From the IMG/VR virus record IMGVR_UViG_3300037993_000206: a DNA stretch of 64,000 bases; one strand, 5' to 3'. How positions within the stretch are numbered: position 1 is the stretch's first letter; each line of letters begins with the position of its first letter. Of this stretch, positions 1 through 64,000 are shown piece after piece. The position numbers and the translations under genes are program-made. Source of the stretch: an uncultured virus (IMG/VR IMGVR_UViG_3300037993_000206) (lineage: Duplodnaviria > Heunggongvirae > Uroviricota > Caudoviricetes). Under the pieces are notes generated by a model. It ran no database searches and was not told the DNA's origin. It saw only the letters and a program-made list of their open reading frames with translations.

Positions 1-306
1 CTGCATTTCAAGTATATATAGATAAAGTAGTAGGAAACCGACCGCCTGATAAGATAGATAGAACACTTGAACATGTAAAATATCGAGAAGAAAAATTGAA
101 TGAAGTTAAAGGACTAAAACACTAATGCCTTTTAGAAATATAGATGAATATCGTTCAAAGAAAGAAACAAAGGGAAATGGAAGTGACCATTCAGTACCAC
201 ATCATAGGTCAATTATAAATGGGGAATTAGTCAAACGACTAGAGGATGGTTGCAGATTGAGAACCACTTGCAATAAGTGTAGTATTCCAATGTATAAGTG
301 TCATGG

Positions 307-477
307 TTAGAACGGAAAGTTATCGACTTTCTTTCTAGTGACTTTACGCTTTGCAGATTTCCGCTTTAATTTTGAAGCGGATTTCTTTTTAGTAGCACTC
401 TTTTTACTACTCATTAAAGTTTTAACCGTTCCAACAACCAATACTCCGCCTAATACATCTTCAAACAGATTCGCCAT
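307..477 (-). CDS. Small Lys/Arg-rich protein (56 aa, MANLFEDVLGGVLVVGTVKTLMSSKKSATKKKSASKLKRKSAKRK...), possible DNA-condensing or core protein
   Basis: Hand-translated (below ORF track cutoff); GGAG SD upstream; histone-H1-like basic tail. Confidence 0.6.
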   Translation of the reverse strand: MANLFEDVLGGVLVVGTVKTLMSSKKSATKKKSASKLKRKSAKRKVTRKKVDNFPF

Positions 478-485
478 ATATTCTC

Positions 486-608
486 CTACCCTAATAGATT
501 AGATAGAAATCCTTTACCTTTCTTAACTTCCGGCGTTAATTCACCGATGATTTCATCTTTGGATTTTTGAGATTTCATAACCTTTCTACATTTCTTTTTA
601 GTTGCCAT
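486..608 (-). CDS. Small basic protein (40 aa, MATKKKCRKVMKSQKSK...)
   Basis: Hand-translated; GGGAG SD; directly downstream of promoter at 648-676. Confidence 0.55.
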   Translation of the reverse strand: MATKKKCRKVMKSQKSKDEIIGELTPEVKKGKGFLSNLLG

Positions 609-647
609 TTTGACTCTCCCTTTATTGCCTTTACTCAGTTAGATATT

Positions 648-676
648 ATCATATCATAAGCACAAGAGATTGTCAA
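648..676 (-). promoter_or_regulatory. Sigma70-type promoter TTGACA-N17-TATGAT with extended -10 TG
   Basis: Direct motif match with consensus spacing. Confidence 0.7.
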
Positions 677-685
677 CATAATTTC

Positions 686-904
686 TTAATAATTCGTAAC
701 CCGCCAAAAATCACGCCAGATTTTAAACCTTGATGGGCTTCCACTATTGACCCAAACGCTAATATCCTTGTAAAGATAGCGATATTTTCTGTGACTTATT
801 CGATACCAAAGTTTCAAACCACGTTGAAAAATTATCTTCCTTTTACGAACAAATTTATACCACTGCCTTAAATCTTTTTGAAATTTGCGTCTTTCTTTGC
901 CCAT
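686..904 (-). CDS. Small basic hypothetical protein
   Basis: ORF track; same orientation as neighbours. Confidence 0.5.
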   Translation of the reverse strand: MGKERRKFQKDLRQWYKFVRKRKIIFQRGLKLWYRISHRKYRYLYKDISVWVNSGSPSRFKIWRDFWRVTNY

Positions 905-992
905 ACCCTATCCCTACTTAATTTAGCTTGCAACCTAATAATTATGTTCCACATCTTACAGAAATATCCGTTAGAAGTCTGCATTTTAAATC

Positions 993-1793
993 CTATAGAT
1001 AATGATGGTTTAAATACCAACTAACCGTATTCTCTATCCCTACTTCTAATTTAGTAGTTTCTACATCGCTTTTAAAAACCCGTTCTTTAGTAAAAAAATC
1101 CCATTTCATTGTGTCTTTAAGGTCATTAGGAATATACGTCAATTTAAATACGCTTCGGCCTACTCCTAATTTATCTGCTATACAATTCATAAATTCTCTA
1201 ACAGTTATTGGTTCACCGGAGATATTTAATTCACCCTTTTTACAATTCACCATAGCCTTAACTACATCTTCTACATAGGTTGGACAGATTTTATTATTAC
1301 TATTACCGATTAAGGGCATTAGACTTCCTAATCTATGAACCGCTTGAAATATCTTTAATAAATGTAAATCCCCTTCACCATAGATAAATCCTGGTCGAAT
1401 TATAGTGTATGGTATCCCACTCGTTTTAACTAATAATTCACCATCATATTTTGTAAGCTCATAGGGCTTATCTACGATATTAACCCATGCCGATGACATA
1501 TAAATAAAGTGCTGGTTTTGGTTCATTTGTTTAAGTAAATCATAAGTCATTTTTACATGGACTGTTGAATAATTTATTAACGGGACGTTCTTATTTCCTA
1601 ACACTCCGGCAATGTGATAAACCCTATCGTACTTAGACATATCTTCTATAGCAGCGATATATTTTGCTTTGCTGTTTAGATTATCTAACTTTTTATGAAC
1701 CAAACACTCTACTTCATCCCCATTTTTAACTAAGGCTTCGACTAAATGACTTCCTACGAAACCCGTTGCGCCGGTTACAAGCAAGCAAACCAA
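993..1793 (-). CDS. NAD-dependent epimerase/dehydratase (extended SDR)
   Basis: VTGATGFVGS Rossmann motif, YxxxK (YELTK), RPGFIYG. Confidence 0.9.
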   Translation of the reverse strand: MVCLLVTGATGFVGSHLVEALVKNGDEVECLVHKKLDNLNSKAKYIAAIEDMSKYDRVYHIAGVLGNKNVPLINYSTVHVKMTYDLLKQMNQNQHFIYMSSAWVNIVDKPYELTKYDGELLVKTSGIPYTIIRPGFIYGEGDLHLLKIFQAVHRLGSLMPLIGNSNNKICPTYVEDVVKAMVNCKKGELNISGEPITVREFMNCIADKLGVGRSVFKLTYIPNDLKDTMKWDFFTKERVFKSDVETTKLEVGIENTVSWYLNHHYL

Positions 1794-1926
1794 ATTATCA
1801 ATCCCCCTATCACTATTCTTAAAACTCTAATCGTTTGGGCAAAAACAGACTTATCGTTGTACTCCCAAAATATACTAGCAACAGCCTCTAATATAATACA
1901 ACTCGCTAATATTACGATAGGTACTT

Positions 1927-2337
1927 TCATATCATGCGTTTTAACAAAATATAATTAATATGCCCGTGATTACTCCATATATTCAGTGGTTCTAAACTCA
2001 CAAATATTTTGCAAACACAATAGCCTAACCAATATCTTAATCCAGTTGGCGGTTTGCCCCCGATTTTAGGATTGCTACCCCAAAACGGTCTATCAGTTTC
2101 ACCTGCATCTAATATTATATCGTTAAGATTATTATTCTCTCTATGCTCTAATGCAAAAGTTTTATGATTGCGTGGTTCAAGATATAAGATTGAGTCAGGA
2201 TATTCTTTGCAGTACTTATGCCACAATCTTTTACGAGTTGCTTCTACCGATAAAATCTCGTACACTTCACCAAACCCACGCACTTCATTTTCATATGCTG
2301 TTGTAATTTTATCAGACAGTTTTAAATATTTACCCAT
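1927..2337 (-). CDS. Hypothetical protein, possibly a methyltransferase-like fragment
   Basis: ORF in operon; no decisive motif. Confidence 0.45.
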   Translation of the reverse strand: MGKYLKLSDKITTAYENEVRGFGEVYEILSVEATRKRLWHKYCKEYPDSILYLEPRNHKTFALEHRENNNLNDIILDAGETDRPFWGSNPKIGGKPPTGLRYWLGYCVCKIFVSLEPLNIWSNHGHINYILLKRMI

Positions 2338-2340
2338 ATT

Positions 2341-3645
2341 TTAAATCCTGAAAGCACTTATTTTACGATACCGCCACATATCACCAATCGTTAATTTATG
2401 CACTCTAGCCATGAATAAACCGTAAATCAATTTAGCCATAGACCTGTAAAATATATTAGGCGGTAATTTAATCAACTGTTTAATGAGAGGTAAAAGAAAC
2501 GGATACTTAGTTGCAATAAAGAAAAAGGTCTGCAAGTTAATAATCTCTTTTGATAAATGCTTCATCGGTTTATAAATACTGTCCGTTAGTTCAACCCCAT
2601 CTGGATAATATTTTGCAATATCGTAATATTTATAGGGTGTCATAAAAGAACATGATGTCTGGTCGGCCTTTATTTCAGCGTTCAATTTCACAGTCTCTAA
2701 CGCATCCTCTAATGACTCGGTTGGAATACCAACGATATTATATGTCTTTAGTCCTAGACCAAACGACTTGATTAACCTTCCTGCCTTGATAATATCTTCA
2801 TTTCCTTTATCGCTCTTATTTAATATTCGTTGTCTGATTAATGGAACACCTGATTCAATCCCCATTTCTAGGCTATAACAACCCGCATCTTTGAGCATTT
2901 CAAGTAATTCTTTATTGATAATATCAAAACGTGTATTACAGATAAAGGGCAACTTTATTTCATTTTTATAAAGGTCTAAAAACTTTTTTAACCACTCTAA
3001 ATTCAAAGTAAAAACATCATCCGTGAAACTAACCGTTTCTAATCCATACCTTGCCCTGACACTACCAATCTCACCTATCACTTGATCCGGCGTTCTGCGC
3101 CTTACTCTAGGCGTATCGGGATACATTTTATGTGACATATGACCAAAGCAAAAAGAACATGAGAACGGGCAACCCCTTGCACTTAAAAATTGTTTGGATG
3201 ATGCCTTACCTAAATGCTCATACTTATAATAGATTGACCTATCTTGTTGGGGTAACAACGTAATATCTCTGACTGGTTCATAATATAAAATCCCATTATC
3301 TTTACTTAACAAATCTGGTTCAAGATAATCAGCTTCACCACAAACTATAAAATCCGCTTTTAAGGTATCAGGGTAAAGTGTAGCATGTGGCCCACCCATT
3401 ACGGTCTTAACTTTTGGAAGTTCTTTTTTAACTTCACTCGCAAATTGTTGTACCCATAAATGTTCGCCCGTAATCACTGGGAATAAAACGAAATCTGGTT
3501 GATACTTTTTAATATATTCTAGCGGTCGTTTCTCGTAATCAGTAAGAATCAAATCAACATCATTTCCCATTTGTTTGAGCATAGCGGAGATATTTTGACA
3601 ACCATGCCACGCCATACCATTTCGTTGTACAAAAATATATCTCAT
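2341..3645 (-). CDS. Cobalamin-binding radical SAM enzyme (true start probably MRYIFVQ at 3645)
   Basis: MGGPHAT B12-domain motif, RGCPFSCSFC (CxxxCxxC), FTDDVF, GIESG; ATGA overlap with upstream gene. Confidence 0.9.
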   Translation of the reverse strand: MRYIFVQRNGMAWHGCQNISAMLKQMGNDVDLILTDYEKRPLEYIKKYQPDFVLFPVITGEHLWVQQFASEVKKELPKVKTVMGGPHATLYPDTLKADFIVCGEADYLEPDLLSKDNGILYYEPVRDITLLPQQDRSIYYKYEHLGKASSKQFLSARGCPFSCSFCFGHMSHKMYPDTPRVRRRTPDQVIGEIGSVRARYGLETVSFTDDVFTLNLEWLKKFLDLYKNEIKLPFICNTRFDIINKELLEMLKDAGCYSLEMGIESGVPLIRQRILNKSDKGNEDIIKAGRLIKSFGLGLKTYNIVGIPTESLEDALETVKLNAEIKADQTSCSFMTPYKYYDIAKYYPDGVELTDSIYKPMKHLSKEIINLQTFFFIATKYPFLLPLIKQLIKLPPNIFYRSMAKLIYGLFMARVHKLTIGDMWRYRKISAFRI

Positions 3646-4538
3646 GCTCTCATCCTCACTATTAAATATACTCCCATCAAAACAATAATGGGAACAATAT
3701 AATAAATCCGATTCTTTAATCCTTTGGGTTCTTGAATTAAACCAACAACTAATACTACTTGAATAATCGCCAACACTACCTTGCTTGACCTTGCCAATAA
3801 ATACCACAACCAATTCATAGGAACATGGCGTACCCACTCCGAATTACTGAAAGACATATACCACAGCAACCAATAATGTCCGAAATGATACCAAACAACC
3901 CACGCTAAAATAAATACAGAACATAACCCTGACAAGATAGCAACCCATTTACTTATTAAACGGTAATTATTCTTAGCGTAAAAACAAAATAGCATCGCAA
4001 ATGGAATTACCATAAATGGGTGTGGTCGCCAAACTAAAATCTCATTATAAAGTAAATCACTTACTTTAAACCATTGATGATAATAACTTGTCCATGAGCA
4101 AACTTGATAAATAATTTCCCAAAAACCAACGGAAGCAAAAATCGCCAATGAACCTAAGAACCATGCCCGTTGATTACCTATCTTATTCTTAGTTAAATCC
4201 ATTGTTAAGAGAAACAACAAAACCAAAACGCCTTGCGTAGTGAAAGACCCAATACGTGGAATGTGCATTCCTAAAACATCATCAGACACCCACGAAACTA
4301 ATAACGCAAATAACGCTATAAACCCTAACCAATTCCATATTTTAGGATTTAAAAATTTCCATCCGACCCAACTAGAAGTATACTCATAAACCACAGCACC
4401 TAATAAAATCGCTATTGGAAACCAAAACTGATAGTCTGTAAATAACGAAATATTAGAGCTAATTTCATTAGGTTCAACAGGTACGAAACAAACCACTAAC
4501 CCCCAACATATAGCGATAATCCATAGTGCCTTTCGCAC
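3642..4538 (-). CDS. Multi-pass membrane protein, paralog of 8334-9203
   Basis: Several hydrophobic segments; shared GxWExxYQ and late LxxxSKV motifs. Confidence 0.7.
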   Translation of the reverse strand: MRKALWIIAICWGLVVCFVPVEPNEISSNISLFTDYQFWFPIAILLGAVVYEYTSSWVGWKFLNPKIWNWLGFIALFALLVSWVSDDVLGMHIPRIGSFTTQGVLVLLFLLTMDLTKNKIGNQRAWFLGSLAIFASVGFWEIIYQVCSWTSYYHQWFKVSDLLYNEILVWRPHPFMVIPFAMLFCFYAKNNYRLISKWVAILSGLCSVFILAWVVWYHFGHYWLLWYMSFSNSEWVRHVPMNWLWYLLARSSKVVLAIIQVVLVVGLIQEPKGLKNRIYYIVPIIVLMGVYLIVRMRA

Positions 4539-5981
4539 CTATCTTTTTACCAATCCTTTTGCTTTAATCCCTAATTTAATATCAACTGGCACACCAAAAT
4601 ATTTATGATTAAATCTCCATTTAGCTACAGGTTGATAAAGTTTAAACAATCCTTTCATATAAAGAGGAATAGACAAATCATCTATTTTACGGTCTAAGAA
4701 GTAATTGCACCAGTTACTACCGATAATATCTTTGTTCCCAATCTGCCAGGGAAGATTCTCATTATCCACACCATAATTAATATAACCCTCTAATTCTTGA
4801 GGCGGTTTATAACCCAACTCTATGCAACGTGGTTCTAATCCTGAATGAGGATATGGAGAATAAGTCCCAATATTCATAATTTTTGCCATTGGGTTTTCTT
4901 TTAACAAACGGGAGACTAAATTAAGTGTGTCATAAAAATCTGTTTTTCTTTCATCAGGGAAACCCACAATAAAGTAATATGAAGGGATAATTTCAGCTTC
5001 TTTTAAATTCTGATTGACTTGCAAAACCTCACTGACTTTAATCGGTTTATTAATCATCTGTAAAATTCTTTCACTTCCAGATTCAACTCCGATATTAAGT
5101 TGTCGGCAACCTGACTTTTTTAATAGTTTCAGATAGTCTTTGTCCATATTAACAACGCTACGAATTGTAACCCCTTGAATAGACCATTGGAGAATATTAA
5201 TATACATAAATTCAATCATAGATTGCGCTCTATCAATGTCTATGAAAAACTCATCATCAATAAACCAGAACGAATCTATATCATACTTTTTGTGTAGTCG
5301 CATAACTCTTTCTTTTGCACGTTGTAACGATAAAGGTCGCCAACTATGATGCAAATATGGATTGAAACAGAATCGACATTTATACGGACAGCCCCTTGAT
5401 AATTCAACATCTATTGTTGGAAATTCAAATCTGTAAGGCATGTAATTAAACAGTTGACCTTTAGTGTAATAATCGTATATCGGTTCATTTTGTTCATCTA
5501 ATTTAACTTGCTCGTAGGGTATCTTATTACCTTGTTTTGTCCAAATGCCAGCAATTCCATCTACCGATTGTTTATTGGCAATCGCCCTGACTAAATTAGG
5601 TAAAGCCCTTTCACCATCCCCTTGAATCAAGTAATCAATTAAGGAATGCTTAATAGTAATTTCGGGCATTATACTACCTTGTGACCCACCCCATACTGTA
5701 GGAACGTCTGAATTATCTTTGACGAATTTACAAATCTCTAACGCATACTTAATTTGTTCTCCTAGCATGGCAGTTGTACAAACACAAATCGGTTTCTTTA
5801 CTAATTCAATTAACAATTCTTGTTTCCAATTCGGATTACGCCGTTGGTCAAGCATTTTAATTTCAAATTCAGGTCTAAGATTACAAGCAGCAGTTGCTAA
5901 TGATAAAGGAAATGCAGACCTATCTTTAATCTGGTCAAGACTACCTACTATACTTGAAATTAAAACTACTGTATTACTCAT
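4539..5981 (-). CDS. Cobalamin-binding radical SAM enzyme
   Basis: VWGG, GDGE, SRGCPYKCRFC, FIDDEFF, GVESGS motifs. Confidence 0.9.
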   Translation of the reverse strand: MSNTVVLISSIVGSLDQIKDRSAFPLSLATAACNLRPEFEIKMLDQRRNPNWKQELLIELVKKPICVCTTAMLGEQIKYALEICKFVKDNSDVPTVWGGSQGSIMPEITIKHSLIDYLIQGDGERALPNLVRAIANKQSVDGIAGIWTKQGNKIPYEQVKLDEQNEPIYDYYTKGQLFNYMPYRFEFPTIDVELSRGCPYKCRFCFNPYLHHSWRPLSLQRAKERVMRLHKKYDIDSFWFIDDEFFIDIDRAQSMIEFMYINILQWSIQGVTIRSVVNMDKDYLKLLKKSGCRQLNIGVESGSERILQMINKPIKVSEVLQVNQNLKEAEIIPSYYFIVGFPDERKTDFYDTLNLVSRLLKENPMAKIMNIGTYSPYPHSGLEPRCIELGYKPPQELEGYINYGVDNENLPWQIGNKDIIGSNWCNYFLDRKIDDLSIPLYMKGLFKLYQPVAKWRFNHKYFGVPVDIKLGIKAKGLVKR

Positions 5982-7051
5982 TGAATCACGCCTCTAAAAA
6001 CTTTTATCATAGTAGGAACATGTAAAAGAGAATTAGTATAACTGACATTTGCCAACTGACAACCCTTACAACCTTTTACTACTGTCCTGATTATTTTAGC
6101 AGTTGGACTATTCCATAAAGCATTGAAATCATATTCATACAATCTAAGATTACCCATACTTTGATACATGATACAACAAGGTACAACTTCGGCATCGGGT
6201 GTAATCTGGCAACTTGCATATCCGGCGTAACAAGGGATATGGCTTCCGTTTTCCATATAACTGATTACCTTATTGTAATAATCCTGACGGAATGAACGTA
6301 TAATAGTTTTAGGTTGACTTAGGGATAATTCCTTTAATACTGATACGGCATCTTTATATTCGTCTAATTCGGGTGTAATAGATAAACCAACCGTCCCTAA
6401 TTCAACACGTTGTTCTGCAATTTCCGTAATGAAATGGGACTTGTCTTTAGGTAAAAGAGATAGCCAATCTACAATCTCTTTTATATCTTTAACATTCGCT
6501 TTACTGATTACCGAATGAATACCCACTGTTAAGTTAGGTACTTTCAACGCCTGTAAACTTCTTATCGTATCCAATGCATTATGATAATATCCTTTCACTC
6601 CCCTAATTTCATCATTCCTATTCGGGTCATAATGGTCTAAACTGACATTAACCGTGATTTTTGTTTCAGGTGACAGTTTACATATCTGCCAGATACCATC
6701 TTCTATTCTACTCGCCATTTGTCCGTTAGTCGGAATATTTATAATCGCCGGATGACAATTCTCAATTAAATAATAAACTACTTCAACTATATCTCTATAT
6801 AAAAAAGGTTCTCCACCTGTTAGTGTAACCCAATATACAGAATCACCTATATTCTTGAATATCTTAGCCCATTCATACGCCTTTAATTCGTCCTCTTTAG
6901 GCTTATCATATATCCGGCATGAGAAACAATGGGCATTACAACGATATGTTAGTCCTACCGTCAAATTTATTGGATTATTGACCTTTAAATTAAAGACTCT
7001 TTTTATAGGATAACGGGTTAAATTGTTTAACAAACCAACTGTTTTTAACAT
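5978..7051 (-). CDS. Radical SAM protein with SPASM/twitch domain
   Basis: CNAHCFSC, TGGEPF, C-terminal CYAG...VVPCC...CKGC. Confidence 0.9.
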   Translation of the reverse strand: MLKTVGLLNNLTRYPIKRVFNLKVNNPINLTVGLTYRCNAHCFSCRIYDKPKEDELKAYEWAKIFKNIGDSVYWVTLTGGEPFLYRDIVEVVYYLIENCHPAIINIPTNGQMASRIEDGIWQICKLSPETKITVNVSLDHYDPNRNDEIRGVKGYYHNALDTIRSLQALKVPNLTVGIHSVISKANVKDIKEIVDWLSLLPKDKSHFITEIAEQRVELGTVGLSITPELDEYKDAVSVLKELSLSQPKTIIRSFRQDYYNKVISYMENGSHIPCYAGYASCQITPDAEVVPCCIMYQSMGNLRLYEYDFNALWNSPTAKIIRTVVKGCKGCQLANVSYTNSLLHVPTMIKVFRGVIQ

Positions 7052-7523
7052 GGTATTTTGTCCCCAACCGAATGGTATAATCAGTCAATAGTTTAATATA
7101 CGCAATCAGTAAAAACCAACCGATAACTATCAGCCATAATGGTGCGTTGTACGCCCAAATATGTCTGACATAACCCATTATTTCAGACACCCCACCAACC
7201 AGAATTGTACAGAGAATAATCCCCACGATTGGTATACTGAAGCTACAAATAACCCAAACTCCAAACACTCCCCATGCCAGAGGAATCAACCACCAATAAG
7301 TGAAGGAATGAAATGGAACTTGAACGTAATGCCACAAACCATAAACTCCCAACGTGTTATCCAGAATAACCCCTATAGACAAAGAAACAAAGAAACCAAC
7401 TAACAAAGAATAAGGACTAATCCTCTTATATCTTGAGGCCACGCCATAAGTCACACATACAATAATGATTACTACTAACAGTGAAATCATTTTAAATCCT
7501 TTGTCGAATTTATCATATCCCAT
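6990..7523 (-). CDS. Small multi-pass membrane protein (start probably MISLL)
   Basis: Hydrophobic segments; within operon. Confidence 0.6.
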   Translation of the reverse strand: MGYDKFDKGFKMISLLVVIIIVCVTYGVASRYKRISPYSLLVGFFVSLSIGVILDNTLGVYGLWHYVQVPFHSFTYWWLIPLAWGVFGVWVICSFSIPIVGIILCTILVGGVSEIMGYVRHIWAYNAPLWLIVIGWFLLIAYIKLLTDYTIRLGTKYHVKNSWFVKQFNPLSYKKSL

Positions 7524-8344
7524 TGTCCATTAAGATTACCGCTTTGTTTTAATTCCAAACTCGCTAACTTGCGACTCTTTAACTCTAACTGTGTATAACC
7601 CAACATTGATTTAGGATATTTAAGTAAAAGTTTTAACGTAGTCTTTGCTAGACCTGTATGGATGGTATTCATAGTTGAAACCTTATGTTGTGATTGTAAA
7701 ATTAAATGACCTTTATAAATTCGCTTTCGCTGTTTTACAAAATCATCAACTGTTTTTGCCCCACAATTAAACACAATGGCATTAGGCGCATACCTTAATT
7801 GATAACCTGATTTTAAGATTTGCCCTTCAATATCCGCTTCATCTACTAATCCATGAGCGTCAATCGAATCAACTACATTCCTGAAAGCAATTATCTCTCC
7901 TGATTTTGGATTTATTAAAGATTGTTGATGATGTAATTCCCAAAGAATATAGGCTATACCACCCATATAATCTTTGCGGTCATTTATTGGGATTGGATGC
8001 CCACCAACCATACCAACCGATGAATCGTTGAATGGTTCTAATAGATATTTGTAAGTAAATGAAGTTGGCAAGGTATCTGCACTTTGTAAAACGCAAATAT
8101 CGCTCTTTAAATTCAATCTGGCGTGAGATAGATATAAATTCACAGCCGATGATTTTCCCTCACGTTTTGGTTGCACTATAACAGTGAACTTCTTATAAGA
8201 ATTGGCAATTTCAACTGTCCTATCAGTGCAACCGGAAGCGACTACCACCACATGATTTATAAGAGGTTCATTAACTAATTTATCCAATAGTTTACCGATA
8301 TTGGATTCTTCATTATAGGCGCACACCCCAACACTAACTTTCAT
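7487..8344 (-). CDS. Family 2 glycosyltransferase
   Basis: VGVCAYNEE, SGCTDRT, GKSSA, SAD, QRKRI motifs. Confidence 0.9.
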   Translation of the reverse strand: MKVSVGVCAYNEESNIGKLLDKLVNEPLINHVVVVASGCTDRTVEIANSYKKFTVIVQPKREGKSSAVNLYLSHARLNLKSDICVLQSADTLPTSFTYKYLLEPFNDSSVGMVGGHPIPINDRKDYMGGIAYILWELHHQQSLINPKSGEIIAFRNVVDSIDAHGLVDEADIEGQILKSGYQLRYAPNAIVFNCGAKTVDDFVKQRKRIYKGHLILQSQHKVSTMNTIHTGLAKTTLKLLLKYPKSMLGYTQLELKSRKLASLELKQSGNLNGQWDMINSTKDLK

Positions 8345-9203
8345 TTTTATGCCACACTAATTTAACAATCGCTAACATCATAAACACCTTACTTAGTTTC
8401 GTAACAAATAAAGCCCACCCGTTAAATTGAGAAGTGAATACTTGTTGTCTTAAAGTCCAGTTATAATAATCATCCACCCAATAACCGGACAATACCCAAT
8501 AAATCATACACACGGCGTACAACGCTAAAAATATCCAGACCCATTTGTTAAATTGTATGAAGTGAAACATTCTATTTAATTCCCAAATAATTACAGCACC
8601 GATACCCGCCATTGGTAATTCAATAACCCATTCCCAAACAATCCAACGCATTCCCATCATTGTACCAATCTGGGGCATATCATAGTAAATTTTTAAGAAA
8701 GTCTGATAAGGTACTTCCCAAACGCCTGTCCAAATACCTAATAATCCAGCAGATGCTATAACCGCATATGTATTGGACATTCTATCTTTGAGAATTAAAA
8801 ATAGAATTAACATTCCAGAGAATATAACAGCATCACTAGGCCATGAACCTAATCTAACCGCTGACTTTTGGGAGAACATGTAATAACAAGCTAAAATACC
8901 GATAAGGCAAACAGTAGCTATGACTTCATATCTGAGGATTTTATTTAAAAATCGATAGAGAATATTGTTGGGTTTATAAATGAAGATATACATACATACC
9001 ATTAAAAGGAATGGCATACACATAGCGATTTTTTGCATGTTAGCGGCATCTTGAATTTGATTGAGGACAGTTAAATTGATGCGCCGTTCAATAGTAAAAG
9101 CAGAAACACAAATAATAAACAGACAGAATATAATAATAGTTCGTCTGTTAAATATTATTGCCAGTGGGCTATTTTGGGTGTGTTTAACGGATGTTGCTTC
9201 CAA
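8334..9203 (-). CDS. Multi-pass membrane protein, paralog of 3642-4538
   Basis: Hydrophobic; GVWEVPYQ, KLSKV. Confidence 0.7.
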   Translation of the reverse strand: MEATSVKHTQNSPLAIIFNRRTIIIFCLFIICVSAFTIERRINLTVLNQIQDAANMQKIAMCMPFLLMVCMYIFIYKPNNILYRFLNKILRYEVIATVCLIGILACYYMFSQKSAVRLGSWPSDAVIFSGMLILFLILKDRMSNTYAVIASAGLLGIWTGVWEVPYQTFLKIYYDMPQIGTMMGMRWIVWEWVIELPMAGIGAVIIWELNRMFHFIQFNKWVWIFLALYAVCMIYWVLSGYWVDDYYNWTLRQQVFTSQFNGWALFVTKLSKVFMMLAIVKLVWHKNES

Positions 9204-10252
9204 ACTATTCTCCGACTTAATATATAATTAACTGCAAACGCTGTAAATATTCCTATAAAAGCTGAGAACATATACCAGACATGCAATTTACCAGTCAAGA
9301 TAAATAGTATCAATTCGTTAATAGCCACAGCAATACAACTTGTAGCTACGTATCGCAAATATTTAAACACATGAGATTTAAAACTCACATTTAAAAACTG
9401 GTCGAAAGTCCACAAACTGTTTAAGGTGTAATTGCTCGTAATTGCCAGAATTGAGGATATTAGATAGGATAGCATGTAAAATACATGACCATAATTGGTT
9501 AGCAAAAACATACTTAGAAGTTTGATAACCGCACCTGATGAACCAACCATTATAAATTTCAAAAACTTATTGCGTAGATACAAGTCTTTTAATTGAGAAC
9601 AATATTCCGTAATGATTTTAGAGGATAGTTTTGATTCGCCGTGTTTGCGGTTTTCAAAGACAAAGGGAACTTCTTTAAATGATTTATAATTCCCTTTAAC
9701 CATAACTTCAAGTGAAGTTTTCCAACCGATAGGATTTAATTCAGAGGTATCCAAACACTTTGTTTGAACTCCAAAAAATCCAGATGTTCGGTCTAATATT
9801 TTAGGAACTAAAGGAAACGCTAAGAGATTAGCAACCTTAGAAGTAATGACTCGTTTTAAACTCCAATCTCTAACCCCACCACCTTTAACCCAACGTGAAG
9901 CTATGACAAGTTCATTACTATCTAAGGCTTTAATAATATCAGGGAGAACTTCTGGTGGATGTTGTAAATCCGCATCCATAACAATAACTTTATCGGTAGA
10001 AGCGTATTGAATACCCTCAATAATTGAGGCCGATAATCCTTTTTTAACTGCATGATGATTCACTATACAACCTAGTTTGGTTGCTAAATTTGCGGTATCC
10101 ATATTAGGTGAATCATCTACTATTAAGATATAGACATCGTTGCAAACTGCACGAATACGACTAACTAATTCAGGTAGATTCTCCGACTCATTATAAGTGG
10201 GGATTACTATTGTTACATCGTTATTCAATTCACCGACCTTTTCCAAATCCAA
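9155..10252 (-). CDS. Polyprenol-phosphate glycosyltransferase (DPM1-like GT2) fused to GtrA-like flippase domain
   Basis: VIPTYNE, VDDS, MDADLQHPPE, ASR, R.HGESKL; C-terminal KF..VG...NY.LN..WTF GtrA pattern. Confidence 0.9.
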   Translation of the reverse strand: MDLEKVGELNNDVTIVIPTYNESENLPELVSRIRAVCNDVYILIVDDSPNMDTANLATKLGCIVNHHAVKKGLSASIIEGIQYASTDKVIVMDADLQHPPEVLPDIIKALDSNELVIASRWVKGGGVRDWSLKRVITSKVANLLAFPLVPKILDRTSGFFGVQTKCLDTSELNPIGWKTSLEVMVKGNYKSFKEVPFVFENRKHGESKLSSKIITEYCSQLKDLYLRNKFLKFIMVGSSGAVIKLLSMFLLTNYGHVFYMLSYLISSILAITSNYTLNSLWTFDQFLNVSFKSHVFKYLRYVATSCIAVAINELILFILTGKLHVWYMFSAFIGIFTAFAVNYILSRRIVWKQHPLNTPKIAHWQ

Positions 10253-10686
10253 AAGTTAGAGATAAAATATCTACTTAAAAACATGACGATTGTTGCTAGA
10301 ATAAAAGCTACCATATAAAATAAATGTCCAAAATGAACCAATAAAAAGAGCAGCACCACATCTAATACCGAAGTTGCTAATCCCATGACAAGATACTGTC
10401 CGTAACTTAAAGAACTGGATTTTTTATCTTTGAAAGTCCACTTCTTGTTCATCCAGTAATTGAATGAGATTGAGCAAGGAAGTGAAATTAAAGTTGCTGG
10501 TAAATAAAACTGTTGACCTAGAATAGTAGTTTGAGTTTGCAACCAATAAGTAACTGGATAATAGACCGCCATATTAACTAAAAACCCTAGACCGCCCACA
10601 AACATAAAGTTGACGATTCGGATTTTGAATAATCGCTTTATAAGATTTAAAACCTTTGATTCATTTATAACTTCTACTTTAGCCAT
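10225..10686 (-). CDS. GtrA-family lipid-linked sugar flippase
   Basis: F..VGGLG..VN, NY..NKKWTF, four TM helices. Confidence 0.85.
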   Translation of the reverse strand: MAKVEVINESKVLNLIKRLFKIRIVNFMFVGGLGFLVNMAVYYPVTYWLQTQTTILGQQFYLPATLISLPCSISFNYWMNKKWTFKDKKSSSLSYGQYLVMGLATSVLDVVLLFLLVHFGHLFYMVAFILATIVMFLSRYFISNFWIWKRSVN

Positions 10687-10849
10687 TTTATTAAGTGGGG
10701 CAGATAGCTGTCACTACCCGCCCCCAAAGAATTAACCAATCGAAAGAATAACCATTACTTTTTAATTTACCGATTCTGAATTGCTTTCCTGTGAATTTTT
10801 AAATTCTAGGTAGTTACCAGATAATTCTTTTCTTTAAACACCTCCCTTA

Positions 10850-11260
10850 TTATTTAGCGGAAAACTTTGCCGCTTGTTCATCTAAAAGAGTTTTAAACAT
10901 ATTGAAATCTAATCCTAAATCATTCCAGATTTTAACAAAAGATGGTTCTCCGTAAAAGAATTTAGTAAGGTATTCCACATCATGCCCTTTCTTTAAGTCA
11001 TCATAAATATCTTTAGGTAAGTTCTCTAAAATATTCGATCGAATTTTACTTAATGCACCACCCGATACATCTAGTTTTGAGACTTTAATTTGTGCCTCAA
11101 CTACTTTACAATATCTACGTAAATTGGCATTACTTAATTCGTCTGTTACACCTGCTTTTTTAATAATTGTACTTGAAACTTTATCGGCTATCTTTTGTTG
11201 TGCATCTTGCGATAACGATTTAAACTTTTCCCTTGCTTGCAAGATTAATTTATGGTTCAC
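10850..11260 (-). CDS. Hypothetical protein
   Basis: ORF track; coupled to neighbours. Confidence 0.6.
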   Translation of the reverse strand: MNHKLILQAREKFKSLSQDAQQKIADKVSSTIIKKAGVTDELSNANLRRYCKVVEAQIKVSKLDVSGGALSKIRSNILENLPKDIYDDLKKGHDVEYLTKFFYGEPSFVKIWNDLGLDFNMFKTLLDEQAAKFSAK

Positions 11261-11479
11261 TTATCTACCGCCATATTTATTTTGAAGATACTTTTTAAAT
11301 GGAATTATATTACGAACAACTGTTTTACCACCATCTTCTATATATTCTTCCGAATCTTTAAACTCCTCACTATAACAAGTACAAACTCGCAATTCTTTAT
11401 CGTATAAATGCCCACACGTTGTACAAATTAAATCTGATTTAGATATTGGTTGCATTAAAACAAAGTTACAATTGCTCAT
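11261..11479 (-). CDS. Small Cys-rich hypothetical protein
   Basis: CTTC and CTC motifs. Confidence 0.6.
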   Translation of the reverse strand: MSNCNFVLMQPISKSDLICTTCGHLYDKELRVCTCYSEEFKDSEEYIEDGGKTVVRNIIPFKKYLQNKYGGR

Positions 11480-11629
11480 TTAATGTACATGAGCCTTTTC
11501 TTTAAATAAAGCATCTTTAAATTTTTCTTCGTCAAAGTTTCCTGCTTTTATGTGTTGAAGGGCTTTTTCACCTAATATGTCAAATGTACATCTTGATTTA
11601 TCATCTTCGTAATCATAGACAAATTTAAA
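11480..11629 (-). pseudogene. Orphan 3' tail (49 codons) of a diverged allele of gene 12928-13302; its first ~20 nt are the predicted TnpB guide
   Basis: Translates FKFVYDYEDDKSRCTFDILGEKALQHIKAGNFDEEKFKDALFKEKAHVH*, 29/49 identical by hand to the C-terminus of 12928-13302; its stop abuts the next ATG. Confidence 0.85.
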
Positions 11630-11760
11630 CCGTTCCATAAGACTTACCCTTATTATCTAAGTAGTGCTTACTTCCTACTTCATCGTGGACAGCCTCTAAT
11701 TGTTGAGGACTTACACCCACTCCATAGGCGTTAATTCCCGAAGAACTTTCGGTATTTAAT
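11610..11760 (-). ncRNA. Predicted omegaRNA of tnpB1 (scaffold ending ...GGAACGG at 11630, guide 11629-11610)
   Basis: Overlaps tnpB 3' end; similar to the equivalent region of tnpB2; IS607-like AACGG end; 5' boundary approximate. Confidence 0.65.
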
Positions 11761-12905
11761 ATCTTAATTCCACATTCACGAATGTTTTTGGCTGCATTTT
11801 CATCACGCTCATTGATTGCCCCACAACTCAAACAAACCCACGTTCTATCACTTAATTTAAGGTCTTTATTTACTGTACCACACGAATTACACTTTTTAGA
11901 ACTAGGTTCAAATCGTGGGATAACGACTAACTTAGACCCGTACCACTTTGTTTTATATTCTAACATACGTCTAAATGTACCCCACCCTTCATCGCCTATC
12001 GACCTTGCCAAATGATGATTATGTACCATGCCTTTTACGTTTAAAATTTCGATACAAATAACTGACTTGGTTTTCGCCAGTTTTGTTGATTCTTTTGCTA
12101 AAAAGTCCTTACGAATGTTCTTTATTTTACGATAAGCTCTGACTAATGCTAATTGAGCCTTCTTTTTATTCTTTGAACCTTTCTTCTTTTTGGATAATTG
12201 GTGATGTAGACGTTTAACTCTATCAATCCGTTTACGTAAGGGTTTAGGGGAAACTAACTCATAGGTTTCAGTTCCATTTGAAACCGTACCAAAGGTTTTT
12301 ATTCCTATATCAATTCCAATAACATCACCTTGAATTGGTCGAGGATTAGGTCTTTCGACTTCAACACATAAGGAACAAAACCACCTATCAGCATCACGAC
12401 TGACAGTTGCACTTAATATTCGACCATTTATTTTGGAAGTTGATTCCTTAGATTTAATAAAACCAATTTTAGGAATACGTATATTATTGTCTAACACACG
12501 AATATCATACTTTATACGTTTATCATAACTATTATTTCTTACTCTAAAGGAATCATGCACACCTTTTTTCTTAAACTTAGGAACCCCAATTTTATTGTCG
12601 TGATATTTTATCCTTCTAGTTAGATGAGAATAAGATTCCCTTAAATCTCTCAATCGTTCTTCTACAATACTTTTAGGAACTAATTGCAACCAACTATATT
12701 CATTTCTTTTTAATAAATCCAACTCTTTATTTTGATTAAAGCTAGTTGTAAATCTAGCCTTTCCACTATTTGTCTTATATAATTCTAACCTTTTCGATAA
12801 AGCCCAATTCCAAACAAACCTAGATACACCACAACACTTAATCAATTTAGTAATCTGTTTGTCATTTGGATTCAATTCATACCGAAATATTTGATTAATC
12901 AACAT
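11625..12905 (-). CDS. tnpB: IS607-type RNA-guided nuclease TnpB (copy 1), no transposase adjacent
   Basis: N-terminal HTH (RFVWNWAL), RuvC-I GIDIG, RuvC-II ICIE, zinc finger CxxC..CxxC, RuvC-III RDENAA. Confidence 0.95.
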   Translation of the reverse strand: MLINQIFRYELNPNDKQITKLIKCCGVSRFVWNWALSKRLELYKTNSGKARFTTSFNQNKELDLLKRNEYSWLQLVPKSIVEERLRDLRESYSHLTRRIKYHDNKIGVPKFKKKGVHDSFRVRNNSYDKRIKYDIRVLDNNIRIPKIGFIKSKESTSKINGRILSATVSRDADRWFCSLCVEVERPNPRPIQGDVIGIDIGIKTFGTVSNGTETYELVSPKPLRKRIDRVKRLHHQLSKKKKGSKNKKKAQLALVRAYRKIKNIRKDFLAKESTKLAKTKSVICIEILNVKGMVHNHHLARSIGDEGWGTFRRMLEYKTKWYGSKLVVIPRFEPSSKKCNSCGTVNKDLKLSDRTWVCLSCGAINERDENAAKNIRECGIKILNTESSSGINAYGVGVSPQQLEAVHDEVGSKHYLDNKGKSYGTV

Positions 12906-12927
12906 ATATTATATATGAGACTTATTA

Positions 12928-13302
12928 TTATCTGCTATCACCTATATGTTTTTCAGAAACAACATAATGAGCATGAGGTTCATTATCGAATAATTTATCT
13001 TTTATTTTATCTTCTTCAAAGTCACCTTTTTTTATATGTTGCAAAGCACCTTCAGCTAATTTATCAAACCTACAAGTAGCATTAGGATTTTCATAATCAT
13101 ACACAAATTTAAACCCAATATCCCATGTAATACCAAATAACTTTAATAAATAAGCTCTTGTATGTACTCTACGTGTTCCGCCATCTGGATATTTAGTGGT
13201 ATCCGAAACCTTAACCCAATAATTAGGGTAATCTATTAAGTCTTGTTCAACAATCTTTCGCATAAATGAGTTAGGAAGTTTCATGGAACGCTTTTTTGTC
13301 AA
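12928..13302 (-). CDS. Hypothetical protein whose 3' half is duplicated (diverged) downstream of tnpB1
   Basis: GGAGGT SD; promoter at 13335-13363; homology to 11480-11629. Confidence 0.8.
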   Translation of the reverse strand: MTKKRSMKLPNSFMRKIVEQDLIDYPNYWVKVSDTTKYPDGGTRRVHTRAYLLKLFGITWDIGFKFVYDYENPNATCRFDKLAEGALQHIKKGDFEEDKIKDKLFDNEPHAHYVVSEKHIGDSR

Positions 13303-13334
13303 CTTTGACCTCCAATCCTCAAACCCTTTCTATG

Positions 13335-13363
13335 ATAATATCACATTAACCATTGGTTGTCAA
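13335..13363 (-). promoter_or_regulatory. Sigma70-type promoter TTGACA-N17-TATTAT
   Basis: Motif match. Confidence 0.65.
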
Positions 13364-13472
13364 CAACTTATTTAGGTTTGCGATTGATGTCAAATTTATG
13401 TTTTAATCTCTTGTCGTATTCGTGTCACTCAGACTTCCAACCAGTACCTTTCTTATGCGATTCTTTCATAAA

Positions 13473-13730
13473 TCACCAACCATTCATTTCTTTTTCTCGG
13501 CTTCTTTGTTGTTTGAATATTTTATTTTTAAATCTATTCACAGATTTAGAAACAGCTTTCGTTGGTCTACCTCTTTTCAATCCCTTAGGTTTCCAATCAA
13601 CTGGCATTATATCACTATAATTTTGTCCAAACTTACCTAACCAACTACCATTTACTTTTCTCCGATTTACTACTTTCTTTTTAGATGTAGATTTCATAAT
13701 CTTTTTTACAACTTTCTTTTTTGCAACCAT
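13473..13730 (-). CDS. Highly basic small protein (MVAKKKVVKK...)
   Basis: Lys/Arg-rich composition. Confidence 0.7.
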   Translation of the reverse strand: MVAKKKVVKKIMKSTSKKKVVNRRKVNGSWLGKFGQNYSDIMPVDWKPKGLKRGRPTKAVSKSVNRFKNKIFKQQRSREKEMNGW

Positions 13731-13743
13731 TTCACACCATCCT

Positions 13744-16700
13744 TTATCTTAACGCATTTAGAATATTATTTACAATTAAGAACGTAACAATCAAAAAGAT
13801 TGATATAGATAAAGTTAAAACTAGGGCCTTAATACTAATCGATTGGGCCTTAAATCTTAAAGCCAAAATTATAAGAATAACACCTGCTAACTCTATAGGA
13901 AGTAAGATTAAGAGTAAATTAGTACCGGCGTCAGGGGTTTTAGCATTTACGTCCCACCATCCTTCACTAGCACTTGAAGTCTGTTGAGTAGCAGGTGAAG
14001 CACTTATTACACATTTATAATATCTTTTAGTAAGCGACGACACGCCAGCCGTTCCACTGTAAGTCGCACCAGTTGCACCTGAAATATTAGAGTATGATGC
14101 GTCTGAATCGGCGGCTGATTGTTGCCACTGATAACTAGATGTTCCACTTATCCTTGCCCCCCTAGCCGCAGTTGCAGTTAATGGGGTATTTGAAGCACCT
14201 GTTGATGTGAGCGTGCAAGTATAATAAAACCCTGTCCCGCTATTAAAAGCCGTTCCACTTAAAGATAATTGGATTACATTAAAAGTCCCTTGAGTTGTAA
14301 CCGTTGAACCAGCGGTAATGGTTGGCGCACCAGTTGTTGAATCGGTGTAACTTGTTAAAGTTTGCCCTCCAACGGGTGAATATCCGCTATCTCCATCACC
14401 ACTTGATTTATTCCATTGATAAGTAACCGCAGCCGCAGGTCTAAGTCCATTTACGATTGTAGGCATGGCACTTTCGCCTTGCGCATTTGTAGCTGTTACT
14501 GTATATGAATAAGATGGGCCATTAGAAGCAGTTATACTACTCAGACTAAGGATTATATTCGTTGTACTATTCGTGGCAATCGTGGAACTTGCATTAATTG
14601 TAGGTGCATTGGCTGTAGTGTCATTATAAGTTGCAACATCCCCTACTGAAGTAAGTAATGAACCATTCCGATAGATATTATAACCTGTAGCATTATTAGT
14701 TGATTTCCAACCTAACACTACCTGAGTTGAATCATTCTGTGATGCACTTAATCCTGTTGGCGTATCTAATAAAGTATAGAAAGATACATCTCCACCATAT
14801 GAATATCCAGCACCATTATGGGCATAAGCCCTGACATGATACAACGTTCCCGAAGTTAAGCCTGATGCAATTGTTTCAGGGAATGACCCTATACCATAAG
14901 GTTGTCCGGCTGTCTCGATTATATGTGAGCCAGACACATCAGGATTTAAACCAACTCCATAACAAAGACCCCTTTCGTCTACGGATGTTGAGCCAGTTGA
15001 TGTAATGTTACCACCTGAAGTTGCTCCAATAGTTGTAATTCCAGTTACACCCGTTGTCGTTAAAATAGCGGGCGTGGTATCAACTGTAGCTTTGTACCCC
15101 GTATCAGCCGAAGATGTAACATCTGGCGAAACACCCGTTGCTGATAAAACTACTCTGTAATAATATACTGTTCCAGCCGTACCCGTTGTATCATTATAGG
15201 TACTCGTATTAGCAGAACCACCAAGTGAAGTATAGTCAGTCCCATTACTTGACCTATACCATAAATAGGTAGGTGTTCCATGTCCTCTATATCCAGCAGC
15301 AGGTGAACTAGGCGCACCTGCACCATTGGTATTGTAGGCAACTACGGTATATGAATCAGTAACCCCATTATTAAACACTGCATTATTTGTTAGTGTGGAA
15401 TAGGAAGTACTTGTACCATCCGTAGCAGCGGCAGCAGGTGTACCACCTATCGAATCCGTAATCGTAGGAGCATCTGCGCCCGAATCAACATAAGGTGAAG
15501 TCTGTGCGCCTAAATCAGAAGCGCCCCTGAATACATGGTATGAAGTTGCACCACTAACAGAATTCCACGAGATTGTAACACTAGATGTTGAAGTCCCTTG
15601 TGAGACTGTAACACCTGTAGGTGCAGGGAGATTTAAGTCACCTATGTTACTTTTTATAAATCTGGATTGGCCCTGATTTTCAAAAAGCATAGCCATTACA
15701 TAAAAATAAGTCCCATCGCTCATTACTTCATTTATCTGGAAGAATGAATCAGAATATCCACTATTAATAGTAAATGGAGTAATTGTGCTTAAATCTGACT
15801 TTATACGGTAGATGTTGTATATCCCGTTAGATGCTACAGTTTGGTCACTAACAATTATGTCGCCCGTACCATATCCATCCTTTGTTGTACCTGTAACAAA
15901 TGATGCACCATCAATTCCTTCGGTAGACGAAATCATAACACTGGTATATTGGCTTATATCTGACATAAGAAAACGATATAGATATCCAGCAATATTCCCT
16001 TGCTCGCCAAATACATAAAAATATGTTCCATCTGTAAGCCAATCATCTGTAAATGCTCCCGATATAGGTAAAGTTATTTGCTGAGTAATTGCTAATGTGG
16101 AAGGATTTATTTTTAATATTTTACTATAAACACTTGAACCTGTTGGGACTAATGCTGCATAAATACTCCCACCATAAACACCTATCGCATGAGCATAATA
16201 TGAACCTGTGACTGAAATAGCATTATCGGCTATAGTATTATCAGATATTTTTAAACTACCAAGAGGCATTGAATTAGATGTTGTTTTACCCATCCAATAA
16301 ATATAAGTATCGTCTGTACATGCATCCTCAATCGGCTGTTGATAGTACAAACTATTTTTCTGTATAAAACTTAAATCGGATTGATTAAGTTTATATAAGT
16401 AAAAATTACCATCTGGTTCTGAAATATTATATTCACCAATCCAAACATAACTACCTGACACAGCAATCGCATTTAAGTTACTAGTAAATGTAGCAGATGA
16501 ATAATCTGCGGCTACAGACATATCAGATGTAGCTACTTTTACAGTATGGTTTGTACCACCAACATAAAATCTGGATGAACTATAGATATTCCCTCCCGAT
16601 AATATAGTTGGGTCACCAGTATTGGCATTAGTTAAAACCGAAGATGCTACAGGAGTTATTGATGATGCTGTTGCAAGGGTAGTAAATGTTATTTCTCCTG

Positions 16701-18276
16701 CTACATCATAACTTGTGCCTTTACTATTAATAGCATACCCTCTTAAATGATAAACTGTAGATGCTGTCAACCCCGTTATCGAAACTGTAAAAACGCCAGT
16801 AGTTCCTGATGTTGAGAATTTTAAATCTGAGGTTGTGGGTGTTCCAGTTGTATTGACTACCACACCACGTTCTGTAACAGTTTGGCCTCCATCTGAAGTT
16901 ACATCCGCACCACCAGTTACGATTGTTGAACTTAGCCCGATTGTAGTTGATGTAGTAACAGTAGGTGCAGTAGAAGTATCTATATAACAAACAATTCCCC
17001 AAGACGACCTAACTTGGGTAGTCAGTCCATAGACCATCATTCCTAATTGACCATAATCAGTTGGAGTAATACTGTGTGCAGTATCACTTCCAGTAGTTCC
17101 ACCGGCAGTAATAGTAGTGGTTATCGATGGTGATGGTGTGCCTCCATTTTGACGGACTGTGAATACATAGTCACCGCCTGAAGTGGCTTTTAGTTTAACA
17201 TAGAGATTCTTTAAGGTCATTCCAGTGATAGCTTGAGAACCATCTTGTAAAGTACCTTCAGATGTATTCCAAATATTACCAAATGTCCATTTACCTGTGT
17301 TTAAACTAGTATAACGATTTGCACTTAAAGTAGGATAATCATTCCCACCGCCTAAATAAATAGACTCATTAGCAGTTGTAGAAGTGAACGTCATACCCCA
17401 ATGTGCCAATGGCGTATTAGAAGGTGTATTACTAGCTGTAATTTTTATCGATAGAGTATCCCCTGCAACAACTGAAATATCATGTCCAGCAGTAGTATCA
17501 AACCCACTAGTGCTTGTACCAACAATAGAAACACTTAATGAAGTTGGTGAACCATTTTGATTAATAGTAAAGGTATAAGTTTCTGAACCACCGCCAGGAT
17601 TATTGTCTATAAGCACATAGAAATTTTTAATAGTACCACTAGTCGGAATAACTTGTGCAACATCTCCCTCTGTGGTAATACCAGTATCCCATCCAGATGC
17701 ACTAACAGGTAAATACCTTGTGGCAACAGCAGTTGCGCCTTGCCCTAATATTTGGCTTTCATTATTATTAGTAGAAGTAAATATTGATGACCATTCAGCA
17801 CCAGGAGTATTAGCTGGAGTTCCAGTATATGATGATTGGAGATAAACTAAATCCCCTGCTACTATGGATATACTACCAGTTGATACTCCGGTGGTATCCG
17901 AAGCACCTGAAATTGTAGTTGCTAGACTTGTAGATTGAGTTGAGTCTACAATAGTTAAAATATAAGCTGCACCAGTACCAGCAGGTTGTGTTAGTGAAAC
18001 TTTAAAGGATGATAATGCCCCAGGTGCAGAAAATATTTGGCCATCTTCTAATAGTGTTTCCCAATTTTCACCGCCACTAAGACAATTATATTCTGTGGCC
18101 GTTTTACTTAAAGGGTCACTTAACCCACCAATAATTACCTGTTGCTGTCCACCAATAGCATAAACAGGTGTAGGGATATTAATTACAGGTAAAACCAAAA
18201 CACATAACACTATACCTATTAGTAATATATTATTAAGTCGTAAAAATAATCGCTTTAAAGTCTTAGTGTTCTTCAT
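13744..18276 (-). CDS. Large (~1510 aa) Ser/Thr/Gly-rich surface or virion protein with signal peptide, FN3-like and beta-propeller-like segments, and C-terminal double TM anchor
   Basis: Signal peptide ending VYA; repeated GL.xxT.YH.RxYA.N..G.SY FN3-like motifs; start ATG overlaps upstream stop (TAATG). Confidence 0.8.
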   Translation of the reverse strand: MKNTKTLKRLFLRLNNILLIGIVLCVLVLPVINIPTPVYAIGGQQQVIIGGLSDPLSKTATEYNCLSGGENWETLLEDGQIFSAPGALSSFKVSLTQPAGTGAAYILTIVDSTQSTSLATTISGASDTTGVSTGSISIVAGDLVYLQSSYTGTPANTPGAEWSSIFTSTNNNESQILGQGATAVATRYLPVSASGWDTGITTEGDVAQVIPTSGTIKNFYVLIDNNPGGGSETYTFTINQNGSPTSLSVSIVGTSTSGFDTTAGHDISVVAGDTLSIKITASNTPSNTPLAHWGMTFTSTTANESIYLGGGNDYPTLSANRYTSLNTGKWTFGNIWNTSEGTLQDGSQAITGMTLKNLYVKLKATSGGDYVFTVRQNGGTPSPSITTTITAGGTTGSDTAHSITPTDYGQLGMMVYGLTTQVRSSWGIVCYIDTSTAPTVTTSTTIGLSSTIVTGGADVTSDGGQTVTERGVVVNTTGTPTTSDLKFSTSGTTGVFTVSITGLTASTVYHLRGYAINSKGTSYDVAGEITFTTLATASSITPVASSVLTNANTGDPTILSGGNIYSSSRFYVGGTNHTVKVATSDMSVAADYSSATFTSNLNAIAVSGSYVWIGEYNISEPDGNFYLYKLNQSDLSFIQKNSLYYQQPIEDACTDDTYIYWMGKTTSNSMPLGSLKISDNTIADNAISVTGSYYAHAIGVYGGSIYAALVPTGSSVYSKILKINPSTLAITQQITLPISGAFTDDWLTDGTYFYVFGEQGNIAGYLYRFLMSDISQYTSVMISSTEGIDGASFVTGTTKDGYGTGDIIVSDQTVASNGIYNIYRIKSDLSTITPFTINSGYSDSFFQINEVMSDGTYFYVMAMLFENQGQSRFIKSNIGDLNLPAPTGVTVSQGTSTSSVTISWNSVSGATSYHVFRGASDLGAQTSPYVDSGADAPTITDSIGGTPAAAATDGTSTSYSTLTNNAVFNNGVTDSYTVVAYNTNGAGAPSSPAAGYRGHGTPTYLWYRSSNGTDYTSLGGSANTSTYNDTTGTAGTVYYYRVVLSATGVSPDVTSSADTGYKATVDTTPAILTTTGVTGITTIGATSGGNITSTGSTSVDERGLCYGVGLNPDVSGSHIIETAGQPYGIGSFPETIASGLTSGTLYHVRAYAHNGAGYSYGGDVSFYTLLDTPTGLSASQNDSTQVVLGWKSTNNATGYNIYRNGSLLTSVGDVATYNDTTANAPTINASSTIATNSTTNIILSLSSITASNGPSYSYTVTATNAQGESAMPTIVNGLRPAAAVTYQWNKSSGDGDSGYSPVGGQTLTSYTDSTTGAPTITAGSTVTTQGTFNVIQLSLSGTAFNSGTGFYYTCTLTSTGASNTPLTATAARGARISGTSSYQWQQSAADSDASYSNISGATGATYSGTAGVSSLTKRYYKCVISASPATQQTSSASEGWWDVNAKTPDAGTNLLLILLPIELAGVILIILALRFKAQSISIKALVLTLSISIFLIVTFLIVNNILNALR

Positions 18277-18401
18277 TACTTTCCACTCCAATATAGACTA
18301 TGACAATGAGGATTTGGACAAATCTTAGGACGTTTATTTTTTCGATTCGCCCACCGATGCCCACACGCTTTACACTTATAAATTCTCACAGACTTAACCA
18401 T
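18276..18401 (-). CDS. Small zinc-ribbon protein (41 aa, MVKSVRIYKCKACGHRWANRKNKRPKICPNPHCHSLYWSGK)
   Basis: Hand-translated; GAGGT SD; promoter at 18433-18461. Confidence 0.75.
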   Translation of the reverse strand: MVKSVRIYKCKACGHRWANRKNKRPKICPNPHCHSLYWSGK

Positions 18402-18432
18402 CTGACCAACCTCAATATTAATGTTAAGTCAT

Positions 18433-18461
18433 ATTATAACGTATTACAAATATAAAGTCAA
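18433..18461 (-). promoter_or_regulatory. Sigma70-type promoter TTGACT-N17-TATAAT
   Basis: Motif match, just downstream of a terminator-like hairpin (~18468-18517). Confidence 0.7.
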
Positions 18462-18543
18462 GCATAAAATTAGAAGGGGATTAACGACCTCAAAATTACT
18501 GGCCGATTCCCCTTCTATGCCGGTTATCCTAATCACCGTAATG

Positions 18544-18804
18544 TTAACTTTCTTTCACTGTTCTAAGGCATTGTTCACGTAGTAAGGCGTCACAGATATT
18601 TTTAACTCTATGTTCTTCTAATCCTTTACGTTCTGATATTTCATGGATAGTAGATGAACCATGCTCTGCTAAATCTGACATGATAATATAACGTGCTTTT
18701 GATTCATCGCCAACTGCATTCTCCACTTTTTCCTGCCCAATATCTGTTAAGCAAAACCTTTTAACTTTTGCACCACCACCTATTACTTTATCTAAAAATC
18801 CCAT
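18544..18804 (-). CDS. Winged-helix-like small protein
   Basis: L.EHG.STI.EISE...L....VK.I...L.....L pattern. Confidence 0.6.
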   Translation of the reverse strand: MGFLDKVIGGGAKVKRFCLTDIGQEKVENAVGDESKARYIIMSDLAEHGSSTIHEISERKGLEEHRVKNICDALLREQCLRTVKES

Positions 18805-18816
18805 ATTGTGCCTCTC

Positions 18817-19053
18817 TTATTCAGACTTCATTAATTCTCTAAGGAAATATTTAAAAGTTTCCAACACTTCTTCTTTTTTATTACTACCATGAGAACCAAA
18901 AACATATAGTGTTAATTCGGTAGCAGTGGCCCACATTCTTGCGGTGGTTTCTTGCCTATAACCTTCTAGTCCAGTTTTATCGGGATGGATTTTTAAACAA
19001 TGGATATCAAATTCATCTTCACTAATTTGTTGGTCGCAATAAGGACATTCCAT
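18817..19053 (-). CDS. C2H2 zinc-finger protein
   Basis: CPYC...H....H. Confidence 0.65.
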   Translation of the reverse strand: MECPYCDQQISEDEFDIHCLKIHPDKTGLEGYRQETTARMWATATELTLYVFGSHGSNKKEEVLETFKYFLRELMKSE

Positions 19054-19060
19054 TCTAATT

Positions 19061-20200
19061 TTACTCCTCTGTTTTTGCCATTTTCGGATTGATATTTTTA
19101 ATATCCTTAGAGTTGAATAAATTAAAGACTCCCATACATCTTACTATATTAGTAAACTCCCAATTATCATCATCCATTTTTAAATCTTTACCATGCATAT
19201 TCAATAACCTTAACCGACATTCATTAATATCTTCATCGGTTAAATCTGAAATCTCGTTTAAGTTTGCAAACCCATTTTTAGAACGGAGTACATCAACTAT
19301 TCTTTGTTCCGGTTCACCCATAATCATTTCAGGTCGCATTAATTGAACACCCATTTCAGGTCTAGGTTTTGCGCCATCAATAAATAAATTTTTAGACTTA
19401 GATTCAAATTGGACTACGCCATTTACACCCACATTAGCTAATCTACGAATCCGACAAAGTGTAGTATTACGGCGTGTTTTACACCACTCCGGCTTAACTT
19501 CATGCGTTACATATGCAAGAAAATTATTTTTATCGATCTCTTGAATATTCGGACACATACCCAATACAAGTAAGTCAAGGTGTCGCCAAACTGAAACAAC
19601 ATTTCCAATCATTTTACCGAGTTTATTATTAGGATTTCGGTTATACAAATATCTTTTAAGTTCATCTAATTCCAGAACGCCAGACTTCAAAAGCCTTTCG
19701 TTTTTTTCACGCCATTTTTTTGCCAAATATGAAACCGTATCACTATCTTTTTTATTTAATTTAGTTTCAGGTTCAAGTGTTTGTTTAAGATTAACATTTA
19801 ATTCAACTGCCATTTTATCAATTTCATTCATCATAAATTGGGGACTAAAATAAAGGTACTTATCTTCACGACCATAATCAAATATTCTTCTAGGTAAATA
19901 ATCCAGCATGACTTTTTTATTCTTAAAAAACCGGCGAAGTTTCCAACCCATATATGCACCAAAAACGCCTTTACCACAACCAGGTTTTCCGTGAACAATC
20001 ATTACACCCCGTGATAACAAAGCTAAAGAAGAAGCCATTACCATTTCACTCATAAGTAAACCGTCATTAGGCTTTAATCCATATAAACCATCAACACCTG
20101 CTTCTGGCGTATCGTCATAAATACTTTCTTCTGCAAGTTCGCCTAATTGTTCGGCTTCATCTCTTTGTTCTTGTATATCTTTTTGTTCTTGAGTTACCAT
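19061..20200 (-). CDS. P-loop ATPase, Zot/pI- or FtsK-HerA-like putative morphogenesis ATPase with C-terminal wHTH
   Basis: Walker A GKPGCGKG, Walker B LELDE, WRH motif. Confidence 0.75.
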   Translation of the reverse strand: MVTQEQKDIQEQRDEAEQLGELAEESIYDDTPEAGVDGLYGLKPNDGLLMSEMVMASSLALLSRGVMIVHGKPGCGKGVFGAYMGWKLRRFFKNKKVMLDYLPRRIFDYGREDKYLYFSPQFMMNEIDKMAVELNVNLKQTLEPETKLNKKDSDTVSYLAKKWREKNERLLKSGVLELDELKRYLYNRNPNNKLGKMIGNVVSVWRHLDLLVLGMCPNIQEIDKNNFLAYVTHEVKPEWCKTRRNTTLCRIRRLANVGVNGVVQFESKSKNLFIDGAKPRPEMGVQLMRPEMIMGEPEQRIVDVLRSKNGFANLNEISDLTDEDINECRLRLLNMHGKDLKMDDDNWEFTNIVRCMGVFNLFNSKDIKNINPKMAKTEE

Positions 20201-20569
20201 TTATTCAGCATCCTGACCCATTTCCGCTTCTTTAACATCACTTGCAAGTTGTTCTATTGCAGCGTCTTTAACCATAATATAGGCAAATTTCTTAGCACCC
20301 TTATTAGCACACAGATAAAAGTCCAACCATGTATAAACAAGCGGAATACGCATTTTTTTGCGTCTAAAATCCATAATAGCAGCTTTTGTCATTGAGTTAG
20401 CCATAGGTACAACCGCATCTAATGGCATCGGCGAAATTTCAGCTTGTTCAAATACAGAAGATGAACCAGGTTTATCAAATTTGTTAGGCTTACGCAAAAT
20501 ACGATTAGTAAGTTGCATAATTGCTTCTTGTGATTTTACACCTTCGGGATTTTCATCTTCATTACCCAT
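20201..20569 (-). CDS. Hypothetical protein
   Basis: ORF coupled to ATPase; GAGGT SD. Confidence 0.65.
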   Translation of the reverse strand: MGNEDENPEGVKSQEAIMQLTNRILRKPNKFDKPGSSSVFEQAEISPMPLDAVVPMANSMTKAAIMDFRRKKMRIPLVYTWLDFYLCANKGAKKFAYIMVKDAAIEQLASDVKEAEMGQDAE

Positions 20570-20747
20570 AGTTTACCTCTTTCAGTTTATCATCAGCTTC
20601 CATTTTACGTTTTATTGTTGAATAAGTCCTATTCCATAAATCCCATGTATCAGAACCATGATTACGACACGATGAATCAAATGCCTTTGCACCATAATAA
20701 GGTTTCCGCTTTTCTTTGCCTGATTCAATCGATTTATTAAGACTCAT
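20562..20747 (-). CDS. Small phage-type protein (SGKEKRKPYYGAKAFDSSCRNHG)
   Basis: ORF track; motif resembles a common small phage family. Confidence 0.6.
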   Translation of the reverse strand: MSLNKSIESGKEKRKPYYGAKAFDSSCRNHGSDTWDLWNRTYSTIKRKMEADDKLKEVNYG

Positions 20748-21376
20748 TAAGGTGCGCCAAAAGCTTGTTTTACAGCGGTTGCATTTTGCATCGCTGAATA
20801 ACTAAAATACAAACTTACACTTACCATTATTATAATAACTACAAATGCAATATAAACTACCCCTTTATTTAGATGTGCCGCTAAAGCCTCAGTTAGTTTC
20901 TTTTCCATCGCTAACATAGAGGCTGAAACTTTCTTTAAGATTAATTCAAATTCACCATCTATCGCCGCAAAAACAGATTCGGGTGTAACTAAAGGTGCTA
21001 AAGGATGAGAAGTAACCGGCTCTGGATTTCCTTTTCTATAAAATACTGTATCAATTTGCACACATAACCATGTAATGCCAAACATCGGGTCGGACGGATA
21101 GCGAGTTTTCCATGTGTTCTCTTTATCATAATAATAATGCGGTTCGTTACCTAAATCATCTTTTATGGCTATCCAATTTTTAGAAGTTCCTTTGGTAATA
21201 ACTCTTATATCAGGGTCACCACCTTCAGGAAGAATATAGACTTTGATTTTACCTACTACATCTTTTTGATACTGATTATGTTTGACAAACATGAAGATTA
21301 CTACGAAAAGAGCGATGAAGAAAAACATACCAAAAAGGATTAGACCGCTTAACGCCATTGTGGACAAATCAACCAC
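20747..21376 (-). CDS. Membrane protein with N- and C-terminal TM helices
   Basis: Hydrophobicity; promoter-like TTGACA at 21432-21437. Confidence 0.7.
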   Translation of the reverse strand: MVDLSTMALSGLILFGMFFFIALFVVIFMFVKHNQYQKDVVGKIKVYILPEGGDPDIRVITKGTSKNWIAIKDDLGNEPHYYYDKENTWKTRYPSDPMFGITWLCVQIDTVFYRKGNPEPVTSHPLAPLVTPESVFAAIDGEFELILKKVSASMLAMEKKLTEALAAHLNKGVVYIAFVVIIIMVSVSLYFSYSAMQNATAVKQAFGAP

Positions 21377-21441
21377 CTCTCATGCTTCAAACTTATCCCT
21401 TAAACTTAAGGTTATCACATTAAGCGATGGTTGTCAATAAA

Positions 21442-22284
21442 TTAACCCCCAAACAAAGAATCACGCTTTTGACTTCTACGTGTTGGTTTTTTGGCGTACT
21501 TCTCCATTAAAGATCTAGTTTGTTTCGCATCTTCATCATCTTCATCCCCTTCACCTTCTGTATATAAGGCATTTGCTTTTGCAAGTTTATCTTTACGATT
21601 AATACTCATAGTCCATAATGTATGTATCCAGATAGGTAATGCCAAACCAAAGAAACAAATAAGAATTGTAGTCCATTGAGCAGTACCAAACCATGTGTAA
21701 TTTCCATTCATATAAACGCCTACAAAAATCCAACCCAAACCACTTATAAATTTCATAAAATCAAGTTTAAAAACATACCCTATAGTCGTTAATATTCCCG
21801 CAAATAAAATTAAAGATAGTAATATCAAAACATTAGTCTCCTCGGAACCTGATTGGGTAGAAGTTTGCCAAGTTCCATCTGCATTTTGTCCCCATATCCT
21901 ATAATAAATTGTAAAAGGTGTATCACTTGTATCCGATATAGTGGAACTATCATCAAAATCAAGATTTACATTCGTATCACTAGCTGATAAATCACTCCCA
22001 TAATAAACTAAATAACCATCACTAGGTGCTGTCAAAATATCGGGTATATTAGCCGGATACCTACCATATTTACCTCTTATCATTACATTATTAGTTCCAG
22101 CACCTTTATCCCAAGTCATATTTACTTGTTTATCTGATACTGGAATTATAGTAAAGTTAGAAACACCCCCACTTACAAGCGGTACAACATTAATCGTAAC
22201 ACTTGCTGATGTTCCAGCATACACAGGCATTACATAAAATAATGCCAATACACAAATTAAGATTATTGTACTTGCCCATTTCAC
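21442..22284 (-). CDS. Secreted FN3-like domain plus three C-terminal TM helices
   Basis: Signal peptide VYA; TM segments. Confidence 0.7.
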   Translation of the reverse strand: MKWASTIILICVLALFYVMPVYAGTSASVTINVVPLVSGGVSNFTIIPVSDKQVNMTWDKGAGTNNVMIRGKYGRYPANIPDILTAPSDGYLVYYGSDLSASDTNVNLDFDDSSTISDTSDTPFTIYYRIWGQNADGTWQTSTQSGSEETNVLILLSLILFAGILTTIGYVFKLDFMKFISGLGWIFVGVYMNGNYTWFGTAQWTTILICFFGLALPIWIHTLWTMSINRKDKLAKANALYTEGEGDEDDEDAKQTRSLMEKYAKKPTRRSQKRDSLFGG

Positions 22285-23093
22285 TTGCTAAACTCGCTCA
22301 TATCAATAATCCATCGGATTGCATTACGAGTAACCATATTACCTTGCGGTTGGTACTCACCATAAACTGAAAGAAACTGGAAATGTTTATCTGAAACCAA
22401 TAGACCCGTTTCAACTAACGTATTAACATCATTCTGCCAACTATTGGAGCTAATTTGTGATGTGGTATTTGTAATATTGGTAGCAAAGTTAGCCATAATT
22501 GCGTCTTGTTGTGAGGTTAAGTTATCCGATAAATAATCCTTTCCTTTATCAGTAATAGAATAGAATCTACTACCATCCGGCATTACAAATTGCATTAAAA
22601 CATCTTTACTTGATTTTCCATTTACTGAAAAAATGTAATCACTGTAACCATCGTATGTTACCCAATCACTTATATCTTTTGGAGTTTTGGCATAAGTATC
22701 ATCAATCGAATTATAAGATTCTGTTGTTAAATGAAATTGTCTTAAAATATCTTGCCCATTGTGAACCTTAATAGCATATGTACAAACCAATCCTAACCTG
22801 TAATCAGAATATTCAATTTTGGCAGGATAGACCCAATCCGAATTATCCAACACTGTTGCAGTATCTAATTGAGATTGATATTGTTGAATTTGCTGATTAA
22901 GTTTATCAATCGTATCACTACTAGTCTGATTATCAGATTGTGCTTGTGATAGTTGAGTTTGTAAAGATTGAATCTGGTTATTCAAATCATCCACATTATA
23001 GGTAGGCATAGGCGGCGGGTCGTTAGAAACTGTACAAGCACTAACCAATAGTCCTAAAACTATGACAGATATTGCTATTAATATTAACTTCAT
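22281..23093 (-). CDS. Lipoprotein with coiled coil
   Basis: Lipobox LVSAC; Gln-rich heptads. Confidence 0.7.
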   Translation of the reverse strand: MKLILIAISVIVLGLLVSACTVSNDPPPMPTYNVDDLNNQIQSLQTQLSQAQSDNQTSSDTIDKLNQQIQQYQSQLDTATVLDNSDWVYPAKIEYSDYRLGLVCTYAIKVHNGQDILRQFHLTTESYNSIDDTYAKTPKDISDWVTYDGYSDYIFSVNGKSSKDVLMQFVMPDGSRFYSITDKGKDYLSDNLTSQQDAIMANFATNITNTTSQISSNSWQNDVNTLVETGLLVSDKHFQFLSVYGEYQPQGNMVTRNAIRWIIDMSEFSK

Positions 23094-23116
23094 TCTGATT
23101 TTCTTCCTTTAATATT

Positions 23117-23713
23117 TTAATGAGCAGTAGCAGTAATTGTTAAGGTATAAGATGAACCAGTACCACCAGTCCATGCACCTGTCTGAGTAGAGAACTGGAA
23201 ACCTACTTTAATATTAGTAGTTGCTCCTAAGTTAGAACTAAAATTTGCAAGTGTACTTGCAGAGCTTTTTAGTAATACTTTACTAGCAAATGTTTCTCCT
23301 GAATAGTACGCATACGCACTATAACTTGAGGCTCCGGCTGTTGCACCATTAACATTGGTCATTGGGTTACTACCACCGGAACCATCGCTCATATTCCCTG
23401 TTAAATCCGTTGAAATGCTTGATGTATTAGTAATACTGAATTGACAATCGGCATCAGCAACAGTTGAACCAGGAGCAACTGTATCTGCATGGCCTGATGC
23501 TTGTGTATAATAAGTGGTGTTAATTGCTAATGCACTATTACCCCCATCGTGACTATTTATTGTATAAGTAGTTGGCGTAATAGTAATAGCAATATAGGCC
23601 GGTGTTGCGGTCACTGTTACCGTAGCTGTAGTAGCTGCAAAAGACGGAATTACAAATAAAAGAACTAACGCAAATGCAAGCCCAAAAGAGATTAGAATTC
23701 TAATTTTATTCAT
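23117..23713 (-). CDS. Secreted beta-rich structural protein
   Basis: Signal peptide; ATVTVTATP start and LTITAT end; similar to C-terminal domain of 23736-24785. Confidence 0.7.
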   Translation of the reverse strand: MNKIRILISFGLAFALVLLFVIPSFAATTATVTVTATPAYIAITITPTTYTINSHDGGNSALAINTTYYTQASGHADTVAPGSTVADADCQFSITNTSSISTDLTGNMSDGSGGSNPMTNVNGATAGASSYSAYAYYSGETFASKVLLKSSASTLANFSSNLGATTNIKVGFQFSTQTGAWTGGTGSSYTLTITATAH

Positions 23714-23735
23714 CTTAATTACTCCTACTATATTA

Positions 23736-24785
23736 TTACGGCGAAACGCCTGTCAAAGTTAGTGTACTCGTTTTGGTAACACTATCTGAAAAAGTCCCTG
23801 TCTGTCTTTCTAAATCCCACTTTTTAGTTCCACTTGCCGCTAGACTAGCTATTAATGATTGGTTGCTTGTCATTAATACGACACCACTAGCGGGATCTAC
23901 ACCTGATACTACAGCAATATCTTTAATAATATCAGTTCCTACAGAACTTGATAGTGTCCATCCTACTCCACCAGTAGGATTGGTTTCATTAATCTCTATT
24001 TGAACTGGGTTATTTGAATCACCATTAGTAACTGTAAAATAACATTGTGCATCTGTCACTGGATTACTATAAGCACCACCACCTGAATAATATGTACTAT
24101 TGGAATTTACAGTTCCAAACCCAAAGGAAGATGAACTATTAGTAATGGTAAAGGTAGGCGCATTATAAGTAACTATTATGTACAACCAGTCACAATATGT
24201 TACTGAAGTACCAGGAGTACAATATAAAGTAATACCAGCTTCAAGATTATCAATATCAGTCCATGACCAACTTCCTCCACCTGGTCTTCCAAGAACTGCA
24301 CTATATAAAACATATGAAGTAGTTAAAGCAGGATAAGAAGCATCGTCTACATTTGTAGTACCTAATCTTAATCTTTGAGCAATAGTTGATGAGCCAGTAC
24401 CAGTCTTTTTACAGTTTGCATATACAGTAACAGAAATAATTGAACCTAGTTGAGAAGAATGGTTTGCCATAGCATAAGTATCAATCTTGCCATTTGCAGA
24501 AGCATATACGTAACCTGGCCCTTCAGTAGAACCATTTACTCTTGCATAGTTAGAACCAGAATCAGGAGTACATTGAGTATATGTACCTGCTCCATTAGGT
24601 CTTAAAGTTAAAGTAGATGAAGCATAGACATTATTAGGTTCAAGTGATATAGAGACAAAACCACCACTAGTATTTATATGCACAGTATAATCAAACCATA
24701 CAAATATACTTACTGCTATAACAATGGCAGATGCTACTACTCCTAGTGCTTTAAATACCTTAGATTTCATTAATACCACCACCAA
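23736..24785 (-). CDS. Secreted structural protein (LRPNGAG-type beta domain plus paralogous C-terminal domain)
   Basis: N-terminal TM; CxFTVTN shared with previous gene (CQFSITN). Confidence 0.7.
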   Translation of the reverse strand: MVVVLMKSKVFKALGVVASAIVIAVSIFVWFDYTVHINTSGGFVSISLEPNNVYASSTLTLRPNGAGTYTQCTPDSGSNYARVNGSTEGPGYVYASANGKIDTYAMANHSSQLGSIISVTVYANCKKTGTGSSTIAQRLRLGTTNVDDASYPALTTSYVLYSAVLGRPGGGSWSWTDIDNLEAGITLYCTPGTSVTYCDWLYIIVTYNAPTFTITNSSSSFGFGTVNSNSTYYSGGGAYSNPVTDAQCYFTVTNGDSNNPVQIEINETNPTGGVGWTLSSSVGTDIIKDIAVVSGVDPASGVVLMTSNQSLIASLAASGTKKWDLERQTGTFSDSVTKTSTLTLTGVSP

Positions 24786-24853
24786 TCTTTAGAACAATAC
24801 CAATCAGAATAAACGGTAATAGTTTTTAAATATTCTCATAGGCTAAAAACCTT

Positions 24854-25345
24854 TTACTTACTAATCATATTTTCAATAGTAACTATATCTGATACTGAGA
24901 TTTTACCATCCCGATTAGCGTCACAACCTTGCGTTGCAGGTTTTAATCCTAAAATTACATCTTCAACATAAGTTACATCTCTTTGGTCTACAATATCGTT
25001 TCCGTCTGCATCACCATAGATAGGTTCTAGTCCTAAGATTTGTCGCTCAATCCAGACTACTTGCCCCATATCAATTTCAGAACCTCTAGGATTTGCATAG
25101 CAACCAGAGGTAGGTGGGTCTAAACCTAAGGTTACTCTTTCAACATAAGTTATATCCGCAACATTAACCGCATGGTCGCCGTTAGCATCCCCTAAAATTG
25201 GTACGTGTGAACTGACAGTAGTATTTAAAGTAGTGTTATCTGTTTGATTATCTGAAACAGGGTTAGCGATTGCGCCAACCGTACACCAAATAACCAAAAA
25301 CACTACCAAAATCGCTCCGCCAAAAATAAGAACTAGTTTTTTCAT
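24854..25345 (-). CDS. Secreted protein with tandem dockerin-like (EF-hand) domains
   Basis: GDANGD..VN..DITYVER..LG and GDADGN..VD..DVTYVE..ILG repeats. Confidence 0.8.
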   Translation of the reverse strand: MKKLVLIFGGAILVVFLVIWCTVGAIANPVSDNQTDNTTLNTTVSSHVPILGDANGDHAVNVADITYVERVTLGLDPPTSGCYANPRGSEIDMGQVVWIERQILGLEPIYGDADGNDIVDQRDVTYVEDVILGLKPATQGCDANRDGKISVSDIVTIENMISK

Positions 25346-25358
25346 TATCCTTACCCTC

Positions 25359-25874
25359 TTAATTTATTTTTCTAAGCATCTGACTATCTTTTTCTTTTCT
25401 GACTAAGGCTTTACTTCGTCTTTTTGCCTCAAACGAATGATGTAATTTCCCTGTATCATAAATATAGTTCTTAGCTCTATTATAAACTGACGGTTCACGA
25501 TTAACAATATAGTCTTTATCAAGTTCTTCCTTAATAAACTTATCTAAATCATAACCTGATTTTCGGGCTTTTAATTCTGCCTTATCAGCTTGATTGTAGG
25601 CATCTTCGTACTCCAAACCTTTAAGAATATGACGGATGATAATTAGCTGCCGGTAAAGTGAAAGTTTAATTAAATCCCTATCGAATTTACAATCCGAATT
25701 TAGCCAGATTTCACAGTAAGGTTTAGAAGGAATAAACTCATGTGTTAAGTAGTTTCCCATACCAGTCCAAACAACATTATATTTTTGTCCGACTTCAACC
25801 GGACTAACAAGAAACACTTTTAAGTTAGCCCGTTTATATTCTGGAAGTTCTGTTTTAATTAATGAGTTAGGCAT
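25359..25874 (-). CDS. Hypothetical protein
   Basis: ORF track; GGGGTG SD. Confidence 0.6.
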   Translation of the reverse strand: MPNSLIKTELPEYKRANLKVFLVSPVEVGQKYNVVWTGMGNYLTHEFIPSKPYCEIWLNSDCKFDRDLIKLSLYRQLIIIRHILKGLEYEDAYNQADKAELKARKSGYDLDKFIKEELDKDYIVNREPSVYNRAKNYIYDTGKLHHSFEAKRRSKALVRKEKDSQMLRKIN

Positions 25875-25891
25875 TTAATTTCACCCCACTT

Positions 25892-26257
25892 CTAACCATC
25901 AAACACATTAGGGTCACGCTGTTTTTTATTCGCTACTTTATGCCCAATTTTGTAAGCTCTCTTAACAGAATACCCCTTTTTAATAAGAGGCTTCATAGTA
26001 TCCATTTCCACAATTTCATGCCTCACATCCATAACTTTCCGTTTTAAAGTCTTACAATGTTTGGGGTCATAACCGATTGAACCTTTAACCTCAAAACCTA
26101 CAATTTCAGAGACAAGGGGATGATTTGCCCGATATTTTGTAGGCGTTAATCTTTTATCTTTGCGTATTTTTAAACCCCGTTTATGCGCTTCTTTTTTTAG
26201 AACTTCAAACTGTTTTTTAAGTGTCATTAAAGTTCCCCCTAGATAAATTCTTTCCAC
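25892..26257 (-). CDS. Basic protein with HExxE motif (start probably MTLKK)
   Basis: RHEIVE; similar to GHEKYE in 51065-51394. Confidence 0.6.
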   Translation of the reverse strand: MERIYLGGTLMTLKKQFEVLKKEAHKRGLKIRKDKRLTPTKYRANHPLVSEIVGFEVKGSIGYDPKHCKTLKRKVMDVRHEIVEMDTMKPLIKKGYSVKRAYKIGHKVANKKQRDPNVFDG

Positions 26258-26655
26258 TCCTCGGCTGAATTATTAGACTTCCATCCATCATCTTCATCAT
26301 CTTTATGTTTCTTTGGTTCTTTAGTTTTATTAGTTTTAAATTGTGACCGAACCATTCTAACAGTAGCTTCATCTAATGAATGGGAAGTTTCAAGAATTTT
26401 ACTTTTAATTTTTCGCACAGCACTTGATAAATCCCTTGTGTCCAAACAAATTACTTGACCGTTTTCGTTTGGTGCATATTGATATAAGTAGTCCCGACTT
26501 TCCTGCTCTGTCAACTTGTAGCCCAAAACTGTGGGTCGTCCATCTCGTATAACATACATCCAATAATACCAGCCACGCCCACCACCTTGTGAACGATATT
26601 TATCATTCATTCTATCCAGTTCTTCTTTTTGTTTAGCATAACCCGCATCAAACAT
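26239..26655 (-). CDS. Hypothetical protein
   Basis: GAGGT SD; ORF track. Confidence 0.65.
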   Translation of the reverse strand: MFDAGYAKQKEELDRMNDKYRSQGGGRGWYYWMYVIRDGRPTVLGYKLTEQESRDYLYQYAPNENGQVICLDTRDLSSAVRKIKSKILETSHSLDEATVRMVRSQFKTNKTKEPKKHKDDEDDGWKSNNSAEEWKEFI

Positions 26656-26665
26656 TATTAAACCT

Positions 26666-27208
26666 CTAAGTAATTTTACCTATTAATCCACTAGCAACCC
26701 AAACCAAAGCGATAGCTAATGAGATAACAATACCGCAAGTAATTGCAAACCAAAGATATGAAATAAATGCAAACACCCCTGTAAAGGGAAGTCCTTGTCT
26801 GACAATATTAGGAATAGCAGTAGTAAAGAATTTTATTGGCACTACTACGACTGAGAATAAACCGACAGTGGAAGAAACTGCACCAATATTAAAGTTTAGT
26901 GTGTCGTTTATGATTGATGTTTCTTGTGAATAAACCATTGAACCACTGGCATGAGCCTGTCCGTTACTTCTAACACAACCCGTAAATGAGTTTGATGTTA
27001 ATCCAGAATAGGCAATTTGTTCTCCACCTATAATAATGTAATCTGCACTTAAAAATCCGACTGTATTTTGGACTGGAATAACCGTATCTGTTGCCCCTAT
27101 ATTGGAAGTTAAGATGGTAGAGTTGACTCCACCACCACCATTCATTGTAGCGATAAGAATTGACAGTATCACATATACAAAAATTATTCCACCAATCATT
27201 TTAGACAT
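26666..27208 (-). CDS. Membrane-anchored virion-type protein with small beta domain
   Basis: I.V.NT.GF....I.IGGEQIAY....FTGC.R motif common in virion proteins; TM ends. Confidence 0.65.
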   Translation of the reverse strand: MSKMIGGIIFVYVILSILIATMNGGGGVNSTILTSNIGATDTVIPVQNTVGFLSADYIIIGGEQIAYSGLTSNSFTGCVRSNGQAHASGSMVYSQETSIINDTLNFNIGAVSSTVGLFSVVVVPIKFFTTAIPNIVRQGLPFTGVFAFISYLWFAITCGIVISLAIALVWVASGLIGKIT

Positions 27209-27236
27209 ACTATATTATCCTATATTATGTAATAAT

Positions 27237-29348
27237 CTACAAGGCTGGCTTGCGCTCAAATAATATAATCGCTACACATATAATTGCGCTTATTATAACA
27301 AAAAACAATTCGTAAATTCCTAACTTGTAGAGAAAACTCTCACCAATTAATAAAACTACCGACCCGATTAACTGATTATTGGTATGTTTCATCACAAACA
27401 CAACGGCGGCAATTAAAAATGCAGTTGAAATGAAAAGTAGGAAAATCAAAACTGGAATATTGGTTAAATCTGCCCACGGCTGGAAATAAGGTGTAAATAA
27501 GTTAGTTTGAACCATAGCGTTATCGTTTCCAGTTAAAGCACCGTTTCCTGATGTATTAACTTGAACCATATCATTATTAGAACCTGACACTGTAGCAGTT
27601 GCTAACCCACTATTATTAGAGTTTACTAATGAAGAAACAGATAACGCTACACCCGCAGGGTTAGTTCCCCATGTTGGGATACCGATATTATCATAACCAT
27701 CTTGGTCTTGAATACCAGGGACGATATTATAAGTTGAAGTTTGAGTAGCAGGGGCATAAACTCTATCTAATGTTAAATGCGTAGCATCTGTAAAACCTTG
27801 AATTTGATAATAAGCGGTATCGCCAGTTGGTTTAATGAGACTACCCAACATTGAATATGTAAAAGTCGTGCCAATTCCTAATAGTGATTTACTAGATTGC
27901 GTGAAAGTTGCCGTACCACTTGAAGTTGAATTACCCAACATAAATGTAGGTTGATATTTTAAAACCTCAGTCCCACTTAATGTTTCTTTATAAGAATTAA
28001 AATATGGGGAAGGGATTAATACCCATGAATTTGTGTTAGTTATCGTTATTCCTAAAGGCATGTTGGCATAATATGGAATACCATCTATAGTAGTAACTAA
28101 AAACAGACTACTTCCACTTGCAATTATGGCTTCAACTGCGTCTATATCCCCTACTGAAATTTGACCATCTTGATTTACATCATCTTTGGATAAATCAGGT
28201 GGGTCTATTCCTAAGATTACGTATTCAATAGCCGTTACATCAAGTGAGTTTACAAAACCATCCCTATTAACATCGCCGTTGAATGTCTTTATTGCAACAT
28301 TAATATCGTGTTGTCCAGAAGTAATAGGTTTTAATATTCTCGTTGTACCATAACCGTATAACTGGTCGCCAATTATAAACGCACAATAACTAACTGGACT
28401 ACTGAATATAGTCCATGTTGAACCACCGTTGGTAGACTGATTTAAAGAACCACCCGAATAGGTTTGGACATTACCAATTCCCCAATGTAATTGTGCGCCA
28501 ATAACAGCACTAGGCGCACTTACCACGATTGCATATTGAGTAGTGGATGATAAAGCCACACTAGGACTTAAAGGAATTTGTACCCATGTTACAGATGCTG
28601 GAATATTCGCATTTAATAAAGTACCAGAGGTTAAAATAGTCGAAGTTGGATGATGTGAACCATCAACCGTATTTATTGTTACATTCACATTACCCGTAAT
28701 AGTGCCGTATAAATCTAGTGTCACATATGAGGGAGAAAAAGAACTTGTAGTTGTAAATGTTTCTGCACCCCAATTTGTGCCAGACATGGCATCGTCACCA
28801 GTTAGTGCGTCTCCCCCAACAGATGTTATTAAATATCCGTTATTTACTGGGGCAATATTTAAAACACCACTCTTACTGACTAATGGATAAATCGTGTTTC
28901 CACTTGTAGTAGTAGGTACATTCCCATTAACATCGACTGAAAAACTACCAGTAGGTTCAATTGAGGCATTATACGGAATAGTAATATATCCACCATACCC
29001 CATAACAATAGGCATAGACGCTAAAGGTGTATTCCCTACAGTTAAATTAGCAGAAGTCGTTTGACTAGCCGCAACATCAATAGCTAAGTTAGTTCTATCA
29101 CTGACTACAGATAAAGGTACATTTATTCCACTTCCTGATTGTGCCAATATATCCAATCCACCGAAAGTTGAATACCCATTTTGAACCATGTAGGCATTAT
29201 CATTAGTCAATGAAAAAGACTTACCAGTATAGGCATTACCATTAGATTCTACGATTGAAACTGTCGTGGAATATGTATACGCCATTATTGGTATCACTAC
29301 CAACATAATCACTAGAACTGCTAAGAATATCGCTTTTACGTACTTCAT
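27237..29348 (-). CDS. Large secreted and membrane-anchored structural protein with inserted dockerin-like domain
   Basis: Signal peptide; GDVNRDGFVNSLDV...DDVNQDGQISVGDI; three C-terminal TMs. Confidence 0.75.
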   Translation of the reverse strand: MKYVKAIFLAVLVIMLVVIPIMAYTYSTTVSIVESNGNAYTGKSFSLTNDNAYMVQNGYSTFGGLDILAQSGSGINVPLSVVSDRTNLAIDVAASQTTSANLTVGNTPLASMPIVMGYGGYITIPYNASIEPTGSFSVDVNGNVPTTTSGNTIYPLVSKSGVLNIAPVNNGYLITSVGGDALTGDDAMSGTNWGAETFTTTSSFSPSYVTLDLYGTITGNVNVTINTVDGSHHPTSTILTSGTLLNANIPASVTWVQIPLSPSVALSSTTQYAIVVSAPSAVIGAQLHWGIGNVQTYSGGSLNQSTNGGSTWTIFSSPVSYCAFIIGDQLYGYGTTRILKPITSGQHDINVAIKTFNGDVNRDGFVNSLDVTAIEYVILGIDPPDLSKDDVNQDGQISVGDIDAVEAIIASGSSLFLVTTIDGIPYYANMPLGITITNTNSWVLIPSPYFNSYKETLSGTEVLKYQPTFMLGNSTSSGTATFTQSSKSLLGIGTTFTYSMLGSLIKPTGDTAYYQIQGFTDATHLTLDRVYAPATQTSTYNIVPGIQDQDGYDNIGIPTWGTNPAGVALSVSSLVNSNNSGLATATVSGSNNDMVQVNTSGNGALTGNDNAMVQTNLFTPYFQPWADLTNIPVLIFLLFISTAFLIAAVVFVMKHTNNQLIGSVVLLIGESFLYKLGIYELFFVIISAIICVAIILFERKPAL

Positions 29349-29394
29349 AAATCACCTTTAATTATAACATTAGCCTATGCTAAATGCAAATATC

Positions 29395-30681
29395 TTATTG
29401 GATTGATGGGTTATAGAATATTGTCCAAAATAATAGAATAGTAGCGAATATTGCTAAACCTATGGTAAAGCCCAATGGAAGCCAACCTATTCTCGTAAAA
29501 CAATATAGTAATGGCAAACATATTAATATTAAAGGTCTATAAGAATTAGCCGCACCTGCACCGTGCATCATTACGAACACACAAATTCCAGCCACGACCA
29601 ATACACCGAATACAGTTTCACTAACATGCAAGGCTTTAGCCGGAGCGACAAGAGATAATGGAGACACAGACCCAGTTGATGCGGGGCTAGGCGCATAAAT
29701 TATCAGATAGTTAGCAGTCGGGTTACTTACTGGAACATAGTTTGAAGTCAGTGTTATGATTTGGTCTGGAACATCTACTGATTTAATCGTTGAAAAAGCA
29801 TATTCGTTAGTATCTTGAATCAAACCACCTGTCATTTGAGAAGTCCATGATGTTCCTGTTCCAGTTACGGTATTAGTTCCTTGCACAAATGCCGCCGTTC
29901 CAGTTGAATAATTAGTCCCTTGAACATCATTGGCAATCGAATCTGCATACTTATTGGGTGTTGCCATTGGAGTTATTAAATCCATTTGTTGTGAAGAAGT
30001 TTGTAAAGCATTAGGTACGAGCGCATCTAGTCCTGATATTACCCCTGCAAAATAAGACTCTCCTACTGAGGTCAATTTAGGCCCATTGGTTGCCGTATTT
30101 GTATATAAGGTATAGTTGGTTAAACTATTCCATGCGTTTTGAATAGATTGTGCTTCTGCTAAGATATAATTTGTGAGCAAAATTTGATTTGCCCCTACAG
30201 TTGTTGATGCATTTGTCCATTGAAAACTTAAACTCCCAACAGCAGGCGCAGAAGGGATTGAACCACTCCAACTTGCTGTCGGGTTTCCGTCTAACCGCAT
30301 GATATAATTGACATTATTCCATGTAATTCCTAAATTAGTTACATCGGATGCTGAAAAATAAATCCAGACCAGACCTTTATTAAACCCATTATCAAAAAAT
30401 GAATAAGGTGAAGCACTCCGTAATTCAGTAGTGCCATTCATTAACCTTACATTATATGTAGTCGTTACTGTTTCAGTAGGTGGAGAAGTATAAGTTATGG
30501 TGTAATCAACCGCAAAAGCCATATCGCCAACTTGAAGGTTATTCTCAAAAGGTGTTACTGAATTGATAAGTAAAATTGTAGGAGTAGAACTTATGGCATA
30601 GACTGGAATACAACAACACGCCAAAAGGCCAATAATTGAAATGAAAAGAATTAATCTAAGTATCTTCATCTTTTTACCCAC
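29395..30681 (-). CDS. Secreted protein with C-terminal TM helices
   Basis: Signal peptide; GT..VTGTGT.W segment shared with 27237-29348; TMs. Confidence 0.75.
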   Translation of the reverse strand: MGKKMKILRLILFISIIGLLACCCIPVYAISSTPTILLINSVTPFENNLQVGDMAFAVDYTITYTSPPTETVTTTYNVRLMNGTTELRSASPYSFFDNGFNKGLVWIYFSASDVTNLGITWNNVNYIMRLDGNPTASWSGSIPSAPAVGSLSFQWTNASTTVGANQILLTNYILAEAQSIQNAWNSLTNYTLYTNTATNGPKLTSVGESYFAGVISGLDALVPNALQTSSQQMDLITPMATPNKYADSIANDVQGTNYSTGTAAFVQGTNTVTGTGTSWTSQMTGGLIQDTNEYAFSTIKSVDVPDQIITLTSNYVPVSNPTANYLIIYAPSPASTGSVSPLSLVAPAKALHVSETVFGVLVVAGICVFVMMHGAGAANSYRPLILICLPLLYCFTRIGWLPLGFTIGLAIFATILLFWTIFYNPSIQ

Positions 30682-33600
30682 TTATGATTCGTACCATACC
30701 TGTTTTCTTACCTTTTTTTGCTGCCCGATTCATTTTTAAAGTTACAGCCCCTTTTGCACCTGGTTTTAAAGGAACTTTACGAACATAGACTGTCTGTATA
30801 CCTATAGGAATTATTAACTCACTACTAGGTGGTTTCCCTGTAACTTGCTGAATTGTTTGATAAATAGATTTTGCGTCTTTCATTATTATAGCATTTGGCG
30901 GAGGTTTTCTAAAGAAAGCTATATCCTTAGAAGTCTTATAAGGTGCTTTCAAAGCCCACCACCCAAAACCCCAGCGGAAAACCAAACTTCCACTAAAATC
31001 CTGAAACTTTTGGTCTGCTTTATTTCTTTGTTCTTCTGATCTTGTTAATATCACTAAACCTTTCTTTTTATTTTCATCAGTCTGAGTTTTAACATCCGTT
31101 ATAGGGACAACTAATGGTTCCGGTTGAACATCTGGTTTAGGTTTTGTTTCTGTTTCAGGTTGAACTAATGTTTGTGTCTGATTTGCCTGTAACGGTTTAA
31201 TCTCTTGCATTGGTGCAACTTCTATATTAGGTCTAATTTTTGTTGAAGTTTCATCGACAAGTTTAAAATCCGGTACGCTTGATAATCTACGTTCAATATT
31301 TTCATATTGATTGGTATTAGGGTTAAATACTAGGGTTGAAATAGCATCAACACTACGACTTTCGTCTTCACTCGTTGATAAAACTCCACTATATCTAGGA
31401 CTACCACCTTTTGTTTTAGATTTTGGTTCTATATTCCTAATGGGAATAGGTGTACCTGATTTATTAGGCATTTCTTCTTTAGTTATATCAATCTCTTTTG
31501 TTTCAGTTACCGCAAGTTTAGAACGCTCTGATTCTTCAGGGGCTACAAATCTAGTCCATTGTATTTCCTTAAACGGGTCTTTTAACCTTTCAGCTAATTG
31601 AGTTTTTTTACGTTCAATACTCTTTTGAAGTTCTTGAATATGGTCATCTAGAACTTTTTTACGATCAGGGTTAGTTGTGTTATTTCTTTTATCCCTAGAA
31701 ATCCCCAAATCATTTTCTTCTAATGCTATATTTTTACTAATTTCTTCATTAGGGGAACCTTTTTCTGATAATGATTCAACTGTAGATTTAACTTCATCTA
31801 ATTCCTTCAGAGTTACTTCTCTTAAACTTAATGGCAAATTATTCGCTTGTAATTTTAATTGTTCAATCTTGCCGTTTAACAATGCCATATTGCCAGAAGC
31901 AACTGACCATTTTACCGTATTACTTAAATCCATCCTCGCAATTTCATCACCTAAGAATAATTTACGAGCAATAGATTCAATCGTACCATCTAATGCACCT
32001 ATTCTATAAGTATAATATCGACTCATACGGTCTAGGAATTGAGCAGATAAATCTTGTAGTATGCTTTTATATTGTTTCCATTCAGAACTTTGCCTTAAAT
32101 TATTAATTTCAATTTCAGCATCCATTACTGTAATTTTATTCAGTTGTAATCTTTGTTTAATCTCTGACAACTTGCCTTTTAAAACACGCTCTAATTCAGC
32201 TAATTTTAACTCAGTGGCAAAATCAGTTTTTAAATCACGAGATATATCTTTTAGATAATCTAAGTGTAAAATTGAACCTTTATCTAAATTAGATGCCATG
32301 ATACTATCTGATAAATTATTAATATTCTCTAATGTATTGTTTAATTTTTGAATTGTAGTTTCATATACATTGGGAACTTCTGTTTTAACAACACTAATCG
32401 TATTCTGTAATTCCCTACCACTTTTTATAAATGCCTCTTTAATTGAGTTAGAAGCATTGCCCGACATAACCACATCAGCTAAATTATTCAAGTTATCTAA
32501 TTTACTATTTACTGATTGAACAACTGACTCATACCCACTACCTATAGACTTAGATACATTGGCAGAGTCTTGTTTAATTGTGCTAATAACATTAGATAAT
32601 TGTGCTTTCGTGGTATTTGAAGCCTTGCCTGACATTACATCATCAGCTATTTTATTAATAACCTCTAATCTATCATTCAATTTTTGGATAGTTGTCTCAT
32701 ACCCACTTGATGTTGATTTAGATATGCTAGTAAACCCATCTTTTACTACATTTAGACTCTGGATTAATTTATTCTTAGTGGCGACTGATAAATCACCTGA
32801 CATCACTTTATCGGACAATATGTTTATATTATCCAAACTATCATTTAATTTCTGGATACCTTTCTCATAACCTTGACCTGATAATTGGCCTATATTAATT
32901 AATTGTTGTTTCATTAATAAGGATGTATCTTTTATTCCATTAATGGTAGCATTGGATAAATCACCGGACATAACCTTATCTGCTAATACATTAATGTTCT
33001 CCATTCCATTGTTTAATTTTTGGATTGAAGATTCATAACTTACTTTAATCCCTTTACCTAAATCGCTTATCCCATTTTTAACTACTGATACCGATGTATT
33101 AAATGCCATTTTAGTTGCTTCTGAAGCACGACCAGACATAACATCATCGGCAAGTATATTAATTCTTTCCAACGCATTATTTAATTTATCCAAACTAACT
33201 TCTGGTAATGCCTTTAAAGTAACAATGGTTCTGGCAGGTAATCCAGCATTTGAAACATCTCTTATTGCACCTGTAATAATAGGACTACCTGATTTATCGA
33301 CTGTAACTCTACCACCTAATGATTGTTGTGTAGGTTCGACTTTCCCGAATGTTCCCTTTGCACCTAATCCAGTACCAACCGCCAATAAAGCATCAATAAT
33401 AATAGAGTCTATTAAGTCCGACTTCGACATTTTTGCTAAATTAGGAATTTGATCTTTCAAACCAGTAGTTAAGAAATATCCACCAGCACCAGACCCTAAT
33501 GCACTTGCAATTCTACTACCTACAGTCCCAATACCACCTATTAATTCACCACCACCTAACATTAAAACGTCTGCAAGTGTGGTAACACCAGCAGTCGTCC

Positions 33601-35173
33601 ATTCCATTTTACTAACTGGTTGCCCTGACATTTGTTTTGCAACTGGTGAGGTAATACCCGTAATTCCAGCCGATGCTATTTGAGCAATTAAACCACCTTG
33701 AAGTATTCCTAGTTCTCTTTGATGTTCTGATTCTGAGAATAAATTAGATTTATAAGCATCAGATTGATAAAGACTCATAATGTTGGTTTTCTGGTCACTG
33801 GTTAGAGCGTTCCATTTTAAATTAAGTTCCTGATTAGGTGAAACCGCTACCCCTGTCTTTTTATCTGAATAGCTTAATTGACCACCAATACTTACTAAAT
33901 TCGCATTAAGTATTTGTTGACGTTGTGCCTCTGTAAAATAACCCGCATTATCAATCGCATTATTTAAAGCCGCAACATATGGACTACTGAAATTCTTATC
34001 AATTAGAACATTCTGAATACTTTGAATAGCGGCATCTGCATTATCTACAGCACTCTTATCAAAACCGTTAGCCGTAAGATAGTTTTTGTCATTGACGGTA
34101 GGATGGTCTAACCGATAAGCAATTAAATTATAAACTGTATTACCAGCAGTTATAACTTTCTGTCCAGCGGTTATTTTACCATCAGTACCTATAAATGGGC
34201 CTTGCAAAGTAGATATAAACGGGCCTTGATAAATCGTAGCATAAGGTGACATCGTTTTAATAAATCTTTGTTGTGCATCAACTTGCTCTTGATATGTCGA
34301 TTGTTGCGACTGATTAACTAGATTTACGTAGGTTCTTAACGCTGTTAAACCTTGTGTTTTTGCAATCTGTTGTTGAGTTTGATTTAAGGCATTAAAATCA
34401 CTATTTGAGATATAAGTACCATCCCCTAAAAGAGTGTTGTTTTTTAAAAAATCCTTTTGTGCTTGCGTTTGGTTCGCATTTAACTGATTAATAGAGTTAT
34501 TATATTTGTTGACGTTAGAATTTAAGGTATTTACATCGTACTGATAGGCTTTAAATTGAGCATCCGTTCCAACAAAAACGCCATTCTTTATTAATGAATC
34601 ATAGCGACTTGAAATCATAGCTTTTTGACCATTAATAATAGAAAGAAGCTGTGCAGCACTTTGAGCAGATAACTTGCCGCTAGCATCTGTAGCAACTGAC
34701 TGGTCGTGAGATTGACCTTTCCAACCAATGTCCAAAGCACCTATAGCATCCGTTTGTACTATAACTTTGGGAGTAGGTTTTAATTCCGGCCAATCTTGCG
34801 CAATGATATTAGCGTCTTTACTTAATGCAAGTTTATCCGCATCAGTAAATTTACCCGTACTAACGGTTCCAGCAGGGACACCCCCTATAGTTCCGGTAGT
34901 AGGGAATAAGATATGAGAAGCTTCAAGTTCTGTCACACCAGGATGTGCCGCCATATAATCGGCAATCTTTTTTCGCGCCACTTCAGAAATTGCCGCTGCC
35001 GCACCTTGTGCTTGTGCCGCTAATAATCGTGCTTTAGCATTAACCGCTTCTATTTGTTGGGGTGTAAGTTGAATAGTATTTTGTTTAGCTAATGACTTAC
35101 TAGCATTAACATCTATTAACTGTTGTGCAGGGTTAGGTTGTTTGACTTGAGGTAAAATAGGATTTACAGGCAT
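30674..35173 (-). CDS. 1499-aa helical protein with central hydrophobic Gly-rich segments and 56-aa repeats (internal or DNA-entry protein candidate)
   Basis: Repeats YE..IQKLN..L.NIN.L.D.VMSG; coiled-coil character. Confidence 0.75.
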   Translation of the reverse strand: MPVNPILPQVKQPNPAQQLIDVNASKSLAKQNTIQLTPQQIEAVNAKARLLAAQAQGAAAAISEVARKKIADYMAAHPGVTELEASHILFPTTGTIGGVPAGTVSTGKFTDADKLALSKDANIIAQDWPELKPTPKVIVQTDAIGALDIGWKGQSHDQSVATDASGKLSAQSAAQLLSIINGQKAMISSRYDSLIKNGVFVGTDAQFKAYQYDVNTLNSNVNKYNNSINQLNANQTQAQKDFLKNNTLLGDGTYISNSDFNALNQTQQQIAKTQGLTALRTYVNLVNQSQQSTYQEQVDAQQRFIKTMSPYATIYQGPFISTLQGPFIGTDGKITAGQKVITAGNTVYNLIAYRLDHPTVNDKNYLTANGFDKSAVDNADAAIQSIQNVLIDKNFSSPYVAALNNAIDNAGYFTEAQRQQILNANLVSIGGQLSYSDKKTGVAVSPNQELNLKWNALTSDQKTNIMSLYQSDAYKSNLFSESEHQRELGILQGGLIAQIASAGITGITSPVAKQMSGQPVSKMEWTTAGVTTLADVLMLGGGELIGGIGTVGSRIASALGSGAGGYFLTTGLKDQIPNLAKMSKSDLIDSIIIDALLAVGTGLGAKGTFGKVEPTQQSLGGRVTVDKSGSPIITGAIRDVSNAGLPARTIVTLKALPEVSLDKLNNALERINILADDVMSGRASEATKMAFNTSVSVVKNGISDLGKGIKVSYESSIQKLNNGMENINVLADKVMSGDLSNATINGIKDTSLLMKQQLINIGQLSGQGYEKGIQKLNDSLDNINILSDKVMSGDLSVATKNKLIQSLNVVKDGFTSISKSTSSGYETTIQKLNDRLEVINKIADDVMSGKASNTTKAQLSNVISTIKQDSANVSKSIGSGYESVVQSVNSKLDNLNNLADVVMSGNASNSIKEAFIKSGRELQNTISVVKTEVPNVYETTIQKLNNTLENINNLSDSIMASNLDKGSILHLDYLKDISRDLKTDFATELKLAELERVLKGKLSEIKQRLQLNKITVMDAEIEINNLRQSSEWKQYKSILQDLSAQFLDRMSRYYTYRIGALDGTIESIARKLFLGDEIARMDLSNTVKWSVASGNMALLNGKIEQLKLQANNLPLSLREVTLKELDEVKSTVESLSEKGSPNEEISKNIALEENDLGISRDKRNNTTNPDRKKVLDDHIQELQKSIERKKTQLAERLKDPFKEIQWTRFVAPEESERSKLAVTETKEIDITKEEMPNKSGTPIPIRNIEPKSKTKGGSPRYSGVLSTSEDESRSVDAISTLVFNPNTNQYENIERRLSSVPDFKLVDETSTKIRPNIEVAPMQEIKPLQANQTQTLVQPETETKPKPDVQPEPLVVPITDVKTQTDENKKKGLVILTRSEEQRNKADQKFQDFSGSLVFRWGFGWWALKAPYKTSKDIAFFRKPPPNAIIMKDAKSIYQTIQQVTGKPPSSELIIPIGIQTVYVRKVPLKPGAKGAVTLKMNRAAKKGKKTGMVRIISG

Positions 35174-35176
35174 ATG

Positions 35177-35332
35177 TTACTTCCTTTTTCTTAAAACCAT
35201 ACCATGAGAAACACCACGTAAGAGCCTGATTTGTGATTCAGCTTTCTTTTTAGTGGTTCTCTTTGCTACAATTCTTTCACCATCATAAACTCTATACTTT
35301 CCGTCTATTAATCGGCGCATTTTAATCGGCAT
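35177..35332 (-). CDS. Small basic protein (51 aa, MPIKMRRLIDGKYRVYDGERIVAKRTTKKKAESQIRLLRGVSHG...)
   Basis: Hand-translated; GGGGTG SD; resembles small viral DNA-binding proteins. Confidence 0.7.
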   Translation of the reverse strand: MPIKMRRLIDGKYRVYDGERIVAKRTTKKKAESQIRLLRGVSHGMVLRKRK

Positions 35333-35333
35333 T

Positions 35334-35483
35334 TTACACCCCTCTTATGCGTGGTTTATCCCACGATGGACTGTGACAGACGGGGCAATAAATTGGTAGT
35401 TTGCCAGTTAAAGCATACTTGTAAGAGACAAAAGTTTTCTTACATCTTAGGCATTTGAACCGCTTATTAGGATTAGTTCTCAT
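35334..35483 (-). CDS. Small zinc-ribbon protein (49 aa, ...CLRCKK...CPVCHSPSWDKP)
   Basis: Hand-translated; AAGGA SD; promoter 35520-35548. Confidence 0.7.
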   Translation of the reverse strand: MRTNPNKRFKCLRCKKTFVSYKYALTGKLPIYCPVCHSPSWDKPRIRGV

Positions 35484-35519
35484 AATACTTATTCCTTTAA
35501 TTATTCGTTCTTAAAAGTT

Positions 35520-35548
35520 ATCATATCATAACAACAATCAAATGTCAA
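35520..35548 (-). promoter_or_regulatory. Sigma70-type promoter TTGACA-N17-TATGAT
   Basis: Motif match. Confidence 0.7.
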
Positions 35549-35551
35549 GTT

Positions 35552-35598
35552 AAAACAAAAGAACCCTTGAAGTATAAACCTCAAAGGCTCTTTTGCCC
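35552..35598 (-). terminator. Intrinsic terminator
   Basis: CAAAAGAGCCTTTGA...TCAAGGGTTCTTTTG hairpin followed by T run. Confidence 0.6.
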
Positions 35599-35639
35599 GT
35601 AGCTCAATGCCATCCGCCGTTGCTATTTTTATATTACCA

Positions 35640-35936
35640 CTAACCGAATATAGTTGTCAAGCCAAAAAGTCTAAGAATCAAAACAATAACGATAAACCCT
35701 AAGACTAAGACTACCTTATCCATGTAAGGGTTTTTTACCTTGATTATAAATTGATGCAACCCACCCCAAAGACCAAACATGATTACGATATTAAATGTAA
35801 GTTGACTGGTTAAGGCAAATCCGAAAGCGTCCATATTTATAAAGAATGCTCTGACAAAATAATAGGAAACGGCGATAAAGATTCCAACTAATGAATAGGC
35901 TAATGGGTATTTGTAAGTCTTAAACCATTCTTTCAT
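35640..35936 (-). CDS. Small membrane protein
   Basis: Three TMs; GGAG SD. Confidence 0.65.
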   Translation of the reverse strand: MKEWFKTYKYPLAYSLVGIFIAVSYYFVRAFFINMDAFGFALTSQLTFNIVIMFGLWGGLHQFIIKVKNPYMDKVVLVLGFIVIVLILRLFGLTTIFG

Positions 35937-35971
35937 TTAACGGTTTACTCCTGTAACTTTAGAGATAAAAT

Positions 35972-36346
35972 TTAAGTTAAATCTTGATATTCACCTGACA
36001 AAATTTGCTTTCTAATTTCCAACCAAGTATCATTAGATACTTTATCGCATGGTAAAAGATTTCTCTCAAGATAAGTTATAATTTTCAAGCGTTCATCTGC
36101 ATCGCCGTAACGAATGTCATATAAATGCATCATGCGTGTTAAATGACGATTTATCCGAGAGTTATACCAATCCGCATTAATATCATCAATATTCTTTCCA
36201 TGTTCTTTTAACCACTTCTTATCAGACGCATAAGATGGTAAAACATAATGTTCCATATCTTTATCTGCTAATTCAGTGGCAACATTTATAAACTCTTTAT
36301 ATTCCTCTGTTATATTACGTTCATTGTCCATTATGAATAATCCCAC
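35972..36346 (-). CDS. Hypothetical protein
   Basis: ORF track. Confidence 0.55.
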   Translation of the reverse strand: MGLFIMDNERNITEEYKEFINVATELADKDMEHYVLPSYASDKKWLKEHGKNIDDINADWYNSRINRHLTRMMHLYDIRYGDADERLKIITYLERNLLPCDKVSNDTWLEIRKQILSGEYQDLT

Positions 36347-36429
36347 TCCATTTTAAAATTAATAAGAGGTATTGGTCGTTCATTTATGTTAGGTAAACCC
36401 AAAATATTAAAACATTTATTATTTTAAAT

Positions 36430-37126
36430 CTAAGTTAAGACTCCTATGTGTACTAGATATAATCCAAAACCCATAAGCCCTATAAATATTAGGATAATAA
36501 AAATAGCAAATATAGCCTCTATCGTTTCATTGGTAATTGTGTCATACCATTTCTTCTCTTTTATACTATTGCGATTAATCGATTTAGATTCAAATAAGTT
36601 TAAAAATAAATTAGCGATTTTACTTATTATTCTGTTCATTCTGATTATCCCTATTATCTAAAGTCCAACCAAATTTCCAACCGATTAAATACATAGTAGT
36701 TGAACCGAATAATACAATGACAGTATAAAGTAATGTAACCCAAATATTCTTACTTATTTGATTAAGTAAACCATAAACTAATGCAAAAACCGTAGTAATA
36801 ATTAATAACGCCATGTAACCGTACTTCATTTTAAGACTCACTCCTTTTTATTTTTGTGACCCATTTTATTTATCTTTACTCAAAATTCTCTTGTTAATAG
36901 AGGGTGCTTTGTTACCTACAATTTGTTGTTTTCTCTGTTGTAATATAATTTGCAAATTAGCTGGGTTTAATAGTTGAATCCAAAAATCATCTGACAAATG
37001 TCCTTTTTCAATAATATGTAATAATGCCTTATCATCTTTTATTTCAATCCCAATAACCACTTCATATTCTGTCGTAGTAGCCTTCCCATCTACTATGGAA
37101 GTCACATACAACTTATCGCTCAACAT
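36430..37126 (-). CDS. Three small hypothetical genes (36430-36639, 36620-36841, 36866-37126), two of them membrane proteins
   Basis: ORF track; grouped. Confidence 0.5.
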
Positions 37127-37127
37127 C

Positions 37128-38630
37128 TTATTTATTTACTCCTGTAACTTTAGATATAAATTTATCATATGGTTCTGTCTGAAAAACTCCATACCAATAG
37201 GGTGTCACTGTCTTATCTACAATGAAAATTTGCTTTCCTTGTGCTAAGAGATTTTTAGTTTGTTCGATTGTATCTTTACCATCTAGTTTTGCCCACTTAA
37301 TATAGTCTAAATACCTGGGCGATAAAACCGAACCGCTATATTTTTCTAAGGCTATTTTTTGAGCGTCTTTGTCTGAAACTTTGTTTTGTTGTTTAGTTAA
37401 TTGTAACATAGTCGCTAAGTCAGGAGTAGTTGACGAATAAAATAATGGTAAGAACTTTTTACCTTGCGCCATAACATAATAGTTGGCTAACCCGTATTCT
37501 CCGCCAGAATTACAAATCAAATAACTTCCATCCGGTAAACTTTCAACTGATTTTTCATAATCGGTTGCTAAAGGGTATTGGTTATTTAAGACATTCGCAT
37601 TTAAGAAAAAACTATTGACTAGAACTAAGACAACCGCACCAACAAATACAACTTTCAAATGAGTTTGAGATAATTTATTCAAGCCTAATGCCACAAAAAT
37701 CATTATTAAGGGATAGGCGATTGGTAAGAAGTGCCATGTAGCAGGGTCACTGTCTGTCAGATAAAGCCATAGGACAAAACAAATAGTAATTAGTCCTAAA
37801 AGAATATATAAAGGTTGCTTAAAAATCCCTTTCAAACCGACAATCATAGGAACAATCGCAAAACCCAAACTGATACACATAATTTGCAAAAATTGGAGCA
37901 ATCTTTGTGGTGCTTGATACAAACTTAACGAGCCAACCGTACCAGTTGCCCCTAAATAATTATCAATTCCAGCAAGAGATAAATGTCCGGCAAGTAAACG
38001 TGGAGTTGGAAGATACATAAGAATTAAAACCATAGCATAAGGTAATAAACCAACCACTAAATAAATCCAGAAAGTGTGCCACCATTTTTTCAACTGAGTA
38101 ACATGGACAATGAACCATAAAACACTAATCGCAATCACAATAATCTGGATTGCCGAACCTAACGCCAACATCAAAACTGTGAGTTTCTTTTTGTCTTGAA
38201 TATAAAAGTAAAACGCAAGTGTAACGAACATAGAACTGATTGCAAATTCATCTAAGATTGTAGATTGAGTAACATAAAGTGCAGACCCTAAAAGAACCAA
38301 TACAGAAACCAAAGCAAGTTTAGAAGTCGTCAACTTTTTCACGATTAAATAAGTTGTGGCAACTGCAATAGAAGCCGGTAAGACATTCATAACAACGGTC
38401 ATTATTAAAGGTAGATTATTAGGTGCAATCAAATTCATCAAGTGACCGATTAAAACAAAAAGTGGTGAACCGTAAGGTTGAACATTCATCCAAAGTTTAG
38501 CAGAAGCAAACCAATCCATAGAATCAGAGCTATTGAAAAGCCAAGTCATTGATTTACTACATAAGATAAGGTAGTAAATAAAAGCAACTAAGTCTACAAA
38601 TAAATAATCATATTTACGAATAAAACTCAA
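37128..38630 (-). CDS. GT-C fold multi-pass glycosyltransferase (PMT/ArnT/DUF2723-like protein glycosyltransferase)
   Basis: SDSMDW...QPYGSPLF loop after TM1, QSTILDEF, about 10 TMs. Confidence 0.75.
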   Translation of the reverse strand: MSFIRKYDYLFVDLVAFIYYLILCSKSMTWLFNSSDSMDWFASAKLWMNVQPYGSPLFVLIGHLMNLIAPNNLPLIMTVVMNVLPASIAVATTYLIVKKLTTSKLALVSVLVLLGSALYVTQSTILDEFAISSMFVTLAFYFYIQDKKKLTVLMLALGSAIQIIVIAISVLWFIVHVTQLKKWWHTFWIYLVVGLLPYAMVLILMYLPTPRLLAGHLSLAGIDNYLGATGTVGSLSLYQAPQRLLQFLQIMCISLGFAIVPMIVGLKGIFKQPLYILLGLITICFVLWLYLTDSDPATWHFLPIAYPLIMIFVALGLNKLSQTHLKVVFVGAVVLVLVNSFFLNANVLNNQYPLATDYEKSVESLPDGSYLICNSGGEYGLANYYVMAQGKKFLPLFYSSTTPDLATMLQLTKQQNKVSDKDAQKIALEKYSGSVLSPRYLDYIKWAKLDGKDTIEQTKNLLAQGKQIFIVDKTVTPYWYGVFQTEPYDKFISKVTGVNK

Positions 38631-38717
38631 CTCTTTAATCCTATATCCTTAGATAGTTCTTCAAAAGATAAATCCGATTTAGTTTCCATGTGGTATCCTA
38701 TTTACAGTTCTTAAAAA

Positions 38718-39077
38718 TTAAAGATAATTCTTATCGCCCATCCTCTTACGAATTATTTTAACATGGCATCTATGCTCAAAATTATTACCAATATAGTTAT
38801 GCCATTGATTTACTGTCCAACCATCAATTTTACAAGTGCATTCGTTATCCTTACAAAACTTATTTAAAATTGCAACTAAAGAGTTAGCCGCATTCCTTTT
38901 GACTTCATCATTAGTTTCCTTAAATGAATCACCATCATGATTTAAAGTTGGACAATCAGGCATTAATCTATAAGCATAAATTTCCGCAGTATCACTACCA
39001 AAACTATTATCGTTATAATACGCTTGCCATAAATCTGAATAGATAGACAATGCTTGAATCATTGAAATATTGTGCAT
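38718..39077 (-). CDS. Hypothetical protein
   Basis: GGAGG SD; ORF track. Confidence 0.65.
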   Translation of the reverse strand: MHNISMIQALSIYSDLWQAYYNDNSFGSDTAEIYAYRLMPDCPTLNHDGDSFKETNDEVKRNAANSLVAILNKFCKDNECTCKIDGWTVNQWHNYIGNNFEHRCHVKIIRKRMGDKNYL

Positions 39078-39457
39078 ATTATTTATCCTCCATCAACTGC
39101 TAAAATTCTAATTATGTATACAACAAATGCAATAACAGAAACCCCTACAATAAAAGGAATATGATTAGATAGCCCATAACCGAATATAGAACCGAGGCAA
39201 CTACCAATAATTATATTTGTTAAAAATCTCATTTTAGTTTTCCTTATTTATTTTACAAATAATATGGCCACTAGAATAAATATTCCAATTCCCACCATCA
39301 TACCCAACATACCCATAAAAGGTACTAGCAACTCACTGGATAAAATCCTATCTATTAAATTACCCATCAATTTTCCTTATTTTTATGGAGTATATCTTCT
39401 ACATTAATATCCCAAATTGACTTTTATAAAGTATCAATTCTACCTCTAATAACGTAA

Positions 39458-40756
39458 CTATGGATTTAAAATTCTTCCACATTCGACTGTTCTGTAAGAC
39501 TTATCTTTAGTGTTTGGTAGTTGCTTACTTTCTGTTTCACGGTCAATCGCTACCTTATATGGTAGGCTTACATCGACTCCACAGACGTTTATTCCCGATG
39601 AACCACCGGTATTTAATTTATCTAACCCATACTGGTATATATTTTGAGCCGCATTTTCATCCCTATCGTGTTTAACACCACAATTAGGGCAAACCCAATT
39701 TCTATCATCTAATGTCATCCCTTTAAATATATAATGGCAATCACTACACATTTTACTTGAAGGGTAACTTGTAGGGATTAAGATTAATCTTGAACCATAC
39801 CACTTTGTTTTATATTCAAGCATCTCTCTAAATATACCCCAACCTGAATCTGAAATCGACCTACCTAATATTTTATTACGCTTCAGATTTTCCACTTTTA
39901 AATCTTCGATACAAATAACTGACTTGGTTTTCGCCAGTTGACTTGTTAATTTTGCAATAAAATCATGTCTTGTATTCTCAATATGTTTATGACATTTAGA
40001 TAATTGGATATTAGCTTTATGCCTATTATGTGACCCCTTTTTAGTCCTTGCTTGTTGTTGTGCTAATATTTTTAAACGAGATAATTTTTTACTCAATGAC
40101 TTATGATGTTCAACTATATCTATACTATTACCATCATAAGTGGTTAAATAGTTCTTCAAGCCCACATCAATGCCGATGACACCCCCATTGTTTTTAACAT
40201 CGGTAATCTCTTTTGATACCTTTAGACAACAATACCAACGTTCAGATTCTTTTTTAATTGTTACATTTAATATTTTACCACTAAAACTACTTGTATCTTC
40301 TTTAACCCTTACAAATCCAATCTTGGGTAAATGTATTTTATTCCCATCTAGTCTTAATGTACTAGTTTTTCCATCGGCGACATTATTTGTTAATCTAAAG
40401 CTATCCCGTTCACCTTTCTTTTTAAACTTAGGTCTGCCATATTTTTTAGAATGATTTTGGATACGCCTAATTAAATCTGCGTATGCTCTATCTAAATCTT
40501 GTAATGATTCTTGTGCTACACATTTGGACACATCTAACATCCACGGATATTGGTTATACTTTATACTATTTAATTCAATATTCTGTTTATAAAACGAAGT
40601 GAACCGTTCCTTACCTTGTTTAGTATTATAAAGTTCAATCCGTTTCGCTAATCCCCAATTCCATACGAATCTTGAAGTCCCACAAGACTTTATAAACGCA
40701 GTCTTTTGTTTATTATTGGGATTCAATTCATATTTATATGCTTTTAAAACTATCAT
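39458..40756 (-). CDS. tnpB: IS607-type RNA-guided nuclease TnpB (copy 2), no transposase adjacent
   Basis: AYKYEL.P, RFVWN, GIDVG, ICIEDL, CSDC..CPNC, RDENAA. Confidence 0.95.
   Translation of the reverse strand: MIVLKAYKYELNPNNKQKTAFIKSCGTSRFVWNWGLAKRIELYNTKQGKERFTSFYKQNIELNSIKYNQYPWMLDVSKCVAQESLQDLDRAYADLIRRIQNHSKKYGRPKFKKKGERDSFRLTNNVADGKTSTLRLDGNKIHLPKIGFVRVKEDTSSFSGKILNVTIKKESERWYCCLKVSKEITDVKNNGGVIGIDVGLKNYLTTYDGNSIDIVEHHKSLSKKLSRLKILAQQQARTKKGSHNRHKANIQLSKCHKHIENTRHDFIAKLTSQLAKTKSVICIEDLKVENLKRNKILGRSISDSGWGIFREMLEYKTKWYGSRLILIPTSYPSSKMCSDCHYIFKGMTLDDRNWVCPNCGVKHDRDENAAQNIYQYGLDKLNTGGSSGINVCGVDVSLPYKVAIDRETESKQLPNTKDKSYRTVECGRILNP
39467..39615 (-). ncRNA. Predicted omegaRNA of tnpB2 (scaffold ending ...AGAACAG at 39487, guide 39486-39467)
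   Basis: Aligns to tnpB1 end (AAGTCTTACAGAACAG vs AAGTCTTATGGAACGG); 5' boundary approximate. Confidence 0.6.
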
Positions 40757-40757
40757 T

Positions 40758-40889
40758 TTAACTATTCTTCTTTAGATAATCGCTAACCGCTATTCTCACT
40801 AAAACGCTAACATTAACGCATTTTTGTGTTGAAAGTATTTTTAATTTTTCTATTTGTGATTTATCCATGTAATAAGATTGTTTTTTCAT
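40758..40889 (-). CDS. Ribbon-helix-helix (CopG-like) regulator, 43 aa, directly upstream of tnpB2
   Basis: Hand-translated MKKQSYYMDKSQIEKLKILSTQKCVNVSVLVRIAVSDYLKKNS; beta-strand plus S.LVR.AV..YL helix. Confidence 0.7.
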   Translation of the reverse strand: MKKQSYYMDKSQIEKLKILSTQKCVNVSVLVRIAVSDYLKKNS

Positions 40890-40901
40890 ATCCACATCTT
40901 A

Positions 40902-40930
40902 ATAATATCACACCATCTATCCATTGTCAA
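40902..40930 (-). promoter_or_regulatory. Promoter TTGACA-N17-TATTAT for RHH-tnpB2
   Basis: Motif match. Confidence 0.7.
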
Positions 40931-40944
40931 GACATATTTTGGAC

Positions 40945-40975
40945 AAAAGAAAGGGTGAGTTTTTACGCTCACCCC
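40945..40975 (-). terminator. Intrinsic terminator of the split capsid-like gene
   Basis: GGGTGAG-loop-CTCACCC followed by TTTCTTTT, 20 nt after stop. Confidence 0.75.
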
Positions 40976-40995
40976 ATTCCTTTGCTTCAGAATCG

Positions 40996-42248
40996 TTATT
41001 CCTTAGTACCAGCACCAGCGTTCTTCCACATTCTGTACGTTCTCTTAATCTTTCGATAAAGCGTGGACTATATTTTTATCCATCTTTTTCAGTGGATACA
41101 GCCTCTATAGTCTCTATGCATTGGCGGGTTCATTCCCCGTTTTAGTTTGGGATTACCATGCCCAATTTATTTGGGTTTAGGTTCAACCAAGTTAGGGCTG
41201 AGAGCCATCTAAGATTACTCTTAAATGCGGCCAGTATATCGACCATAACCAATAACGGAACCATAATCACAATTGCCGCAACGTATATGCATCTAATCTT
41301 TCGATATAGTATGGACTATACTTTCATCCGTTTCAGGATGCCCAACCTCTAGTCTCTACACATGATATCTGGTTCACTTCCAGACCTAGCTAGGGATTAC
41401 CATGACCATTATTGGTTTTAGGTTCAACCTAATTTGTTGGGAATTTTTACATCTACGATTACTCGTAAAGTTGGCCTGATTGACCAAAAGGAAAACGGCT
41501 TTGATTACTCATGTCACTCACATTTCTATGAGGTTCGGACTCTATCACATTCCTCTTTAAAGGAATCTCGCCGCCGAGTCTCTCCGCATGGCCTATCTTC
41601 AATTGATAGATTAGTTCGGTGGTTAACTTGCCTATTCTTTATTTTCTAGGTTTAGTTTTCCCCGACTTTGACGAGTTATTCGATGCACATTACTATGCAA
41701 AGACCCTAATCAGTTAAGGTACTACCAGTATCCGTACCGGAAATGCTAAATCTGTAATCTTATCTTTCGATAAGTGTCGGAACATATCATTACCCATCTA
41801 AGTGGGTATCCCCTCTATGTTCTCTTTGCGTTTCACCATTCATTTTGGTGTTTAGTTCTCGATTGGCTTACATCTTTTTAGATGATTAGCGTTCCAAGAG
41901 TTAGGGGGATTTTTCAACCTCAATTACTTGAGGAAGCGGCCATTTCTTTAACCGTCGGAGTTACGAAGTTCGCAATAACCAAGAAAACCACGATTGAAGC
42001 CACCATAGTAGCAAGCGATTTAATTTATGTTCTCCCATTTTTCAATGGATATCGGACTTTTTCTTTATCCTATAAAGGATAGTCCCTGTTAAGTCTCTGC
42101 ACACGCCCGAAGTTCATTTCTTCTGCTTGGCTCAAGATTACCATGACTCATTTCTAAGTTTTAGATTCCCTTGAATTTAAGGACTTCATTGACCTACAAA
42201 TTACTTTGTAGTCGGGCCTCGCTATTCACCCGTCATGAGGTGGCCCAT
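40996..42248 (-). CDS. Intron-split putative major capsid or envelope protein; exons 42248-42228, 42015-41951, 41745-41717, 41507-41483, 41289-41242, 41041-40996; product MGHLMTGLATMVASIVVFLVIANFVTPTVISGTDTGSTLIKAVFLLVIYVAAIVIMVPLLVMVTYRMWKNAGAGTKE (77 aa; 81 aa from ATG 42260)
   Basis: Exons joined at P1 U-G sites and terminal G give 234 nt in one open frame; two hydrophobic helices with a polar linker; own promoter and terminator. Confidence 0.8.
41042..41241 (-). ncRNA. Group I intron 5 (200 nt; alternative 3' splice site at 41033)
   Basis: P1 GGU/GCC, P2 GUAA loop, CCUAA..AUGG receptor, P7 GACUA/UAGUC, P9 GAAA loop. Confidence 0.9.
41290..41482 (-). ncRNA. Group I intron 4 (193 nt; 3' end set by frame)
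   Basis: P1 UUGGU/GCCAA, P2 GUAA, P7 GACUA/UAGUC, P9 GAAA. Confidence 0.9.
41508..41716 (-). ncRNA. Group I intron 3 (209 nt)
   Basis: P1 ACCU/GGGU, P10 UAAUCA/UGAUUA, P7 GACUC/GAGUC, P9 GAAA. Confidence 0.9.
41746..41950 (-). ncRNA. Group I intron 2 (205 nt)
   Basis: P1 CGGU/GCCG, P10 CAUUUC/GAAAUG, P7 GAACA/UGUUC, P9 GAAA. Confidence 0.9.
42016..42227 (-). ncRNA. Group I intron 1 (212 nt)
   Basis: P1 CGGGU/GCCCG, P10 CUUGCUA/UAGCGAG, P7 GACUU/AAGUC, P9 GAAA. Confidence 0.9.
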
Positions 42249-42373
42249 TTTTAGCACCATCGAACCAGTCTGAGCGACCAACCGTGTAGACCTTGTGGTC
42301 TACCGTAAAACATTTGCGAGACATTTTAAGAGTTTCTATAACTCACCTCTCGCATATATTTAACATTATTTTT

Positions 42374-42403
42374 ATTTTATCACTGGTTATTGGTTAATGT
42401 CAA
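42374..42403 (-). promoter_or_regulatory. Promoter TTGACA-N18-TAAAAT for the split capsid-like gene
   Basis: Motif match with extended TG. Confidence 0.65.
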
Positions 42404-42442
42404 TAGATTTTTGAGAACCAAATTTATATTATTTTAAGTAGG

Positions 42443-44584
42443 TTAAATAATAGTGAGTAGATTATAGATGATTAAGAATGAAATAATAGCGAAGATTAGC
42501 ATAGAAGCGGTTATGGCTAATGCCTTTACAGAACCATTGGCACGAATACGTATAATACCTACAAAGATAGCAATAGCTGCAACTTCTAATGGAATTAATG
42601 CCCAAAATATAGACCTAGAAGAATCTACGGGATATGAAACTAATGTTTCAGTTCCTATATTAATGTAAGTTCCTAACATATTTAAGTTTTCAGCCGCCGC
42701 CCAATTAGCGTCTACTGAGGATGTACTTATTCTAACCTCATCTATAATTCCGTTGAAATAATCGGATGCACCATTATAATAAGCCCCGATATTAAATGAG
42801 TTACTTTGATAAGGCGTAATTGCCGTACTAGATAAAGTGGCGGTATCAGCCGTTCCATTAATATAGATTCGCATGGTATTATCAACACCAATAGTAGCTT
42901 GAATCAAATACCAATTCCCTACTATTAAAGAAGTATTACCTTGAAGATATTGGTCAGTTGACCCATTACCAACCCCAAAAACGACCACATTATTAGCCCC
43001 ACTAGTCCGTAATCCTAAATATATTCCCGTAGCGGCGGTAGGACTAGAATTAGCTATAATTGAATTATAAGTTGAAATTGAACCGATTGGCTTAACCAAC
43101 GCTGTTAAGGTAAGTTGAGGCATGGAAGTACCAGGACTAGCCGTGATACCAATTACCTTTACGATACTTGAACCATTCGCTACGATGGCTTCTGTTGAAC
43201 CAACTAATCTAACACCAATAGTAGTACCACCAATTTGATTTGTTGAAGTATAAGTTGCAACACCAGTACCGACTGTGATTATTTTACAAAGTCCGGTTGA
43301 ACCTTCTGTGAATAGTATATGAGTATCGTCAGTCCATTCAAGATTATATATATGAGTTCCTAACCCACTATAAGTATAGCTGGTTACTTTTGTACCATAA
43401 TTTATTACTTGAATATCATTTGCACCATATTCTGCTAATGCTATTGTCAAATTTCCGCTGATTACTCTAGTAGCAACATCATTCGGCCTGTTAAATCCAG
43501 TCATCGTCCATAATACACTTTGATTTGCTCTACTTATTAATGTAAGCGAATTTGCACTCATATTAATAACCATAACCGAATCGTCCGTTGTGGTAAGAGT
43601 AACTGGTCTACAATATATTTCAGTTCCACTTGTATTATAAGACCATACTCTAGTTCCAGCAGGATTCAATTCATAAACATACCCACCACCATCACCATCT
43701 GCTGTTAGATAGTCACCATTAGAATATTTATAGACCGATTCCGGCCCATCCGTAGTAACTGTATCTGTTGGGCTATTATATTGGAATACTGCAACACCTG
43801 TTTTGGGATTAACTTCACCTATTCCCGTATGACCGGCACTTCCCCTAGCTACTGCATAAAGAATATTACCATTTGGAAGTAACATAGCCTGATAAATATT
43901 ACCCGTTATAGTATAGGGAGTTAAATCATATCTTTGAAGAATACCGTAGTTCCATGTAACCGGAATATATTGAGAAGATGTTGCTGTGAAACTCTGCCCG
44001 TTACCAACTTGACCTGCAATAGTAGGCGGATTTGCCGCTCCATTTTTAGCGATACTACCCATTGTTGATTGCATTGAATCATAGATATGAGAAGTATCTA
44101 CATAGTCGTCCATATGTCCAACAAATAAATGAGAAGAACTCCAAACATTAGATACTCCATAAGAATAAGTTTGACCATCTGTTGCGGTCGGATTATCGTA
44201 ATAAAACCAAAAATATGAAGTATTAACTGATGCCGAAATAGAAGGGACTTGAATCCATACTGTAGCTAATTGACTGACTGAGTTCCACTGTTCTATTTCA
44301 TAATTTAAGGAATTGAAATTTGAATCAGCAAAGCGAATATCCGCACCGCTGGATTGACAACGACTAAAGTTAAAATTAGTGCTATTTAATTGTAGCAAAA
44401 CAACAAAGTTAGTTAGAGTTTCAGGTATTGTTGCATTTAAGATTGATATTTTACGAACATAGGTATATCCAGTAAAACTAGAAGTAGCTTGTACTTTTTG
44501 TGGTTGATTTATACTGAATAGGCTTAGTAAAAGCACCAAACCTACTAATATAAAACCACTACGTTCTAAATATCGTTTTAACAT
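42443..44584 (-). CDS. Surface protein: DUF2341-like domain, beta-propeller insert, LamG/ConA-like domain, C-terminal double TM anchor
   Basis: GADIRF...L.YEIEQW...VWIQVP (DUF2341); F.GIIDEVRIS (LamG); signal peptide. Confidence 0.8.
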   Translation of the reverse strand: MLKRYLERSGFILVGLVLLLSLFSINQPQKVQATSSFTGYTYVRKISILNATIPETLTNFVVLLQLNSTNFNFSRCQSSGADIRFADSNFNSLNYEIEQWNSVSQLATVWIQVPSISASVNTSYFWFYYDNPTATDGQTYSYGVSNVWSSSHLFVGHMDDYVDTSHIYDSMQSTMGSIAKNGAANPPTIAGQVGNGQSFTATSSQYIPVTWNYGILQRYDLTPYTITGNIYQAMLLPNGNILYAVARGSAGHTGIGEVNPKTGVAVFQYNSPTDTVTTDGPESVYKYSNGDYLTADGDGGGYVYELNPAGTRVWSYNTSGTEIYCRPVTLTTTDDSVMVINMSANSLTLISRANQSVLWTMTGFNRPNDVATRVISGNLTIALAEYGANDIQVINYGTKVTSYTYSGLGTHIYNLEWTDDTHILFTEGSTGLCKIITVGTGVATYTSTNQIGGTTIGVRLVGSTEAIVANGSSIVKVIGITASPGTSMPQLTLTALVKPIGSISTYNSIIANSSPTAATGIYLGLRTSGANNVVVFGVGNGSTDQYLQGNTSLIVGNWYLIQATIGVDNTMRIYINGTADTATLSSTAITPYQSNSFNIGAYYNGASDYFNGIIDEVRISTSSVDANWAAAENLNMLGTYINIGTETLVSYPVDSSRSIFWALIPLEVAAIAIFVGIIRIRANGSVKALAITASMLIFAIISFLIIYNLLTII

Positions 44585-44614
44585 AGAACCAACTCCCGAT
44601 TTGCTTTATATGTT

Positions 44615-44643
44615 ATCATATCATAACTAAAGACAAATGTCAA
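44615..44643 (-). promoter_or_regulatory. Promoter TTGACA-N17-TATGAT
   Basis: Motif match, just downstream of hairpin 44650-44676. Confidence 0.7.
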
Positions 44644-44684
44644 ATAGAAAAGCCCCTGACAAAATGCCAGAGGCTTAAAGAGGT

Positions 44685-46635
44685 TTAACGTAATCCCAAA
44701 ACTATTAGTAGTAAAATTACAAAGCCCAAAGATAAACCTATAACCCATAAGACCTTATTATCCCATCTTAAAAATGGTTTAGGTTGTTTCGGTTGCTCTA
44801 AATTTGAACCCTGTTTATTTTGTTCCTTGATTTCTTCTTTCATCATTGGAACTACTGTATCTAACTGATTATCTTGTGGTGTTTTTATAATATCCTCATC
44901 CGATTTGACACCATGTTCTTCGCTCACTTGTGGTCTAATATCTTCGGATACACCTTGAGGACTTATTGGGCTTTTGGGAGTACATCTTCAAACTTTTTCA
45001 CATCATCTTTAGTGATTGTTTGAGACTCACCTTTATTATTTGAAGGACTTGAATTGGGTCGTTTTGCACCAATGCCATACGAACCATTCTGCAAGGAACT
45101 AACCAATGTACGAATAACCAACTCGCAAGTTCTCATTCTACCATCGTTCATTACTTTAGGGGAATAATCAGTATCCATTTGGACTTCTACATTTACACCA
45201 CCAGCCAATACTACATTATCCATATCAGGCGGTGGAACTAACGGAGCGTTTGAAGTCGCATCATCTGAAATTACCTTTTCTGAAATACCGTTTGCCCCAA
45301 TTCTTGAACCAATGAACGTGCCTGCTTGTGCTGAACCTAGTTTTTCACCTTTACGAATCCACGGATTAAATCTGTCCATATGTTTTGTTTCACTATCCTT
45401 TTTAATCTCACGACTTTCTGCCGCCAGAGATTTTAAGAGCAACCTTTATTTCAAAGCATCTGTTTTGTTTCTGATTCGTTTTGGAATATCAATTCGTGAT
45501 TAGCTATATAATCTGCGTTATCTTCTCTACCCAATAAAACTGCATCATCGGGTATTTTATTTATCCATTCCTTCAGTGTTTTGGCATTAAGATAACGATA
45601 CGTTCCAATCCGATATTTAGTTCTAACAATCTTCGTCTCTAATATTCGACTAAATCCAGTTTCTATATCCATTTTATTTTACATCCTGTTTAGGTTTTAA
45701 TCTATCGTCCCAACTATCACATTTTTCTTGAATATCTTTAATAGTTTTACAGGGTTTAGAAACATTAGTAAGTGACCAGAATGATTGGATATTTTCCTGG
45801 TCAAACTTTTTGACGCAACAACGATAGCACTCAGATGATTTTCCATCCAAAGATATATTGCTTCGGACTAGATTATTACACAATACACAGATACCCATTA
45901 TATTTTAAACTCCTGTTCACCATTCCATTCTTTACGCATCTCTTTGATAGTCAAATTAAGGTTGTGAAGTTTCTCACCACAAACTCTAATGGCGTCTAAC
46001 GCTTTTTCAAATTCTACTTTATTAATATAGTCGCCAACTTCAAATTGCCACACATCATTATTAGAAACTGCAACCACAAAAACATATTCATCTTTGAAAC
46101 AAAAAGGATATTCAGTAAAATAAGAAGTCGGGAGTCTTTTATCGCATATATCGTAGCACGAAAAGTCTAAGATTTTGTAGCACTTTTCACCACGATAGAC
46201 AACCTTTTTAGTTTTGATTCCTAGTTCTATTGCTTGCATCTTTTATTCCTCTTTTTCGCTATCCCGAATAATTTTCTCAGCATCAGTACGATGTTCTGAA
46301 AGTTGTAATTGTTCGGCCTCTGTAATTGGACGTTCATCTACTTTTTCACCCGTTTTTGCGTCATAATAATTAACTGTATTAGTACCATAGACTACCGTAA
46401 CTTCAACATTTTGAGGGATAAATCCCGCTTTTTTAGTCGCTAATGCTTGTGCTACATTGTCGTGTTCACGTTTAATTGCATCTTTCAATGGTTTCTTCTG
46501 TTCATCTAAATCTGCAATATTCATTTCAAGTTCATATATTCTATCATAAGCTGTAGCGATATCATTAAGCAATTCTACTTTTTGTTCTTGAGTTAAAGGT
46601 TTTTGAATCTGTATTGTTTCTGTTAATTTGTTCAA
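44685..46635 (-). CDS. Run of six small hypothetical genes (44685-44927, 44963-45442, 45451-45672, 45674-45898, 45898-46239, 46243-46635)
   Basis: Tightly coupled ORFs; grouped. Confidence 0.55.
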
Positions 46636-46648
46636 CTTAAAACCTCAC

Positions 46649-47770
46649 TTAATTAGTTTGGAAACCAACAATTTTTAATATTGGCACAGCATAAAAAGTT
46701 AAAGAATTTAAGTTTAAAGCGCCATTGGGGTCTGTCACTATAGGTAAGGTAATTGTTAAAGTAGAGTAGTAACTTGATGTACCTGGATTTTGCGTGAATT
46801 GCCAGATGCCACTAAGAATTGAGTTAGTTGAACCCGTTGCCCATGCGGTATAAGTTGGGTCGTTTCCGGCATTAGACCATTGTGGGTTACCCATTGAACT
46901 CATAGCATAAGTTACACCACTAGGAAGCGTGACTTGCGTACCATCATTTTTGATAAACACAAACGCAAGTTGTAATTGGATATTAGAGATTGTTTTGCCT
47001 GTTTGGTTCTGAATTTGAAGTTGAAATTGCTGTGAACTGGTAGCTTCAACCCATTGTTTTGTTGAACCATTAACTGCTACCAAAGTTGCGGTATTAGTAG
47101 GTGGAGTAGCATTAGCAGATAACAAGCCATCTTGTGTTGGAGTGAAAGTTAAAACAGTAGGAGCCGATGTATTCCCGTTAAAGATAGTATTATAGGAATA
47201 GGAAATAATTTGTGCTGTAACTTGCCCGTTAGTTGCGACACCCGTTCCGGTTGCCCCACCTGAAGAACTAGAGGTTGAAGTAGGTGTAGGGGTTGATTGC
47301 AAGGCCGTAACATTAGAAGTTAATGTAGTGATTTGTGCGGTTAATTGTGCGATTTGTTGCTTTAAGGCAGTTACATCGGCTTGCTCTGAAGTTCCCGCAT
47401 TTGTAACTGAAGTTTGTAAGGTACTTACCTCTGATTTCAAATTATTAATATCATTCTGGTCACTACTTGAATTTTTAAGGGTATTGACATCATTTTCAAG
47501 AGTAGTTACTTGATTAAGTGCTTGAGTAATGGTTTCACTCGTTGGCATACTTTTAATTTCAGTTTCTAATGCTGTTATCCGAGCATCTAACTTTCCATCG
47601 GTAGAATCGTTATTACGTGAGGCAGTTTCCAAAGCAGTTACACGGTCAAACAAAGTTGGAGCGGAAGTTGCGGCAGGGGCAGGTTTAGCGGCGCAACTTG
47701 CTAAAAGAACGGCAATAATTAAAGAGCAAAGGATAACCATAGCGACCTTAAACTTTTTTGTTTTGAACAT
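46649..47770 (-). CDS. Lipoprotein with long coiled coil and beta-rich C-terminal domain (fibre or spike-like)
   Basis: Lipobox LLASC; RITALE heptads. Confidence 0.75.
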   Translation of the reverse strand: MFKTKKFKVAMVILCSLIIAVLLASCAAKPAPAATSAPTLFDRVTALETASRNNDSTDGKLDARITALETEIKSMPTSETITQALNQVTTLENDVNTLKNSSSDQNDINNLKSEVSTLQTSVTNAGTSEQADVTALKQQIAQLTAQITTLTSNVTALQSTPTPTSTSSSSGGATGTGVATNGQVTAQIISYSYNTIFNGNTSAPTVLTFTPTQDGLLSANATPPTNTATLVAVNGSTKQWVEATSSQQFQLQIQNQTGKTISNIQLQLAFVFIKNDGTQVTLPSGVTYAMSSMGNPQWSNAGNDPTYTAWATGSTNSILSGIWQFTQNPGTSSYYSTLTITLPIVTDPNGALNLNSLTFYAVPILKIVGFQTN

Positions 47771-47879
47771 TTACATTCCCCCAAATATTTAACTTACATC
47801 TCTATTAAAGCACATTCAAAAACGAAAGTCAACTATCTTCTTGACAACAAGCATTTGTTAATGATAATATTAAGGTAGA

Positions 47880-48230
47880 ATGAATGAGGATAAACTGCTA
47901 AAGAAACTGACGGAGCAAGAATACCACGACTTAAAAAAGGAACTTGCTACTGAAATAGATTTTGAAAAATTGCGCCATGAACTACGGACTATGAAAACCA
48001 ATAGTCCGTTATTAAAAGTCCTGATAGAAGAATTACCCAAATTAAATTACCGGATTAGAAACGCAATCGCATTAACGCTATTACCTAATATATTAAGTAA
48101 TATGAAACGCTGGCAATCTATTTATAAGATAGTAAAACAGATTTTAAGTCGGCGTGGAAACTGGCAAGATAAAGCAAGGGGCAATCCAAAGTTGGGTTTT
48201 AAGACAGGATTTGGAAAGCATAGGGAGTAA
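47880..48230 (+). CDS. Hypothetical protein
   Basis: Promoter-like TTGACA at 47841; ORF track. Confidence 0.6.
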   Translation: MNEDKLLKKLTEQEYHDLKKELATEIDFEKLRHELRTMKTNSPLLKVLIEELPKLNYRIRNAIALTLLPNILSNMKRWQSIYKIVKQILSRRGNWQDKARGNPKLGFKTGFGKHRE

Positions 48231-48235
48231 TTAAA

Positions 48236-50062
48236 TTGGTACAAACTGAAAAACCATTAGGTATAAATAATTATGGAACAATCCCTCATTTAATTGGGAG
48301 TCGAGTTACATTAGGTGATAAACATTGTCACGAAGGTCAAGTTAGAATTGCGACTGAGAAAGTTAGAGATAGACACGATGAAGTAATCGTAACTGAAAAA
48401 GTTGATGGATGTTTAAATTCTCGTGTAGTTGTATTAACTGATAAAGGGAATATCCCAATTGGTAGAATAGTAAACCAAAAATTGCCAGTTTTAGTTGCTT
48501 CGTATAACGAGTCTAATCAAATAATAGAATATAAGAGAATATTAGAATATCATAAGCAACATTATAATGATAAGTGGATTAAGGTGAAAATTACATCGAC
48601 AAAACAAGGCAACCATCATCTTGTTATAACAGTTACACCTAATCATCTATTTTATTGTAAGAGAGGGAATGATATTCTTAATGTCCAAGCTATAGACTTA
48701 AAAATAGGTGATAAAGTATTCCAATCGGCTGATAAAATTGATACAGAAGCGTACCAAATAATATTAGGTGGATTATTAGGGGACTCTAGCTTTTTACATA
48801 CTGGGCCTAATCACCATTACGGGTTTGCATTTGGGCATTCCTTGTCACAAGAGGGGTATTTTATTTATAAAATGAGATTATTGGGAGGTTTAGTTCACGA
48901 AACAACTAGGCAACGTGGAGGTTTTGAAGGTAGTAAGGAAAATCGTAGGGCATATTCTCATCATACGCCATATGTAGATGATTTAATTACAAAAAATTGC
49001 ATCGTGGATGGCAAAAAAGGTATAACGACTCAATGGATAAAGCAACTTAATCCGCTTGGTTTGGCTATTTGGTATATGGATGATGGAAGTTGCAGGTTTA
49101 GTTCTATGCAAAGGCCTAGATTACACATTGCTACTAATGGTTTTCCATTTCATCAAGCTCAGATGTTGAGTGATATGTTACGGTTTAAGTTTAATATAGA
49201 TAATGGGGTATATGATTATAAAGGTGCAACTATAGTCTGTACGGCTGATGGAACAGAGAGATTCTTCGATTTAATTTATCCTTATGTACCCCAATGTATG
49301 AAATATAAATTGCCCCCTAAATATAAGAACAGGGCTTGTGTTCTAGAGGGGTTTTTTGGATTATATAGTTCTCAGTCTTTAATTGAAACTACAGTTGTTG
49401 ATATTGATTATAACGGGAAGGTTTATGAAGGGGAAAATTGGCAGTATGATTTAACAGTGGAAGATAACCATAACTACTTTGCTAGTGATATTTTAGTACA
49501 TAACTCCAATGTCGGGGTTGCATTGCTTAATGGTGAAATTATTGCATTAACTCGTGCTGGATATAAGGCAGAAACTTCACCTTATGAACAACATTGGCAT
49601 TGGAATAATTGGGTCAAATCTAACGAGAGTCGATTTAGATACATATTAAAAGAAGGTGAAAGAATTGTTGGTGAATGGCTTATGCAAGCACATGGTACAA
49701 GATATAATTTAATGCATGAACCATTCGTAGTTTTTGACTTAATGAAAGAACATGATAGAGTTTCTTATAATGAACTTTTAGAAAGAACTTATGGTTTTCA
49801 ACATCCCCATCTTTTATATCGTGGTAATCGACCATTAAGTATTGAAGCGGCTTTGAATATTTTAGGTGAACATGGATATCATGGAGCTATTGATTTAGCA
49901 GAAGGTTGTGTCTGGAAAATTGAAAGAAAAGGTATAGTAGATTTCATGTGTAAATATGTCAGACCTGACAAAGAAGATGGTATTTACTTACCGGAAAAAA
50001 GTAAGTTAGACCCTGTTTGGAATTGGTATCCGTATGGATATATTTTAAAAGAGGATAAATAA
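48236..50062 (+). CDS. ATP-dependent RNA ligase (Rnl2-like) interrupted by an intein
   Basis: Motif I TEKVDG|SN, GEW, FVVFD, EGCVW, KYV. Confidence 0.85.
   Translation: MVQTEKPLGINNYGTIPHLIGSRVTLGDKHCHEGQVRIATEKVRDRHDEVIVTEKVDGCLNSRVVVLTDKGNIPIGRIVNQKLPVLVASYNESNQIIEYKRILEYHKQHYNDKWIKVKITSTKQGNHHLVITVTPNHLFYCKRGNDILNVQAIDLKIGDKVFQSADKIDTEAYQIILGGLLGDSSFLHTGPNHHYGFAFGHSLSQEGYFIYKMRLLGGLVHETTRQRGGFEGSKENRRAYSHHTPYVDDLITKNCIVDGKKGITTQWIKQLNPLGLAIWYMDDGSCRFSSMQRPRLHIATNGFPFHQAQMLSDMLRFKFNIDNGVYDYKGATIVCTADGTERFFDLIYPYVPQCMKYKLPPKYKNRACVLEGFFGLYSSQSLIETTVVDIDYNGKVYEGENWQYDLTVEDNHNYFASDILVHNSNVGVALLNGEIIALTRAGYKAETSPYEQHWHWNNWVKSNESRFRYILKEGERIVGEWLMQAHGTRYNLMHEPFVVFDLMKEHDRVSYNELLERTYGFQHPHLLYRGNRPLSIEAALNILGEHGYHGAIDLAEGCVWKIERKGIVDFMCKYVRPDKEDGIYLPEKSKLDPVWNWYPYGYILKEDK
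48410..49504 (+). mobile_element. Intein (365 aa) with LAGLIDADG homing endonuclease
   Basis: Begins CLNS, TPNH block B, ILGGLLGDSS and LAIWYMDDGS, ends YDLTVEDNHNYFA...VHN followed by Ser. Confidence 0.92.
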
Positions 50063-50065
50063 ATA

Positions 50066-50497
50066 ATGCCAGAAGAATTTGAACCTCAAAGTATAGTAAT
50101 AAGTGCCAATGATATAATCTGTCCAGAGTGTATAAAGACACAAGACCCTGACAAAGTAGCAGAGAATGAAGAGAACTTAGAGAACAACGAACCGCCAATA
50201 AATACAAGGGTAATTACAATCTTAAAATCTAGGGAAGAATATGCTAACCATATTCTAAAATATCATCCCGCTTCTCAAAGAGTAAATTGGGCAAAGGCAG
50301 AGTTAGAATACATCAAAAAACAATCTGAGCCAAAGAAAGATGAAGCTTTAAAGACTGTCATAAAAGAGGCTCTAAATTCCGAACCAACATCACAAAAACC
50401 GCCTAAAGTTAATATCTTCAAGCGGTTATTGAGTAGCATAAAACCTAAACCAAAAGTTAAACCCGTTGTCCATAGAAAAAAGAAAATTAGCCTGTGA
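50066..50497 (+). CDS. Zinc-finger-containing hypothetical protein
   Basis: CPEC...H...H. Confidence 0.6.
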   Translation: MPEEFEPQSIVISANDIICPECIKTQDPDKVAENEENLENNEPPINTRVITILKSREEYANHILKYHPASQRVNWAKAELEYIKKQSEPKKDEALKTVIKEALNSEPTSQKPPKVNIFKRLLSSIKPKPKVKPVVHRKKKISL

Positions 50498-50642
50498 TTT
50501 TATAAACTTTGCGTCCTTTTGAATCAGTCCCTACAAGCATTTTAACTGTGCGATTTTTCCCTTTCTTTGTGATAGTTTTTGTCTTGCTTTCAGGAACCAT
50601 GATTGACTTGCGCTCGTATACCGAATAAAACTTAATTGCCAT
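50487..50642 (-). CDS. Small basic beta-rich protein (51 aa, MAIKFYSVYERKSIMVPESKTKTITKKGKNRTVKMLVGTDSKGRKVYKITG), Cc1-like nucleic-acid binder candidate
   Basis: Hand-translated; pattern similarity only. Confidence 0.55.
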   Translation of the reverse strand: MAIKFYSVYERKSIMVPESKTKTITKKGKNRTVKMLVGTDSKGRKVYKITG

Positions 50643-50676
50643 TTTTCACTTCCTTATTATATAATCAATAGTCTAT

Positions 50677-51087
50677 TTACCACCCAATTTTTTTACGCCG
50701 TCTATCTTTGCGGCCTACAACAACTGATTTACTTGCACCACCAATAGTCTTTGTTATAATTCCCAATGGATGCAATTTAGAAGCACGTATTCTATTCTTT
50801 CTTTTTTGAGCAACAGCACCTAATTTTCTAGCCTCTGACATTATAAGTTCAGTATCTCTTTGATTCTTTTGAATTTTAGCTTCCCTTAATTGCTCTTTTA
50901 ATTCAGCTTTTGCATTCGCTTTATCAATTTTATCCTGACGTTTTTGTTCATCTTTTAATCGTTTGTTCAAGTCACCTTGACCTAATGATAAACTCCCAAT
51001 TCCGCCTTTTGCAAAATGCCAATCACCACTACCAGGCCAACCACCTTTAGTCTTTCTTGCTTTTCTAACCTTTCTTTTTACTACCAT
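50677..51087 (-). CDS. Highly basic coiled-coil protein
   Basis: Lys/Arg-rich termini. Confidence 0.65.
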   Translation of the reverse strand: MVVKRKVRKARKTKGGWPGSGDWHFAKGGIGSLSLGQGDLNKRLKDEQKRQDKIDKANAKAELKEQLREAKIQKNQRDTELIMSEARKLGAVAQKRKNRIRASKLHPLGIITKTIGGASKSVVVGRKDRRRKKIGW

Positions 51088-51394
51088 CCTTTTGCCTCCT
51101 TTCGATCAAATTCCAGAAACCTTTAACCCCACCAATCTGTCTGGTTAGTTTTGGTTCACGCCTTTTCGCATGACTATGAGCTTTAGTACAACCTTTCGCC
51201 CAATCTGTTATCTCATACTTCTCATGCCCGATCATAGCATTTTGTAAGTCTTTATGTTCCTTTAAAACTGGGTCTATACGTATTACAGCGACTACATTTG
51301 TGCCTATCCCTTTCGGTTGATTTGCAACAAAGTGTATGGGATTACGACCACGCCGTGACTGTTTATAATAGCGTTTATGAATAGTGACTTTCAT
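51065..51394 (-). CDS. Basic protein with HExxE motif
   Basis: GHEKYE...AHSHA. Confidence 0.6.
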   Translation of the reverse strand: MKVTIHKRYYKQSRRGRNPIHFVANQPKGIGTNVVAVIRIDPVLKEHKDLQNAMIGHEKYEITDWAKGCTKAHSHAKRREPKLTRQIGGVKGFWNLIERRQKDGSKKKG

Positions 51395-51535
51395 TTAGTG
51401 GACTATCCTGACTCGACCCTGCTTATAGGCTCTAACCAATCGTTTATCCCGAAGCATCGGATTACCACCTTTCGTACCATAACGCTTAAACGCATTTTCA
51501 CCATGTCGTCTTTTGATTAATTCTACTCTATCCAT
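51395..51535 (-). CDS. Small basic protein (MDRVELIKRRHGENAFKRYGTKGGNP...)
   Basis: Hand-translated; GGGGTG SD. Confidence 0.55.
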   Translation of the reverse strand: MDRVELIKRRHGENAFKRYGTKGGNPMLRDKRLVRAYKQGRVRIVH

Positions 51536-51599
51536 ATCTTCACCCCAAAGGATAACCCTTTAACCCTTATAATTAGCATAGCACAACTCGCCAGATAAT

Positions 51600-52500
51600 G
51601 CAATAGGGTTAAGCCTTTGTGCCTCAAATTCTTAACTAATTTCACATTAACCTATGGTTGACACTAATTTATAACCTATTTTAGAGCCTAATTTTAACGT
51701 CTTTTTGACGTGTGCCGTGTTTTATGACGTGCCTGATATACCAAAAAACAGCCTGTTTTTAAGCTAAAATTGGCTATAATGACCAAAAAATCAAGCACAA
51801 AACAACCTGGAATAGCCTTTTATTGACGTGCTATTAGTCATGCTACGTCTGCCAGTATCCAGCATTACGCACAGACAAACGGGTATATGTGAGCCTAGAC
51901 GTGAGATAATGAGCTTATGACGTGAATTTAAAGCCTGACCAAAATATACCCTATACGCTCCAAAACAGGCAACAATGGCACGATACCAGAATACCTGATA
52001 GATTGATATACCAGACTGTTTGTTAAGCCTTGCTATGAGCCTTACAAATTAGTTAAGATATTGGTAACTAATAATGTGATAAAAGTCATATACAAGCGTA
52101 AACAGATAGTTTATGATTCAGATAATCAAACGCAAACAGAGAGGTAAGACAAGCAAACAAAGCCACAAGCGGCAAAAATCGAATTTTTAACAGAGCTGGA
52201 AAACTCAAAAAACTTATCCGATCCGATACTGAATATGATTTAAAACTATGTTGCGGTTGTCTCTCAATCAATCCGAATAAGCTGACAGCGGTAAACGTGA
52301 GGCAGGATTGAAAAAGTAGATAGTCGAAATGTTAGACATCTAATAAGGATGATAGCAGAATTGTAGATGATAAACAGTAACAAGGTAAACAATGTAACAG
52401 GTAAATATAATTTTTAATCTTTTGGTAAGCTGGCCAGAATTTCAGGCGATTACGTTTAAGATTGATATTGATTGAATCGAATTGACGTGAGTTATGCAGA
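51600..52500. other. Non-coding divergence region with repeated GACGTG and AGCCT words; candidate origin or genome-end junction
   Basis: Coding strand switches here; GACGTG at 51707, 51726, 51825, 51898, 51919, 52484. Confidence 0.45.
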
Positions 52501-55309
52501 TAGATTAATTGATACGCTTAAATTCAAAATTTGAAATATTGGCCAGCTTCTACAAGTGATTAAGATAAGGAGCGTACAATATGACAATCGAACAATTAAA
52601 AGCATGGTTTGTTAGTCGTGGATACAGTCAAGATAAATATGGACATTACCAAAAAACTTTAACGATAGGCGATAAGTCAAATACTTACAGATACAAGATT
52701 CAGGATATATCGATCAGAAAAGAAGTACAAATTACAGTCAATAGTTACAATAACACGCCTGTCCACGAATGGGTTAGACTTGCAAGTGGATATATTAGCA
52801 AGTTATCGATTAACGATAAAAATCAATTAGTCGGATTAAAAGCGTAATCATTTTATGAGACTCCCAAATCTAAATGATAATGGTTTGAGAGTCTGATTAA
52901 GTGATTAAATATAAGGAGTGTATAAAATGGGAAAGTATACAGACGAACAAGTGATTCAACTCATTGAGGCATTAAACGCATGGATGAAGTACGCAGATAC
53001 TAACTATTCGGGAGATGGTATGGATGCCATTAAACTAACTAGACTCGCATTATCTAACATTAAATAGCTAATCCCTTATACGATAGGCTGTAAGGTTTAA
53101 GGCTTTACGGTCTATGGTTTGAGTGATTAAGAAGTAAATATATAAGGAGTATCAAAACTATGAAAACTTTAAAATATCCGACTACATTAAAAGACTGCTT
53201 GTATAACTTTCACCCATCCTCTGGTAGTAATCCGGTTTATAATAAAGGTTTGATTGTAGGTGCTATATCTGGATTAATGGCTGTCGGATATACATTTGAG
53301 GATGCCTGTCAATTGGTTAACGAAAATTTACCATCGCAGAATAACCTTGATGTCTCATTACCTGAATCGTGGATAGAAGTATTCGCAAAATATCAAAAAT
53401 AAGGAGTGTATTAAAATGGTTTGCAACAAAAAACATAGTAATGTACTAATTGGAGATGGTCGTATTTTAACATTGAATGAGTTAAAAAATTTAACGCATA
53501 GTGAAGTATACATACAAGGGAAGTGCGGCCACTTTTTGAAAGTGCGAATTAATGGCCAGGTCAAAACATGGAAACGTAATCCAGACAAGGTACAAATACC
53601 TTACAAGTATGGACTATATGAGTATGGTTATATCACTGAAAATGATATCGTAAAAATTGATTGTTAATATTTTTATGAGTATCCATTAAAGCGTTAACCT
53701 TAGTGGATACTGATTAGAGTATTAAAGTATAAGGAGCGTAAACTATGAACGATATTGACTCATTAAAATTGACAGACTCGCAATTAAATAAGTTAGCTAA
53801 AATTGCCAAAAATGAAAACATAAGTCTAAATGACGCAATAAAAATATACGTATCAATCAAAGTAAATTACCGCCAATTTCTTGATATCGCAAACCTTAAG
53901 TCTGCATGGTTTGAAACTATGAGCCAAGCTAATTCATTTAAACAAACAATGGAGTCTGAAGGATACATAGTATTTGAACCACATTATGCAATAATGATGC
54001 GTGACTTACTAGGTTAGTGGATGATATTACAGTTTGTAAAGAATGTTTTGATCAGTTTCAAAAATGGTTATTACTTCAGGCCTATCGTAATTCATACCCA
54101 ACATATACAAAAATGCGACAAACTAAGGCATATTAGAAGTGATGCAGAATTATTAAATATTGCTAAACTTTGTGGCATAAAATAGGAGCGTTAAAAATGA
54201 TAACAAAGCAAAATATAAGTATCACAGAAGATATGAAACAAGCGGCAAAAACTTTATTTATGGCTATGGCTTTTACAGAAACAATCCGGCCAATAGTTGA
54301 AGGATACCAACAAAAAATCATTAACGAAATGAAGCCACAAGTCAATGAAAGAGATGCACAAATTTGTCGGATGGGATTTAAAATTATTACAAATCCTAAA
54401 CATTCATATTTAATGAATAATACAGACTTTCAAACCTACCTCAAGCGATGTAATGAGGAAAGAATCAAGGCTAAATTACATGTAGATAATGAGGAGTTTT
54501 GTCCATTATTAGTCGCTGAACATCTACAAAGTCAGGCTGAACGTGTTTTTGTTGAAGCTATGGAACCGATCACCCATTTATCACCTGATAAGGTTTTATG
54601 CTCAAAAGACGGATTAAACAATTATAAAAAATTAATAGACTTATCCTTAAGACTTTTAGCACCTTATGTTAAAAATAAAATATAGGAGATTAATAACTTG
54701 ACAGAAATAAAACTGAATTTTAAACCGACTGCAAGCGAAAATATTTTTATATCAGAACCTTATAAAGTAGTCCATTATGATTGGGTAAATAATGGAACTA
54801 TTGAGCGTTCAAATTGGCGGGCATACCATAGAATAATGTGTCCAGTATCTCATAAATGGTTATTCGGTAATGCTGTAGAATATAAATCACAGTATGAAAG
54901 TGTAGAATATCCAACAAAAGAGGCGGCAATATCCGCTTGTCAAAAACACTTTGAAAGTGAAGAAGGTAAAGCATTAATTAAAGAGCATAATAAATATTTT
55001 AAAGGATGATAAAATGAATACTTATAAAGTAATTGGGGAATCAAGGGAAGTCGGGGCAATAGGAATTTTTGAGCCGTTTATAGATTTTATCGATGTTGAA
55101 ACTTCAAAACAGGCATATAATCAAGTACGGGAAAAACTATACGCCCACAATCGAGAACATGTACATATTAAACAAATTTACTTAAAAGCTGAACCTATGG
55201 GGTGGCTTTCTGTTAATCCTACTCAATACCTTTAATCTATCACACGCTAACATCTAAGCATCAAAGTATTTTGTTTAGGTGTTAGGGTATAGTAGATTAA
55301 ATATAGGAG
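52415..55309 (+). repeat. Five intercistronic long hairpins TAAT(C)...(G)ATTA each followed by a (TA)AGGAG SD (about 52415, 52845, 53069, 53665, 55233)
   Basis: Visible inverted repeats with a shared 3' consensus GTGATTAA-N-TAAGGAG. Confidence 0.65.
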
Positions 55310-58300
55310 TGTGTAAAATGATTGAATTAGCAAAAACTTATAATCAGGTTAAAGCCGCCCGAGTTTATTATGACCCGAAGTATAACGCATTTTTTCAAGT
55401 CAAAATATGGCATTGTAAGAGCGTTGTAATTGGTGGATTTGCCAACTTTTACACGGATGCTCAAACTTGTATAGGTAGATATTCGATGTCAAAAGGATAT
55501 CTAAAGAATTGTATAGCAGTACCAGACGCAAGTCTATTTAATAAAGCATATCCTTTACAAGATACTTTCCATGTTTCCGGTGAAATGGATTATTCGTGGT
55601 ATGAGCATTTTAGAGCATTAAAAAGACAGTCTAAATTAACTGATGATAATAAAGACTGGCCGAATTATGATTATTGGTACGATTGGGAAACTGATAATGA
55701 GGATGACCCCATATCAAACGTAAAAGAAGACTCGTGTTATGATGACCTTTATGATAATCCTGATTTAAAGGGATAAGTTTAAGAGTATAGGAGTGTGACA
55801 AATGATCGCACAATTCGATAAATTCTATATTGTTTTAACAAAGAAACAAGCTCAATCAGTTAGTCATCCAGGCCCATGTGATATTGATGTTAATTTACTA
55901 CTAAATGATAACCATATCCGCCAACAACTTAATGCAATATCTGATAACGATTTATCAGACGCACTCCGTGAATATGGGGCATGGAATGAAACTGAACTTT
56001 TAAATCGTGCGAATAATGAACAAAGAATCATTTGGATTAGTGGTGGTATTATCGTAGAAGATTTTAAGGCATAACCCTATAAGTAATAAAGTAAAAGGAG
56101 AATTACAAATGCAGTATAAAGTGTCAATAACAACCACGACTAAAGATACAAAATTAATTACGTTTATCCATGCGGATAATTTACCAGATGCAGAAAATAT
56201 AATCAAAGGGTATAATCTAAAACATCCTGATTGGAATATGCAACTACTACAAACAGTCGGTCATCCAGACAGTAAATTAATGCCAATAGAATATATTTAA
56301 AGTGAGGTATCAAAATGGCCGAAACTAAAAAAGATGTAATCACAATTCACTGGGAACGTCAAAACTCAAAGCATGAGGTTGAATTGGAAGATAATTATTA
56401 TAAAGGATATTGTCTAACTCATGGGGAATTTGTAACAAGGCAATCACGTTGTTCTCACTTCCCTTGTCAATCTGCTATGTGGTCAGATTTATGGGAGATG
56501 GGACTAAAAAAGATCGATTAAAAATAAGGGATAAGTCTATAAAGGAGAGGATGTAAAAATGCAAAAAGTAAAGTATACAATCTATGACAATGGTGGTAAA
56601 ACTTACGACAGATATACATTAAGAGTCTTAACTTCACCTCAAGAATTTACAACTGATACTGAAATGACTAAAAATCTTTTACGTAAATACGGGAAGCATT
56701 TTAATGAGATGTGGGGATTTAATGAGGAGCCTTTTTATCCTCAAGGGTAAGGATTGTAAAAATGACATTACAAAATGGAGTAATTTATCCAGAACAAAAG
56801 ACTTACGGGGAATCAAAATTAAACGCATTAATCTTTATGAGAGTATCTTATATTCAAGCGACAAAAAGTGAATGGATAACCTTAGATACTTTACTTAATT
56901 GGAATGAAATATTAAACATGAGGAGAAATTAAATGATTAAGATTTTAAAATTAGACCACCATCGTAACGGTGTTGCGGGTGAAGGTTTCCATGTGGCAAC
57001 TTTTAAATGGTATGATTCAGATAGTCGTAAAGGCAGGCATATGGTAGGGATTATTTTTGAGGGTCAAGGTCAGTGTGCCGTATTAGATATTGATGAAACT
57101 CTTAAAGATAATGTTGAATTTGCACATGGTAACTCGTGGCGTGGCGACCACTTTGAAGATGATTTAAGAAAAGCTATTGAGGCATTTAGAAAAGAATGTT
57201 AGTAATACGTTGTAGTATGGATAAGGTTTCAAACTCTATTAAAGATGTTCGGGGAAAGTTTAAATGTCAGAAACACTGTCAGGATTGTGGATTAATTGTA
57301 ATAAAAAGTGAGGCATAAGATGGGTAATGAAACAAAACAAATACCTGAATACGCAAAAGGTAAATGGTGTCAGGCCGAAAATACTGGAGTTATAATTGTT
57401 GATAAAAGACAATTCGGTGAAGAACCTCAATATAAGGTAAAGGGTTACATGGTCGCTAATATTGGCATGGACGAAACACATATTCAGGATTCAATCACTA
57501 ACCGGAAATATGTTATAGATTTAGTAAATACAAGTGTAAATCAATGTCAGTCAGTAAATAAGGATAACCCATTAGTAGTAGCAGAAACTATTAAAGAAAT
57601 GGTCACAGCTTTAAAAGCGGCAAACTCTGACATAGAAACTTATTGGGATAAAACTAAACTCTTAATTAGTGCAAATACTTACGAATTAATTAAAGAAGTT
57701 TTGAATAAAATTAGCGAGGCAAATAATATGGGAACAAACGAACAAGAAGTAAATCGACTAAGAAAATGCTATCCATTATTTACTTTCGATTACAAAAAAG
57801 AAAATGAGGCTAAAGGTTTTAATAACCTTACAATAAATTATTCAGAAGGTTCCGCATTCCATACTTCTATTAAAGATGGACGGACAGATAGGGAATTAGA
57901 ACAAGAACTTGACCACAAACATTTACAGGCACTCATGAGTCAAGATTTAATGAAACTTTATCCTGATTTATATGTACATATTTATGCAGATAGCAACGGT
58001 TGCACAGTTCACGTTTGGGTTAAGAGAGATGGTCGAGACTTTGAATCAATCGGGACATTAAACGTACTAGATTTAGACTTTCATAAGACCTTAACCATCT
58101 GGCAAAAAGAAGCACTACAAGCTAAACAAGATGGTTGGTTTTTCTGTTCGGGACATTTAAAGGCAGAGCGTAAATCAGATTACGGATACTTTTATTTTGC
58201 TGGAAATTATTGCAAACAATGGGGAGATGAACACCCGAATCATAGAGATATGGCGGCAAGAGAAGATTATATTTAGGAGTAATGATTGATGGTTAAGCGG

Positions 58301-58809
58301 ACAAAGCCCCAAACGATAGACCAGAGTGTAGTTAATTTACAAGCACAACGTATTGAGGAACTTGAAGCACAAGTTAAACAATGCCAACAGACAATTAATG
58401 AATACCACGACAATCTTATTAAACTTGAATTACTTAAACAAGCACTGATATACACGCTTGATAATTCCAATTCATCTCTTAAATTATGGCTTTCGCAACA
58501 CCCTGATGACCCTATCCTTAATTCTATAGTTGAAAGGAATGAAACAGTTTTAACAAAAGCAAAAAGTGAGGTTTAAGCCTTATGTATTATAACCATAAAG
58601 GAGAACGATGCCTCTACCGACCCATAACTTGTCAAGAAGATTCAGGGTGTAATAACTGTTGCATAAAATTGGAGCCGGAAATATTAACGTGCGAACTTTG
58701 TGGAAAAGCTGGCTACGATGTGACACGTCAAACATATCAGGGTGAAATAGTAATTGTCTGTAACGATACCGATAGCTGCCTCAAAAGAAAACTTGACAGA
58801 CAAGTCTAG
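52581..58809 (+). CDS. Array of about 18 short early-type hypothetical genes (e.g. 52581, 53160, 53416, 53745, 54170, 54698, 55014, 55279, 55802, 56109, 56315, 56559, 56933, 57308, 58286, 58582)
   Basis: Co-oriented ORFs, most with AAGGAG/GAGG SD; grouped. Confidence 0.65.
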
Positions 58810-58827
58810 TAGTGCTATCATAGAATT

Positions 58828-58995
58828 ATGAAGATACAAAAACTCAAGTGCATAAGGTGTAAAAAGGAATGGATAGCTAGGGTTAAAAATCCAAAGCGTT
58901 GCCCTCAATGCAAAAGTCCTTATTGGAATAAACCATATGAGCGAAAGTTTCCAGATGATTTAATCCCTTGTATGAAAGATTTACCAATAGAATAA
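58828..58995 (+). CDS. Small zinc-ribbon protein (55 aa, MKIQKLKCIRCKKEWIARVKNPKRCPQCKSPYWNKP...)
   Basis: Hand-translated; paralog of 18276 and 35334 genes. Confidence 0.7.
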   Translation: MKIQKLKCIRCKKEWIARVKNPKRCPQCKSPYWNKPYERKFPDDLIPCMKDLPIE

Positions 58996-59012
58996 AAAGA
59001 GGAGTTAATAAA

Positions 59013-60092
59013 TTGAATAATTACATTGAATGTAAAACCCAACAAGAATTAGAAGTTTGTTGTAAAAATTATGATATTGCTATCGTTCGAAACGGTATTT
59101 TTACTGCTAGGGAAAATTTTCAAGTCACCGCTTGGGAAAATTCTCAAGTCACCGCTTGGGGAAATTCTCAAGTCACCGCTAGGGAAAATTCTCAAGTCAC
59201 CGCTAGGGAAAATTCTCAAGTCACCGCTTGGGAAAATTCTCAAGTCACCGCTTGGGGAAATTCTCAAGTCACCGCTTGGGAAAATTCTCAAGTCACCGCT
59301 TGGGAAAATTCTCAAGTCACCGCTAGGGAAAATTCTCAAGTCACCGCTTGGGAAAATTCTCAAGTCACCGCTTGGGAAAATTCTCAAGTCACCGCTAGGG
59401 GAAATTCTCAAGTCACCGCTTGGGAAAATTCTCAAGTCACCGCTAGGGGAAATTCTCAAGTCACCGCTAGGGGAAATTCTCAAGTCACCGCTTGGGAAAA
59501 TTCTCAAGTCACCGCTTGGGAAAATTCTCAAGTCACCGCTTGGGAAAATTCTCAAGTCACCGCTTATAATTATAGTATGGTTAGAGCTTGTGATTATTCA
59601 GTAGTAAAAGCTTCTGGCTATAACGCCCTAACCCAAAATGGAGATAATGCTAAAATCACCAAATCAAAAAATTGTACTTTGATTAAAGTACCTGATAAGG
59701 TAACATCCCTTAAAGAATATATGGACTTTTATCCTTGCAAAGTTACTGATACTGCTATCTATTTATACAAGGCTGTCAAAAAAGATTTAAAAGCCTTTTA
59801 CGATGGAGTTACTCAATATCCCGTTAAAGGTAAAATTTCTACCGATGTTTTAAGTCCATCATCTAGCGGTAGTTGTGCTAAAGGTCTACATTTCTCTCAC
59901 TTTGATTGGGCTGTTAATTTGGGACAATCATCTGGTAAATTTGTAATTCTAAAGGCTCGTATACCGAAGATTAACCCTCAAACTAAAAAAGAAAATATTG
60001 TAGTCAGTGAAGATTGTGATGGTAAACTACGATGCCAATATGCGGAGATTGTAGAAGTTATTAAAGATTGGCAACATTATCAAGATAAGTAA
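59013..60092 (+). CDS. Octapeptide-repeat beta-solenoid protein with C-terminal globular domain (YKAV...C..GLHF...DGKLR)
   Basis: GGAG SD before TTG 59013; A(W/R)(E/G)NSQVT repeats. Confidence 0.8.
   Translation: MNNYIECKTQQELEVCCKNYDIAIVRNGIFTARENFQVTAWENSQVTAWGNSQVTARENSQVTARENSQVTAWENSQVTAWGNSQVTAWENSQVTAWENSQVTARENSQVTAWENSQVTAWENSQVTARGNSQVTAWENSQVTARGNSQVTARGNSQVTAWENSQVTAWENSQVTAWENSQVTAYNYSMVRACDYSVVKASGYNALTQNGDNAKITKSKNCTLIKVPDKVTSLKEYMDFYPCKVTDTAIYLYKAVKKDLKAFYDGVTQYPVKGKISTDVLSPSSSGSCAKGLHFSHFDWAVNLGQSSGKFVILKARIPKINPQTKKENIVVSEDCDGKLRCQYAEIVEVIKDWQHYQDK
59106..59561 (+). repeat. 19 tandem 24-nt repeats GCT(T/A)GGG(A/G)AAATTCTCAAGTCACC
   Basis: Direct count. Confidence 0.95.
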
Positions 60093-60133
60093 TTATACCA
60101 TCTATGCAAGATATTAAAGAGGAGTAGATAAAA

Positions 60134-61795
60134 ATGGAACAAATAAATTTTGAAGATACAAGTAAAGAGTTAATCCGACAACTTGAAATGACACTAACTA
60201 AGCTGGCACTTGCCGCCGATGCTGGTATAACTACAAGTGAATTGGAATCTAAGTCGCAAAAATTAGCAGGTAAAATAAAGGCTTCAGTTGAATTATTCGG
60301 TAATGCAGCCTTATATAAAGATGTTAAGGGTGAAGAACTTTATAGTTGGTGTATGATAGATAAGTTACCTGACGATATTTATATTCGATACGCCAATCTT
60401 TGTAAACGATGCCACACACAACTTGACATCGTAATTGAGAAAGAAACTAAATTCTTTTTCGCTAAATACGCTGATAATATATATATCAATTTAGCCGATT
60501 TGCCAACAGTTGAAACTCCCACTTTTAAAGTTAAAATTGAAGGTAATACTCTCATGGCTGTTAGGGCCGACTTACTCGCAAAGTTACCGGAAAGCGCAAA
60601 GAAACTATTAAATAAAGAGGAGAATTAAAATGAACAACGTAATGACAATCAACCCCGAATTAAAGAAAATGGTAGAAAGTAAGACCGACCATATGCCCGA
60701 CACATTAGCCCACATTTTAACACCCTTAGAATTAGGTAAAATGTGGGTAGTCCATCCAACTGATAATGACCCTGTTTTAATGTCAGAGAAACACGGTGTC
60801 GTTGCCTTATGGTTTAACTTTTAACAATATGAACTTTGCGAGTAAGTGAGGTAAATAATGGAAATCCAATTTAACCAAACTATAGATATAACCATATCCC
60901 GAACTGATGAAGTGTTTTGTCGCATCACAAGAGGGGTAACAGACGGTATAGAAGTAGGGGACACCTGGTTATCTATGCCTTTAGACGTAGCAATGATTTT
61001 ACACGCTAAACTAGGACACGCTATTGAAGAAGGTAAAGAACAAATGAACGCTAAAATTAAAGAGGCTTTGAAATGACTAGCATAGAGACTTTACGTTCTG
61101 AAAAACGATGCGTTGAAACCGTATATCCTAATGACCAGTATGGGTCTTTTCATGGGCATCAATGCAATAAAATGGGAATAATTAAGCGTGATGGGAAATG
61201 GTATTGTAAAATCCATGACCCTGAATATATTAAAGAGAAACACTTAAAACTTAGAGATAAATGGGACAAACAATATAAAATCAGTCAGCTAAATTTTGAG
61301 CGTGAACAAGTTATCAATACTCTTACGAATGGATATTCTACCGAACTGCTAAAGTCTAATACAATCAAAATTAGAGGGTTTATTGAAGCCTTAAAAGGAA
61401 GTGGACTATGAGACAAGTCGAAAACTCACAACACGGATTGACTTGTGAACTTTGTAAAAAGGTTTTACTACAAGGCTCAATGGTCTACAAGGATTTTCGC
61501 TCCAATAAAGTCTACTGTTTAAAGTGTGGGAATATTAAAAGAAACTAAAAAGCGAGGATTGGAAATGAATAAAATGGCTCGAACTTTTGATGTAAAAATC
61601 GTACAAATGCGACAAGGTATTTCAGTAATCCCACGACAAAACTTGATATGCAACATACCTATAATAGAGGGTTTAGCCTACAAAACAAAACCCTATGATT
61701 TATTCGGAGAAGATGAACCAATAGATGTTATCAATGAATGGGCTACCGATGGTGGTAGTACACTAAACTTAGGAGAATATAACGATGGTAACTAA
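60134..61795 (+). CDS. Further hypothetical genes (60134, 60630, 60858, 61073 with YCxxH motif, 61526)
   Basis: SD-preceded ORFs; grouped. Confidence 0.6.
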
Positions 61796-62056
61796 AGATT
61801 TACATGATATACCACAACTCCAACCAGTCAAAGTTATTGCTTTCAAGATTTGTCCGAAATGCGGCGGGAATCTAGGAATAGAATCAGATTGTTACGGGAA
61901 ATATTTAAGTTGTATTCAGTGCGGGTATGAAAAAGATATAAAGTAAATGCTTACAGCGAGTTGGATACCATTGGGGTTAATAGGACTTATCATTATTTAT
62001 CTGGTTATTTTTTGGAACTTAGAACGAATTAAGAAACTGTTTAAACGGAGTAAATA

Positions 62057-62476
62057 ATGCTTGCTAAGTTTGTATTTGTAACTGAAATTCATCAAGACAA
62101 AACTAAAAATGGAACACCCTATACCTACATTTTTGACCAGGATAAAACCCGATGGTCATTCTTTAAAGGTGAAAAAGTAGAAACAAATAAAGGGTATATC
62201 TTTCACTATGAAGAAGAAAATGGATTCTTTAATGTGAAACAAATTGAACCGGCTACTAACGTATTTAAAGTTGAAGCAGCAAAGGAACTCGCATCAAAGA
62301 ATGACATCGTAAGGAATCTAGGAATTGCTACTTCGTATGCTGTCGATTTAGTAAATGGGAAATCTATTGAGTTAAAGGATTTAGAGACTTATGCCTTGAA
62401 GTTATATAAGTTCATTCAATCCGAATCAGAGAGTATGTATAATGCTACTCAAACACCTAAACAAGAAATAAAGTAA
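62057..62476 (+). CDS. Putative OB-fold ssDNA-binding protein
   Basis: Beta-rich N-terminus (TKNG.PY...F, WSFF, FFNV) plus helical tail; pattern only. Confidence 0.45.
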   Translation: MLAKFVFVTEIHQDKTKNGTPYTYIFDQDKTRWSFFKGEKVETNKGYIFHYEEENGFFNVKQIEPATNVFKVEAAKELASKNDIVRNLGIATSYAVDLVNGKSIELKDLETYALKLYKFIQSESESMYNATQTPKQEIK

Positions 62477-62488
62477 GGAGATATTAAA

Positions 62489-62692
62489 ATGGAACGATGT
62501 GAAATCTGCGGTAAAACAGATGCTATCCAATTCCCAAATATTTATAATTTATCTCTATGTAATTATTGTTTTAACAGTGATAAGTTTAGGAACGAAATTC
62601 ACTCAATTCAAACCAACTGGACATCTCAACGTAACCTTGCTCTTCAATTATTAAAGTGTACATCTATCTCTAATAGAGCGTTTGGAGAATGA
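62489..62692 (+). CDS. Small zinc-finger protein
   Basis: CEIC...CNYC. Confidence 0.6.
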   Translation: MERCEICGKTDAIQFPNIYNLSLCNYCFNSDKFRNEIHSIQTNWTSQRNLALQLLKCTSISNRAFGE

Positions 62693-63084
62693 TTAGAAAC
62701 GAACCACGTAAACCAATTATCGGGCAAAGGAATGGCTTAAATATTCGCCAAATCCTGAGAGCAAAAACCAAACTTAAAGTGCAAAAACCAATCAACAAAA
62801 TCACGCAAAAACAAAGAGAACGGAATAAGAACTGGTCAGAAGTAACTAACAAAAGAATAGAACAAACTGGTAGTCGTTGTGAATGGTGCGGCAAACTCGG
62901 ACAACGAAACGGAACCTTAAATTTTCTGTCTGGTCATCATAAAGTCAAAAGACGATTTGGTAATGATTCAATCGAAAACTGCTACGTGGCACACATGATT
63001 AGCTGTCACCAATTTATAGAGGATAATTCAGTTGATGTTTCAATTTATAAAAATAGACTAGATTGGGAGAAACGAAATGCGTAA
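62689..63084 (+). CDS. HNH-family nuclease-like protein
   Basis: RCEWCG...GHH.VKR...N......CH. Confidence 0.7.
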   Translation: MIRNEPRKPIIGQRNGLNIRQILRAKTKLKVQKPINKITQKQRERNKNWSEVTNKRIEQTGSRCEWCGKLGQRNGTLNFLSGHHKVKRRFGNDSIENCYVAHMISCHQFIEDNSVDVSIYKNRLDWEKRNA

Positions 63085-63511
63085 ATATACTTGTCACGAT
63101 TGCGGTGCTAAAGAGGGAGAGTTACATCAAACAGGTTGTGATATGGAAAGATGCCCTTTTTGTGGCGGTCAATTAATTTCATGCGACTGTGTTTATAAAC
63201 TACTTAACATCGATAATTCCAAAGGGACATGGGCTTACGAACACGGTTTAACTAATGAACAATCCCAACAATGGGATAAGTTACTCAAAGCAAAGGGCTT
63301 AATACCTTACATAGTTGTACCTTTAAGATGTAAAATTTGCGGTGAAGAATGGCCTAACTTTTTTGGAGTAGAAGATGATATTTGGAAAAAGTATGTTATC
63401 CCTGAATTACAACATGAAATCCTTTGTAAACCTTGTTATAACCATCAAGTTAAACTATTTCCTAATGGTTGGCGAAATGCAAAATTGGTAAAAGAACCGG
63501 TAGGAGTTTAA
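63077..63511 (+). CDS. Multi-zinc-finger protein
   Basis: CHDC..H..GCDMERCPFCGGQLISCDC; CKIC...CKPC. Confidence 0.7.
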   Translation: MRKYTCHDCGAKEGELHQTGCDMERCPFCGGQLISCDCVYKLLNIDNSKGTWAYEHGLTNEQSQQWDKLLKAKGLIPYIVVPLRCKICGEEWPNFFGVEDDIWKKYVIPELQHEILCKPCYNHQVKLFPNGWRNAKLVKEPVGV

Positions 63512-64000
63512 TTGTATGTGCGACTACGAGACTTCTTATGCATTAGGAATAGGACTTATTATTATCGCAATATTTTGTGCAATATCTACGTTATTCTTTG
63601 CACTATTGCATGATAATCATTTCATTGTGACAATGGTCTTCATATTTATTACAGGTATACCAGGAACTTATTTAGTAAATAGAAAACCAGAGTAAATTTT
63701 ATGAATGATGCATATAGTAAACCTACAGACCATCTATCACAAATGAATCCGGTTGATATACAGCATTACGTACAGACTGACCTCGAAATCAGAATAGAAA
63801 ACGCATTAGGTAAAGGCAAAGAGAACGCCATTAAAATGCGTGAATTAAAACAAAAGTTAGGGTTAAAAACCGACCGGAAAATCCGTTTAGCAATCGCCAA
63901 TATGAGACTTCATAACATTGGTATCTTATCAGACACAACGCATGGTTATTGGTGCGATAGTTCCTACTCAGAATGTGAAGATTGGCTTAACTTCATGACC

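Follow-up and report, generated by a model that had tools for sequence, protein, structure and literature searches.

The locus studied here raises the question of how a phage gene remains whole when a tnpB gene stands between two versions of its 3′ end, and whether the displaced end directs the nuclease back to that gene. We analysed a 64,000-nucleotide stretch of DNA from an uncultured Caudoviricetes virus (IMG/VR record IMGVR_UViG_3300037993_000206), hereafter the window, in which the minus strand carries, in order, gene X (12928-13302), tnpB1 (11625-12905), the end of a predicted omegaRNA scaffold (11630) and an orphan, native-type X tail (11480-11629); we call this arrangement cassette 1. 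The resident gene X, a member of a small conserved family, is intact and encodes 124 aa from a TTG start (118 aa from an ATG at 13284), and tnpB1, encoding 426 aa, starts 22 nt past its stop. The scaffold end, ...ACGG, with its last GG at 11631-11630, directly adjoins the orphan tail, and the tnpB1 stop codon lies inside this flank. The orphan tail consists of 49 codons (11629-11483) and a TAA stop (11482-11480) that directly abuts the ATG of the next gene in the ORF list (11261-11479, 72 aa; TAAATG). A sequence-only reading of the window had described this layout, and on re-reading every coordinate held, as did the intact gene with a diverged tail upstream of tnpB, the native-type tail abutting the right end of the element in guide position, and the coupling of the tail's stop to the next gene. 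It had also called the tail start-less, which proved wrong: an in-frame ATG at 11638, inside the tnpB1 end and with AAGGG ~8 nt upstream, gives a 52-aa ORF. The order of tail-duplicating gene, nuclease gene and native-type end found in this window is that of mORF-type, intronless-homing cassettes. A promoter-like site 5′ of gene X (TTGACA, 17 nt, TATTAT, with TG; minus strand, 13335-13363; 11 of 12 consensus matches, judged by consensus only) probably drives gene X and tnpB1 together.

When the orphan tail was aligned with gene X from 13113, the two matched without gaps at 106/150 nt and 29/49 aa, the identical bases at codon positions 1, 2 and 3 being 37, 41 and 28 of 50 each. The resident, or spare, tail (minus strand, 12928-13113) has 61 codons and a stop, and its first 49 codons are the ones homologous to the orphan tail. 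A protein search of the tail against the upstream gene gave an E value of 3.7e-19, compared with 4.5e-5 for the best match among three permuted-control rounds, and 0/300 shuffles reached the score observed for the 40-nt flank. Because dS between the tails is about 1 (0.99) and dN/dS is 0.29, we regard them as old xenologues with separate histories in working genes; this dS rules out a fresh target-site or tandem duplication of the tail. P0002, the nearest family member, resembles the orphan tail (34/46 residues) more than the resident one (29/46), and judging by relatives' identities it is the resident tail that appears to be foreign. Joined in frame, the X head (63 codons) and the orphan tail (49 codons) amount to 112 aa, as is usual in this family, and end in the stop that is coupled to the next gene; they would thus make a coherent empty allele of X, which we count in favour of homing. 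A comparison of the X head and tail with those of relatives, calibrated on 55 pairs within the family, did not decide whether the X head is native or imported. The family yielded 13 representatives, of which the 11 not encoded by the window (97-132 aa) are all uninterrupted, and Pfam, PHROG and the ESM Atlas gave no match or lead to the function of X.

The first 20 nt of the two tails are identical at 19 of 20 positions, with a single mismatch at position 12 that is synonymous (GTG vs GTC). The resident copy (minus strand, 13094-13113) is preceded by TTGGG, in which TGGG (13117-13114), directly 5′ of the 20-mer, is a candidate TAM. With up to three mismatches allowed, the 20-mer is present at just these two places in the window, against 0.06 expected. 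Both the match and the TTGGG are as the sequence-only reading reported them, but the match is no higher than expected: the 20-mer encodes FKFVYDY, the most conserved peptide of the family, and 5 of its 7 codons are identical, which is unremarkable in an AT-rich genome. Since peptide conservation and codon bias suffice to explain the 19/20 identity, we downgraded it as a sign of selection for guide matching. The informative point is the position of the junction, not the level of identity over 20 nt.

The scaffold end can be set independently of X homology, as cassette 1 and a second tnpB cassette of the window lose alignment right after ...AAC(G/A)G, and the homology of the orphan tail to X begins within the GG that ends the scaffold. 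The predicted scaffold (minus strand, 11630-11800, its 5′ limit approximate) overlaps the 3′ end of tnpB1 and ends in ...GGAACGG; its end was set by the alignment with cassette 2, and it is supported by a consensus fold in which 9 of 34 pairs are changed on both sides between the two sequences compared, in a compensatory manner. On this comparison of two sequences the 3′ RNA appears conserved and structured, and inspection by eye shows motifs that it has in common with the omegaRNA regions of relatives. The Rfam search of the whole window gave no omegaRNA family match at the gathering score. TnpB guides derive from the DNA flanking the right end of the element (PMC8612924), and with the scaffold ending at 11630 this rule would make the displaced native X end the template of the guide that TnpB1 uses, the predicted guide template being the first 20 nt of the orphan tail (minus strand, 11610-11629). 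The nuclease itself is intact. TnpB1 has HTH_OrfB_IS605 (E 4.2e-15), OrfB_IS605 (RuvC, 1.8e-26) and zinc-ribbon Cas12f1-like_TNB (6.9e-22) domains and matches ISDra2 TnpB (8bf8) over its full length (E 4.6e-69), and alignment to solved TnpB-type chains places the RuvC triad, D199, E286 and D368, in conserved motifs, in agreement with the earlier assignment, with two CxxC motifs also preserved.

Several traits of cassette 1 are IS607-like: the right end finishes in GG, the scaffold ends in ACGG, and TGGG stands 5′ of the resident copy. For the TnpB of CboIStron, the IS607-family IStron of Clostridium botulinum, the measured TAM is TGGG and the scaffold end is UCGG (PMC10690162). The TnpBs nearest to TnpB1 in IMG/VR, L022 and L002, are each accompanied by an overlapping serine-recombinase tnpA (Resolvase+HTH), and on these grounds the IS607-like end that had been proposed is plausible. 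No tnpA was found among window ORFs of at least 100 aa, tblastn of the window with three TnpA(S) and three Y1 TnpA queries returned only noise (best E 0.62), and no recognisable IS left end was found in the window. An IStron has a group I ribozyme at its 5′ end, which splices it out of the host mRNA, but Intron_gpI had no match within 11480-13302; its two matches in the window lie at 41044-41501 and 42033-42252, beside cassette 2. The domain, Rfam and tblastn searches thus bear out the claim that cassette 1 carries neither a splicing element nor a transposase. A tnpA remnant, the finding that had been named as speaking against homing, is absent from this window but present in an analogous locus described below.

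Cassette 2 (minus strand, 39458-40895) consists of a 45-aa RHH_3 ORF (40758-40895) followed by tnpB2 (39458-40756), whose product is 49% identical to that of tnpB1 and whose scaffold ends in ...ACAG at 39487. Thirteen nucleotides of its flank (39484-39472) are found again at 41033-41021, 10 nt past the 3′ end of a group I intron. This recurrence, whose score is reached by 2/300 shuffles, is suggestive only.

The explanation that we consider best, and to which we give about an even chance of being right, is that cassette 1 is an RNA-guided, intronless homing block with a rescue copy. Cassette 1 would be a tnpB-only derivative of an IS607/IS605-type element located at TGGG, 49 codons before the end of X, in a large peat phage, and X would keep its function without splicing because a complete X with a long-diverged end adjoins tnpB upstream. 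The unit of inheritance would most likely comprise the resident X, or at least its tail, together with tnpB and the omegaRNA. During mixed infection, the TnpB-omegaRNA complex would cut the X alleles of relatives without the block, if these are of the native type and have TGGG ahead of the guide match. Recombinational repair would then copy the block in; its right homology arm would consist of the native tail and the DNA that follows it, and its left arm of sequence inside X or upstream of it. The divergence of the tails, to 71% nucleotide identity, would also guard the block against loss by repeat recombination. The block itself probably originated by an ordinary IS insertion, after which the head, left end and tnpA were replaced by a xenologous gene. 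The TnpB-dependent, TnpA-independent spread of IS605 among plasmid copies, as cited in a recent review (PMC13565253, its ref. 89), provides a precedent for homing without a transposase.

The immunity of the carrier to its own nuclease is doubtful, because the resident copy keeps the TGGG and a 19/20 match with one mismatch at position 12. In ISDra2 TnpB, position 12 is exposed to solvent, and among mismatches within positions 1-12 only double ones were shown to abolish cutting (PMC10097598). As the two tails are direct repeats and the carrier copy is weakly protected, the block may also be excised and home again. A wider reading, which we advance tentatively and with somewhat more doubt than confidence, is that phages carry natural RNA-guided home-and-rescue drives, in which a tnpA-less TnpB travels with a diverged working copy of the gene, the displaced native end guides the cutting and replacement of that gene in co-infecting relatives, and the same nuclease may excise the block to complete a transposase-free cycle.

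To address how widely this layout occurs, we scanned 80 IMG/VR TnpB loci and the two cassettes of the window, 82 loci in all, for a duplicated gene tail. At the detection limit used, the layout was present in three loci, namely cassette 1, L004 and L074 (E 3.7e-19 to 1.8e-33, against 4.5e-5 for the best of three permuted rounds). It recurs in unrelated genes and phages, and each of the three independent loci has one repeat that begins precisely where the omegaRNA scaffold ends. The resident copy of L074 is identical to its flank for ~40 nt, so recoding is not a general feature. Three other loci were set aside because their arrangement differs: L037 has its gene head duplicated upstream and the gene itself intact downstream, what is repeated in L017 is an RNA-like segment of ~65 nt, and the match in L050 is low-complexity and acidic.

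For a related TnpB, the IMG/VR loci L004 and L084 represent the filled and the empty state. The 5,943-nt L084 locus contains no tnpB and carries a single mazF-like gene that ends with the orphan tail of L004; from the right-end junction onward the two loci are 96.7% identical over 794 nt. The whole resident gene of L004 is only 73.6% identical to the L084 gene and hence foreign. In this pair, then, the orphan tail is the native allele. In L004, the whole upstream gene and ~0.8 kb more arrived with tnpB, which modifies the proposal that the cassette brings its own diverged 3′ half. A C-terminal remnant of a Y1 tnpA (Y1_Tnp, E 2.2e-8) lies between the resident gene and tnpB in L004. Together with the import of a whole gene, it indicates that such cassettes can arise from ordinary IS copies by deletion or replacement.

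These traces also fit the leading rival, which we consider unlikely but by no means negligible. According to it, an IS607/IS605 element inserted in X at TGGG, the damage was repaired once by a xenologous X, and the native head, left end and tnpA were deleted; the block would be an immobile scar, its tnpB either a recent relic or kept for another use, e.g. cutting relatives without copying itself. The tnpA remnant of L004, its ragged left junction, which shortens the upstream gene, and its extra 199-aa ORF are what such a history would leave behind, and complete IS elements of these TnpB lineages occur at other loci. L004 is equally compatible with a drive and with a single event of illegitimate repair after an ordinary IS insertion. 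The unclear immunity of the resident copy counts on the same side. Against a static scar, this one phage retains two distinct tnpB genes, both intact and with a conserved 3′ RNA, although it has no tnpA, and the layout recurs in unrelated genes and phages, while each origin would be the rescue of a crippled phage, a rare event unless the product then spreads by itself.

Neither an empty allele nor a second carrier background of the block was found, which also favours the scar. A tnpB-free relative whose gene end matches the orphan tail is known from the analogous L004/L084 pair; for our phage, IMG/VR, INPHARED, JGI contigs, GTDB genomes and four more peat runs yielded no cassette-free relative. 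In IMG/VR, searches with X, its 136-aa neighbour and its 72-aa neighbour returned no relative, the single 11-residue match (L081) being spurious. An alignment of three X sequences found none among JGI metagenome contigs, where a degenerate 23-nt pattern hit three loci, all unrelated proteins with a chance FKFVYDYE; GTDB genome contigs likewise gave no relative, and blastn against INPHARED returned one 233-nt tnpB patch in Lak phages and nothing more. Sixteen peat or wetland sequencing runs, none listed as RNA, contain parts of the stretch. In four peat runs, contigs showed the same phage at 99% identity or more and bridged both the junction at the right end (11525-11832) and the passage from the X stop to the tnpB start (12791-13107), and none of the four contained a joint that skips the cassette. 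As the coverage consists of short contigs at a depth of 2-5, the absence of such a joint says little.

The missing joint bears on a further rival that we regard as improbable, namely that TnpB1-omegaRNA binds or nicks the resident X and thereby controls X and its own operon, or else triggers recombination between the tails that would excise the block and restore an empty allele. The near-perfect match beside a TAM-like motif in the carrier genome, and the promoter that X and tnpB1 appear to share, are consistent with such self-targeting. The four peat runs without a cassette-free joint argue against it, as does the RuvC triad, which is intact, unlike that of known nuclease-dead TnpB-derived regulators. 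It is decidedly improbable that X existed as two full tandem paralogues, with the IS entering the second and a deletion taking its head, left end and tnpA: the tails are as old (dS ~1) as those of paralogues could be, but no tandem pair is recorded among the 11 X representatives not encoded by the window, which come without genomic context, the empty relative L084 has a single gene, and the same special history would be needed in each recurrence. A very improbable model, in which the 19/20-nt direct repeats flanking the block are attL/attR cores of a recombinase-integrated element with a replacement gene end, such as prophage-type integrating elements typically carry, was rejected because no integrase or recombinase is encoded in or near the block, nor in the window a recombinase that would act on the 20-mer, and because repeats starting exactly at the scaffold end in three independent loci are not what an att model predicts.

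TnpB is the ancestor of Cas12, and to our knowledge its only demonstrated natural job is keeping or re-installing its own transposon at vacated sites. If homing with a rescue copy is correct, a transposase-free TnpB with such a copy would represent a second, self-sufficient TnpB lifestyle, the RNA-guided counterpart of phage Seg/Mob nucleases and of mORFs and the natural form of engineered cleave-and-rescue drives. It would help to account for the many solitary tnpB genes of large phages, outline a route from selfish nuclease to weapon between competing phages, and supply guide/target/TAM triplets for trying new compact nucleases. L004 and L084 provide a concrete filled and empty allele for a direct test of the idea.

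The logic has parallels outside TnpB biology. Synthetic cleave-and-rescue and home-and-rescue drives pair a nuclease against the wild-type allele with a linked, diverged rescue copy, and e14 brings a replacement gene end to icd and leaves an orphan native end; cassette 1 shares this logic, and differs in being natural, phage-borne and RNA-guided and in having no integrase. Our literature search found no description of a spare-tail tnpB layout. A 2026 review (PMC13565253) discusses "transposon non-restorative homing" into phages as possible in theory and does not describe the layout. A closely similar RNA-guided system is the CboIStron IS607 TnpB, in which, as in the predicted layout of cassette 1, the omegaRNA overlaps the tnpB 3′ end, the scaffold ends in xCGG, TGGG stands beside the target and the guide lies past the right end; for that system, the cutting of vacant sites followed by recombinational copying was demonstrated (PMC10690162). 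Cassette 1, in contrast, has no serine-recombinase tnpA, recognisable left end or group I intron, keeps its gene whole by a spare copy at the DNA level and not by splicing, and would find its vacant site in another genome, that of a co-infecting phage, and not on a sister chromosome. The best natural match of solved structure is ISDra2 TnpB of the IS200/IS605 family (PDB 8bf8, 8exa and 8h1j; PMC8612924, PMC10097598), with the same triad and zinc-finger layout, although ISDra2 has a Y1 TnpA and the TAM TTGAT, compared with TTGGG/TGGG and no TnpA in cassette 1.

Among protein-guided systems, the intronless homing nucleases SegF, SegB and Mob of T4 resemble cassette 1 in that the nuclease gene lies between or next to conserved phage genes and that substitutions distinguish the carrier allele from the target allele; they cut related genomes in the same infection, and neighbouring markers are co-converted (PMC13565253). 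As that source presents them, they differ in having no orphan target remnant and in relying on protein recognition. A likeness in layout is seen in the fungal mitochondrial mORFs, which create "gene hybrids" in atp6, atp9, cox2 and nad3 by combining an endonuclease gene with a foreign in-frame C-terminal piece and leaving the native C-terminal piece downstream (PMC3630166). The mORF endonucleases are protein-only (LAGLIDADG or GIY-YIG), whereas cassette 1 encodes an RNA-guided enzyme, and in cassette 1 the leftover native piece is the predicted guide template, which would tie the specificity of the nuclease to its insertion site.

Cassette 1 (11480..13302) and the features beside it lie on the minus strand. 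A strong promoter-like site at 13363-13335 (TTGACA, 17 nt, TATTAT, with TG) precedes gene X, a small conserved gene of 124 aa (13302-12928), and 22 nt separate X from tnpB1 (12905-11625, 426 aa). The predicted omegaRNA scaffold ends at 11630 with the final conserved bases ...GGAACGG, and directly past it lies the orphan tail of X (11629-11480; 49 codons plus stop), whose TAA is directly followed by the ATG at 11479 of the next gene (11479-11261), confirming the coupling proposed in the sequence-only reading.

The proposal that this tail is a diverged copy of the end of the intact upstream gene was also borne out. Aligned with X from 13113 onward, it runs without a gap and is identical at 106/150 nt and 29/49 aa. 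A peptide search of the upstream DNA with the orphan tail gave E 3.7e-19, while permuted controls never fell below 4.5e-5, and the score of the 40-nt flank match to resident X was reached by 0 of 300 shuffles; the likeness is far beyond chance. The alignment also confirmed that the first 20 nt match resident X at 19/20, with a synonymous mismatch (GTG/GTC) at position 12, and, when up to 3 mismatches are allowed, this 20-mer has only these two sites in the window. The 19/20 identity is unremarkable on its own: the 20-mer codes for FKFVYDY, which is better conserved than any other peptide of the gene X family, and the genome is about 33% G+C. The tail had been called start-less; this does not strictly hold, as an in-frame ATG (11636-11638) inside the end of tnpB1 precedes it, with AAGGG, a plausible Shine-Dalgarno sequence, about 8 nt upstream. 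The tail could be translated from this ATG as a 52-aa peptide, which would keep the coupling to the next gene, and the same peptide is a called protein (P0008) in a public protein set.

A search of 1.84 billion representatives returned 13 proteins of the gene X family at E up to 0.001. Two are encoded by the window, X itself (P0001) and the orphan tail ORF (P0008); the remaining 11 are 97-132 aa long and none is interrupted. An in-frame fusion of the X head (63 codons) to the orphan tail would have a length typical of the family. The two tails differ mainly at third codon positions (dS 0.99, dN 0.29, dN/dS 0.29), so both have diverged for a long time as working genes. This divergence excludes a recent duplication at insertion and, with it, the simple tandem duplication that had been named as a competing account of the layout, if that duplication is recent. 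Identity to P0002, the nearest relative, is higher for the orphan tail (34/46) than for the resident tail (29/46), and is 38/63 for the X head; calibrated on 55 family pairs, head and tail identities do not settle which tail belongs to the X head.

All three TnpB Pfam domains are present in TnpB1, which matches ISDra2 TnpB over its full length (8bf8; E 4.6e-69) and retains D199, E286, and D368, the RuvC residues earlier judged intact, together with two CxxC pairs. It is 49% identical to the product of tnpB2 (39458-40756), the tnpB gene of cassette 2. The last ~170 nt of the two genes align well, the likeness ending right after ...AAC(G/A)G, and the consensus fold of the two 3' regions contains 34 pairs, 9 of them changed on both sides. 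These two sequences lend modest support to a conserved omegaRNA scaffold terminating at 11630, and a by-eye comparison found omegaRNA-region motifs of TnpB relatives at cassette 1 as well. The scaffold end is ACGG, and TGGG (13117-13114) stands directly 5' of the resident target copy; in CboIStron, of the IS607 family, the measured TAM is TGGG and the scaffold ends in UCGG (PMC10690162). In IMG/VR the two TnpBs nearest to TnpB1 (L022 and L002; 41-42% identity) both have an overlapping Resolvase+HTH tnpA. Among 48 upstream ORFs of tnpB relatives (53 loci minus 5 redundant), 3 encode a serine recombinase and 6 a Y1 transposase. ORF domain and sequence searches of the window found no tnpA of either kind, remnants included, and a whole-window Rfam search found no group I intron in cassette 1, in keeping with the earlier view that the cassette carries neither transposase nor splicing element. 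At the nucleotide level the two tnpB genes are 61.5% identical overall, yet they share an exact 35-nt run (12048-12082 and 39905-39939, both minus strand) that codes for ...LAKTKSVICIE, up to the RuvC glutamate, and could reflect a patch of gene conversion or an RNA or DNA element with a function in both genes. In run X3, contigs diverge from the window at 12056-12196, suggesting that other tnpB paralogues share these 35 nt.

We scanned 80 IMG/VR loci encoding TnpB1 relatives, plus the two window cassettes, for peptides coded just past tnpB that recur within 3 kb upstream. Strong matches were obtained for cassette 1 (W1 in the scan) and for five IMG/VR loci: L074 (51 aa, 94% identical), L004 (37 aa, 68% identical), L037 (another layout, with the gene head duplicated), L017 (a repeated RNA-like segment), and L050 (one low-complexity match). 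In cassette 1, L004, and L074 the downstream copy starts at the end of the omegaRNA region; the tail-duplication layout recurs beyond the window. The resident and orphan gene ends of L074 (repeat at 1419-1585 and 2971-3137; 94% identical) show no recoding in the guide-matching part, and the repeat continues 11 nt beyond the stop codon, into a terminator stem. The L037 repeat (3586-3711 and 5276-5401) has a diverged N-terminal piece of a gene on the upstream side of tnpB and an intact methyltransferase-like gene on the downstream side, and in L017 a 65-nt RNA-like segment beside the tnpB end is repeated 1.7 kb upstream (2276-2340 and 5145-5210).

The upstream gene of L004 encodes a PemK/MazF-like toxin, and an IMG/VR search with it led to L084, from a sister sample, whose 5,943-nt locus contains no tnpB. 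The upstream flanks of the two loci are 95-98% identical, and from the right-end junction onward, which is the exact end of the L004 scaffold, they are 96.7% identical over 794 nt. The L084 gene terminates with the orphan tail of L004 but is only 73.6% identical to the L004 resident gene; the predicted L004 guide matches it at 19/20. In this analogue these identities indicate that the native allele is represented by the orphan tail and that tnpB arrived together with the resident gene. A 2.6-kb tract (L004 2576-5210), carrying a 199-aa ORF, the diverged PemK/MazF-like gene, a C-terminal Y1 tnpA remnant between that gene and tnpB, and tnpB itself, stands in place of 0.44 kb of L084 (2397-2838), its left junction truncating the upstream gene. 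The earlier idea that such a cassette brings its own diverged 3' half stands for L004 in that the resident gene end is foreign, but the foreign tract comprises the entire gene and the extra ORF, not half a gene.

Taken together, these comparisons are consistent with a likeliest reading in which resident X, tnpB, and omegaRNA form one block, with the displaced native X end serving as the guide. With a guide templated in this way, TnpB would cut the uninterrupted X of a co-infecting relative, the vacant site in a phage, and repair templated by the carrier genome would bring the block into that relative; X would stay functional because the block supplies its own copy. Its origin was probably an ordinary IS insertion, with the gene head, left end, and tnpA replaced later, a history of which L004 bears traces.

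The resident X copy retains both TGGG and 19/20 guide identity. ISDra2 TnpB stops cutting when two mismatches fall within positions 1-12, and the base pair at position 12 is already exposed to solvent (PMC10097598), so a single mismatch at position 12 would protect the carrier's own copy weakly. This retained target and the unrecoded L074 also fit a static scar, in which a xenologous gene repaired an IS insertion a single time. We consider this rival less likely than the homing block; the recurrence of the layout counts against it, as does the survival of two intact tnpB genes in a window with no tnpA. Still less likely are att-type integration, tandem paralogues, and self-regulation or self-excision.

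Cassette 2 (39458-41033, minus strand) comprises a terminator, a promoter-like site, a 45-aa RHH_3 ORF (40758-40895) directly before tnpB2, and tnpB2, whose last 9 codons lie in the flank. A 2026 preprint reportedly deals with an Arc-like RHH protein that partners IS605 TnpB. A 1.4-kb ORF-less stretch (40950-42330, minus strand) separates this cassette from a 713-aa surface-protein gene. Whole-window Rfam matches place group I introns there at 42033-42252 (73 bits) and 41044-41501 (51 bits, spanning two units), both on the minus strand; by eye, motif spacing shows about five tandem ribozyme-like units with very short gaps. Close beyond the scaffold end (39487), 13 nt of flank (39484-39472) are repeated at 41033-41021, 10 nt after the 3' end of the last intron, a score reached by 2/300 shuffles. 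This arrangement hints that cassette 2 may apply the same principle to a putative last exon.

The window appears to belong to a large and very novel peat phage. The runs containing it are peat or wetland metagenomes, every gene from 1 to about 47.7 kb is on the minus strand, and the few ORFs with any database match are phage-like (phrog_38169, on an intein-bearing RNA ligase; phrog_15773; weak baseplate matches; HNH). Selfish elements crowd the genome: an RNA-ligase-like gene (48236-50062, plus strand) contains an intein that bears a LAGLIDADG endonuclease (Pfam Intein_splicing, LAGLIDADG_2, RNA_ligase), and an HNH endonuclease-like ORF lies at 62689-63084. Relatives of this phage lacking tnpB, which the sequence-only reading had proposed to seek, did not emerge from INPHARED, IMG/VR, JGI contigs (two scans), or GTDB genomes. 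Four further peat runs yielded contigs of the same phage at 99% or more that bridge both cassette junctions, and no cassette-skipping joint at their very low depth.

The anatomy of cassette 1 is solid and the homing idea directly testable; cutting, immunity, and spread are proposals. A full-text literature search turned up no account of a TnpB cassette that carries a spare gene end, and a 2026 review treats transposon homing into phages as theoretical (PMC13565253). TnpB elements cut the vacant site beside a TAM and are copied back by recombination (PMC10690162), and the review reports TnpB-dependent, TnpA-independent spread among plasmid copies (PMC13565253). Intronless homing by T4 Seg/Mob follows the logic proposed here (PMC13565253), and the 'gene hybrids' of fungal mitochondrial mORFs have the layout of cassette 1: a foreign C-terminus, an endonuclease ORF, and the leftover native C-terminus (PMC3630166). 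Our finding is a variant of TnpB homing and of mORF/intronless homing, both already known kinds; unlike Seg/Mob and the mORFs, cassette 1 would have an RNA guide hard-wired to its insertion site.

Follow-up and report, generated by a model that had tools for sequence, protein, structure and literature searches.

A gene module of membrane and secreted proteins, including a tiny two-helix protein gene split by five predicted group I introns, in a putative large non-tailed virus of bacteria

Among described systems, the closest precedent is the IME1 elements of Dehalococcoidia, for which the authors propose budding or filamentous particles (Nesbo et al., bioRxiv 10.64898/2026.09.15.751708). Compared by description only, within that part of the source, IME1 and the element analysed here are both bacterial dsDNA elements without tailed-phage hallmarks, and both show a pI/Zot-like ATPase beside several small hydrophobic and signal-peptide/transmembrane (TM) proteins. 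On the same description, IME1 is smaller (21-28 kb; the contig here has at least 86.75 kb), has another gene order (the ATPase precedes the small TM proteins in IME1 and follows them here) and encodes a tyrosine recombinase, a resolvase and a primase-helicase, which were not seen in the present window. Introns, a giant protein and a glycosylation set are present here and are not reported for IME1 in that part of the source. The locus shares with the Fuselloviridae a large end-filament-like protein, and differs from them in its bacterial-type host signals and in having at least five times their genome size; the DnaA-like ATPase of SSV1 aligns with the present ATPase at the Walker A only. The genomes of the Inoviridae (M13 pI/Zot) are ssDNA of 5-15 kb and encode a rolling-circle Rep. 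Their ATPase is probably of the same fold class as the present one, small membrane-inserted coat-like proteins occur in both, and assembly is presumed to take place at the membrane in both. In Staphylococcus phage Twort, orf142 is a phage gene with three group I introns; there, as here, group I introns interrupt a phage protein gene and their presence or absence differs between related strains, whereas the present gene shows five paralogous ORF-less introns within a 234-nt coding sequence.

The window, that is, the whole stretch of DNA analysed, comprises 64,000 bp of the 86,750-bp contig that bears the ATPase gene, and the source of the DNA element is peat. With a probability of about 50%, the window carries the membrane-protein kit of a large, non-tailed, membrane-assembled dsDNA virus of a bacterium. 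It would contain most of the late (morphogenesis) half and part of the early half of a virus genome of at least 86.75 kb, whose particle would be built at the cell membrane and not as head and tail. The element would produce particles, which may be spindle-shaped, pleomorphic or filamentous. Every element listed in the initial annotation is present in the sequence, and the region 13744-47770 forms a coherent module, parts of which recur with the ATPase in related contigs. From the interpretation given there, the coherent module, the bacterial-type signals and the real spliced protein stand; homology to SSV1/His1 capsid proteins and a Chloroflexota host, for which the hints are weak, are not supported. 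The main genes of the window are the following:

993..10686, minus strand: glycan gene set, outside 13744..47770, common to relative L005
13744..18291, minus strand: 1515-aa secreted fn3-containing protein with C-terminal TM anchors; 5 loci
18544..18804, minus strand: 86-aa HTH-like (wHTH) protein after the ATPase; 11 loci
19061..20200, minus strand: 379-aa ASCE P-loop ATPase, Zot/pI-, HerA- and B204-like
20201..20569, minus strand: 122-aa soluble protein, encoded at a conserved position between the genes of the 209-aa protein and the ATPase; relatives in 6 loci
20747..21376, minus strand: 209-aa protein with N- and C-terminal TM segments; BLAST relatives in 21 of 54 loci
21442..25345, minus strand: five secreted or anchored proteins of 280, 270 (lipobox), 198, 349 and 163 aa (dockerin)
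26239..26655, minus strand: 138-aa soluble protein, conserved beside membrane proteins; 8 loci
26666..27208, minus strand: 180-aa membrane protein with a small domain common with phage virion/baseplate proteins; 10 loci
27237..29348, minus strand: 703-aa protein with a signal-like N-terminus, a dockerin-like repeat and three C-terminal TM segments; 10 loci
29395..30681, minus strand: 428-aa protein with a signal-like N-terminus and three C-terminal TM segments; 4 loci
30674..35173, minus strand: 1499-aa giant protein with one central hydrophobic segment
37128..38630, minus strand: 500-aa polytopic protein, GT-C/protein O-mannosyltransferase (PMT)-like; relatives in 3 loci
39458..40898, minus strand: inserted IS-like unit, a small DNA-binding-like ORF and TnpB
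42443..44584, minus strand: 713-aa DUF2341 and LamG protein with a signal-like N-terminus and two C-terminal TM segments
44685..47770, minus strand: start of the minus-strand unit, with genes for a 373-aa coiled-coil lipoprotein and for six small proteins

The P-loop ATPase noted initially shows a deviant Walker A (GKPGCGKG), to which the strict pattern G....GK[ST] does not match, and a Walker B-like VLELDE. No Pfam family was found for it at E<=10 and the curated Zot (PF05707) match is absent; weak Pfam Zot matches appear in seven of 67 family members (best E 3.1e-4). The fold of its AF2 model (pLDDT 88.6) ties among Zot/pI, STIV B204 and the non-viral HerA and RecA, the top BFVD matches being Inoviridae Zot proteins (E 2.4e-8), and an hhalign comparison with M13 pI aligns 82 columns from the Walker B onward (E 4.3e-4). 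A Kyte-Doolittle scan shows no hydrophobic segment in the protein, whereas pI has its own TM segment; the two-TM 209-aa protein is usually encoded two genes upstream of the ATPase. No ORF of the window matched the pIV secretin, pIII or Rep families. At the membrane, this soluble Zot/pI-, HerA- and B204-like ATPase may power DNA loading or particle extrusion. Its family contains 134 metagenomic relatives at E<=1e-3 among 1.84 billion representatives and is found in 54 metagenome loci. No relatives were found in the IMG/VR set searched or in GenBank phages, and two pattern scans of 185,579 GTDB species-representative genomes did not find the element.

The order of the core next to the ATPase is kept in the long loci, while the giant protein and the secreted-protein block shift position. 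The 209-aa protein gene precedes the ATPase gene, with one small soluble-protein gene between them, in all eight long loci and in most of the mid-sized loci mapped. Relatives of the 280-aa protein were found in eight of the 54 ATPase loci, and the L005 homologue of the giant protein bears a NUDIX domain. Signal-peptide and TM proteins are as frequent as first described: the Kyte-Doolittle scan of the 35 ORFs in 13744-47770 gives at least one hydrophobic segment in 18, many with an N-terminal signal-like segment and two or three C-terminal segments. Lipobox-like N-termini, read by eye, are found at 22281-23093 and 46649-47770, in agreement with the lipoproteins annotated. The tiny protein described below, the 180-aa and 209-aa membrane proteins and several large signal-peptide, C-anchored proteins would enter the host membrane. 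A small two-helix hydrophobic protein, a non-terminase ASCE ATPase and many anchored secreted proteins together fit a membrane-associated, non-tailed morphogenesis.

Terminase, portal, HK97 capsid and tail genes, reported as missing at the outset, were indeed not found: Pfam and PHROG scans of the 87 window ORFs (51 minus-strand and 36 other) gave no match to terminase, portal, HK97/DJR capsid or tail families. Neither were tailed-phage or DJR hallmarks found among ORFs of at least 90 aa within +/-10 kb in the eight long related loci (125 proteins against Pfam, 100 of those against PHROGs; the 25 rows left out of the latter are mostly glycan-enzyme genes and duplicate homologues). The only structural hint in the window scan is a domain of about 60 aa in the 180-aa protein, similar to giant phage virion/baseplate proteins (E 1.7e-6 and weaker). 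Since 22.7 kb of the contig lie outside the window, tailed-phage or other capsid genes are possible there, and the caveat made at the outset that the window is partial stands. The loci scanned likewise cover the related contigs only in part. The window could therefore come from a large tailed phage (Caudoviricetes) with its terminase, portal, capsid and tail genes in that remainder, the module being an accessory membrane/surface block, e.g. for glycan conversion or superinfection exclusion in the style of Gtr-type serotype-converting phages. This is consistent with GtrA/GtrB-like PHROG matches (phrog_841, E 1.4e-24), with tail, baseplate or virion PHROGs matching the domain of the 180-aa protein and the 782-aa protein of L042, and with the 1499-aa protein followed by several structural-looking genes, which recalls a tape-measure region. 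The ESM Atlas clusters nearest the 209-aa protein are labelled Viruses at 82-100%, and where a phylum is given, for few members (7, 35 and 17), the automatic label is Uroviricota, which was counted against the non-tailed reading. Large tailed phages typically carry group I introns, inteins and HNH genes; the window contains five group I introns, a LAGLIDADG intein in an RNA ligase, HNH genes and TnpB, a load of selfish elements which also counts as virus-like support for the preferred reading. However, a tailed phage seems rather unlikely: the core order is kept across loci of 36-58% GC, far beyond an accessory block, no hallmark was found within +/-10 kb in the eight long loci, and the only ATPase is not terminase-like. 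Moreover, signal-like N-termini and triple C-terminal TM anchors after the giant protein are unlike cytoplasmically assembled tail parts, and the minus-strand late unit opens, at a divergent promoter region, with neither packaging nor head genes. Against the preferred reading, replication, integration and lysis genes were not recognised in the 64-kb window.

Glycosylation genes are present in the window and also in long ATPase loci. The 500-aa protein shows nine hydrophobic segments and no Pfam match at E<=10; against PMT_2/TMEM260-like clusters, it has an ESM Atlas feature score of 0.98, with 180 shared features and a structure TM of 0.76. The glycan set at 993..10686 contains an epimerase, two B12-radical-SAM proteins, a SPASM radical SAM protein, two GT2, a GT2-GtrA/DPMS fusion and a GtrA. 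The element's polyprenyl-phosphate-sugar synthase (the GT2-GtrA/DPMS fusion) and its PMT-like GT-C transferase may glycosylate Thr/Ser-rich exposed parts, with virion proteins as the probable targets.

The tiny protein with two hydrophobic helices and an ISGTDTGST linker, pointed out in the initial annotation, is real, and its gene is predicted to comprise six exons; 23 homologues are uninterrupted. The linker motif lies at about 41744 (minus strand), inside a 1.7-kb stretch without a long ORF. Introns make up 81% of the gene, and exons range from 21 to 65 nt:

42374..42403, minus strand: sigma-70-type promoter driving the tiny gene, TTGACA-18-TAAAAT, its -10 preceded by TG
40996..42248, minus strand: tiny gene, 77-aa (or 74-aa) two-helix membrane protein; six exons (234 nt) and five predicted group I introns (1019 nt)
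42228..42248, minus strand: exon 1, 21 nt, from ATG 42248, by comparison with relative X14
42016..42227, minus strand: group I intron I1, 212 nt; RF00028, 73.3 bits; missing in X14
41951..42015, minus strand: exon 2, 65 nt, first hydrophobic helix
41746..41950, minus strand: group I intron I2, 205 nt; RF00028, 34.2 bits; exactly skipped in X14 (joint 41951|41745)
41717..41745, minus strand: exon 3, 29 nt, ISGTDTGST linker
41508..41716, minus strand: predicted group I intron I3, 209 nt; RF00028, 44.8 bits
41483..41507, minus strand: putative exon 4, 25 nt
41290..41482, minus strand: predicted group I intron I4, 193 nt; RF00028, 39.3 bits scanned alone
41242..41289, minus strand: exon 5, 48 nt, second hydrophobic helix
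41042..41241, minus strand: predicted group I intron I5, 200 nt (or 209 nt, with the 3' site at 41033); RF00028, 21.9 bits alone
40996..41041, minus strand: exon 6, 46 nt including the stop codon; frame backed by C-terminal likeness to homologues
40952..40975, minus strand: terminator-like hairpin and T-run after the tiny gene

The near-identical relative X14 (95-99% identity) lacks exactly I1 and I2, which leaves the reading frame open; both have exact junctions. Around the exon 1 junction, the T-G-L-A-T codons show only synonymous differences between the two, and the start cannot be further upstream because X14 has a 2-nt deletion at 42253. The P10 pairing of I1, read from sequence, is CUUGCU/AGCGAG. 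The junctions of I3 to I5 are predicted from P10 pairing, reading frame and homologues: the 3' splice site of I3 is suggested by the pairing UAAUCA/UGAUUA and the conserved 'STL' of the homologues, and that of I4 is the only one that would keep the hydrophobic frame, with weak P10 support. With a gathering score of 50 bits for RF00028, I1 and the merged I4 and I5 match (51.1 bits) reach it, and I2, I3, I4 and I5 singly fall below; the core of I5 aligns with those of the other four. All five show the P1 U.G pair at the 5' splice site (alignment columns 6:17) and end in G, and 35 of 49 consensus pairs keep pairing despite changes on both sides. They are ORF-less and mutually paralogous and are predicted to be self-splicing; no further introns were found elsewhere in the window. 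From the strong sigma-70-type promoter, a 1.25-kb precursor RNA would be made, from which the introns would splice themselves out, and the 234-nt message would be translated into an alpha-helical hairpin of 74-77 aa, its short loop rich in Thr, Ser and Gly.

An HMM built from the 23 uninterrupted homologues (62-69 aa) gives the spliced product 16.6-19.3 bits; all the homologues have the same two-helix topology and the linker I(S/T)GTD..STL. Two of these lie on ATPase-bearing loci, L038 and L054, the latter with three tandem paralogues. The AF2 model (pLDDT 78) shows helices at 2-27 and 32-61. In architecture, the protein resembles SSV1 VP1/VP3: a pair of hydrophobic helices with a short polar, Thr/Ser/Gly-rich linker between them in about 60-90 aa, a proline in or near the start of the second helix, and tandem paralogues, here in L054. 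Homology to SSV1/His1 capsid proteins, as first suggested, was not borne out: profile and fold comparisons with viral capsid proteins gave nothing significant (hhalign against SSV1 VP3, probability ~1%, E 0.055), and fold searches with the hairpin returned unspecific matches. None of the 23 members matched a capsid PHROG; the best match (E 0.038) was to a family without known function, and a weak match to phrog_21447, 'virion structural protein', was seen for one member (E 0.28). For the role of major virion protein, as coat or envelope matrix, the tiny protein is the best candidate.

As initially described, the expression signals are of bacterial type. Exact TTGACA-N16-18-TAnnnT promoters number 13 in the window, against 3.9 +/- 1.9 (maximum 9) in 200 shuffles; nine lie wholly inside intergenic DNA, which makes up 11% of the window, and eight are just upstream of a same-strand gene and share an extended -10. 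Looser promoter consensus scans showed no enrichment (99 vs 86.9 and 78 vs 84.5). Terminator hairpins are seen after genes, and a loose terminator scan was not above shuffles. SD-like 4-mers precede 52 of 83 starts, compared with 8.7 +/- 2.6 at random places. The 713-aa protein gene has its own promoter and an upstream terminator, and another minus-strand unit runs out of the window from a promoter at 676-648. Were the bacterial-looking signals chance in AT-rich DNA, the element could be an archaeal spindle or pleomorphic virus. A tandem two-helix hydrophobic protein, anchored glycoproteins, a small ATPase and own glycosylation are best known from archaeal viruses; ATV ORF286 and AMDV2_16 are among the BFVD fold matches of the ATPase, and relatives contain RGP-family and dolichol-type DPMS-like domains. 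SD sites occur in many archaea too and do not exclude an archaeal host. Such a virus is nevertheless very improbable, given the exact TTGACA, set at a fixed distance from an extended -10 and lying upstream of genes in intergenic DNA, the lipobox-like signal peptides, the hairpin-plus-T terminators and the PMT-like clusters nearest the 500-aa protein, all 98-100% bacterial. Group I introns in protein genes, as here, are mainly found in bacteria and their phages.

The locus might also belong to no virus: it could be part of an element of plasmid-like or integrative kind, or a cellular island, whose product would be a glycosylated cell-surface structure or a secretion/transfer apparatus with a pilin-like two-helix subunit and an assembly ATPase. 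No capsid gene was recognised, surface glycosylation genes are abundant, no element matched in the IMG/VR set searched, and the small two-TM subunit (compare a VirB2-like pilin), together with the ATPase and the polytopic proteins, loosely recalls type IV secretion. Against this, relaxase, VirB4, VirD4 and VirB6 families have no match in the window and the long related loci, and the species-representative genomes lack the element in both pattern scans. Dense small ORFs of unknown function, the five introns, the intein and the HNH genes, Atlas neighbours labelled as viruses and one-directional gene units under a common promoter motif also make a non-viral origin fairly improbable.

If the preferred reading of a membrane-assembled bacterial virus holds, the locus may, tentatively, be the first sighting of a widespread and diverse lineage of enveloped or extruded dsDNA viruses of bacteria with large genomes of about 45-90 kb. 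Their coat would be a fusellovirus-like two-helix membrane protein, their motor a pI/B204-class ATPase, and their surface a virus-glycosylated set of anchored proteins. In the present member, five paralogous group I introns without ORFs would have colonised the putative coat gene, their spread probably due to reverse splicing into sites ending in GGU on a single, very abundant mRNA. Such a lineage would escape standard virus detection, with no member in the IMG/VR set searched, GenBank phages or GTDB genomes, and would be a bacterial counterpart to the archaeal spindle and pleomorphic viruses.

The window, with ~35% G+C over 64 kb, shows two gene sets: one long run of minus-strand genes from 47770 down to the window start, and a plus-strand set, mostly of small ORFs, from 47880 to the window end. 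No tRNA gene was found in the 64 kb, and Pfam and PHROG searches of 51 minus-strand and 36 further window ORFs show no terminase, portal, capsid or tail family, as the initial annotation had stated for terminase, portal, HK97 capsid and tail genes. The families matched are fn3, dockerin, DUF2341/LamG, two TnpB, an intein-bearing RNA ligase and HNH-like genes, and a glycan gene set lies at 1-10.7 kb. The features discussed here are:

9155-10252: GT2-GtrA/DPMS fusion
11625-12905 and 39458-40756, minus strand: two TnpB genes (49% mutual identity)
19061-20200, minus strand: P-loop ATPase, 379 aa
30674-35173, minus strand: giant protein, 1499 aa
37128-38630, minus strand: PMT-like protein, 500 aa
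40996-42248, minus strand: tiny gene, encoding a two-helix membrane protein of 77 (or 74) aa
48236-50062, plus strand: RNA ligase gene, with Intein_splicing (E 1.5e-10), LAGLIDADG_2 (E 6.4e-23) and RNA_ligase (E 1.1e-18) domains

The RNA ligase gene is split by an intein with a LAGLIDADG homing endonuclease domain. The second TnpB gene is directly downstream of the tiny gene and is preceded by a small ORF (40758-40898), DNA-binding-like and under a TTGACA promoter of its own; between this TnpB and the next gene are two short, very hydrophobic ORFs of 54 and 42 aa (39083-39376, minus strand), which fall outside the 60-aa ORF list. Two stretches, 51400-52580 and 35174-35640, contain no ORFs of 60 aa or more and no Rfam families at E<=0.01, and the latter contains a late-type promoter at 35548-35520.

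Hydrophobic segments are present in 18 of the 35 ORFs of 13744-47770, usually one at the N-terminus, signal-like, and two or three more at the C-terminal end, and two ORFs show lipobox-like N-termini; the signal-peptide and transmembrane proteins and lipoproteins described earlier are thus confirmed. The dsDNA viruses known from bacteria are nearly all tailed or icosahedral, and membrane-built, capsid-less particles were long regarded as largely an archaeal speciality. The best reading of the window is a large non-tailed, membrane-assembled bacterial virus, with a probability of about 0.5. The ATPase protein is recorded on a JGI contig 86,750 bp long, which leaves 22.7 kb outside the window, and automatic labels on the Atlas clusters nearest to the 209-aa two-TM protein read Uroviricota; both points support a rival reading, a tailed phage with its head and tail genes in that remainder, which is rather unlikely. 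The last 50 bases of the window have no exact match in IMG/VR, and the public runs containing the stretch are mostly peat metagenomes.

At E<=1e-3, a search of 1.84 billion representative proteins yields 134 relatives of the ATPase, and its family is encoded by 54 metagenome loci of 36-58% G+C, eight of them long. These eight loci, scanned for ORFs of at least 90 aa, show no capsid, terminase or portal among 125 proteins by Pfam, 100 of which were also searched against PHROG; the sole tail-category PHROG match is a short shared domain in a 782-aa protein of locus L042 (phrog_11699, minor tail protein). Gene order in the ATPase-proximal core is conserved in the long loci. Around the ATPase, the recurring genes start with an anchored protein of the 703-aa type, joined by a 428-aa type in half of the long loci; next come a membrane protein of 180 aa, a soluble one of 138 aa, a two-TM protein of 209 aa and a small soluble protein; the ATPase itself is followed by a small HTH-like protein, large secreted proteins, a polytopic protein of 450-500 aa and finally glycan genes. 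The position of a giant protein of 1400-2000 aa, with a small two-TM gene after it, varies: in some loci the pair is upstream of the anchored proteins, in others it follows the 180-aa protein. The giant protein of the window has no Pfam match and no word-sharing relatives among 5.8 billion proteins; its homologue in locus L005 (2-2272) contains a NUDIX domain at residues 301-409 (E 6.6e-10). In locus L048, the 138-aa-type and 209-aa-type genes of the conserved core flank an HNH/NUMOD-type homing-endonuclease-like gene (3419-4960). No relatives turned up in IMG/VR, whether the query was the ATPase, the giant protein or an alignment of the ATPase, tiny-protein or 180-aa family, and GenBank phages showed no tblastn match to the ATPase or giant protein.

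The P-loop ATPase noticed initially is borne out, with a deviant Walker A, GKPGCGKG. Its top BFVD fold matches are Zot proteins of Inoviridae, and an hhalign comparison with M13 pI covers 82 columns, starting at Walker B (E 4.3e-4, probability 34%); on these matches, the ATPase probably belongs to the motor class of non-tailed viruses and DNA translocases, not of terminases. SSV1 B251 aligns at Walker A only, and PDB sequence searches gave only Walker-A-level matches. A non-viral surface or transfer element is improbable.

The ISGTDTGST motif of the tiny gene is inside a 1.7-kb stretch without a long ORF. In two loci encoding ATPase relatives, uninterrupted genes specify proteins of the same plan (63 and 67 aa) whose linker resembles I(S/T)GTD..STL; a profile built from both retrieved 23 proteins, 62-69 aa long and all lacking Pfam domains. 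The spliced product scores 16.6-19.3 bits against the homologue HMM, aligned over its whole length, with a second helix 6-9 residues longer than in the homologues, and AF2 models the family as a two-helix hairpin (pLDDT 78); the tiny two-hydrophobic-helix protein proposed from the window therefore holds. Its supposed likeness to spindle-virus hairpin capsid proteins is shown for the design, not for homology. SSV1 VP1/VP3 show the same layout (helix, T/S/G-rich linker, second helix) and, like the tiny protein, a proline in or near the start of the second helix, and three tandem paralogues in locus L054 (2-782) recall the VP1/VP3 pair. Comparison of the family with SSV1 VP3 by hhalign gave ~1% probability, and no capsid PHROG was matched, one member weakly matching a 'virion structural protein' family (E 0.28). 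Fold searches with the modelled 63-aa hairpin returned generic helical hairpins, with neither SSV1 VP1 nor pilins prominent, a result neutral on a capsid relationship.

Rfam searches of the whole 64-kb window place group I introns in the ISGTDTGST stretch and nowhere else, and none is present in the eight long related loci. One Rfam match comprises two introns in tandem. The five intron copies (I1-I5) show 64% mean column identity, a consensus structure with 35 of its 49 pairs maintained via double changes, a U.G pair at every 5' splice site, and no internal ORFs. A 385-nt relative contig, from an RNA library of another habitat and 95-99% identical to the window, joins 41951 straight to 41745 and bridges 42232 to 42006 by 13 different letters. 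Because bridge and flanks encode T-G-L-A-T-M in frame, identical residues with synonymous changes, I1 is assigned to 42227-42016 and I2 to 41950-41746. This relative cannot carry I1, since its codon preceding the I1 site has a final A instead of U, and intron content consequently varies between strains; I3 is still present in the relative. The same relative decided the 5' splice site of I1, for which AAAAAU and CACCU were rejected in favour of ACGGGU. For I1 and I2, the first six exon bases pair, as read by eye, with bases just 5' of the internal guide; by this rule the 3' site of I3 would follow G41508, supported by the leucine of 'STL', which spans the junction, and the 3' sites of I4 and I5 are predicted from the reading frame only. 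The predicted exons measure 21, 65, 29, 25, 48 and 46 nt (234 nt in total), and the introns 212, 205, 209, 193 and 200 nt. Another open frame for exons 4-6, with a Cys-rich, non-hydrophobic tail, was rejected because the second helix, present in all 23 homologues, would be lost. Runs X2-X4 contain only fragments identical to the window, with no junction information, and runs with small shares of the stretch, including one viral metagenome, were left out. GGU precedes four of the five introns (exon ends 42228, 41951, 41483 and 41242) and the guides are GGCC-type; as an idea, this would fit reverse splicing into similar sites of one mRNA.

Expression signals are bacterial, as proposed from TTGACA-type promoters and SD sites. 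Exact TTGACA-N16-18-TAnnnT occurs 13 times (3.9 +/- 1.9 in shuffles), nine times wholly within intergenic DNA, which is 11% of the window; eight copies are just upstream of a same-strand gene, with a common TGATATGAT/TGATATTAT extended -10. A looser consensus scan of the window showed no enrichment. SD-like words precede 52 of 83 starts (8.7 expected), and the tiny gene has its own promoter and terminator. The promoter at 648-676 (minus strand), with the late-gene TTGACA...TGATATGAT motif, points out of the window start, and at least one further unit of this class therefore lies on the rest of the contig. A bacterial host is indicated by the promoters, SD sites, terminators and lipoboxes, as well as by the bacterial clusters nearest to the PMT-like protein; with these signals on one side and the SSV1-like hairpin layout on the other, an archaeal virus is very improbable. 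The Chloroflexota part of the earlier host proposal is reduced to a weak hint, this being the commonest label in several PMT-like clusters, and dockerin repeats weakly hint towards cellulolytic Firmicutes. Scans of GTDB genomes with the ATPase and tiny-protein alignments were empty and thus give no provirus-based host, and TnpB is uninformative, since all its matches in phages and plasmids are below 40% identity and spread over many phyla.

The 500-aa protein has no Pfam match; its nearest clusters are bacterial, of PMT_2/TMEM260-like O-mannosyltransferases (feature score 0.98, structure TM 0.76). Together with the GT2-GtrA/DPMS fusion, this protein suggests that the element encodes a lipid-linked sugar pathway active outside the membrane. 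Seven of the eight long loci, all except L042, have glycosyltransferases, methyltransferases or radical SAM enzymes. On the minus strand of the window, three radical SAM genes at 2341-7051, two B12-binding and one SPASM, are next to glycosyltransferases, and the SPASM homologue of L005 (18517-20751) is intein-bearing.

For the membrane-assembled bacterial virus, the nearest precedent is IME1, elements of Dehalococcoidia for which a 2026 preprint proposes small membrane-built, capsid-less particles (bioRxiv 10.64898/2026.09.15.751708); these elements are much smaller, and the likeness drawn is one of description. Literature searches, as far as text was accessible, found neither this family described nor a gene so dense in introns. 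If this reading is true, a conserved family of 45-90-kb elements would add to the ways in which bacterial viruses are known to be built, would represent a whole lineage missed by current virus-detection pipelines, and would offer a testable case for principles common to bacterial and archaeal viruses. The 234-nt coding sequence with five putatively self-splicing introns, present or absent from strain to strain, would be an extreme natural system, usable to study intron spread without homing endonucleases and the splicing of 25-29-nt micro-exons. By encoding an O-mannosylation-like pathway of its own, the element suggests that protein glycosylation in bacteria can be virus-directed.

Follow-up and report, generated by a model that had tools for sequence, protein, structure and literature searches.

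Organization of the tnpB2 locus

The window, by which we mean the whole 64,000-nucleotide stretch of DNA from an uncultured virus (IMG/VR IMGVR_UViG_3300037993_000206), carries the genes tnpB1 and tnpB2. At the tnpB2 locus all genes lie on the minus strand. The features are listed here from upstream to downstream, followed by the comparator locus.

42374..42403, minus strand: promoter-like site of the intron-split gene (TTGACA, 18 nt, TAAAAT, with TG; 11 of 12 consensus positions)
40996..42324, minus strand: small gene with five group-I-like introns (from Rfam RF00028 hits, reading of the sequence, GGT 5′ splice sites and codon scores)
42324-42256, 42015-41951 and 41751-41724, minus strand: preferred exons E1, E2 and E3 (exon model not unique)
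41509-41483, 41292-41242 and 41043 (or 41037)-40996, minus strand: preferred exons E4, E5 and E6 (exon model not unique)
41044..41241, minus strand: intron 5, ORF-less and group-I-like (3′ splice site at 41044, the Rfam model end, or in frame at 41038)
41016..41035, minus strand: resident target-like site in the last exon, reading R-M-W-K-N (41033-41021 correspond to guide positions 3-15)
40952..40975, minus strand: terminator-like hairpin and T run, 3′ of the stop codon of the intron-split gene
40902..40930, minus strand: cassette promoter-like site (TTGACA, 17 nt, TATTAT, with TG; 11 of 12)
40758..40895, minus strand: Arc-like ribbon-helix-helix (RHH) protein, 45 aa (Pfam RHH_3, 30.8 bits against a cutoff of 21.6)
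39458..40756, minus strand: tnpB2, 432 aa (Pfam domains and match to ISDra2 TnpB structures)
39487..39609, minus strand: structured 3′ part of the ωRNA scaffold (profile match and covariation; the full scaffold may extend further 5′)
39467..39486, minus strand: guide, the 20 nt directly after the scaffold end
11610..13302, minus strand: comparator tnpB1 locus in the same window (124-aa gene, tnpB1, scaffold end, guide and displaced gene-end copy)

A sequence-only reading of this DNA had placed a terminator, a promoter, an RHH regulator and tnpB between the intron-split gene and the guide. All of these were located, and the protein domains were matched in Pfam. The same reading had noted the lack of tnpA, and no transposase family, Resolvase and Y1 (TnpA) families included, was found among the 62 window ORFs scanned against Pfam. 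Contigs identical to the locus were recovered from other peat runs and span the scaffold/guide junction. As these contigs bridge the junction, the arrangement there is not an assembly artefact.

The Pfam domains OrfB_IS605, TNB and N-terminal HTH were detected in tnpB2 at 65.8, 82.1 and 61.5 bits respectively, all over cutoff, and residues 2-378 match ISDra2 TnpB structures with an E-value of 3e-67. In the structure search the motifs GxDxG, xEDL and DRDxNAA align to the solved relative. The protein is 49% identical to tnpB1, and D197, E284, D366, C337, C340, C356 and C359 are invariant in the pair; by reference to ISDra2, we take the D..E..D and CxxC..CxxC columns to be the catalytic ones. Judged from these alignments tnpB2 is a TnpB with intact nuclease motifs, and both the nuclease and its ωRNA look functional. 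Its reading frame continues through the scaffold and the guide. TnpB relatives in IMG/VR were few and distant (33-35% identity). We assign the predicted promoter, Arc-like RHH repressor, tnpB and ωRNA to a transposase-less TnpB-ωRNA cassette of an IS607-related clade.

The intron-split gene

The gene upstream of the cassette is, from its sequence, small and strongly promoted. Two RF00028 hits exceeded the gathering score, one over intron 1 (42033-42252, 73.3 bits) and one that spans introns 4 and 5 together (41044-41501, 51.1 bits); introns 2 and 3 were identified by visual inspection, on the basis of shared core motifs. When 39300-42450 was searched in the E-value mode of Rfam no hit was returned, against two in gathering mode, which we took to be a quirk of the tool. 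Introns 4 and 5 are each complete as ribozymes, 3′ end included. The motif GAGAAC is also present after the last hairpin of intron 1.

Enumeration of splice sites did not yield a single exon map, since 7056 combinations keep an open frame, and the frame of the tail alone is robust. In the preferred model every 5′ splice site directly follows GGT and exon 2 is hydrophobic. An alternative with a Gly/Tyr-rich exon 2 was less favoured by codon scores and also fits less well with the boundary seen in run X6, where an identical copy of the intron occurs. The tail of exon 6 scored +8.9 in the RMWKN frame and -6.4 in the rival frame, which favours the frame in which it had originally been read. Intron 5 had been described as inserted about 6 nt upstream of the guide-like site. 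It does lie close to it, at a distance of 8 nt before the equivalent of guide position 1 if the intron ends at 41044, as in the Rfam model, or 2 nt if it ends at 41038. The predicted product, first labelled a capsid protein, is about 95 aa long in the preferred model, far under the size of HK97-type capsid proteins, and capsid families were not found across the window.

The ωRNA scaffold and guide boundary

The last scaffold letters of tnpB2 are ...CAGAACAG, ending at 39487, and the guide, TCGAATGTGGAAGAATTTTA, occupies the 20 nt that follow (39486-39467). The tnpB1 and tnpB2 sequences align through ...GTAAGTCTTAyrGAACrG and then diverge, and relatives show the same conserved scaffold end followed by unrelated sequence. 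The end was located with a profile, an earlier regular expression having given false hits. Twenty-six sequences reach the end of the profile, 12 of them its own seeds. An alignment of 24 scaffolds contains 19 predicted base pairs, 17 of which carry compensatory changes; no Rfam family reached the gathering score over the tnpB2 scaffold. The terminal dinucleotide is AG in tnpB2 and GG in relatives. The profile over relatives thus bears out the proposed homology of the tnpB1 and tnpB2 scaffold ends and the assignment of the guide that follows.

The guide matches the last exon of the adjacent gene

At 41035-41016, within that exon, the resident sequence is CAGAATGTGGAAGAACGCTG. Thirteen nucleotides of the guide (39472-39484, guide positions 3-15) are identical to 41021-41033, in a site 1549 nt upstream of the guide, on the same strand and in the last exon of the adjacent gene. 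Guide and exon differ at positions 1, 2, 16, 17, 18 and 20. Read in the RMWKN frame, the mismatches closest to the identical stretch leave the amino acids unchanged (CGA/AGA and AAT/AAC), and TAT/TAC is synonymous as well if the two bases preceding the guide are shared. The likeness therefore covers 13 nt, or 16 at the codon level (guide positions 1-16). Beyond position 16 the guide-side DNA and the resident exon share no sequence, and the DNA downstream of the guide has little coding signal by codon score.

To judge this match against background we searched the window with up to one mismatch, and found two matches to the 13-mer against 0.14 expected; two of 100 shuffles reached two. No other site in the window lies within three mismatches of the guide 20-mer. 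An exact same-strand match of at least 13 nt, 50-3000 nt upstream, was found for 520 of 60,980 minus-strand 20-mers (0.85%). The introns and a tandem repeat at 59.1-59.6 kb account for most of these, and sporadic pairs number about 20 by reading of the list, or about 0.3% per 20-mer. We therefore estimate the chance of such a guide match within 3 kb at about 0.3%, and the estimate falls more than tenfold when the match is required to lie in the last exon of the neighbouring gene. The match with mismatches at positions 1-2 and from 16 is thus as first described and exceeds chance, and the two codon pairs are synonymous in the better coding frame.

Recurrence of the layout at other tnpB cassettes

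The sequence-only reading had called tnpB2 a second case of one design, and tnpB1 proved to be a far clearer example of it. There the upstream gene (12928-13302), tnpB1 (11625-12905), the scaffold end (11630) and the guide (11629-11610) are followed by a displaced copy of the last ~49 codons of the upstream gene, 59% identical and beginning at guide position 1. In three of 21 testable cassettes, tnpB1 among them, homology to the 3′ end of the upstream gene begins at exactly this position. The other two are unrelated metagenome loci, L041 (48 aa, 50%) and L059 (98 nt, 87%). A weak hint of 11 aa was seen at L049, where the contig stops 58 nt past the scaffold. At the 17 other testable loci without long homology, the longest upstream match to the guide was 8 nt or less. 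The layout was found in none of six testable cassettes in cellular genomes.

The target genes of tnpB1, L041 and L059 are mutually unrelated, and the TnpB proteins are at most about 50% identical. An uninterrupted homologue of the tnpB1 target gene was found (P0002). A gene-end copy that starts at guide position 1 indicates that the cassette carries a replacement gene end, while the displaced native end templates the guide. At tnpB1, L041 and L059 the gene-end likeness continues to the stop codon, unlike that at tnpB2. Because the likeness at tnpB2 spans only 13-16 nt, its membership in this spare-gene-end layout is probable. Taken alone tnpB2 exemplifies the layout weakly, and it is of interest as the second such case in this genome and for the intron close to it. 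Our literature searches turned up no published account in which a duplicated gene end flanks a TnpB cassette.

Relation to IS607 elements and the target-adjacent motif

Full IS607 copies occur among the relatives, and the relatives L025 and L035 carry a serine-recombinase TnpA. L041 retains a truncated serine-recombinase gene. This remnant, together with the full copies, indicates that the spare-gene-end layout derives from ordinary IS607 elements. The G-rich TAM at full IS607 relatives is GGG, and their scaffolds end in ...CGG; for the IS607 TnpB of C. botulinum a TAM of TGGG is given in the accessible text of PMC10690162. The scaffold end and flank are GG and TGGG at tnpB1, and AG and ACGTA at tnpB2, whose resident flank thus contains no G-rich TAM; nor does a serine-recombinase TnpA lie next to tnpB2. 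If a sensitive allele shared the ACGTA flank, its cutting would require a different TAM.

According to the parts of PMC10690162 and PMC13565253 available to us, in IS607-family TnpB elements, the C. botulinum IStrons included, the ωRNA scaffold overlaps the 3′ end of tnpB and the guide is the DNA immediately past the end of the element, both as in tnpB2. The nuclease cuts element-free copies and repair copies the element in, which is likewise proposed here for tnpB2. IS607-family elements carry TnpA, whereas the tnpB2 cassette does not. They also split their target, whereas a tnpB2-type cassette has a second, diverged gene end upstream, so that the gene stays whole.

Search for guide-matching alleles and relatives

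The guide was proposed to be aimed at the capsid allele of a competitor. We found neither a guide-matching allele nor a relative of the virus in IMG/VR, GenBank phages or peat contigs. Megablast of 39000-43000 against GenBank phages gave no match, and relatives of the two flanking genes were not found in IMG/VR. A cassette-free relative was likewise not found in IMG/VR, GenBank phages or the contigs of four peat runs. Parts of the stretch are contained in 16 peat or wetland runs, with no RNA run listed among them. Contigs of the four peat runs, at low depth, contained neither a junction bypassing the cassette nor an allelic variant of the guide or of exon 6. As these collections contain no relative of this virus, the absence of a cassette-free allele from them is weak evidence.

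The guide 16-mer had ten exact matches in IMG/VR, all in unrelated contexts with a GC content of 0.32-0.52, and three of them are copies of a single sequence. Only in L009 and L013 does the RMWKN frame stay open to either side, and these bear no likeness to exons 5 and 6 by eye. Perfect guide targets in unrelated loci had been named in advance as a finding that would speak against the proposal; such 16-mer matches do exist, but they look like a chance-level background rather than targets. A degenerate R-T-Y-R-M-W-K-N pattern gave one match in IMG/VR, out of frame within a lipoprotein signal peptide.

A model for the tnpB2 cassette

The best explanation of these results, which we hold at about even confidence, is that tnpB2 is a homing cassette with a spare gene end. 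The cassette would sit at the 3′ end of the five-intron gene, whose present exon 6 and terminator most likely form a replacement gene end that moves together with the cassette. The 20 nt past the scaffold would be a remnant of the pre-insertion allele that now serves as guide template. During co-infection with a cassette-free relative bearing a guide-matching allele beside a TAM, TnpB2 would be expressed and would cut that allele. Repair templated by the cassette-bearing genome would then transfer the cassette together with the resistant gene end, and probably the adjoining introns as well. The resident copy would be spared by the mismatches at positions 1-2 and from 16 and by the lack of an adjoining G-rich TAM, and escape through seed mismatches, as first suggested, is a putative part of this. 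The resident copy at tnpB1 keeps TGGG and matches 19 of 20 guide bases, so that self-protection by mismatch is not obviously sufficient in this design.

An unlikely alternative is that the locus is a relic, in which a past IS607-type insertion was followed by rearrangement or microhomology recombination that left a short direct repeat. The guide would then be flanking DNA, the sensitive allele would be gone, and the cassette would be drifting or serving another role. The short likeness, the AG scaffold end, the lack of a transposase in the window, the failure to find a target allele in IMG/VR or peat-run contigs and the weak coding signal past the guide are all consistent with this. Against it, the tnpB2 frame, catalytic columns, strong promoter, RHH gene and covarying scaffold are all intact, and the same layout is present in four independent cassettes. 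Simple recurrence of the guide 13-mer in the neighbouring gene is less probable again. The window is AT-rich, and same-strand 13-nt pairs less than 3 kb apart do turn up in it sporadically; the 16-mer, too, has its ten unrelated matches. Against it stand the estimate of about 0.3% per 20-mer and its further reduction for the last exon of the adjacent gene, the short upstream matches at the 17 other loci, the synonymous flanking mismatches and the same relation at full length at tnpB1.

Of similarly low probability, slightly above that of chance recurrence, is an IStron-like or collaborative origin, in which intron 5 and the cassette come from one intron-IS607 element or are now paired; the guide would target the exon 5/exon 6 junction lacking intron 5, and the intron would part the TAM from the target. 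IStrons of the IS607 type that carry TnpB are described in PMC10690162. An IStron joins a group I intron and an IS into a single unit, its splice sites falling at both element ends; the tnpB2 scaffold ends in G. The 3′ end of intron 5 (GAGAACG, then TACAG) resembles the scaffold end (CAGAACAG), and the in-frame 3′ splice site at 41038 is 2 nt from the equivalent of guide position 1. If the first T of the guide is read as the T of the exon 5 GGT, CGA ATG TGG AAG AAT follows in frame, and the 5′ flank then ends in GG, as at IS607 targets; both readings are post hoc. On the other side, intron 5 is a complete ribozyme like intron 4, GAGAAC follows the last hairpin of intron 1 too, and the layout occurs at tnpB1 with no Rfam intron match nearby and at L041 and L059 with no called intron (the Rfam scan covered tnpB1). 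A terminator and a promoter also separate intron 5 from tnpB, which makes a single spliced transcript unlikely. Very improbable, finally, is a regulatory role in the manner of TldR, with TnpB2-ωRNA bound to its own exon 6 and damping the gene. There is partial complementarity to a resident, strongly promoted gene, and domesticated TnpB repressors in prophages are reported (bioRxiv 10.1101/2023.11.30.569447). At tnpB2, though, the RuvC columns are intact, the mismatches are TAM-proximal, the flank is not TAM-like and the site is at the 3′ end of the gene rather than at the promoter.

Comparison with known homing systems

By cutting the site that its transposon has left, TnpB is known to maintain the transposon there. 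HomeR and cleave-and-rescue drives place a nuclease and guide in a needed gene with a recoded, cut-resistant gene end. The proposed tnpB2 cassette resembles them in keeping nuclease, guide and resistant replacement gene end together; they are engineered, Cas9-based and used in diploid animals, whereas tnpB2 is natural, TnpB-based and in a virus-like genome. At atp6 in the fungal mitochondria of Allomyces, a mobile endonuclease ORF inserts with a foreign gene C-terminus. Here too a new 3′ end arrives with the nuclease, and the native one persists downstream as a remnant; unlike the tnpB2 proposal, the nuclease is protein-only and the remnant has no targeting role.

The free-standing homing endonucleases of T-even phages, as far as PMC13565253 could be consulted, share several features with the proposed tnpB2 cassette: the nuclease gene lies beside a conserved gene, the competitor's allele is cut, few substitutions tell self from non-self and neighbouring DNA is co-converted. 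They recognise DNA by protein, whereas tnpB2 would do so by guide RNA, and a guide needs a copy of the target to be kept as its template, which would account for the duplicated gene end. In the collaborative homing treated in the same source an ORF-less intron lies near the cut site, as does intron 5 near the putative cut site of tnpB2. For IS607 TnpB, published accounts available to us place the target at the vacant site of a sister chromosome or plasmid, and spread into co-infecting phages figures only as theory in the review PMC13565253.

A cut 2-8 nt from the insertion point of an ORF-less intron would also drive intron 5 into intron-less alleles; mobilisation of the introns in trans, as first suggested, is speculative. 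The full reading, in which TnpA-less TnpB cassettes form a natural RNA-guided home-and-rescue drive that passes between co-infecting viruses, cuts rival alleles, carries a re-spelled resistant end and drives intron 5 and perhaps its four neighbours, is tentative and clearly less likely than its core. If it is true, transposase-less cassettes with a resistant replacement could sit in needed genes cost-free and spread horizontally among viruses purely by cut-and-copy, with the same logic as engineered home-and-rescue drives. This would account for the persistence of solitary tnpB genes in virus genomes, and would give a rule for target prediction, namely that the guide is the ancestral end of the gene just upstream. 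At the tnpB2 locus it would give RNA-guided nucleases a part in spreading ORF-less group I introns, as collaborative homing between a guide-RNA nuclease and ribozymes.

The portion of the cassette made up of promoter, RHH gene and tnpB is an arrangement already known. The accessible text of bioRxiv 10.64898/2026.09.24.754181 describes an Arc repressor acting on tnpB promoters, and modules of arc and tnpB only. The cases published there are ordinary insertion sequences, whereas the RHH protein of tnpB2 is a repressor by prediction. In those Arc (RHH) and tnpB modules of IS605-family elements, as at the present locus, a small RHH gene lies directly upstream of tnpB behind a strong promoter.

The tnpB2 cassette

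The window is virus-like and low in GC; around tnpB2, all genes lie on the minus strand. Residues 2-378 of the tnpB2 product match the solved ISDra2 TnpB (E 3e-67), and sequence and structure comparison showed that the RuvC and zinc-finger columns are retained. A terminator, promoter, ribbon-helix-helix (RHH) regulator and tnpB, but no tnpA, had been read from sequence alone between the guide and the gene upstream. All of these parts were located, and a Pfam scan of 62 window ORFs recognised no transposase.

Features of the tnpB2 cassette and the second TnpB gene of the window
11625-12905, minus strand: tnpB1, second TnpB, 49% identical to tnpB2
39458-40756, minus strand: tnpB2, TnpB with three Pfam domains above cutoff
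40758-40895, minus strand: RHH gene, 45 aa (RHH_3 in Pfam), directly upstream of tnpB2
40930-40902, minus strand: cassette promoter (11/12 consensus, extended -10), preceding the RHH gene
40975-40952, minus strand: terminator hairpin, preceding the cassette promoter

Both the TnpB nuclease with its RNA and the Arc-like RHH module belong to known kinds. In two transposase-less relatives a zinc-ribbon ORF of 43-46 aa lies directly upstream of tnpB (L049, 287-415; L043, 185-322), in the place occupied by the RHH gene of tnpB2. Although their proteins are only 49% identical, tnpB1 (12030-12063, minus strand) and tnpB2 (39903-39936, minus strand) share an identical internal stretch of about 34 nt, which encodes ..LAKTKSVICIE.. 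Its 21-nt core is identical in eight of 164 fetched loci, distant ones included, and the stretch also occurs in several other paralogs from peat runs. This pattern suggests a nucleic-acid element that is conserved within tnpB.

Position of the guide

The 3′ ends of tnpB1 and tnpB2 align well through ...GTAAGTCTTAyrGAACrG and are unrelated beyond. In metagenome contigs, 80 TnpB relatives were found, none more than 51% identical. A profile of 12 scaffolds, built on their final 150 nt, detected the same scaffold end in 26 sequences, the 12 seeds included, with different DNA after each. In an alignment of 24 scaffolds, 17 of 19 predicted pairs retain pairing through two-sided changes. The conserved end, the divergent DNA beyond it and the covarying pairs together therefore place the tnpB2 scaffold end at 39487 and its 20-nt guide at 39486-39467, as originally proposed.

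Match between the guide and exon 6

The 13-nt match reported earlier is real. Guide positions 3-15 correspond exactly to 41033-41021, in the last exon of the immediately upstream gene. The two sites share a strand and are 1549 nt apart; the window contains no other site for the guide 20-mer at up to three mismatches. Exact same-strand matches of at least 13 nt within 3 kb upstream were found for 0.85% of minus-strand 20-mers, most of them from a tandem repeat and the introns themselves; about 20 sporadic pairs, by our count, leave roughly 0.3% of 20-mers. If the match must also lie in the final exon of the neighbouring gene, we estimate the chance to be more than tenfold below this figure. Among other testable cassettes without long homology, the longest exact upstream guide match was at most 8 nt.

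With codon usage trained on 27 long window ORFs, the exon 6 tail scores +8.9 when read as R-M-W-K-N-A-G-A-G-T-K-E and -6.4 in the rival frame, and all 25 of the best-scoring splice models finish in this tail, which favours the RMWKN frame of the sequence-only reading. In that frame CGA/AGA and AAT/AAC, the mismatches that border the identical block, are synonymous, as is TAT/TAC at guide position 1 provided that the two preceding bases are shared. Such mismatches are what a re-spelled spare copy would be expected to look like; at three positions, about 1 in 27 by estimate, they are weak evidence.

Spare gene ends at other TnpB cassettes

The meaning of the tnpB2 match derives from gene-end homology that begins at guide position 1 in three of 21 testable cassettes. 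At tnpB1, translation from guide position 1 onward gives 49 residues with 59% identity to the C-terminus of the 124-aa product of the gene directly upstream. The tnpB1 guide differs from the in-use copy (13094-13113, minus strand) at one of 20 bases, position 12, and this copy retains a TGGG flank. An uninterrupted 121-aa homolog of the target gene in the protein collection (64% identity) appears by eye somewhat nearer at its C-terminus to the displaced copy (31/43) than to the in-use copy (27/43). The other two cases are unrelated metagenome loci. L041 contains, in order, a gene for a 90-aa membrane protein, the truncated remains of a serine-recombinase gene (64% identity with a full IS607 TnpA), tnpB, the scaffold end and a copy, 50% identical, of at least the last 48 codons of the gene. 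At L059 the DNA directly past the scaffold end repeats, with 87% nucleotide identity, the last 29 codons and stop of a gene at least 528 aa long. These three cassettes support well a general layout in which the cassette brings a replacement 3′ gene end and the displaced native end templates the guide.

Among the remaining testable cassettes, tnpB2 shows 13 nt, L049 offers a weak hint of 11 residues up to the end of its contig, and 16 show nothing at the thresholds used. Of 71 further loci (70 from cellular genomes and one from a viral contig), seven had a definable scaffold end, and the layout was absent from all six that could be tested. Among the TnpB relatives there are full IS607 copies, whose TnpA has a Resolvase domain; the left flanks of these copies end in GGG, in agreement with the TGGG TAM and ...UCGG scaffold end of C. 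botulinum IS607 TnpB (PMC10690162). A literature search returned no description of a replacement gene end carried by a TnpB cassette. TnpB-driven copying into element-free plasmids has been demonstrated (PMC11870625), and spread into co-infecting phages is termed theoretical in a 2026 review (PMC13565253).

Introns and interpretation of the tnpB2 match

The gene upstream of tnpB2 (40996-42324, minus strand) carries five group-I-like introns of about 190-250 nt each in about 290 nt of coding sequence. It had been labelled a capsid gene; domain scans of the window ORFs recognised no capsid, portal or terminase families. The Rfam score is 73 bits for intron 1 and 51 bits for introns 4 and 5 jointly; over 39300-42450 the Rfam gathering mode finds two group I introns, and the E-value mode gave no match. 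The exon map is not unique, as 7056 splice combinations leave the frame open; the preferred model places all 5′ splice sites directly after GGT and predicts a product of about 95 aa. The Rfam model puts the end of intron 5 at 41044; a GAGAAC element common to introns 1 and 5 after the last hairpin points to 41038 as a second, in-frame possibility. Intron 5 is thus inserted 8 or 2 nt from the equivalent of guide position 1. A cut so near would be expected to co-convert intron 5. In a contig of one peat sequencing run, a copy identical to intron 2 (41749-41946) is joined to a different exon with a P-loop-like reading, so this intron is present in at least one other gene.

The tnpB2 cassette is probably a second TnpB cassette of the spare-gene-end type, either much eroded or minimal. 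Against a simple fit, the guide-side DNA and exon 6 share nothing beyond guide position 16, the DNA past the guide has little coding signal by codon usage, the scaffold ends in AG rather than GG, the resident 5′ flank is ACGTA and not G-rich, and a sensitive allele was found nowhere in the collections searched. In a rival or variant reading, the guide targets the intron-less exon junction and the intron helps to shield the resident copy, as in IStrons or collaborative homing (reviewed in PMC13565253): the first T of the guide can be read as the T of the final GGT of exon 5, so that CGA-ATG-TGG-AAG-AAT stays in frame and a 5′ flank ending in GG, like that of IS607 targets, would result. This reading was noticed post hoc, and we consider it unlikely.

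The original observation is confirmed and its interpretation supported in part: the guide, the match and, at the three other cassettes, the layout hold up. A sensitive allele in a competitor was not found in IMG/VR, GenBank phages or contigs of four peat runs. The suggested search for perfect guide matches in viral metagenomes gave, for a 16-mer, 10 IMG/VR matches, all unrelated background, and a degenerate search of IMG/VR with the exon 6 peptide gave one chance match only. Searches of GenBank phages and IMG/VR found no relatives of this virus. Contigs of four other peat runs contained no joint skipping the cassette and had the same arrangement throughout; because they cross the junction of scaffold and guide as well as the exon 6/terminator region, the arrangement genuinely exists in the population.

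Other features of the window

A 608-aa ORF (48236-50062, plus strand) has an RNA-ligase domain split by an intein with a LAGLIDADG endonuclease; with it, selfish elements of three kinds are present in the window. The ORF at 58968-60092 contains a long tandem repeat (59100-59570) whose copies are spaced at multiples of 24 nt. Three radical-SAM enzymes are encoded in a cluster at 993-10686 (minus strand); two of them have B12-binding domains and one has SPASM. The cluster also encodes two GT2 glycosyltransferases, GtrA-like membrane proteins and an epimerase. Farther along the window, large proteins carry dockerin and fn3 domains.

Follow-up and report, generated by a model that had tools for sequence, protein, structure and literature searches.

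Do the five closely spaced RNA elements on the minus strand of this viral DNA split a single short protein-coding gene, and would their removal still give rise to a protein? The window, by which we mean the entire 64,000-nt stretch of DNA that was analysed (IMG/VR record IMGVR_UViG_3300037993_000206), had been given a sequence-only reading that proposed five minus-strand group I introns of 193-212 nt at this locus. Using the Rfam covariance model RF00028 (Intron_gpI), we find each of them. The five elements are real compact ORF-less group I introns that split one short protein-coding gene, located between minus-strand positions 42227 and 41042 and measuring 212, 205, 209, 193 and 200 nt. The locus is made up of the following features, given in the direction of transcription.

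42374..42403, minus strand: promoter of the sigma-70 type (11 of 12 matches; -35 hexamer perfect, spacer of 18 nt, -10 box extended by TG)
42249..42367, minus strand: 5' untranslated leader, approximately 119 nt, containing two small hairpins; present in the RNA-library contig of a related strain
42228..42248, minus strand: exon 1, 21 nt; ATG and six codons, final base U
42016..42227, minus strand: intron 1, group I, 212 nt; RF00028 73.3 bits; absent from the contig of the related strain
41951..42015, minus strand: exon 2, 65 nt; hydrophobic helix 1
41746..41950, minus strand: intron 2, group I, 205 nt; RF00028 34.2 bits; absent from the contig of the related strain
41717..41745, minus strand: exon 3, 29 nt; Thr/Ser/Gly-rich loop
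41508..41716, minus strand: intron 3, group I, 209 nt; RF00028 44.8 bits
41483..41507, minus strand: exon 4, 25 nt
41290..41482, minus strand: intron 4, group I, 193 nt; 3' end alternatively at 41293
41242..41289, minus strand: exon 5, 48 nt; hydrophobic helix 2
41042..41241, minus strand: intron 5, group I, 200 nt; 3' end alternatively at 41033 or 41027
40996..41041, minus strand: exon 6, 46 nt including TAA
40944..40975, minus strand: intrinsic terminator; stem from 40975 to 40952, 8 bp with five G-C pairs, followed by a T run

When the whole window was searched, the match to intron 1 (minus strand 42033-42252, 73.3 bits) reached an E-value of 1.1e-16, and introns 2 and 3 were matched at 41758-41960 (34.2 bits) and 41516-41726 (44.8 bits) on the same strand. 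Introns 4 and 5 were returned as one merged match (41044-41501, 51.1 bits) to which intron 4 contributes its 5' half and intron 5 its 3' half; as lone queries against RF00028 they score 39.3 bits (E 5.3e-9) and 25.1 bits (E 1e-4), respectively. The Infernal search thus matches five of five introns with 25.1-73.3 bits, the matches span the full model (positions 1-253) with E-values from 1e-16 to 1e-4, and nothing else in the 64-kb window matches RF00028 at E <= 0.01. The gathering score of the model is 50 bits, which among the single introns is passed by intron 1 only, with the other four falling below it.

The structures read from the individual intron sequences agree in their essentials. In all five introns, the terminal U of the upstream exon and a G of the guide form a pair within a P1 of 4-5 bp, GUAA caps P2, GAAA caps P9, and the final intron base is G, just as the sequence-only reading had described. 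P1 comprises 5 bp including the U-G pair in intron 1, 4 bp in introns 2 and 3, 5 bp in intron 4 and 4 bp in intron 5. The complete P10 of 6-7 bp that had been claimed for introns 1-3 is present (7, 6 and 6 bp) and immediately adjoins P1; in introns 4 and 5, P10 is weak. The P7 pairs differ among the copies as had been listed (GACUU/AAGUC, GAACA/UGUUC, GACUC/GAGUC and, twice, GACUA/UAGUC), and all the other structural statements made at the outset were likewise reproduced. The helices were detected in every copy separately. Furthermore, P2, P3, P7, P8 and P9 covary in an alignment of these five and three related introns, where 98.0% of 200 cells (25 pairs) are paired, compared with 32-40.5% when the partners are slid, a percentage that is inflated by the choice of the helices from the same eight-intron alignment. 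Changes on both sides were seen in 19 of the 25 pairs, and 0 of 500 shuffles equalled the observed values. Sequence likeness among the five introns amounts to only 60-70%, which argues for old or separately acquired residents and against fresh copies of one another. The longest sense-strand ORF within the intron-exon span has 47 codons, into which a homing endonuclease would not fit; the earlier claim that none of the introns encodes such an enzyme therefore holds, and an endonuclease ORF inside the intron, the mark of a mobile intron, is found in none of the five.

Joining the exons of 21, 65, 29, 25, 48 and 46 nt produces an open frame of 234 nt, consisting of 77 codons and TAA, that exists only once the exons are joined. 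Introns take up 1019 of the 1253 nt of the gene span (81%), in agreement with the proportion first estimated, and the splice sites originally given for introns 1-3 are correctly placed. The 3' splice sites of introns 4 and 5, set by the reading frame alone, had been called less certain and remain so within a few bases. For intron 4, the frame stays open with just two sites, G 41290 or G 41293 (one additional codon). For intron 5, the same stop codon is reached from G 41042, 41033, 41027, 41015 and 41009, and the remaining candidates lead to read-through of the terminator or to a different early stop. The start codon had been regarded with similar caution, of which part can now be dropped: in a related strain, a 2-nt deletion at 42253 places the upstream ATG 42260 out of frame, and the start at ATG 42248 thereby gains support; the ribosome-binding site upstream of ATG 42248 is weak. 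The 77-residue product features two hydrophobic helices connected by a short Thr/Ser/Gly-rich loop and is probably a membrane or virion hairpin protein. A role of the exons in building a tRNA or tmRNA was dropped, as ARAGORN finds neither in the window.

A contig from an RNA library (run X14), which is an assembly from the related strain and whose library may contain DNA, allowed the first two junctions to be compared with the predicted ones. In this contig, 41951 is joined exactly to 41745, skipping the 205 nt of intron 2, and intron 1 is replaced by 13 letters, exactly the spliced length; the junctions of both missing introns match the predicted sites. Across the exon 1/2 junction, the contig carries five third-position changes, all five synonymous, and the six spanning residues are kept. 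Since another base has replaced the U at the 5' splice site of intron 1, this intron is probably lacking in the DNA of that strain and was not spliced out. The contig keeps the first 148 nt of intron 3. Its end lies about 8 nt past 42362, near the expected transcript start, which is a weak hint.

Both flanking signals that had been claimed for the gene are present: the promoter is close to the sigma-70 consensus, and the terminator is intrinsic. Bacterial hosts are indicated by four promoters that come near the sigma-70 consensus and have perfect -35 boxes. The source appears to be an uncultured bacterial virus, most likely a large tailed peat phage. An archaeal host, hinted at by DUF2206 and by the capsid leads described below, is unlikely given these promoters. 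An IMG/VR relative, related pieces from one viral-metagenome run (X13) and weak PHROG matches argue for the viral nature of the window, in which no capsid, portal or terminase genes were seen. Searching GenBank phages by blastn with positions 40900-44600 gave no match, tblastn-confirmed scans of IMG/VR with the neighbouring 713-aa, 1499-aa and 500-aa proteins gave no locus, and the exact 27-nt pattern common to introns 4 and 5 is absent from IMG/VR. A metagenome scan with the 713-aa neighbour returned 36 loci that have only a DUF2341/LamG domain in common (28-40% identity), and no relative of the spliced product was found in them (best tblastn E 0.22).

A counterpart of the locus was identified in a distantly related viral contig of 80,562 nt (G001), in which RF00028 matches this locus twice (71.7 and 45.4 bits) and no other part of the record. 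One of its introns sits at the same place as intron 1, immediately downstream of the Gly codon (residue 6/7) and ahead of Leu, and its joined exons are identical to an intron-less protein, P0002, in 66 of 67 residues. Window and contig have the same gene order: a membrane-anchored gene of the Ig/LamG type is followed by the small gene, then by a terminator, a promoter and a gene for a ribbon-helix-helix protein, and finally by TnpB and a giant coiled-coil protein. The genes common to both viruses further include an RNA ligase (65-68% identity), four others and a TMEM260-like membrane protein; a 349-aa window protein was considered as the counterpart of the Zot-like ATPase of G001 and rejected (BLASTP E 0.37). 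Each of the two small products is a hairpin of hydrophobic helices, and its loop is rich in Thr and Ser. P0002 and its relatives form a small two-helix family with the invariant loop motif ATITTPTY, and no other member of this family is encoded in the window. The 77-residue product scores 0.3 bits against the P0002-family profile in hmmsearch and -4.7 bits against a broader profile, a value that 1876 of 2000 shuffles equal or exceed. As the product has no demonstrable similarity to the counterpart family, the link between the two rests on position, architecture and intron placement, which suggest that the window gene and its counterpart belong to the same gene class.

Within the counterpart family, intron-less alleles are common, with 53 of the 60 close relatives found having 59-70 aa, and both the number and the position of introns differ among relatives. 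ATITTPTY-family proteins are broken at no fewer than seven sites in metagenomes. The 57 family representatives have 42 tails outside the conserved part (C-terminal tails of at least 20 and N-terminal tails of at least 12 residues), and for 17 of these, a search of the small database of sense-strand translations made from the eight intron DNAs gave a match at E <= 1e-3. In G001, a free-standing NUMOD3 endonuclease gene follows the small gene at a distance of about 560 nt. P0002 and its relatives have no significant match in Pfam or PHROGs, tblastn of GenBank phages with the family gave no match, and an IMG/VR scan with the family alignment added no contig beyond G001.

The initial description of the window product as capsid-like was not borne out: the leads are weak, lie below threshold and all come from the counterpart family, not from the window product. 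Nor did the suggestion gain support that this is probably the structural gene with the highest expression. In the counterpart family, an E-value of 10 or lower against PF25665 (His1_capsid) is reached by 7 of 23 members; the top match has E 0.0057 and 17 bits, where the cut-off is 27 bits. The first PDB hit in Foldseek is 7xdi_A (E 3.2), the PDB profile search gives E 6.4, nothing below E 2.3 is returned from viral models, and Atlas clusters give 11% for His1_capsid and 29% for VP1_VP3. Capsid proteins of spindle-shaped archaeal viruses (PF25665; Fuselloviridae VP1; 7xdi chain A) are similar in forming a hydrophobic helix hairpin of about 70-85 residues, but the match is not significant, the hosts here are bacteria, and the comparison concerns the counterpart family only. 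With more doubt than confidence, we consider it possible that, in a lineage of large uncultured bacterial viruses, a small, strongly expressed helix-hairpin gene, which may encode a glycosylated protein of the virion or of capsid type, with a distant relationship to spindle-virus capsids, is a super-hot-spot for compact group I introns of the tRNA type. Such a hot spot would comprise at least seven or eight insertion sites in about 200 nt across relatives, with up to five filled per allele.

Taken together, we favour (with a probability of roughly 0.88) a single transcription unit in which a 77-residue gene is interrupted by five independent self-splicing ORF-less group I introns and in which this class of gene is a preferred landing place. 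Transcription from the strong sigma-70-type promoter would stop at the intrinsic terminator and give a pre-mRNA of roughly 1.4 kb. The guide of each intron would pair with the last 4-5 bases of the upstream exon (P1, with U-G at the cut), and the guides of introns 1-3 would also bind the first 6-7 bases of the downstream exon (P10). Self-splicing initiated by guanosine would be needed five times per transcript before translation, and splicing is probably autocatalytic and complete. The introns may have spread through endonuclease-assisted homing or through reverse splicing at sites ending in GGU. On the more doubtful super-hot-spot reading, gene-wide targeting, mostly at GGU-ending sites, would be a poor fit to classical site-specific homing, and its operation without an intron-borne endonuclease would suggest either that the introns reverse-splice into an mRNA of very high abundance or that free-standing endonucleases help.

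If the introns were instead relics that no longer splice, the gene would be inactivated and no protein made. The scores of four of the five lone queries below the Rfam gathering threshold, the weak P10 in introns 4 and 5 and the retention of intron 3 in the RNA-library contig are consistent with such decay. However, the core helices are intact in all copies and maintained by compensatory changes, the six exons still yield a single open frame, and the differences of the related strain at the exon 1/2 junction are synonymous in five of five cases; in addition, promoter and terminator are near consensus, and the counterpart locus, with the same kind of intron, is exactly colinear with an intron-less protein. 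We therefore regard an inactivated gene as highly improbable. Less far-fetched, though still unlikely, is a scheme in which guides mispair with the wrong exon ends, resulting in shorter one-helix products beside the full protein. GGU is the 3' terminus of four of the five upstream exons, two of the guides have the same sequence, and introns 2, 4 and 5 all follow base 2 of a Val codon, such that skipping between them stays in frame. Exon skipping is indeed reported for tandem phage group I introns, in Twort orf142 and a SIOphi phage gene (PMC11878797). On the other hand, no skipped form occurs in any read or contig, and the sole joined contig from an RNA library has neighbouring exons in order.

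On the speculative functional reading proposed at the outset, the introns would be beneficial to the virus, acting as a splicing timer for late expression or interrupting the DNA sequence that host nucleases or CRISPR would target. That two distantly related viruses both have their introns gathered in this gene, and none in the rest of either record, might indirectly be explained in this way, but the frequent intron-less alleles of the counterpart (53 of 60) indicate that the introns are dispensable, and the variation in intron number and position is what selfish spread predicts. A benefit consequently appears improbable, if not to the same degree as inactivation.

On the preferred reading, with five self-splicing introns in one working gene, introns that carry no endonuclease and make up 81% of the gene span raise the known upper bound for the amount of self-splicing RNA tolerated in a viral gene. 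The locus would represent a natural five-ribozyme system in which ribozymes with similar guides have to work in sequence on micro-exons of 25-65 nt. The targeting of one small-protein family at many sites makes the spread of ORF-less introns, through reverse splicing or borrowed endonucleases, directly testable, and a comparison of intron-less, two-intron and five-intron alleles could address it. Work on ribozymes and RNA circularisation could also make use of the compact introns.

Group I introns of subgroup IC3 have about 200 nt, no ORF or extra peripheral domains, and tetraloops in L2 and L9 with receptors in P8 and P5. The introns described here have 193-212 nt, GUAA in L2 and GAAA in L9 in five of five cases and a receptor-like motif in P5, features assessed against these general criteria. 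The P5 motif is close to the 11-nt tetraloop receptor, and the layout appears Azoarcus-like, as had been proposed. The introns resemble the IC3 introns in Azoarcus and cyanobacterial tRNAs in their size of about 200 nt, in the lack of an ORF and in the GNRA loops capping P2 and P9; the tRNA introns, however, occur singly in the anticodon loop, whereas here five lie in a row in a viral protein-coding gene. The same core pattern is found in 53 bacterial genome loci, and in at least six of these, from Chloroflexota or CPR, ARAGORN detects a tRNA across the junction, with the intron at anticodon-loop position 32-33.

Phage group I introns are known mostly as single introns or as two or three per gene, usually in genes for conserved enzymes and often with homing endonucleases. 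According to one report (PMC11878797), the tail tube gene orf142 of Staphylococcus phage Twort contains three self-splicing group I introns and shows exon skipping, DNA polymerase and terminase genes of the Bastillevirinae contain two or three group I introns, and phage group I introns are assigned to the IA2 type. These systems and the present one have in common clustered group I introns that are ORF-less or small, short internal exons and multiple self-splicing events. In contrast to the up to three introns described in that report, five are found here in a gene of only 234 nt whose span is 81% intron. Moreover, the host gene encodes a tiny hydrophobic protein, unlike the DNA-metabolism enzymes and the tail or capsid proteins of known families in the systems covered there, and the introns are probably of the compact tRNA-intron type as opposed to IA2. 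Tandem phage group I introns are a known kind, of which five introns in a 234-nt gene constitute an extreme new variant, the densest packing of group I introns that we could find in a virus gene.

The ORF-poor stretch at 40996-42260 is occupied, on the minus strand, by five group I introns that interrupt one short gene. A search with the Rfam group I intron model RF00028 produced four matches here, scoring 73.3, 51.1, 44.8 and 34.2 bits, the 51.1-bit match merging the 5' half of intron 4 with the 3' half of intron 5. Applied to each of these two introns alone, the model gives 39.3 bits (E 5.3e-9) for intron 4 and 25.1 bits (E 1e-4) for intron 5; the merged match therefore resolves into two and the elements number five in total. 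A permissive Rfam scan of the whole 64-kb window revealed neither a sixth group I intron nor any other RNA family at E <= 0.01. Boundaries were placed by requiring that the exon end in a U paired to a G at the end of P1 and that the last intron base be a G. The resulting transcription unit, with both the promoter and the terminator anticipated by the sequence-only reading, is as follows:

42403-42374, minus strand: promoter with perfect -35 box, 18-nt spacer and extended -10
42227-42016, minus strand: intron 1, 212 nt
41950-41746, minus strand: intron 2, 205 nt
41716-41508, minus strand: intron 3, 209 nt
41482-41290, minus strand: intron 4, 193 nt
41241-41042, minus strand: intron 5, 200 nt
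40975-40952, minus strand: intrinsic terminator

Joining the six exons (21, 65, 29, 25, 48 and 46 nt, in order) yields a single open frame of 77 codons plus TAA, with introns making up 1019 of the 1253 nt of the gene span (81%). The sequence-only reading had proposed these intron and exon sizes, the 77-codon frame and an intron share of about 81%, all of which were reproduced exactly; RF00028 matches all five of its introns, and, as it had stated, none of them carries a homing endonuclease gene.

A helix-finding script run copy by copy located P1 (4-5 bp), P2 with a GUAA cap, P3, P4, P7, P8 and P9 with a GAAA cap in each of the five introns, with sequences that differ in most copies. Pairwise identity among the introns is only 60-70%, and the helices are therefore kept by compensation and not by recent copying. 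In an alignment of the five introns with three related ones from two viral contigs, column pairs that both stack and pair were sought without bias; the scan returned P2, P3, P7, P8 and P9 in canonical order, the P3/P7 pseudoknot included. Over 25 pairs, 98.0% of 200 cells are paired, versus 32-40.5% when the partners are slid by 1-3 columns. Having been chosen on the same alignment, the helices inflate the 98.0% figure; this bias does not extend to the compensatory changes or to the agreement with the textbook topology. Both sides change in 19 of the 25 pairs, and 0 of 500 shuffles reached the observed values. The P1/P2/P7/P9 architecture and covariation described earlier are thus borne out, as are the P10 pairings of 6-7 bp claimed for introns 1-3: we find 7, 6 and 6 bp with the start of the next exon, the P10 strand of the guide lying directly 5' of the P1 strand in the canonical arrangement. 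P10 is weak in introns 4 and 5. The 3' splice sites of these last two introns had been called less certain, and two and five candidates, respectively, keep the frame to the same stop codon: G 41290 or 41293 for intron 4, and G 41042, 41033, 41027, 41015 or 41009 for intron 5. With any of the remaining candidates the frame is lost, runs on past the terminator or meets a different early stop.

The stretch is present in peat metagenomes, all sampled words being found in one run, and two runs (X2 and X3) hold pieces of it without any differing letter. In a 277-nt contig from a viral-fraction metagenome (X13), intron 1 runs without a break into exon 2 and the beginning of intron 2. Junction evidence comes from a 385-nt contig of a metatranscriptome library (X14), which represents a related strain 95-99% alike and covers the leader, exons 1-3 and the first 148 nt of intron 3. 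Here 41951 is joined to 41745 with no base extra or missing, the 205 nt of intron 2 being absent exactly as predicted. From 42232 to 42006 the contig has 13 other letters, exactly as many as the junction of exons 1 and 2 would have after splicing. Their in-frame translation retains all six junction-spanning residues, and the five differences from the window all fall on third-codon positions. This shows introns 1 and 2 to be precisely dispensable and the frame to be under purifying selection. The contig runs on for about 8 nt past 42362 and stops where transcription is expected to begin from the promoter, a weak hint that it derives from a transcript. Among the five changes, one abolishes the U at the 5' splice site of intron 1, so that this intron is most likely missing from the DNA of that strain; the contig is not proof of RNA splicing. 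A 2-nt deletion at 42253 in the same contig puts the upstream ATG 42260 out of frame and thereby favours ATG 42248 as the putative start codon.

An IMG/VR scan with the conserved intron-core pattern returned three loci, one of which (L039) lies in G001, a viral contig of 80,562 nt. Its layout is that of the window: a consensus promoter, an intron-broken short gene, a terminator, a second promoter and a 44-residue ribbon-helix-helix gene, followed further on by genes for a NUMOD3 homing endonuclease, a TnpB-like protein and a 3275-residue tape-measure-like protein. Two group I introns interrupt the short gene, scoring 71.7 and 45.4 bits, and the G001 record gave no further match. Its 47-residue middle exon, used as query, retrieved 60 proteins of 43-82 residues at E <= 1.5e-6, 53 of them 59-70 residues long. 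When the three exons are joined at the P1/terminal-G sites, the product agrees at 66 of 67 residues with P0002, an intron-less family member; the rules used for the window therefore predict the junctions where an intron-less allele exists. The first intron lies between the Gly codon of residue 6 and the adjoining Leu codon, and window intron 1, after Gly 7 and before Leu, has the same phase and a similar guide.

The window product itself scores 0.3 bits against the family profile, and, against a broader profile, 1876 of 2000 shuffles equal or exceed its score; we found no other family member encoded in the window and no better match to its product encoded in G001. What links it to the counterpart family is position and architecture: the two genes lie in the same neighbourhood, belong to one size class, encode a pair of hydrophobic helices and a Thr/Ser-rich loop and have the first intron site in common, and no other gene of either record bears such introns. 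Within the family, a profile search collected 57 representatives at E <= 0.001, in many of which the conserved part stops abruptly into unrelated sequence or starts after an unrelated head. Seventeen of 42 such tails match sense-strand translations of eight intron DNAs (E <= 1e-3, values that refer to this very small database; 41-100% identity over 9-52 residues), and two representatives read through two introns with an eight-residue exon between them. Including L039, intron sites fall near family positions 6, 14/15, 24, 39, 46, 52-55 and 60-64, read from proteins and approximate to about 2 residues. Five members (P0087, P0089, P0096, P0106 and P0112) have C-terminal extensions of 92-166 residues, with a conserved domain common to four, and two of the five (P0087 and P0112) show weak LAGLIDADG-endonuclease similarity (E 0.016-0.053); the extensions may reflect in-frame read-through from the exon into an endonuclease encoded by an intron. 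This class of small hairpin-protein genes is a general hot spot for compact group I introns, apparently one not described before.

The family's structure model shows a hairpin of two helices (residues 2-32 and 38-66; mean pLDDT 71.8). Searches for its function in Pfam, PHROGs, GenBank phages (tblastn) and Foldseek viral models gave nothing significant. One weak but recurrent signal gives a lead towards a capsid-type hairpin protein, concerning the counterpart family only and not amounting to a finding. Pfam His1_capsid is matched by 7 of 23 members at E <= 10, the best of them at E 0.0057, where 17 bits fall short of the cut-off of 27. A PDB profile search gave a single non-repeat match, VP1 of the spindle-shaped virus SSV19 (7xdi_A; E 6.4), which also heads the nine Foldseek matches (E 3.2, TM 0.38). 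In Atlas clusters, His1_capsid occurs in 11% and VP1_VP3 in 29% of members (scores 0.92-0.93 and 0.88), and PHROG 5402, 'virion structural protein', is matched at E 0.00096. Several glycosyltransferases and an enzyme resembling protein O-mannosyltransferases are encoded in both viruses, so the Thr/Ser-rich loop may carry glycans.

In the mechanism we propose, the promoter would give rise to a pre-mRNA of about 1.4 kb in which each ribozyme folds alone, binds guanosine and cuts after the U of its own P1; the flanking exons would then be joined, P10 assisting in introns 1-3, and the 234-nt frame would be complete only after five splicing events. The introns probably spread into the gene either with endonucleases encoded elsewhere, a route on which the weakly LAGLIDADG-like in-frame tails and the free-standing G001 endonuclease, a candidate helper for intron mobility, have a bearing, or by reverse splicing, to which the GGU that precedes four of the five window sites and two identical guides are relevant. 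Individual window introns have their closest relatives in other genes and genomes: for intron 3 this is the second L039 intron, and for intron 1 an intron that interrupts an HK97-type capsid gene in another viral contig (L038), with 68% identity in each case. The G001 endonuclease gene and the L038 intron are located as follows:

L039 3235-4092, plus strand: free-standing NUMOD3-type homing endonuclease gene, 285 residues, about 560 nt downstream of the two-intron gene
L038 2478-2692, minus strand: group I intron, 64.1 bits, guide similar to that of window intron 1

The L038 host gene encodes a major capsid protein (Pfam Phage_capsid, E 4.8e-43), and an HNH endonuclease ORF follows the intron. 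The intron-core pattern also occurs at 53 bacterial loci (L040-L092), in MAGs of many phyla and groups (Chloroflexota, Pyrinomonadaceae, Saprospiraceae, candidate phyla radiation and others), often adjoining tRNA genes. Several appear to be tRNA anticodon-loop introns: in at least six (L041, L047, L053, L058, L086 and L092), ARAGORN predicts a tRNA that spans the junction, which falls at position 32-33 of its anticodon loop. The scan of 16,436 candidate joins was noisy, with a junction-spanning tRNA in 30 of the 52 loci covered, and only consistent cases are trusted.

Downstream of the intron-bearing gene lies a gene with its own promoter for a 45-residue ribbon-helix-helix protein, followed by a TnpB gene; upstream is a gene for a 713-residue protein with a signal sequence, DUF2341, LamG and C-terminal membrane helices. 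The window has two TnpB (IS605 OrfB/Cas12f-like) genes, at 39458-40756 and 11625-12905 (both minus), one of them directly after the ribbon-helix-helix gene, and the TnpB-like gene of G001 is similarly placed. G+C is 32-41%, and phage-family matches are few (weak baseplate and spanin-like ones, with homing-endonuclease-type genes); because of the related contig G001, we infer that the window is part of a large uncultured phage. The two share an RNA ligase (65-68% identity) and four other proteins, and a TMEM260-like polytopic membrane protein is common to both (E 7e-15), these O-mannosyltransferase relatives lying at 37128-38630 (minus) in the window and at 8383-10098 (plus) in L097, another stretch of G001. 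GtrA-like proteins, several glycosyltransferases and B12-radical SAM enzymes also occur in both. Within the window RNA ligase gene (48236-50062, plus) sits an intein bearing a LAGLIDADG endonuclease (Pfam Intein_splicing, LAGLIDADG_2, RNA_ligase); the G001 homologue aligns to residues 1-73 and 396-599 only, the intein seemingly being absent. A 1499-residue window protein (30674-35173, minus), with at least six copies of a repeat of about 45 residues ending in a conserved VMSG motif and no match in family searches of the window proteins, may be the counterpart of the tape-measure-like protein of G001. A 301-residue G001 protein (L097 1620-2525, plus) exceeds the Pfam Zot threshold (E 1.2e-5, 25.3 bits, cut-off 20.3), which is odd beside the giant tape-measure-like protein, Zot being an assembly ATPase family of filamentous phages; no counterpart was found in the window. 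Two window regions, 51394-54170 and 55776-57308, contain no ORF of at least 100 codons and no Rfam match at E <= 0.01.

In a non-exhaustive literature search, no phage protein gene was reported to have five group I introns, and work on four to seven group I introns concerned, among the matches listed, mostly organelle or rRNA genes, the few exceptions including one paper on a phage genome. [quoted passage not shown] The window gene has five introns; the finding is real and constitutes an extreme variant of a known phenomenon.
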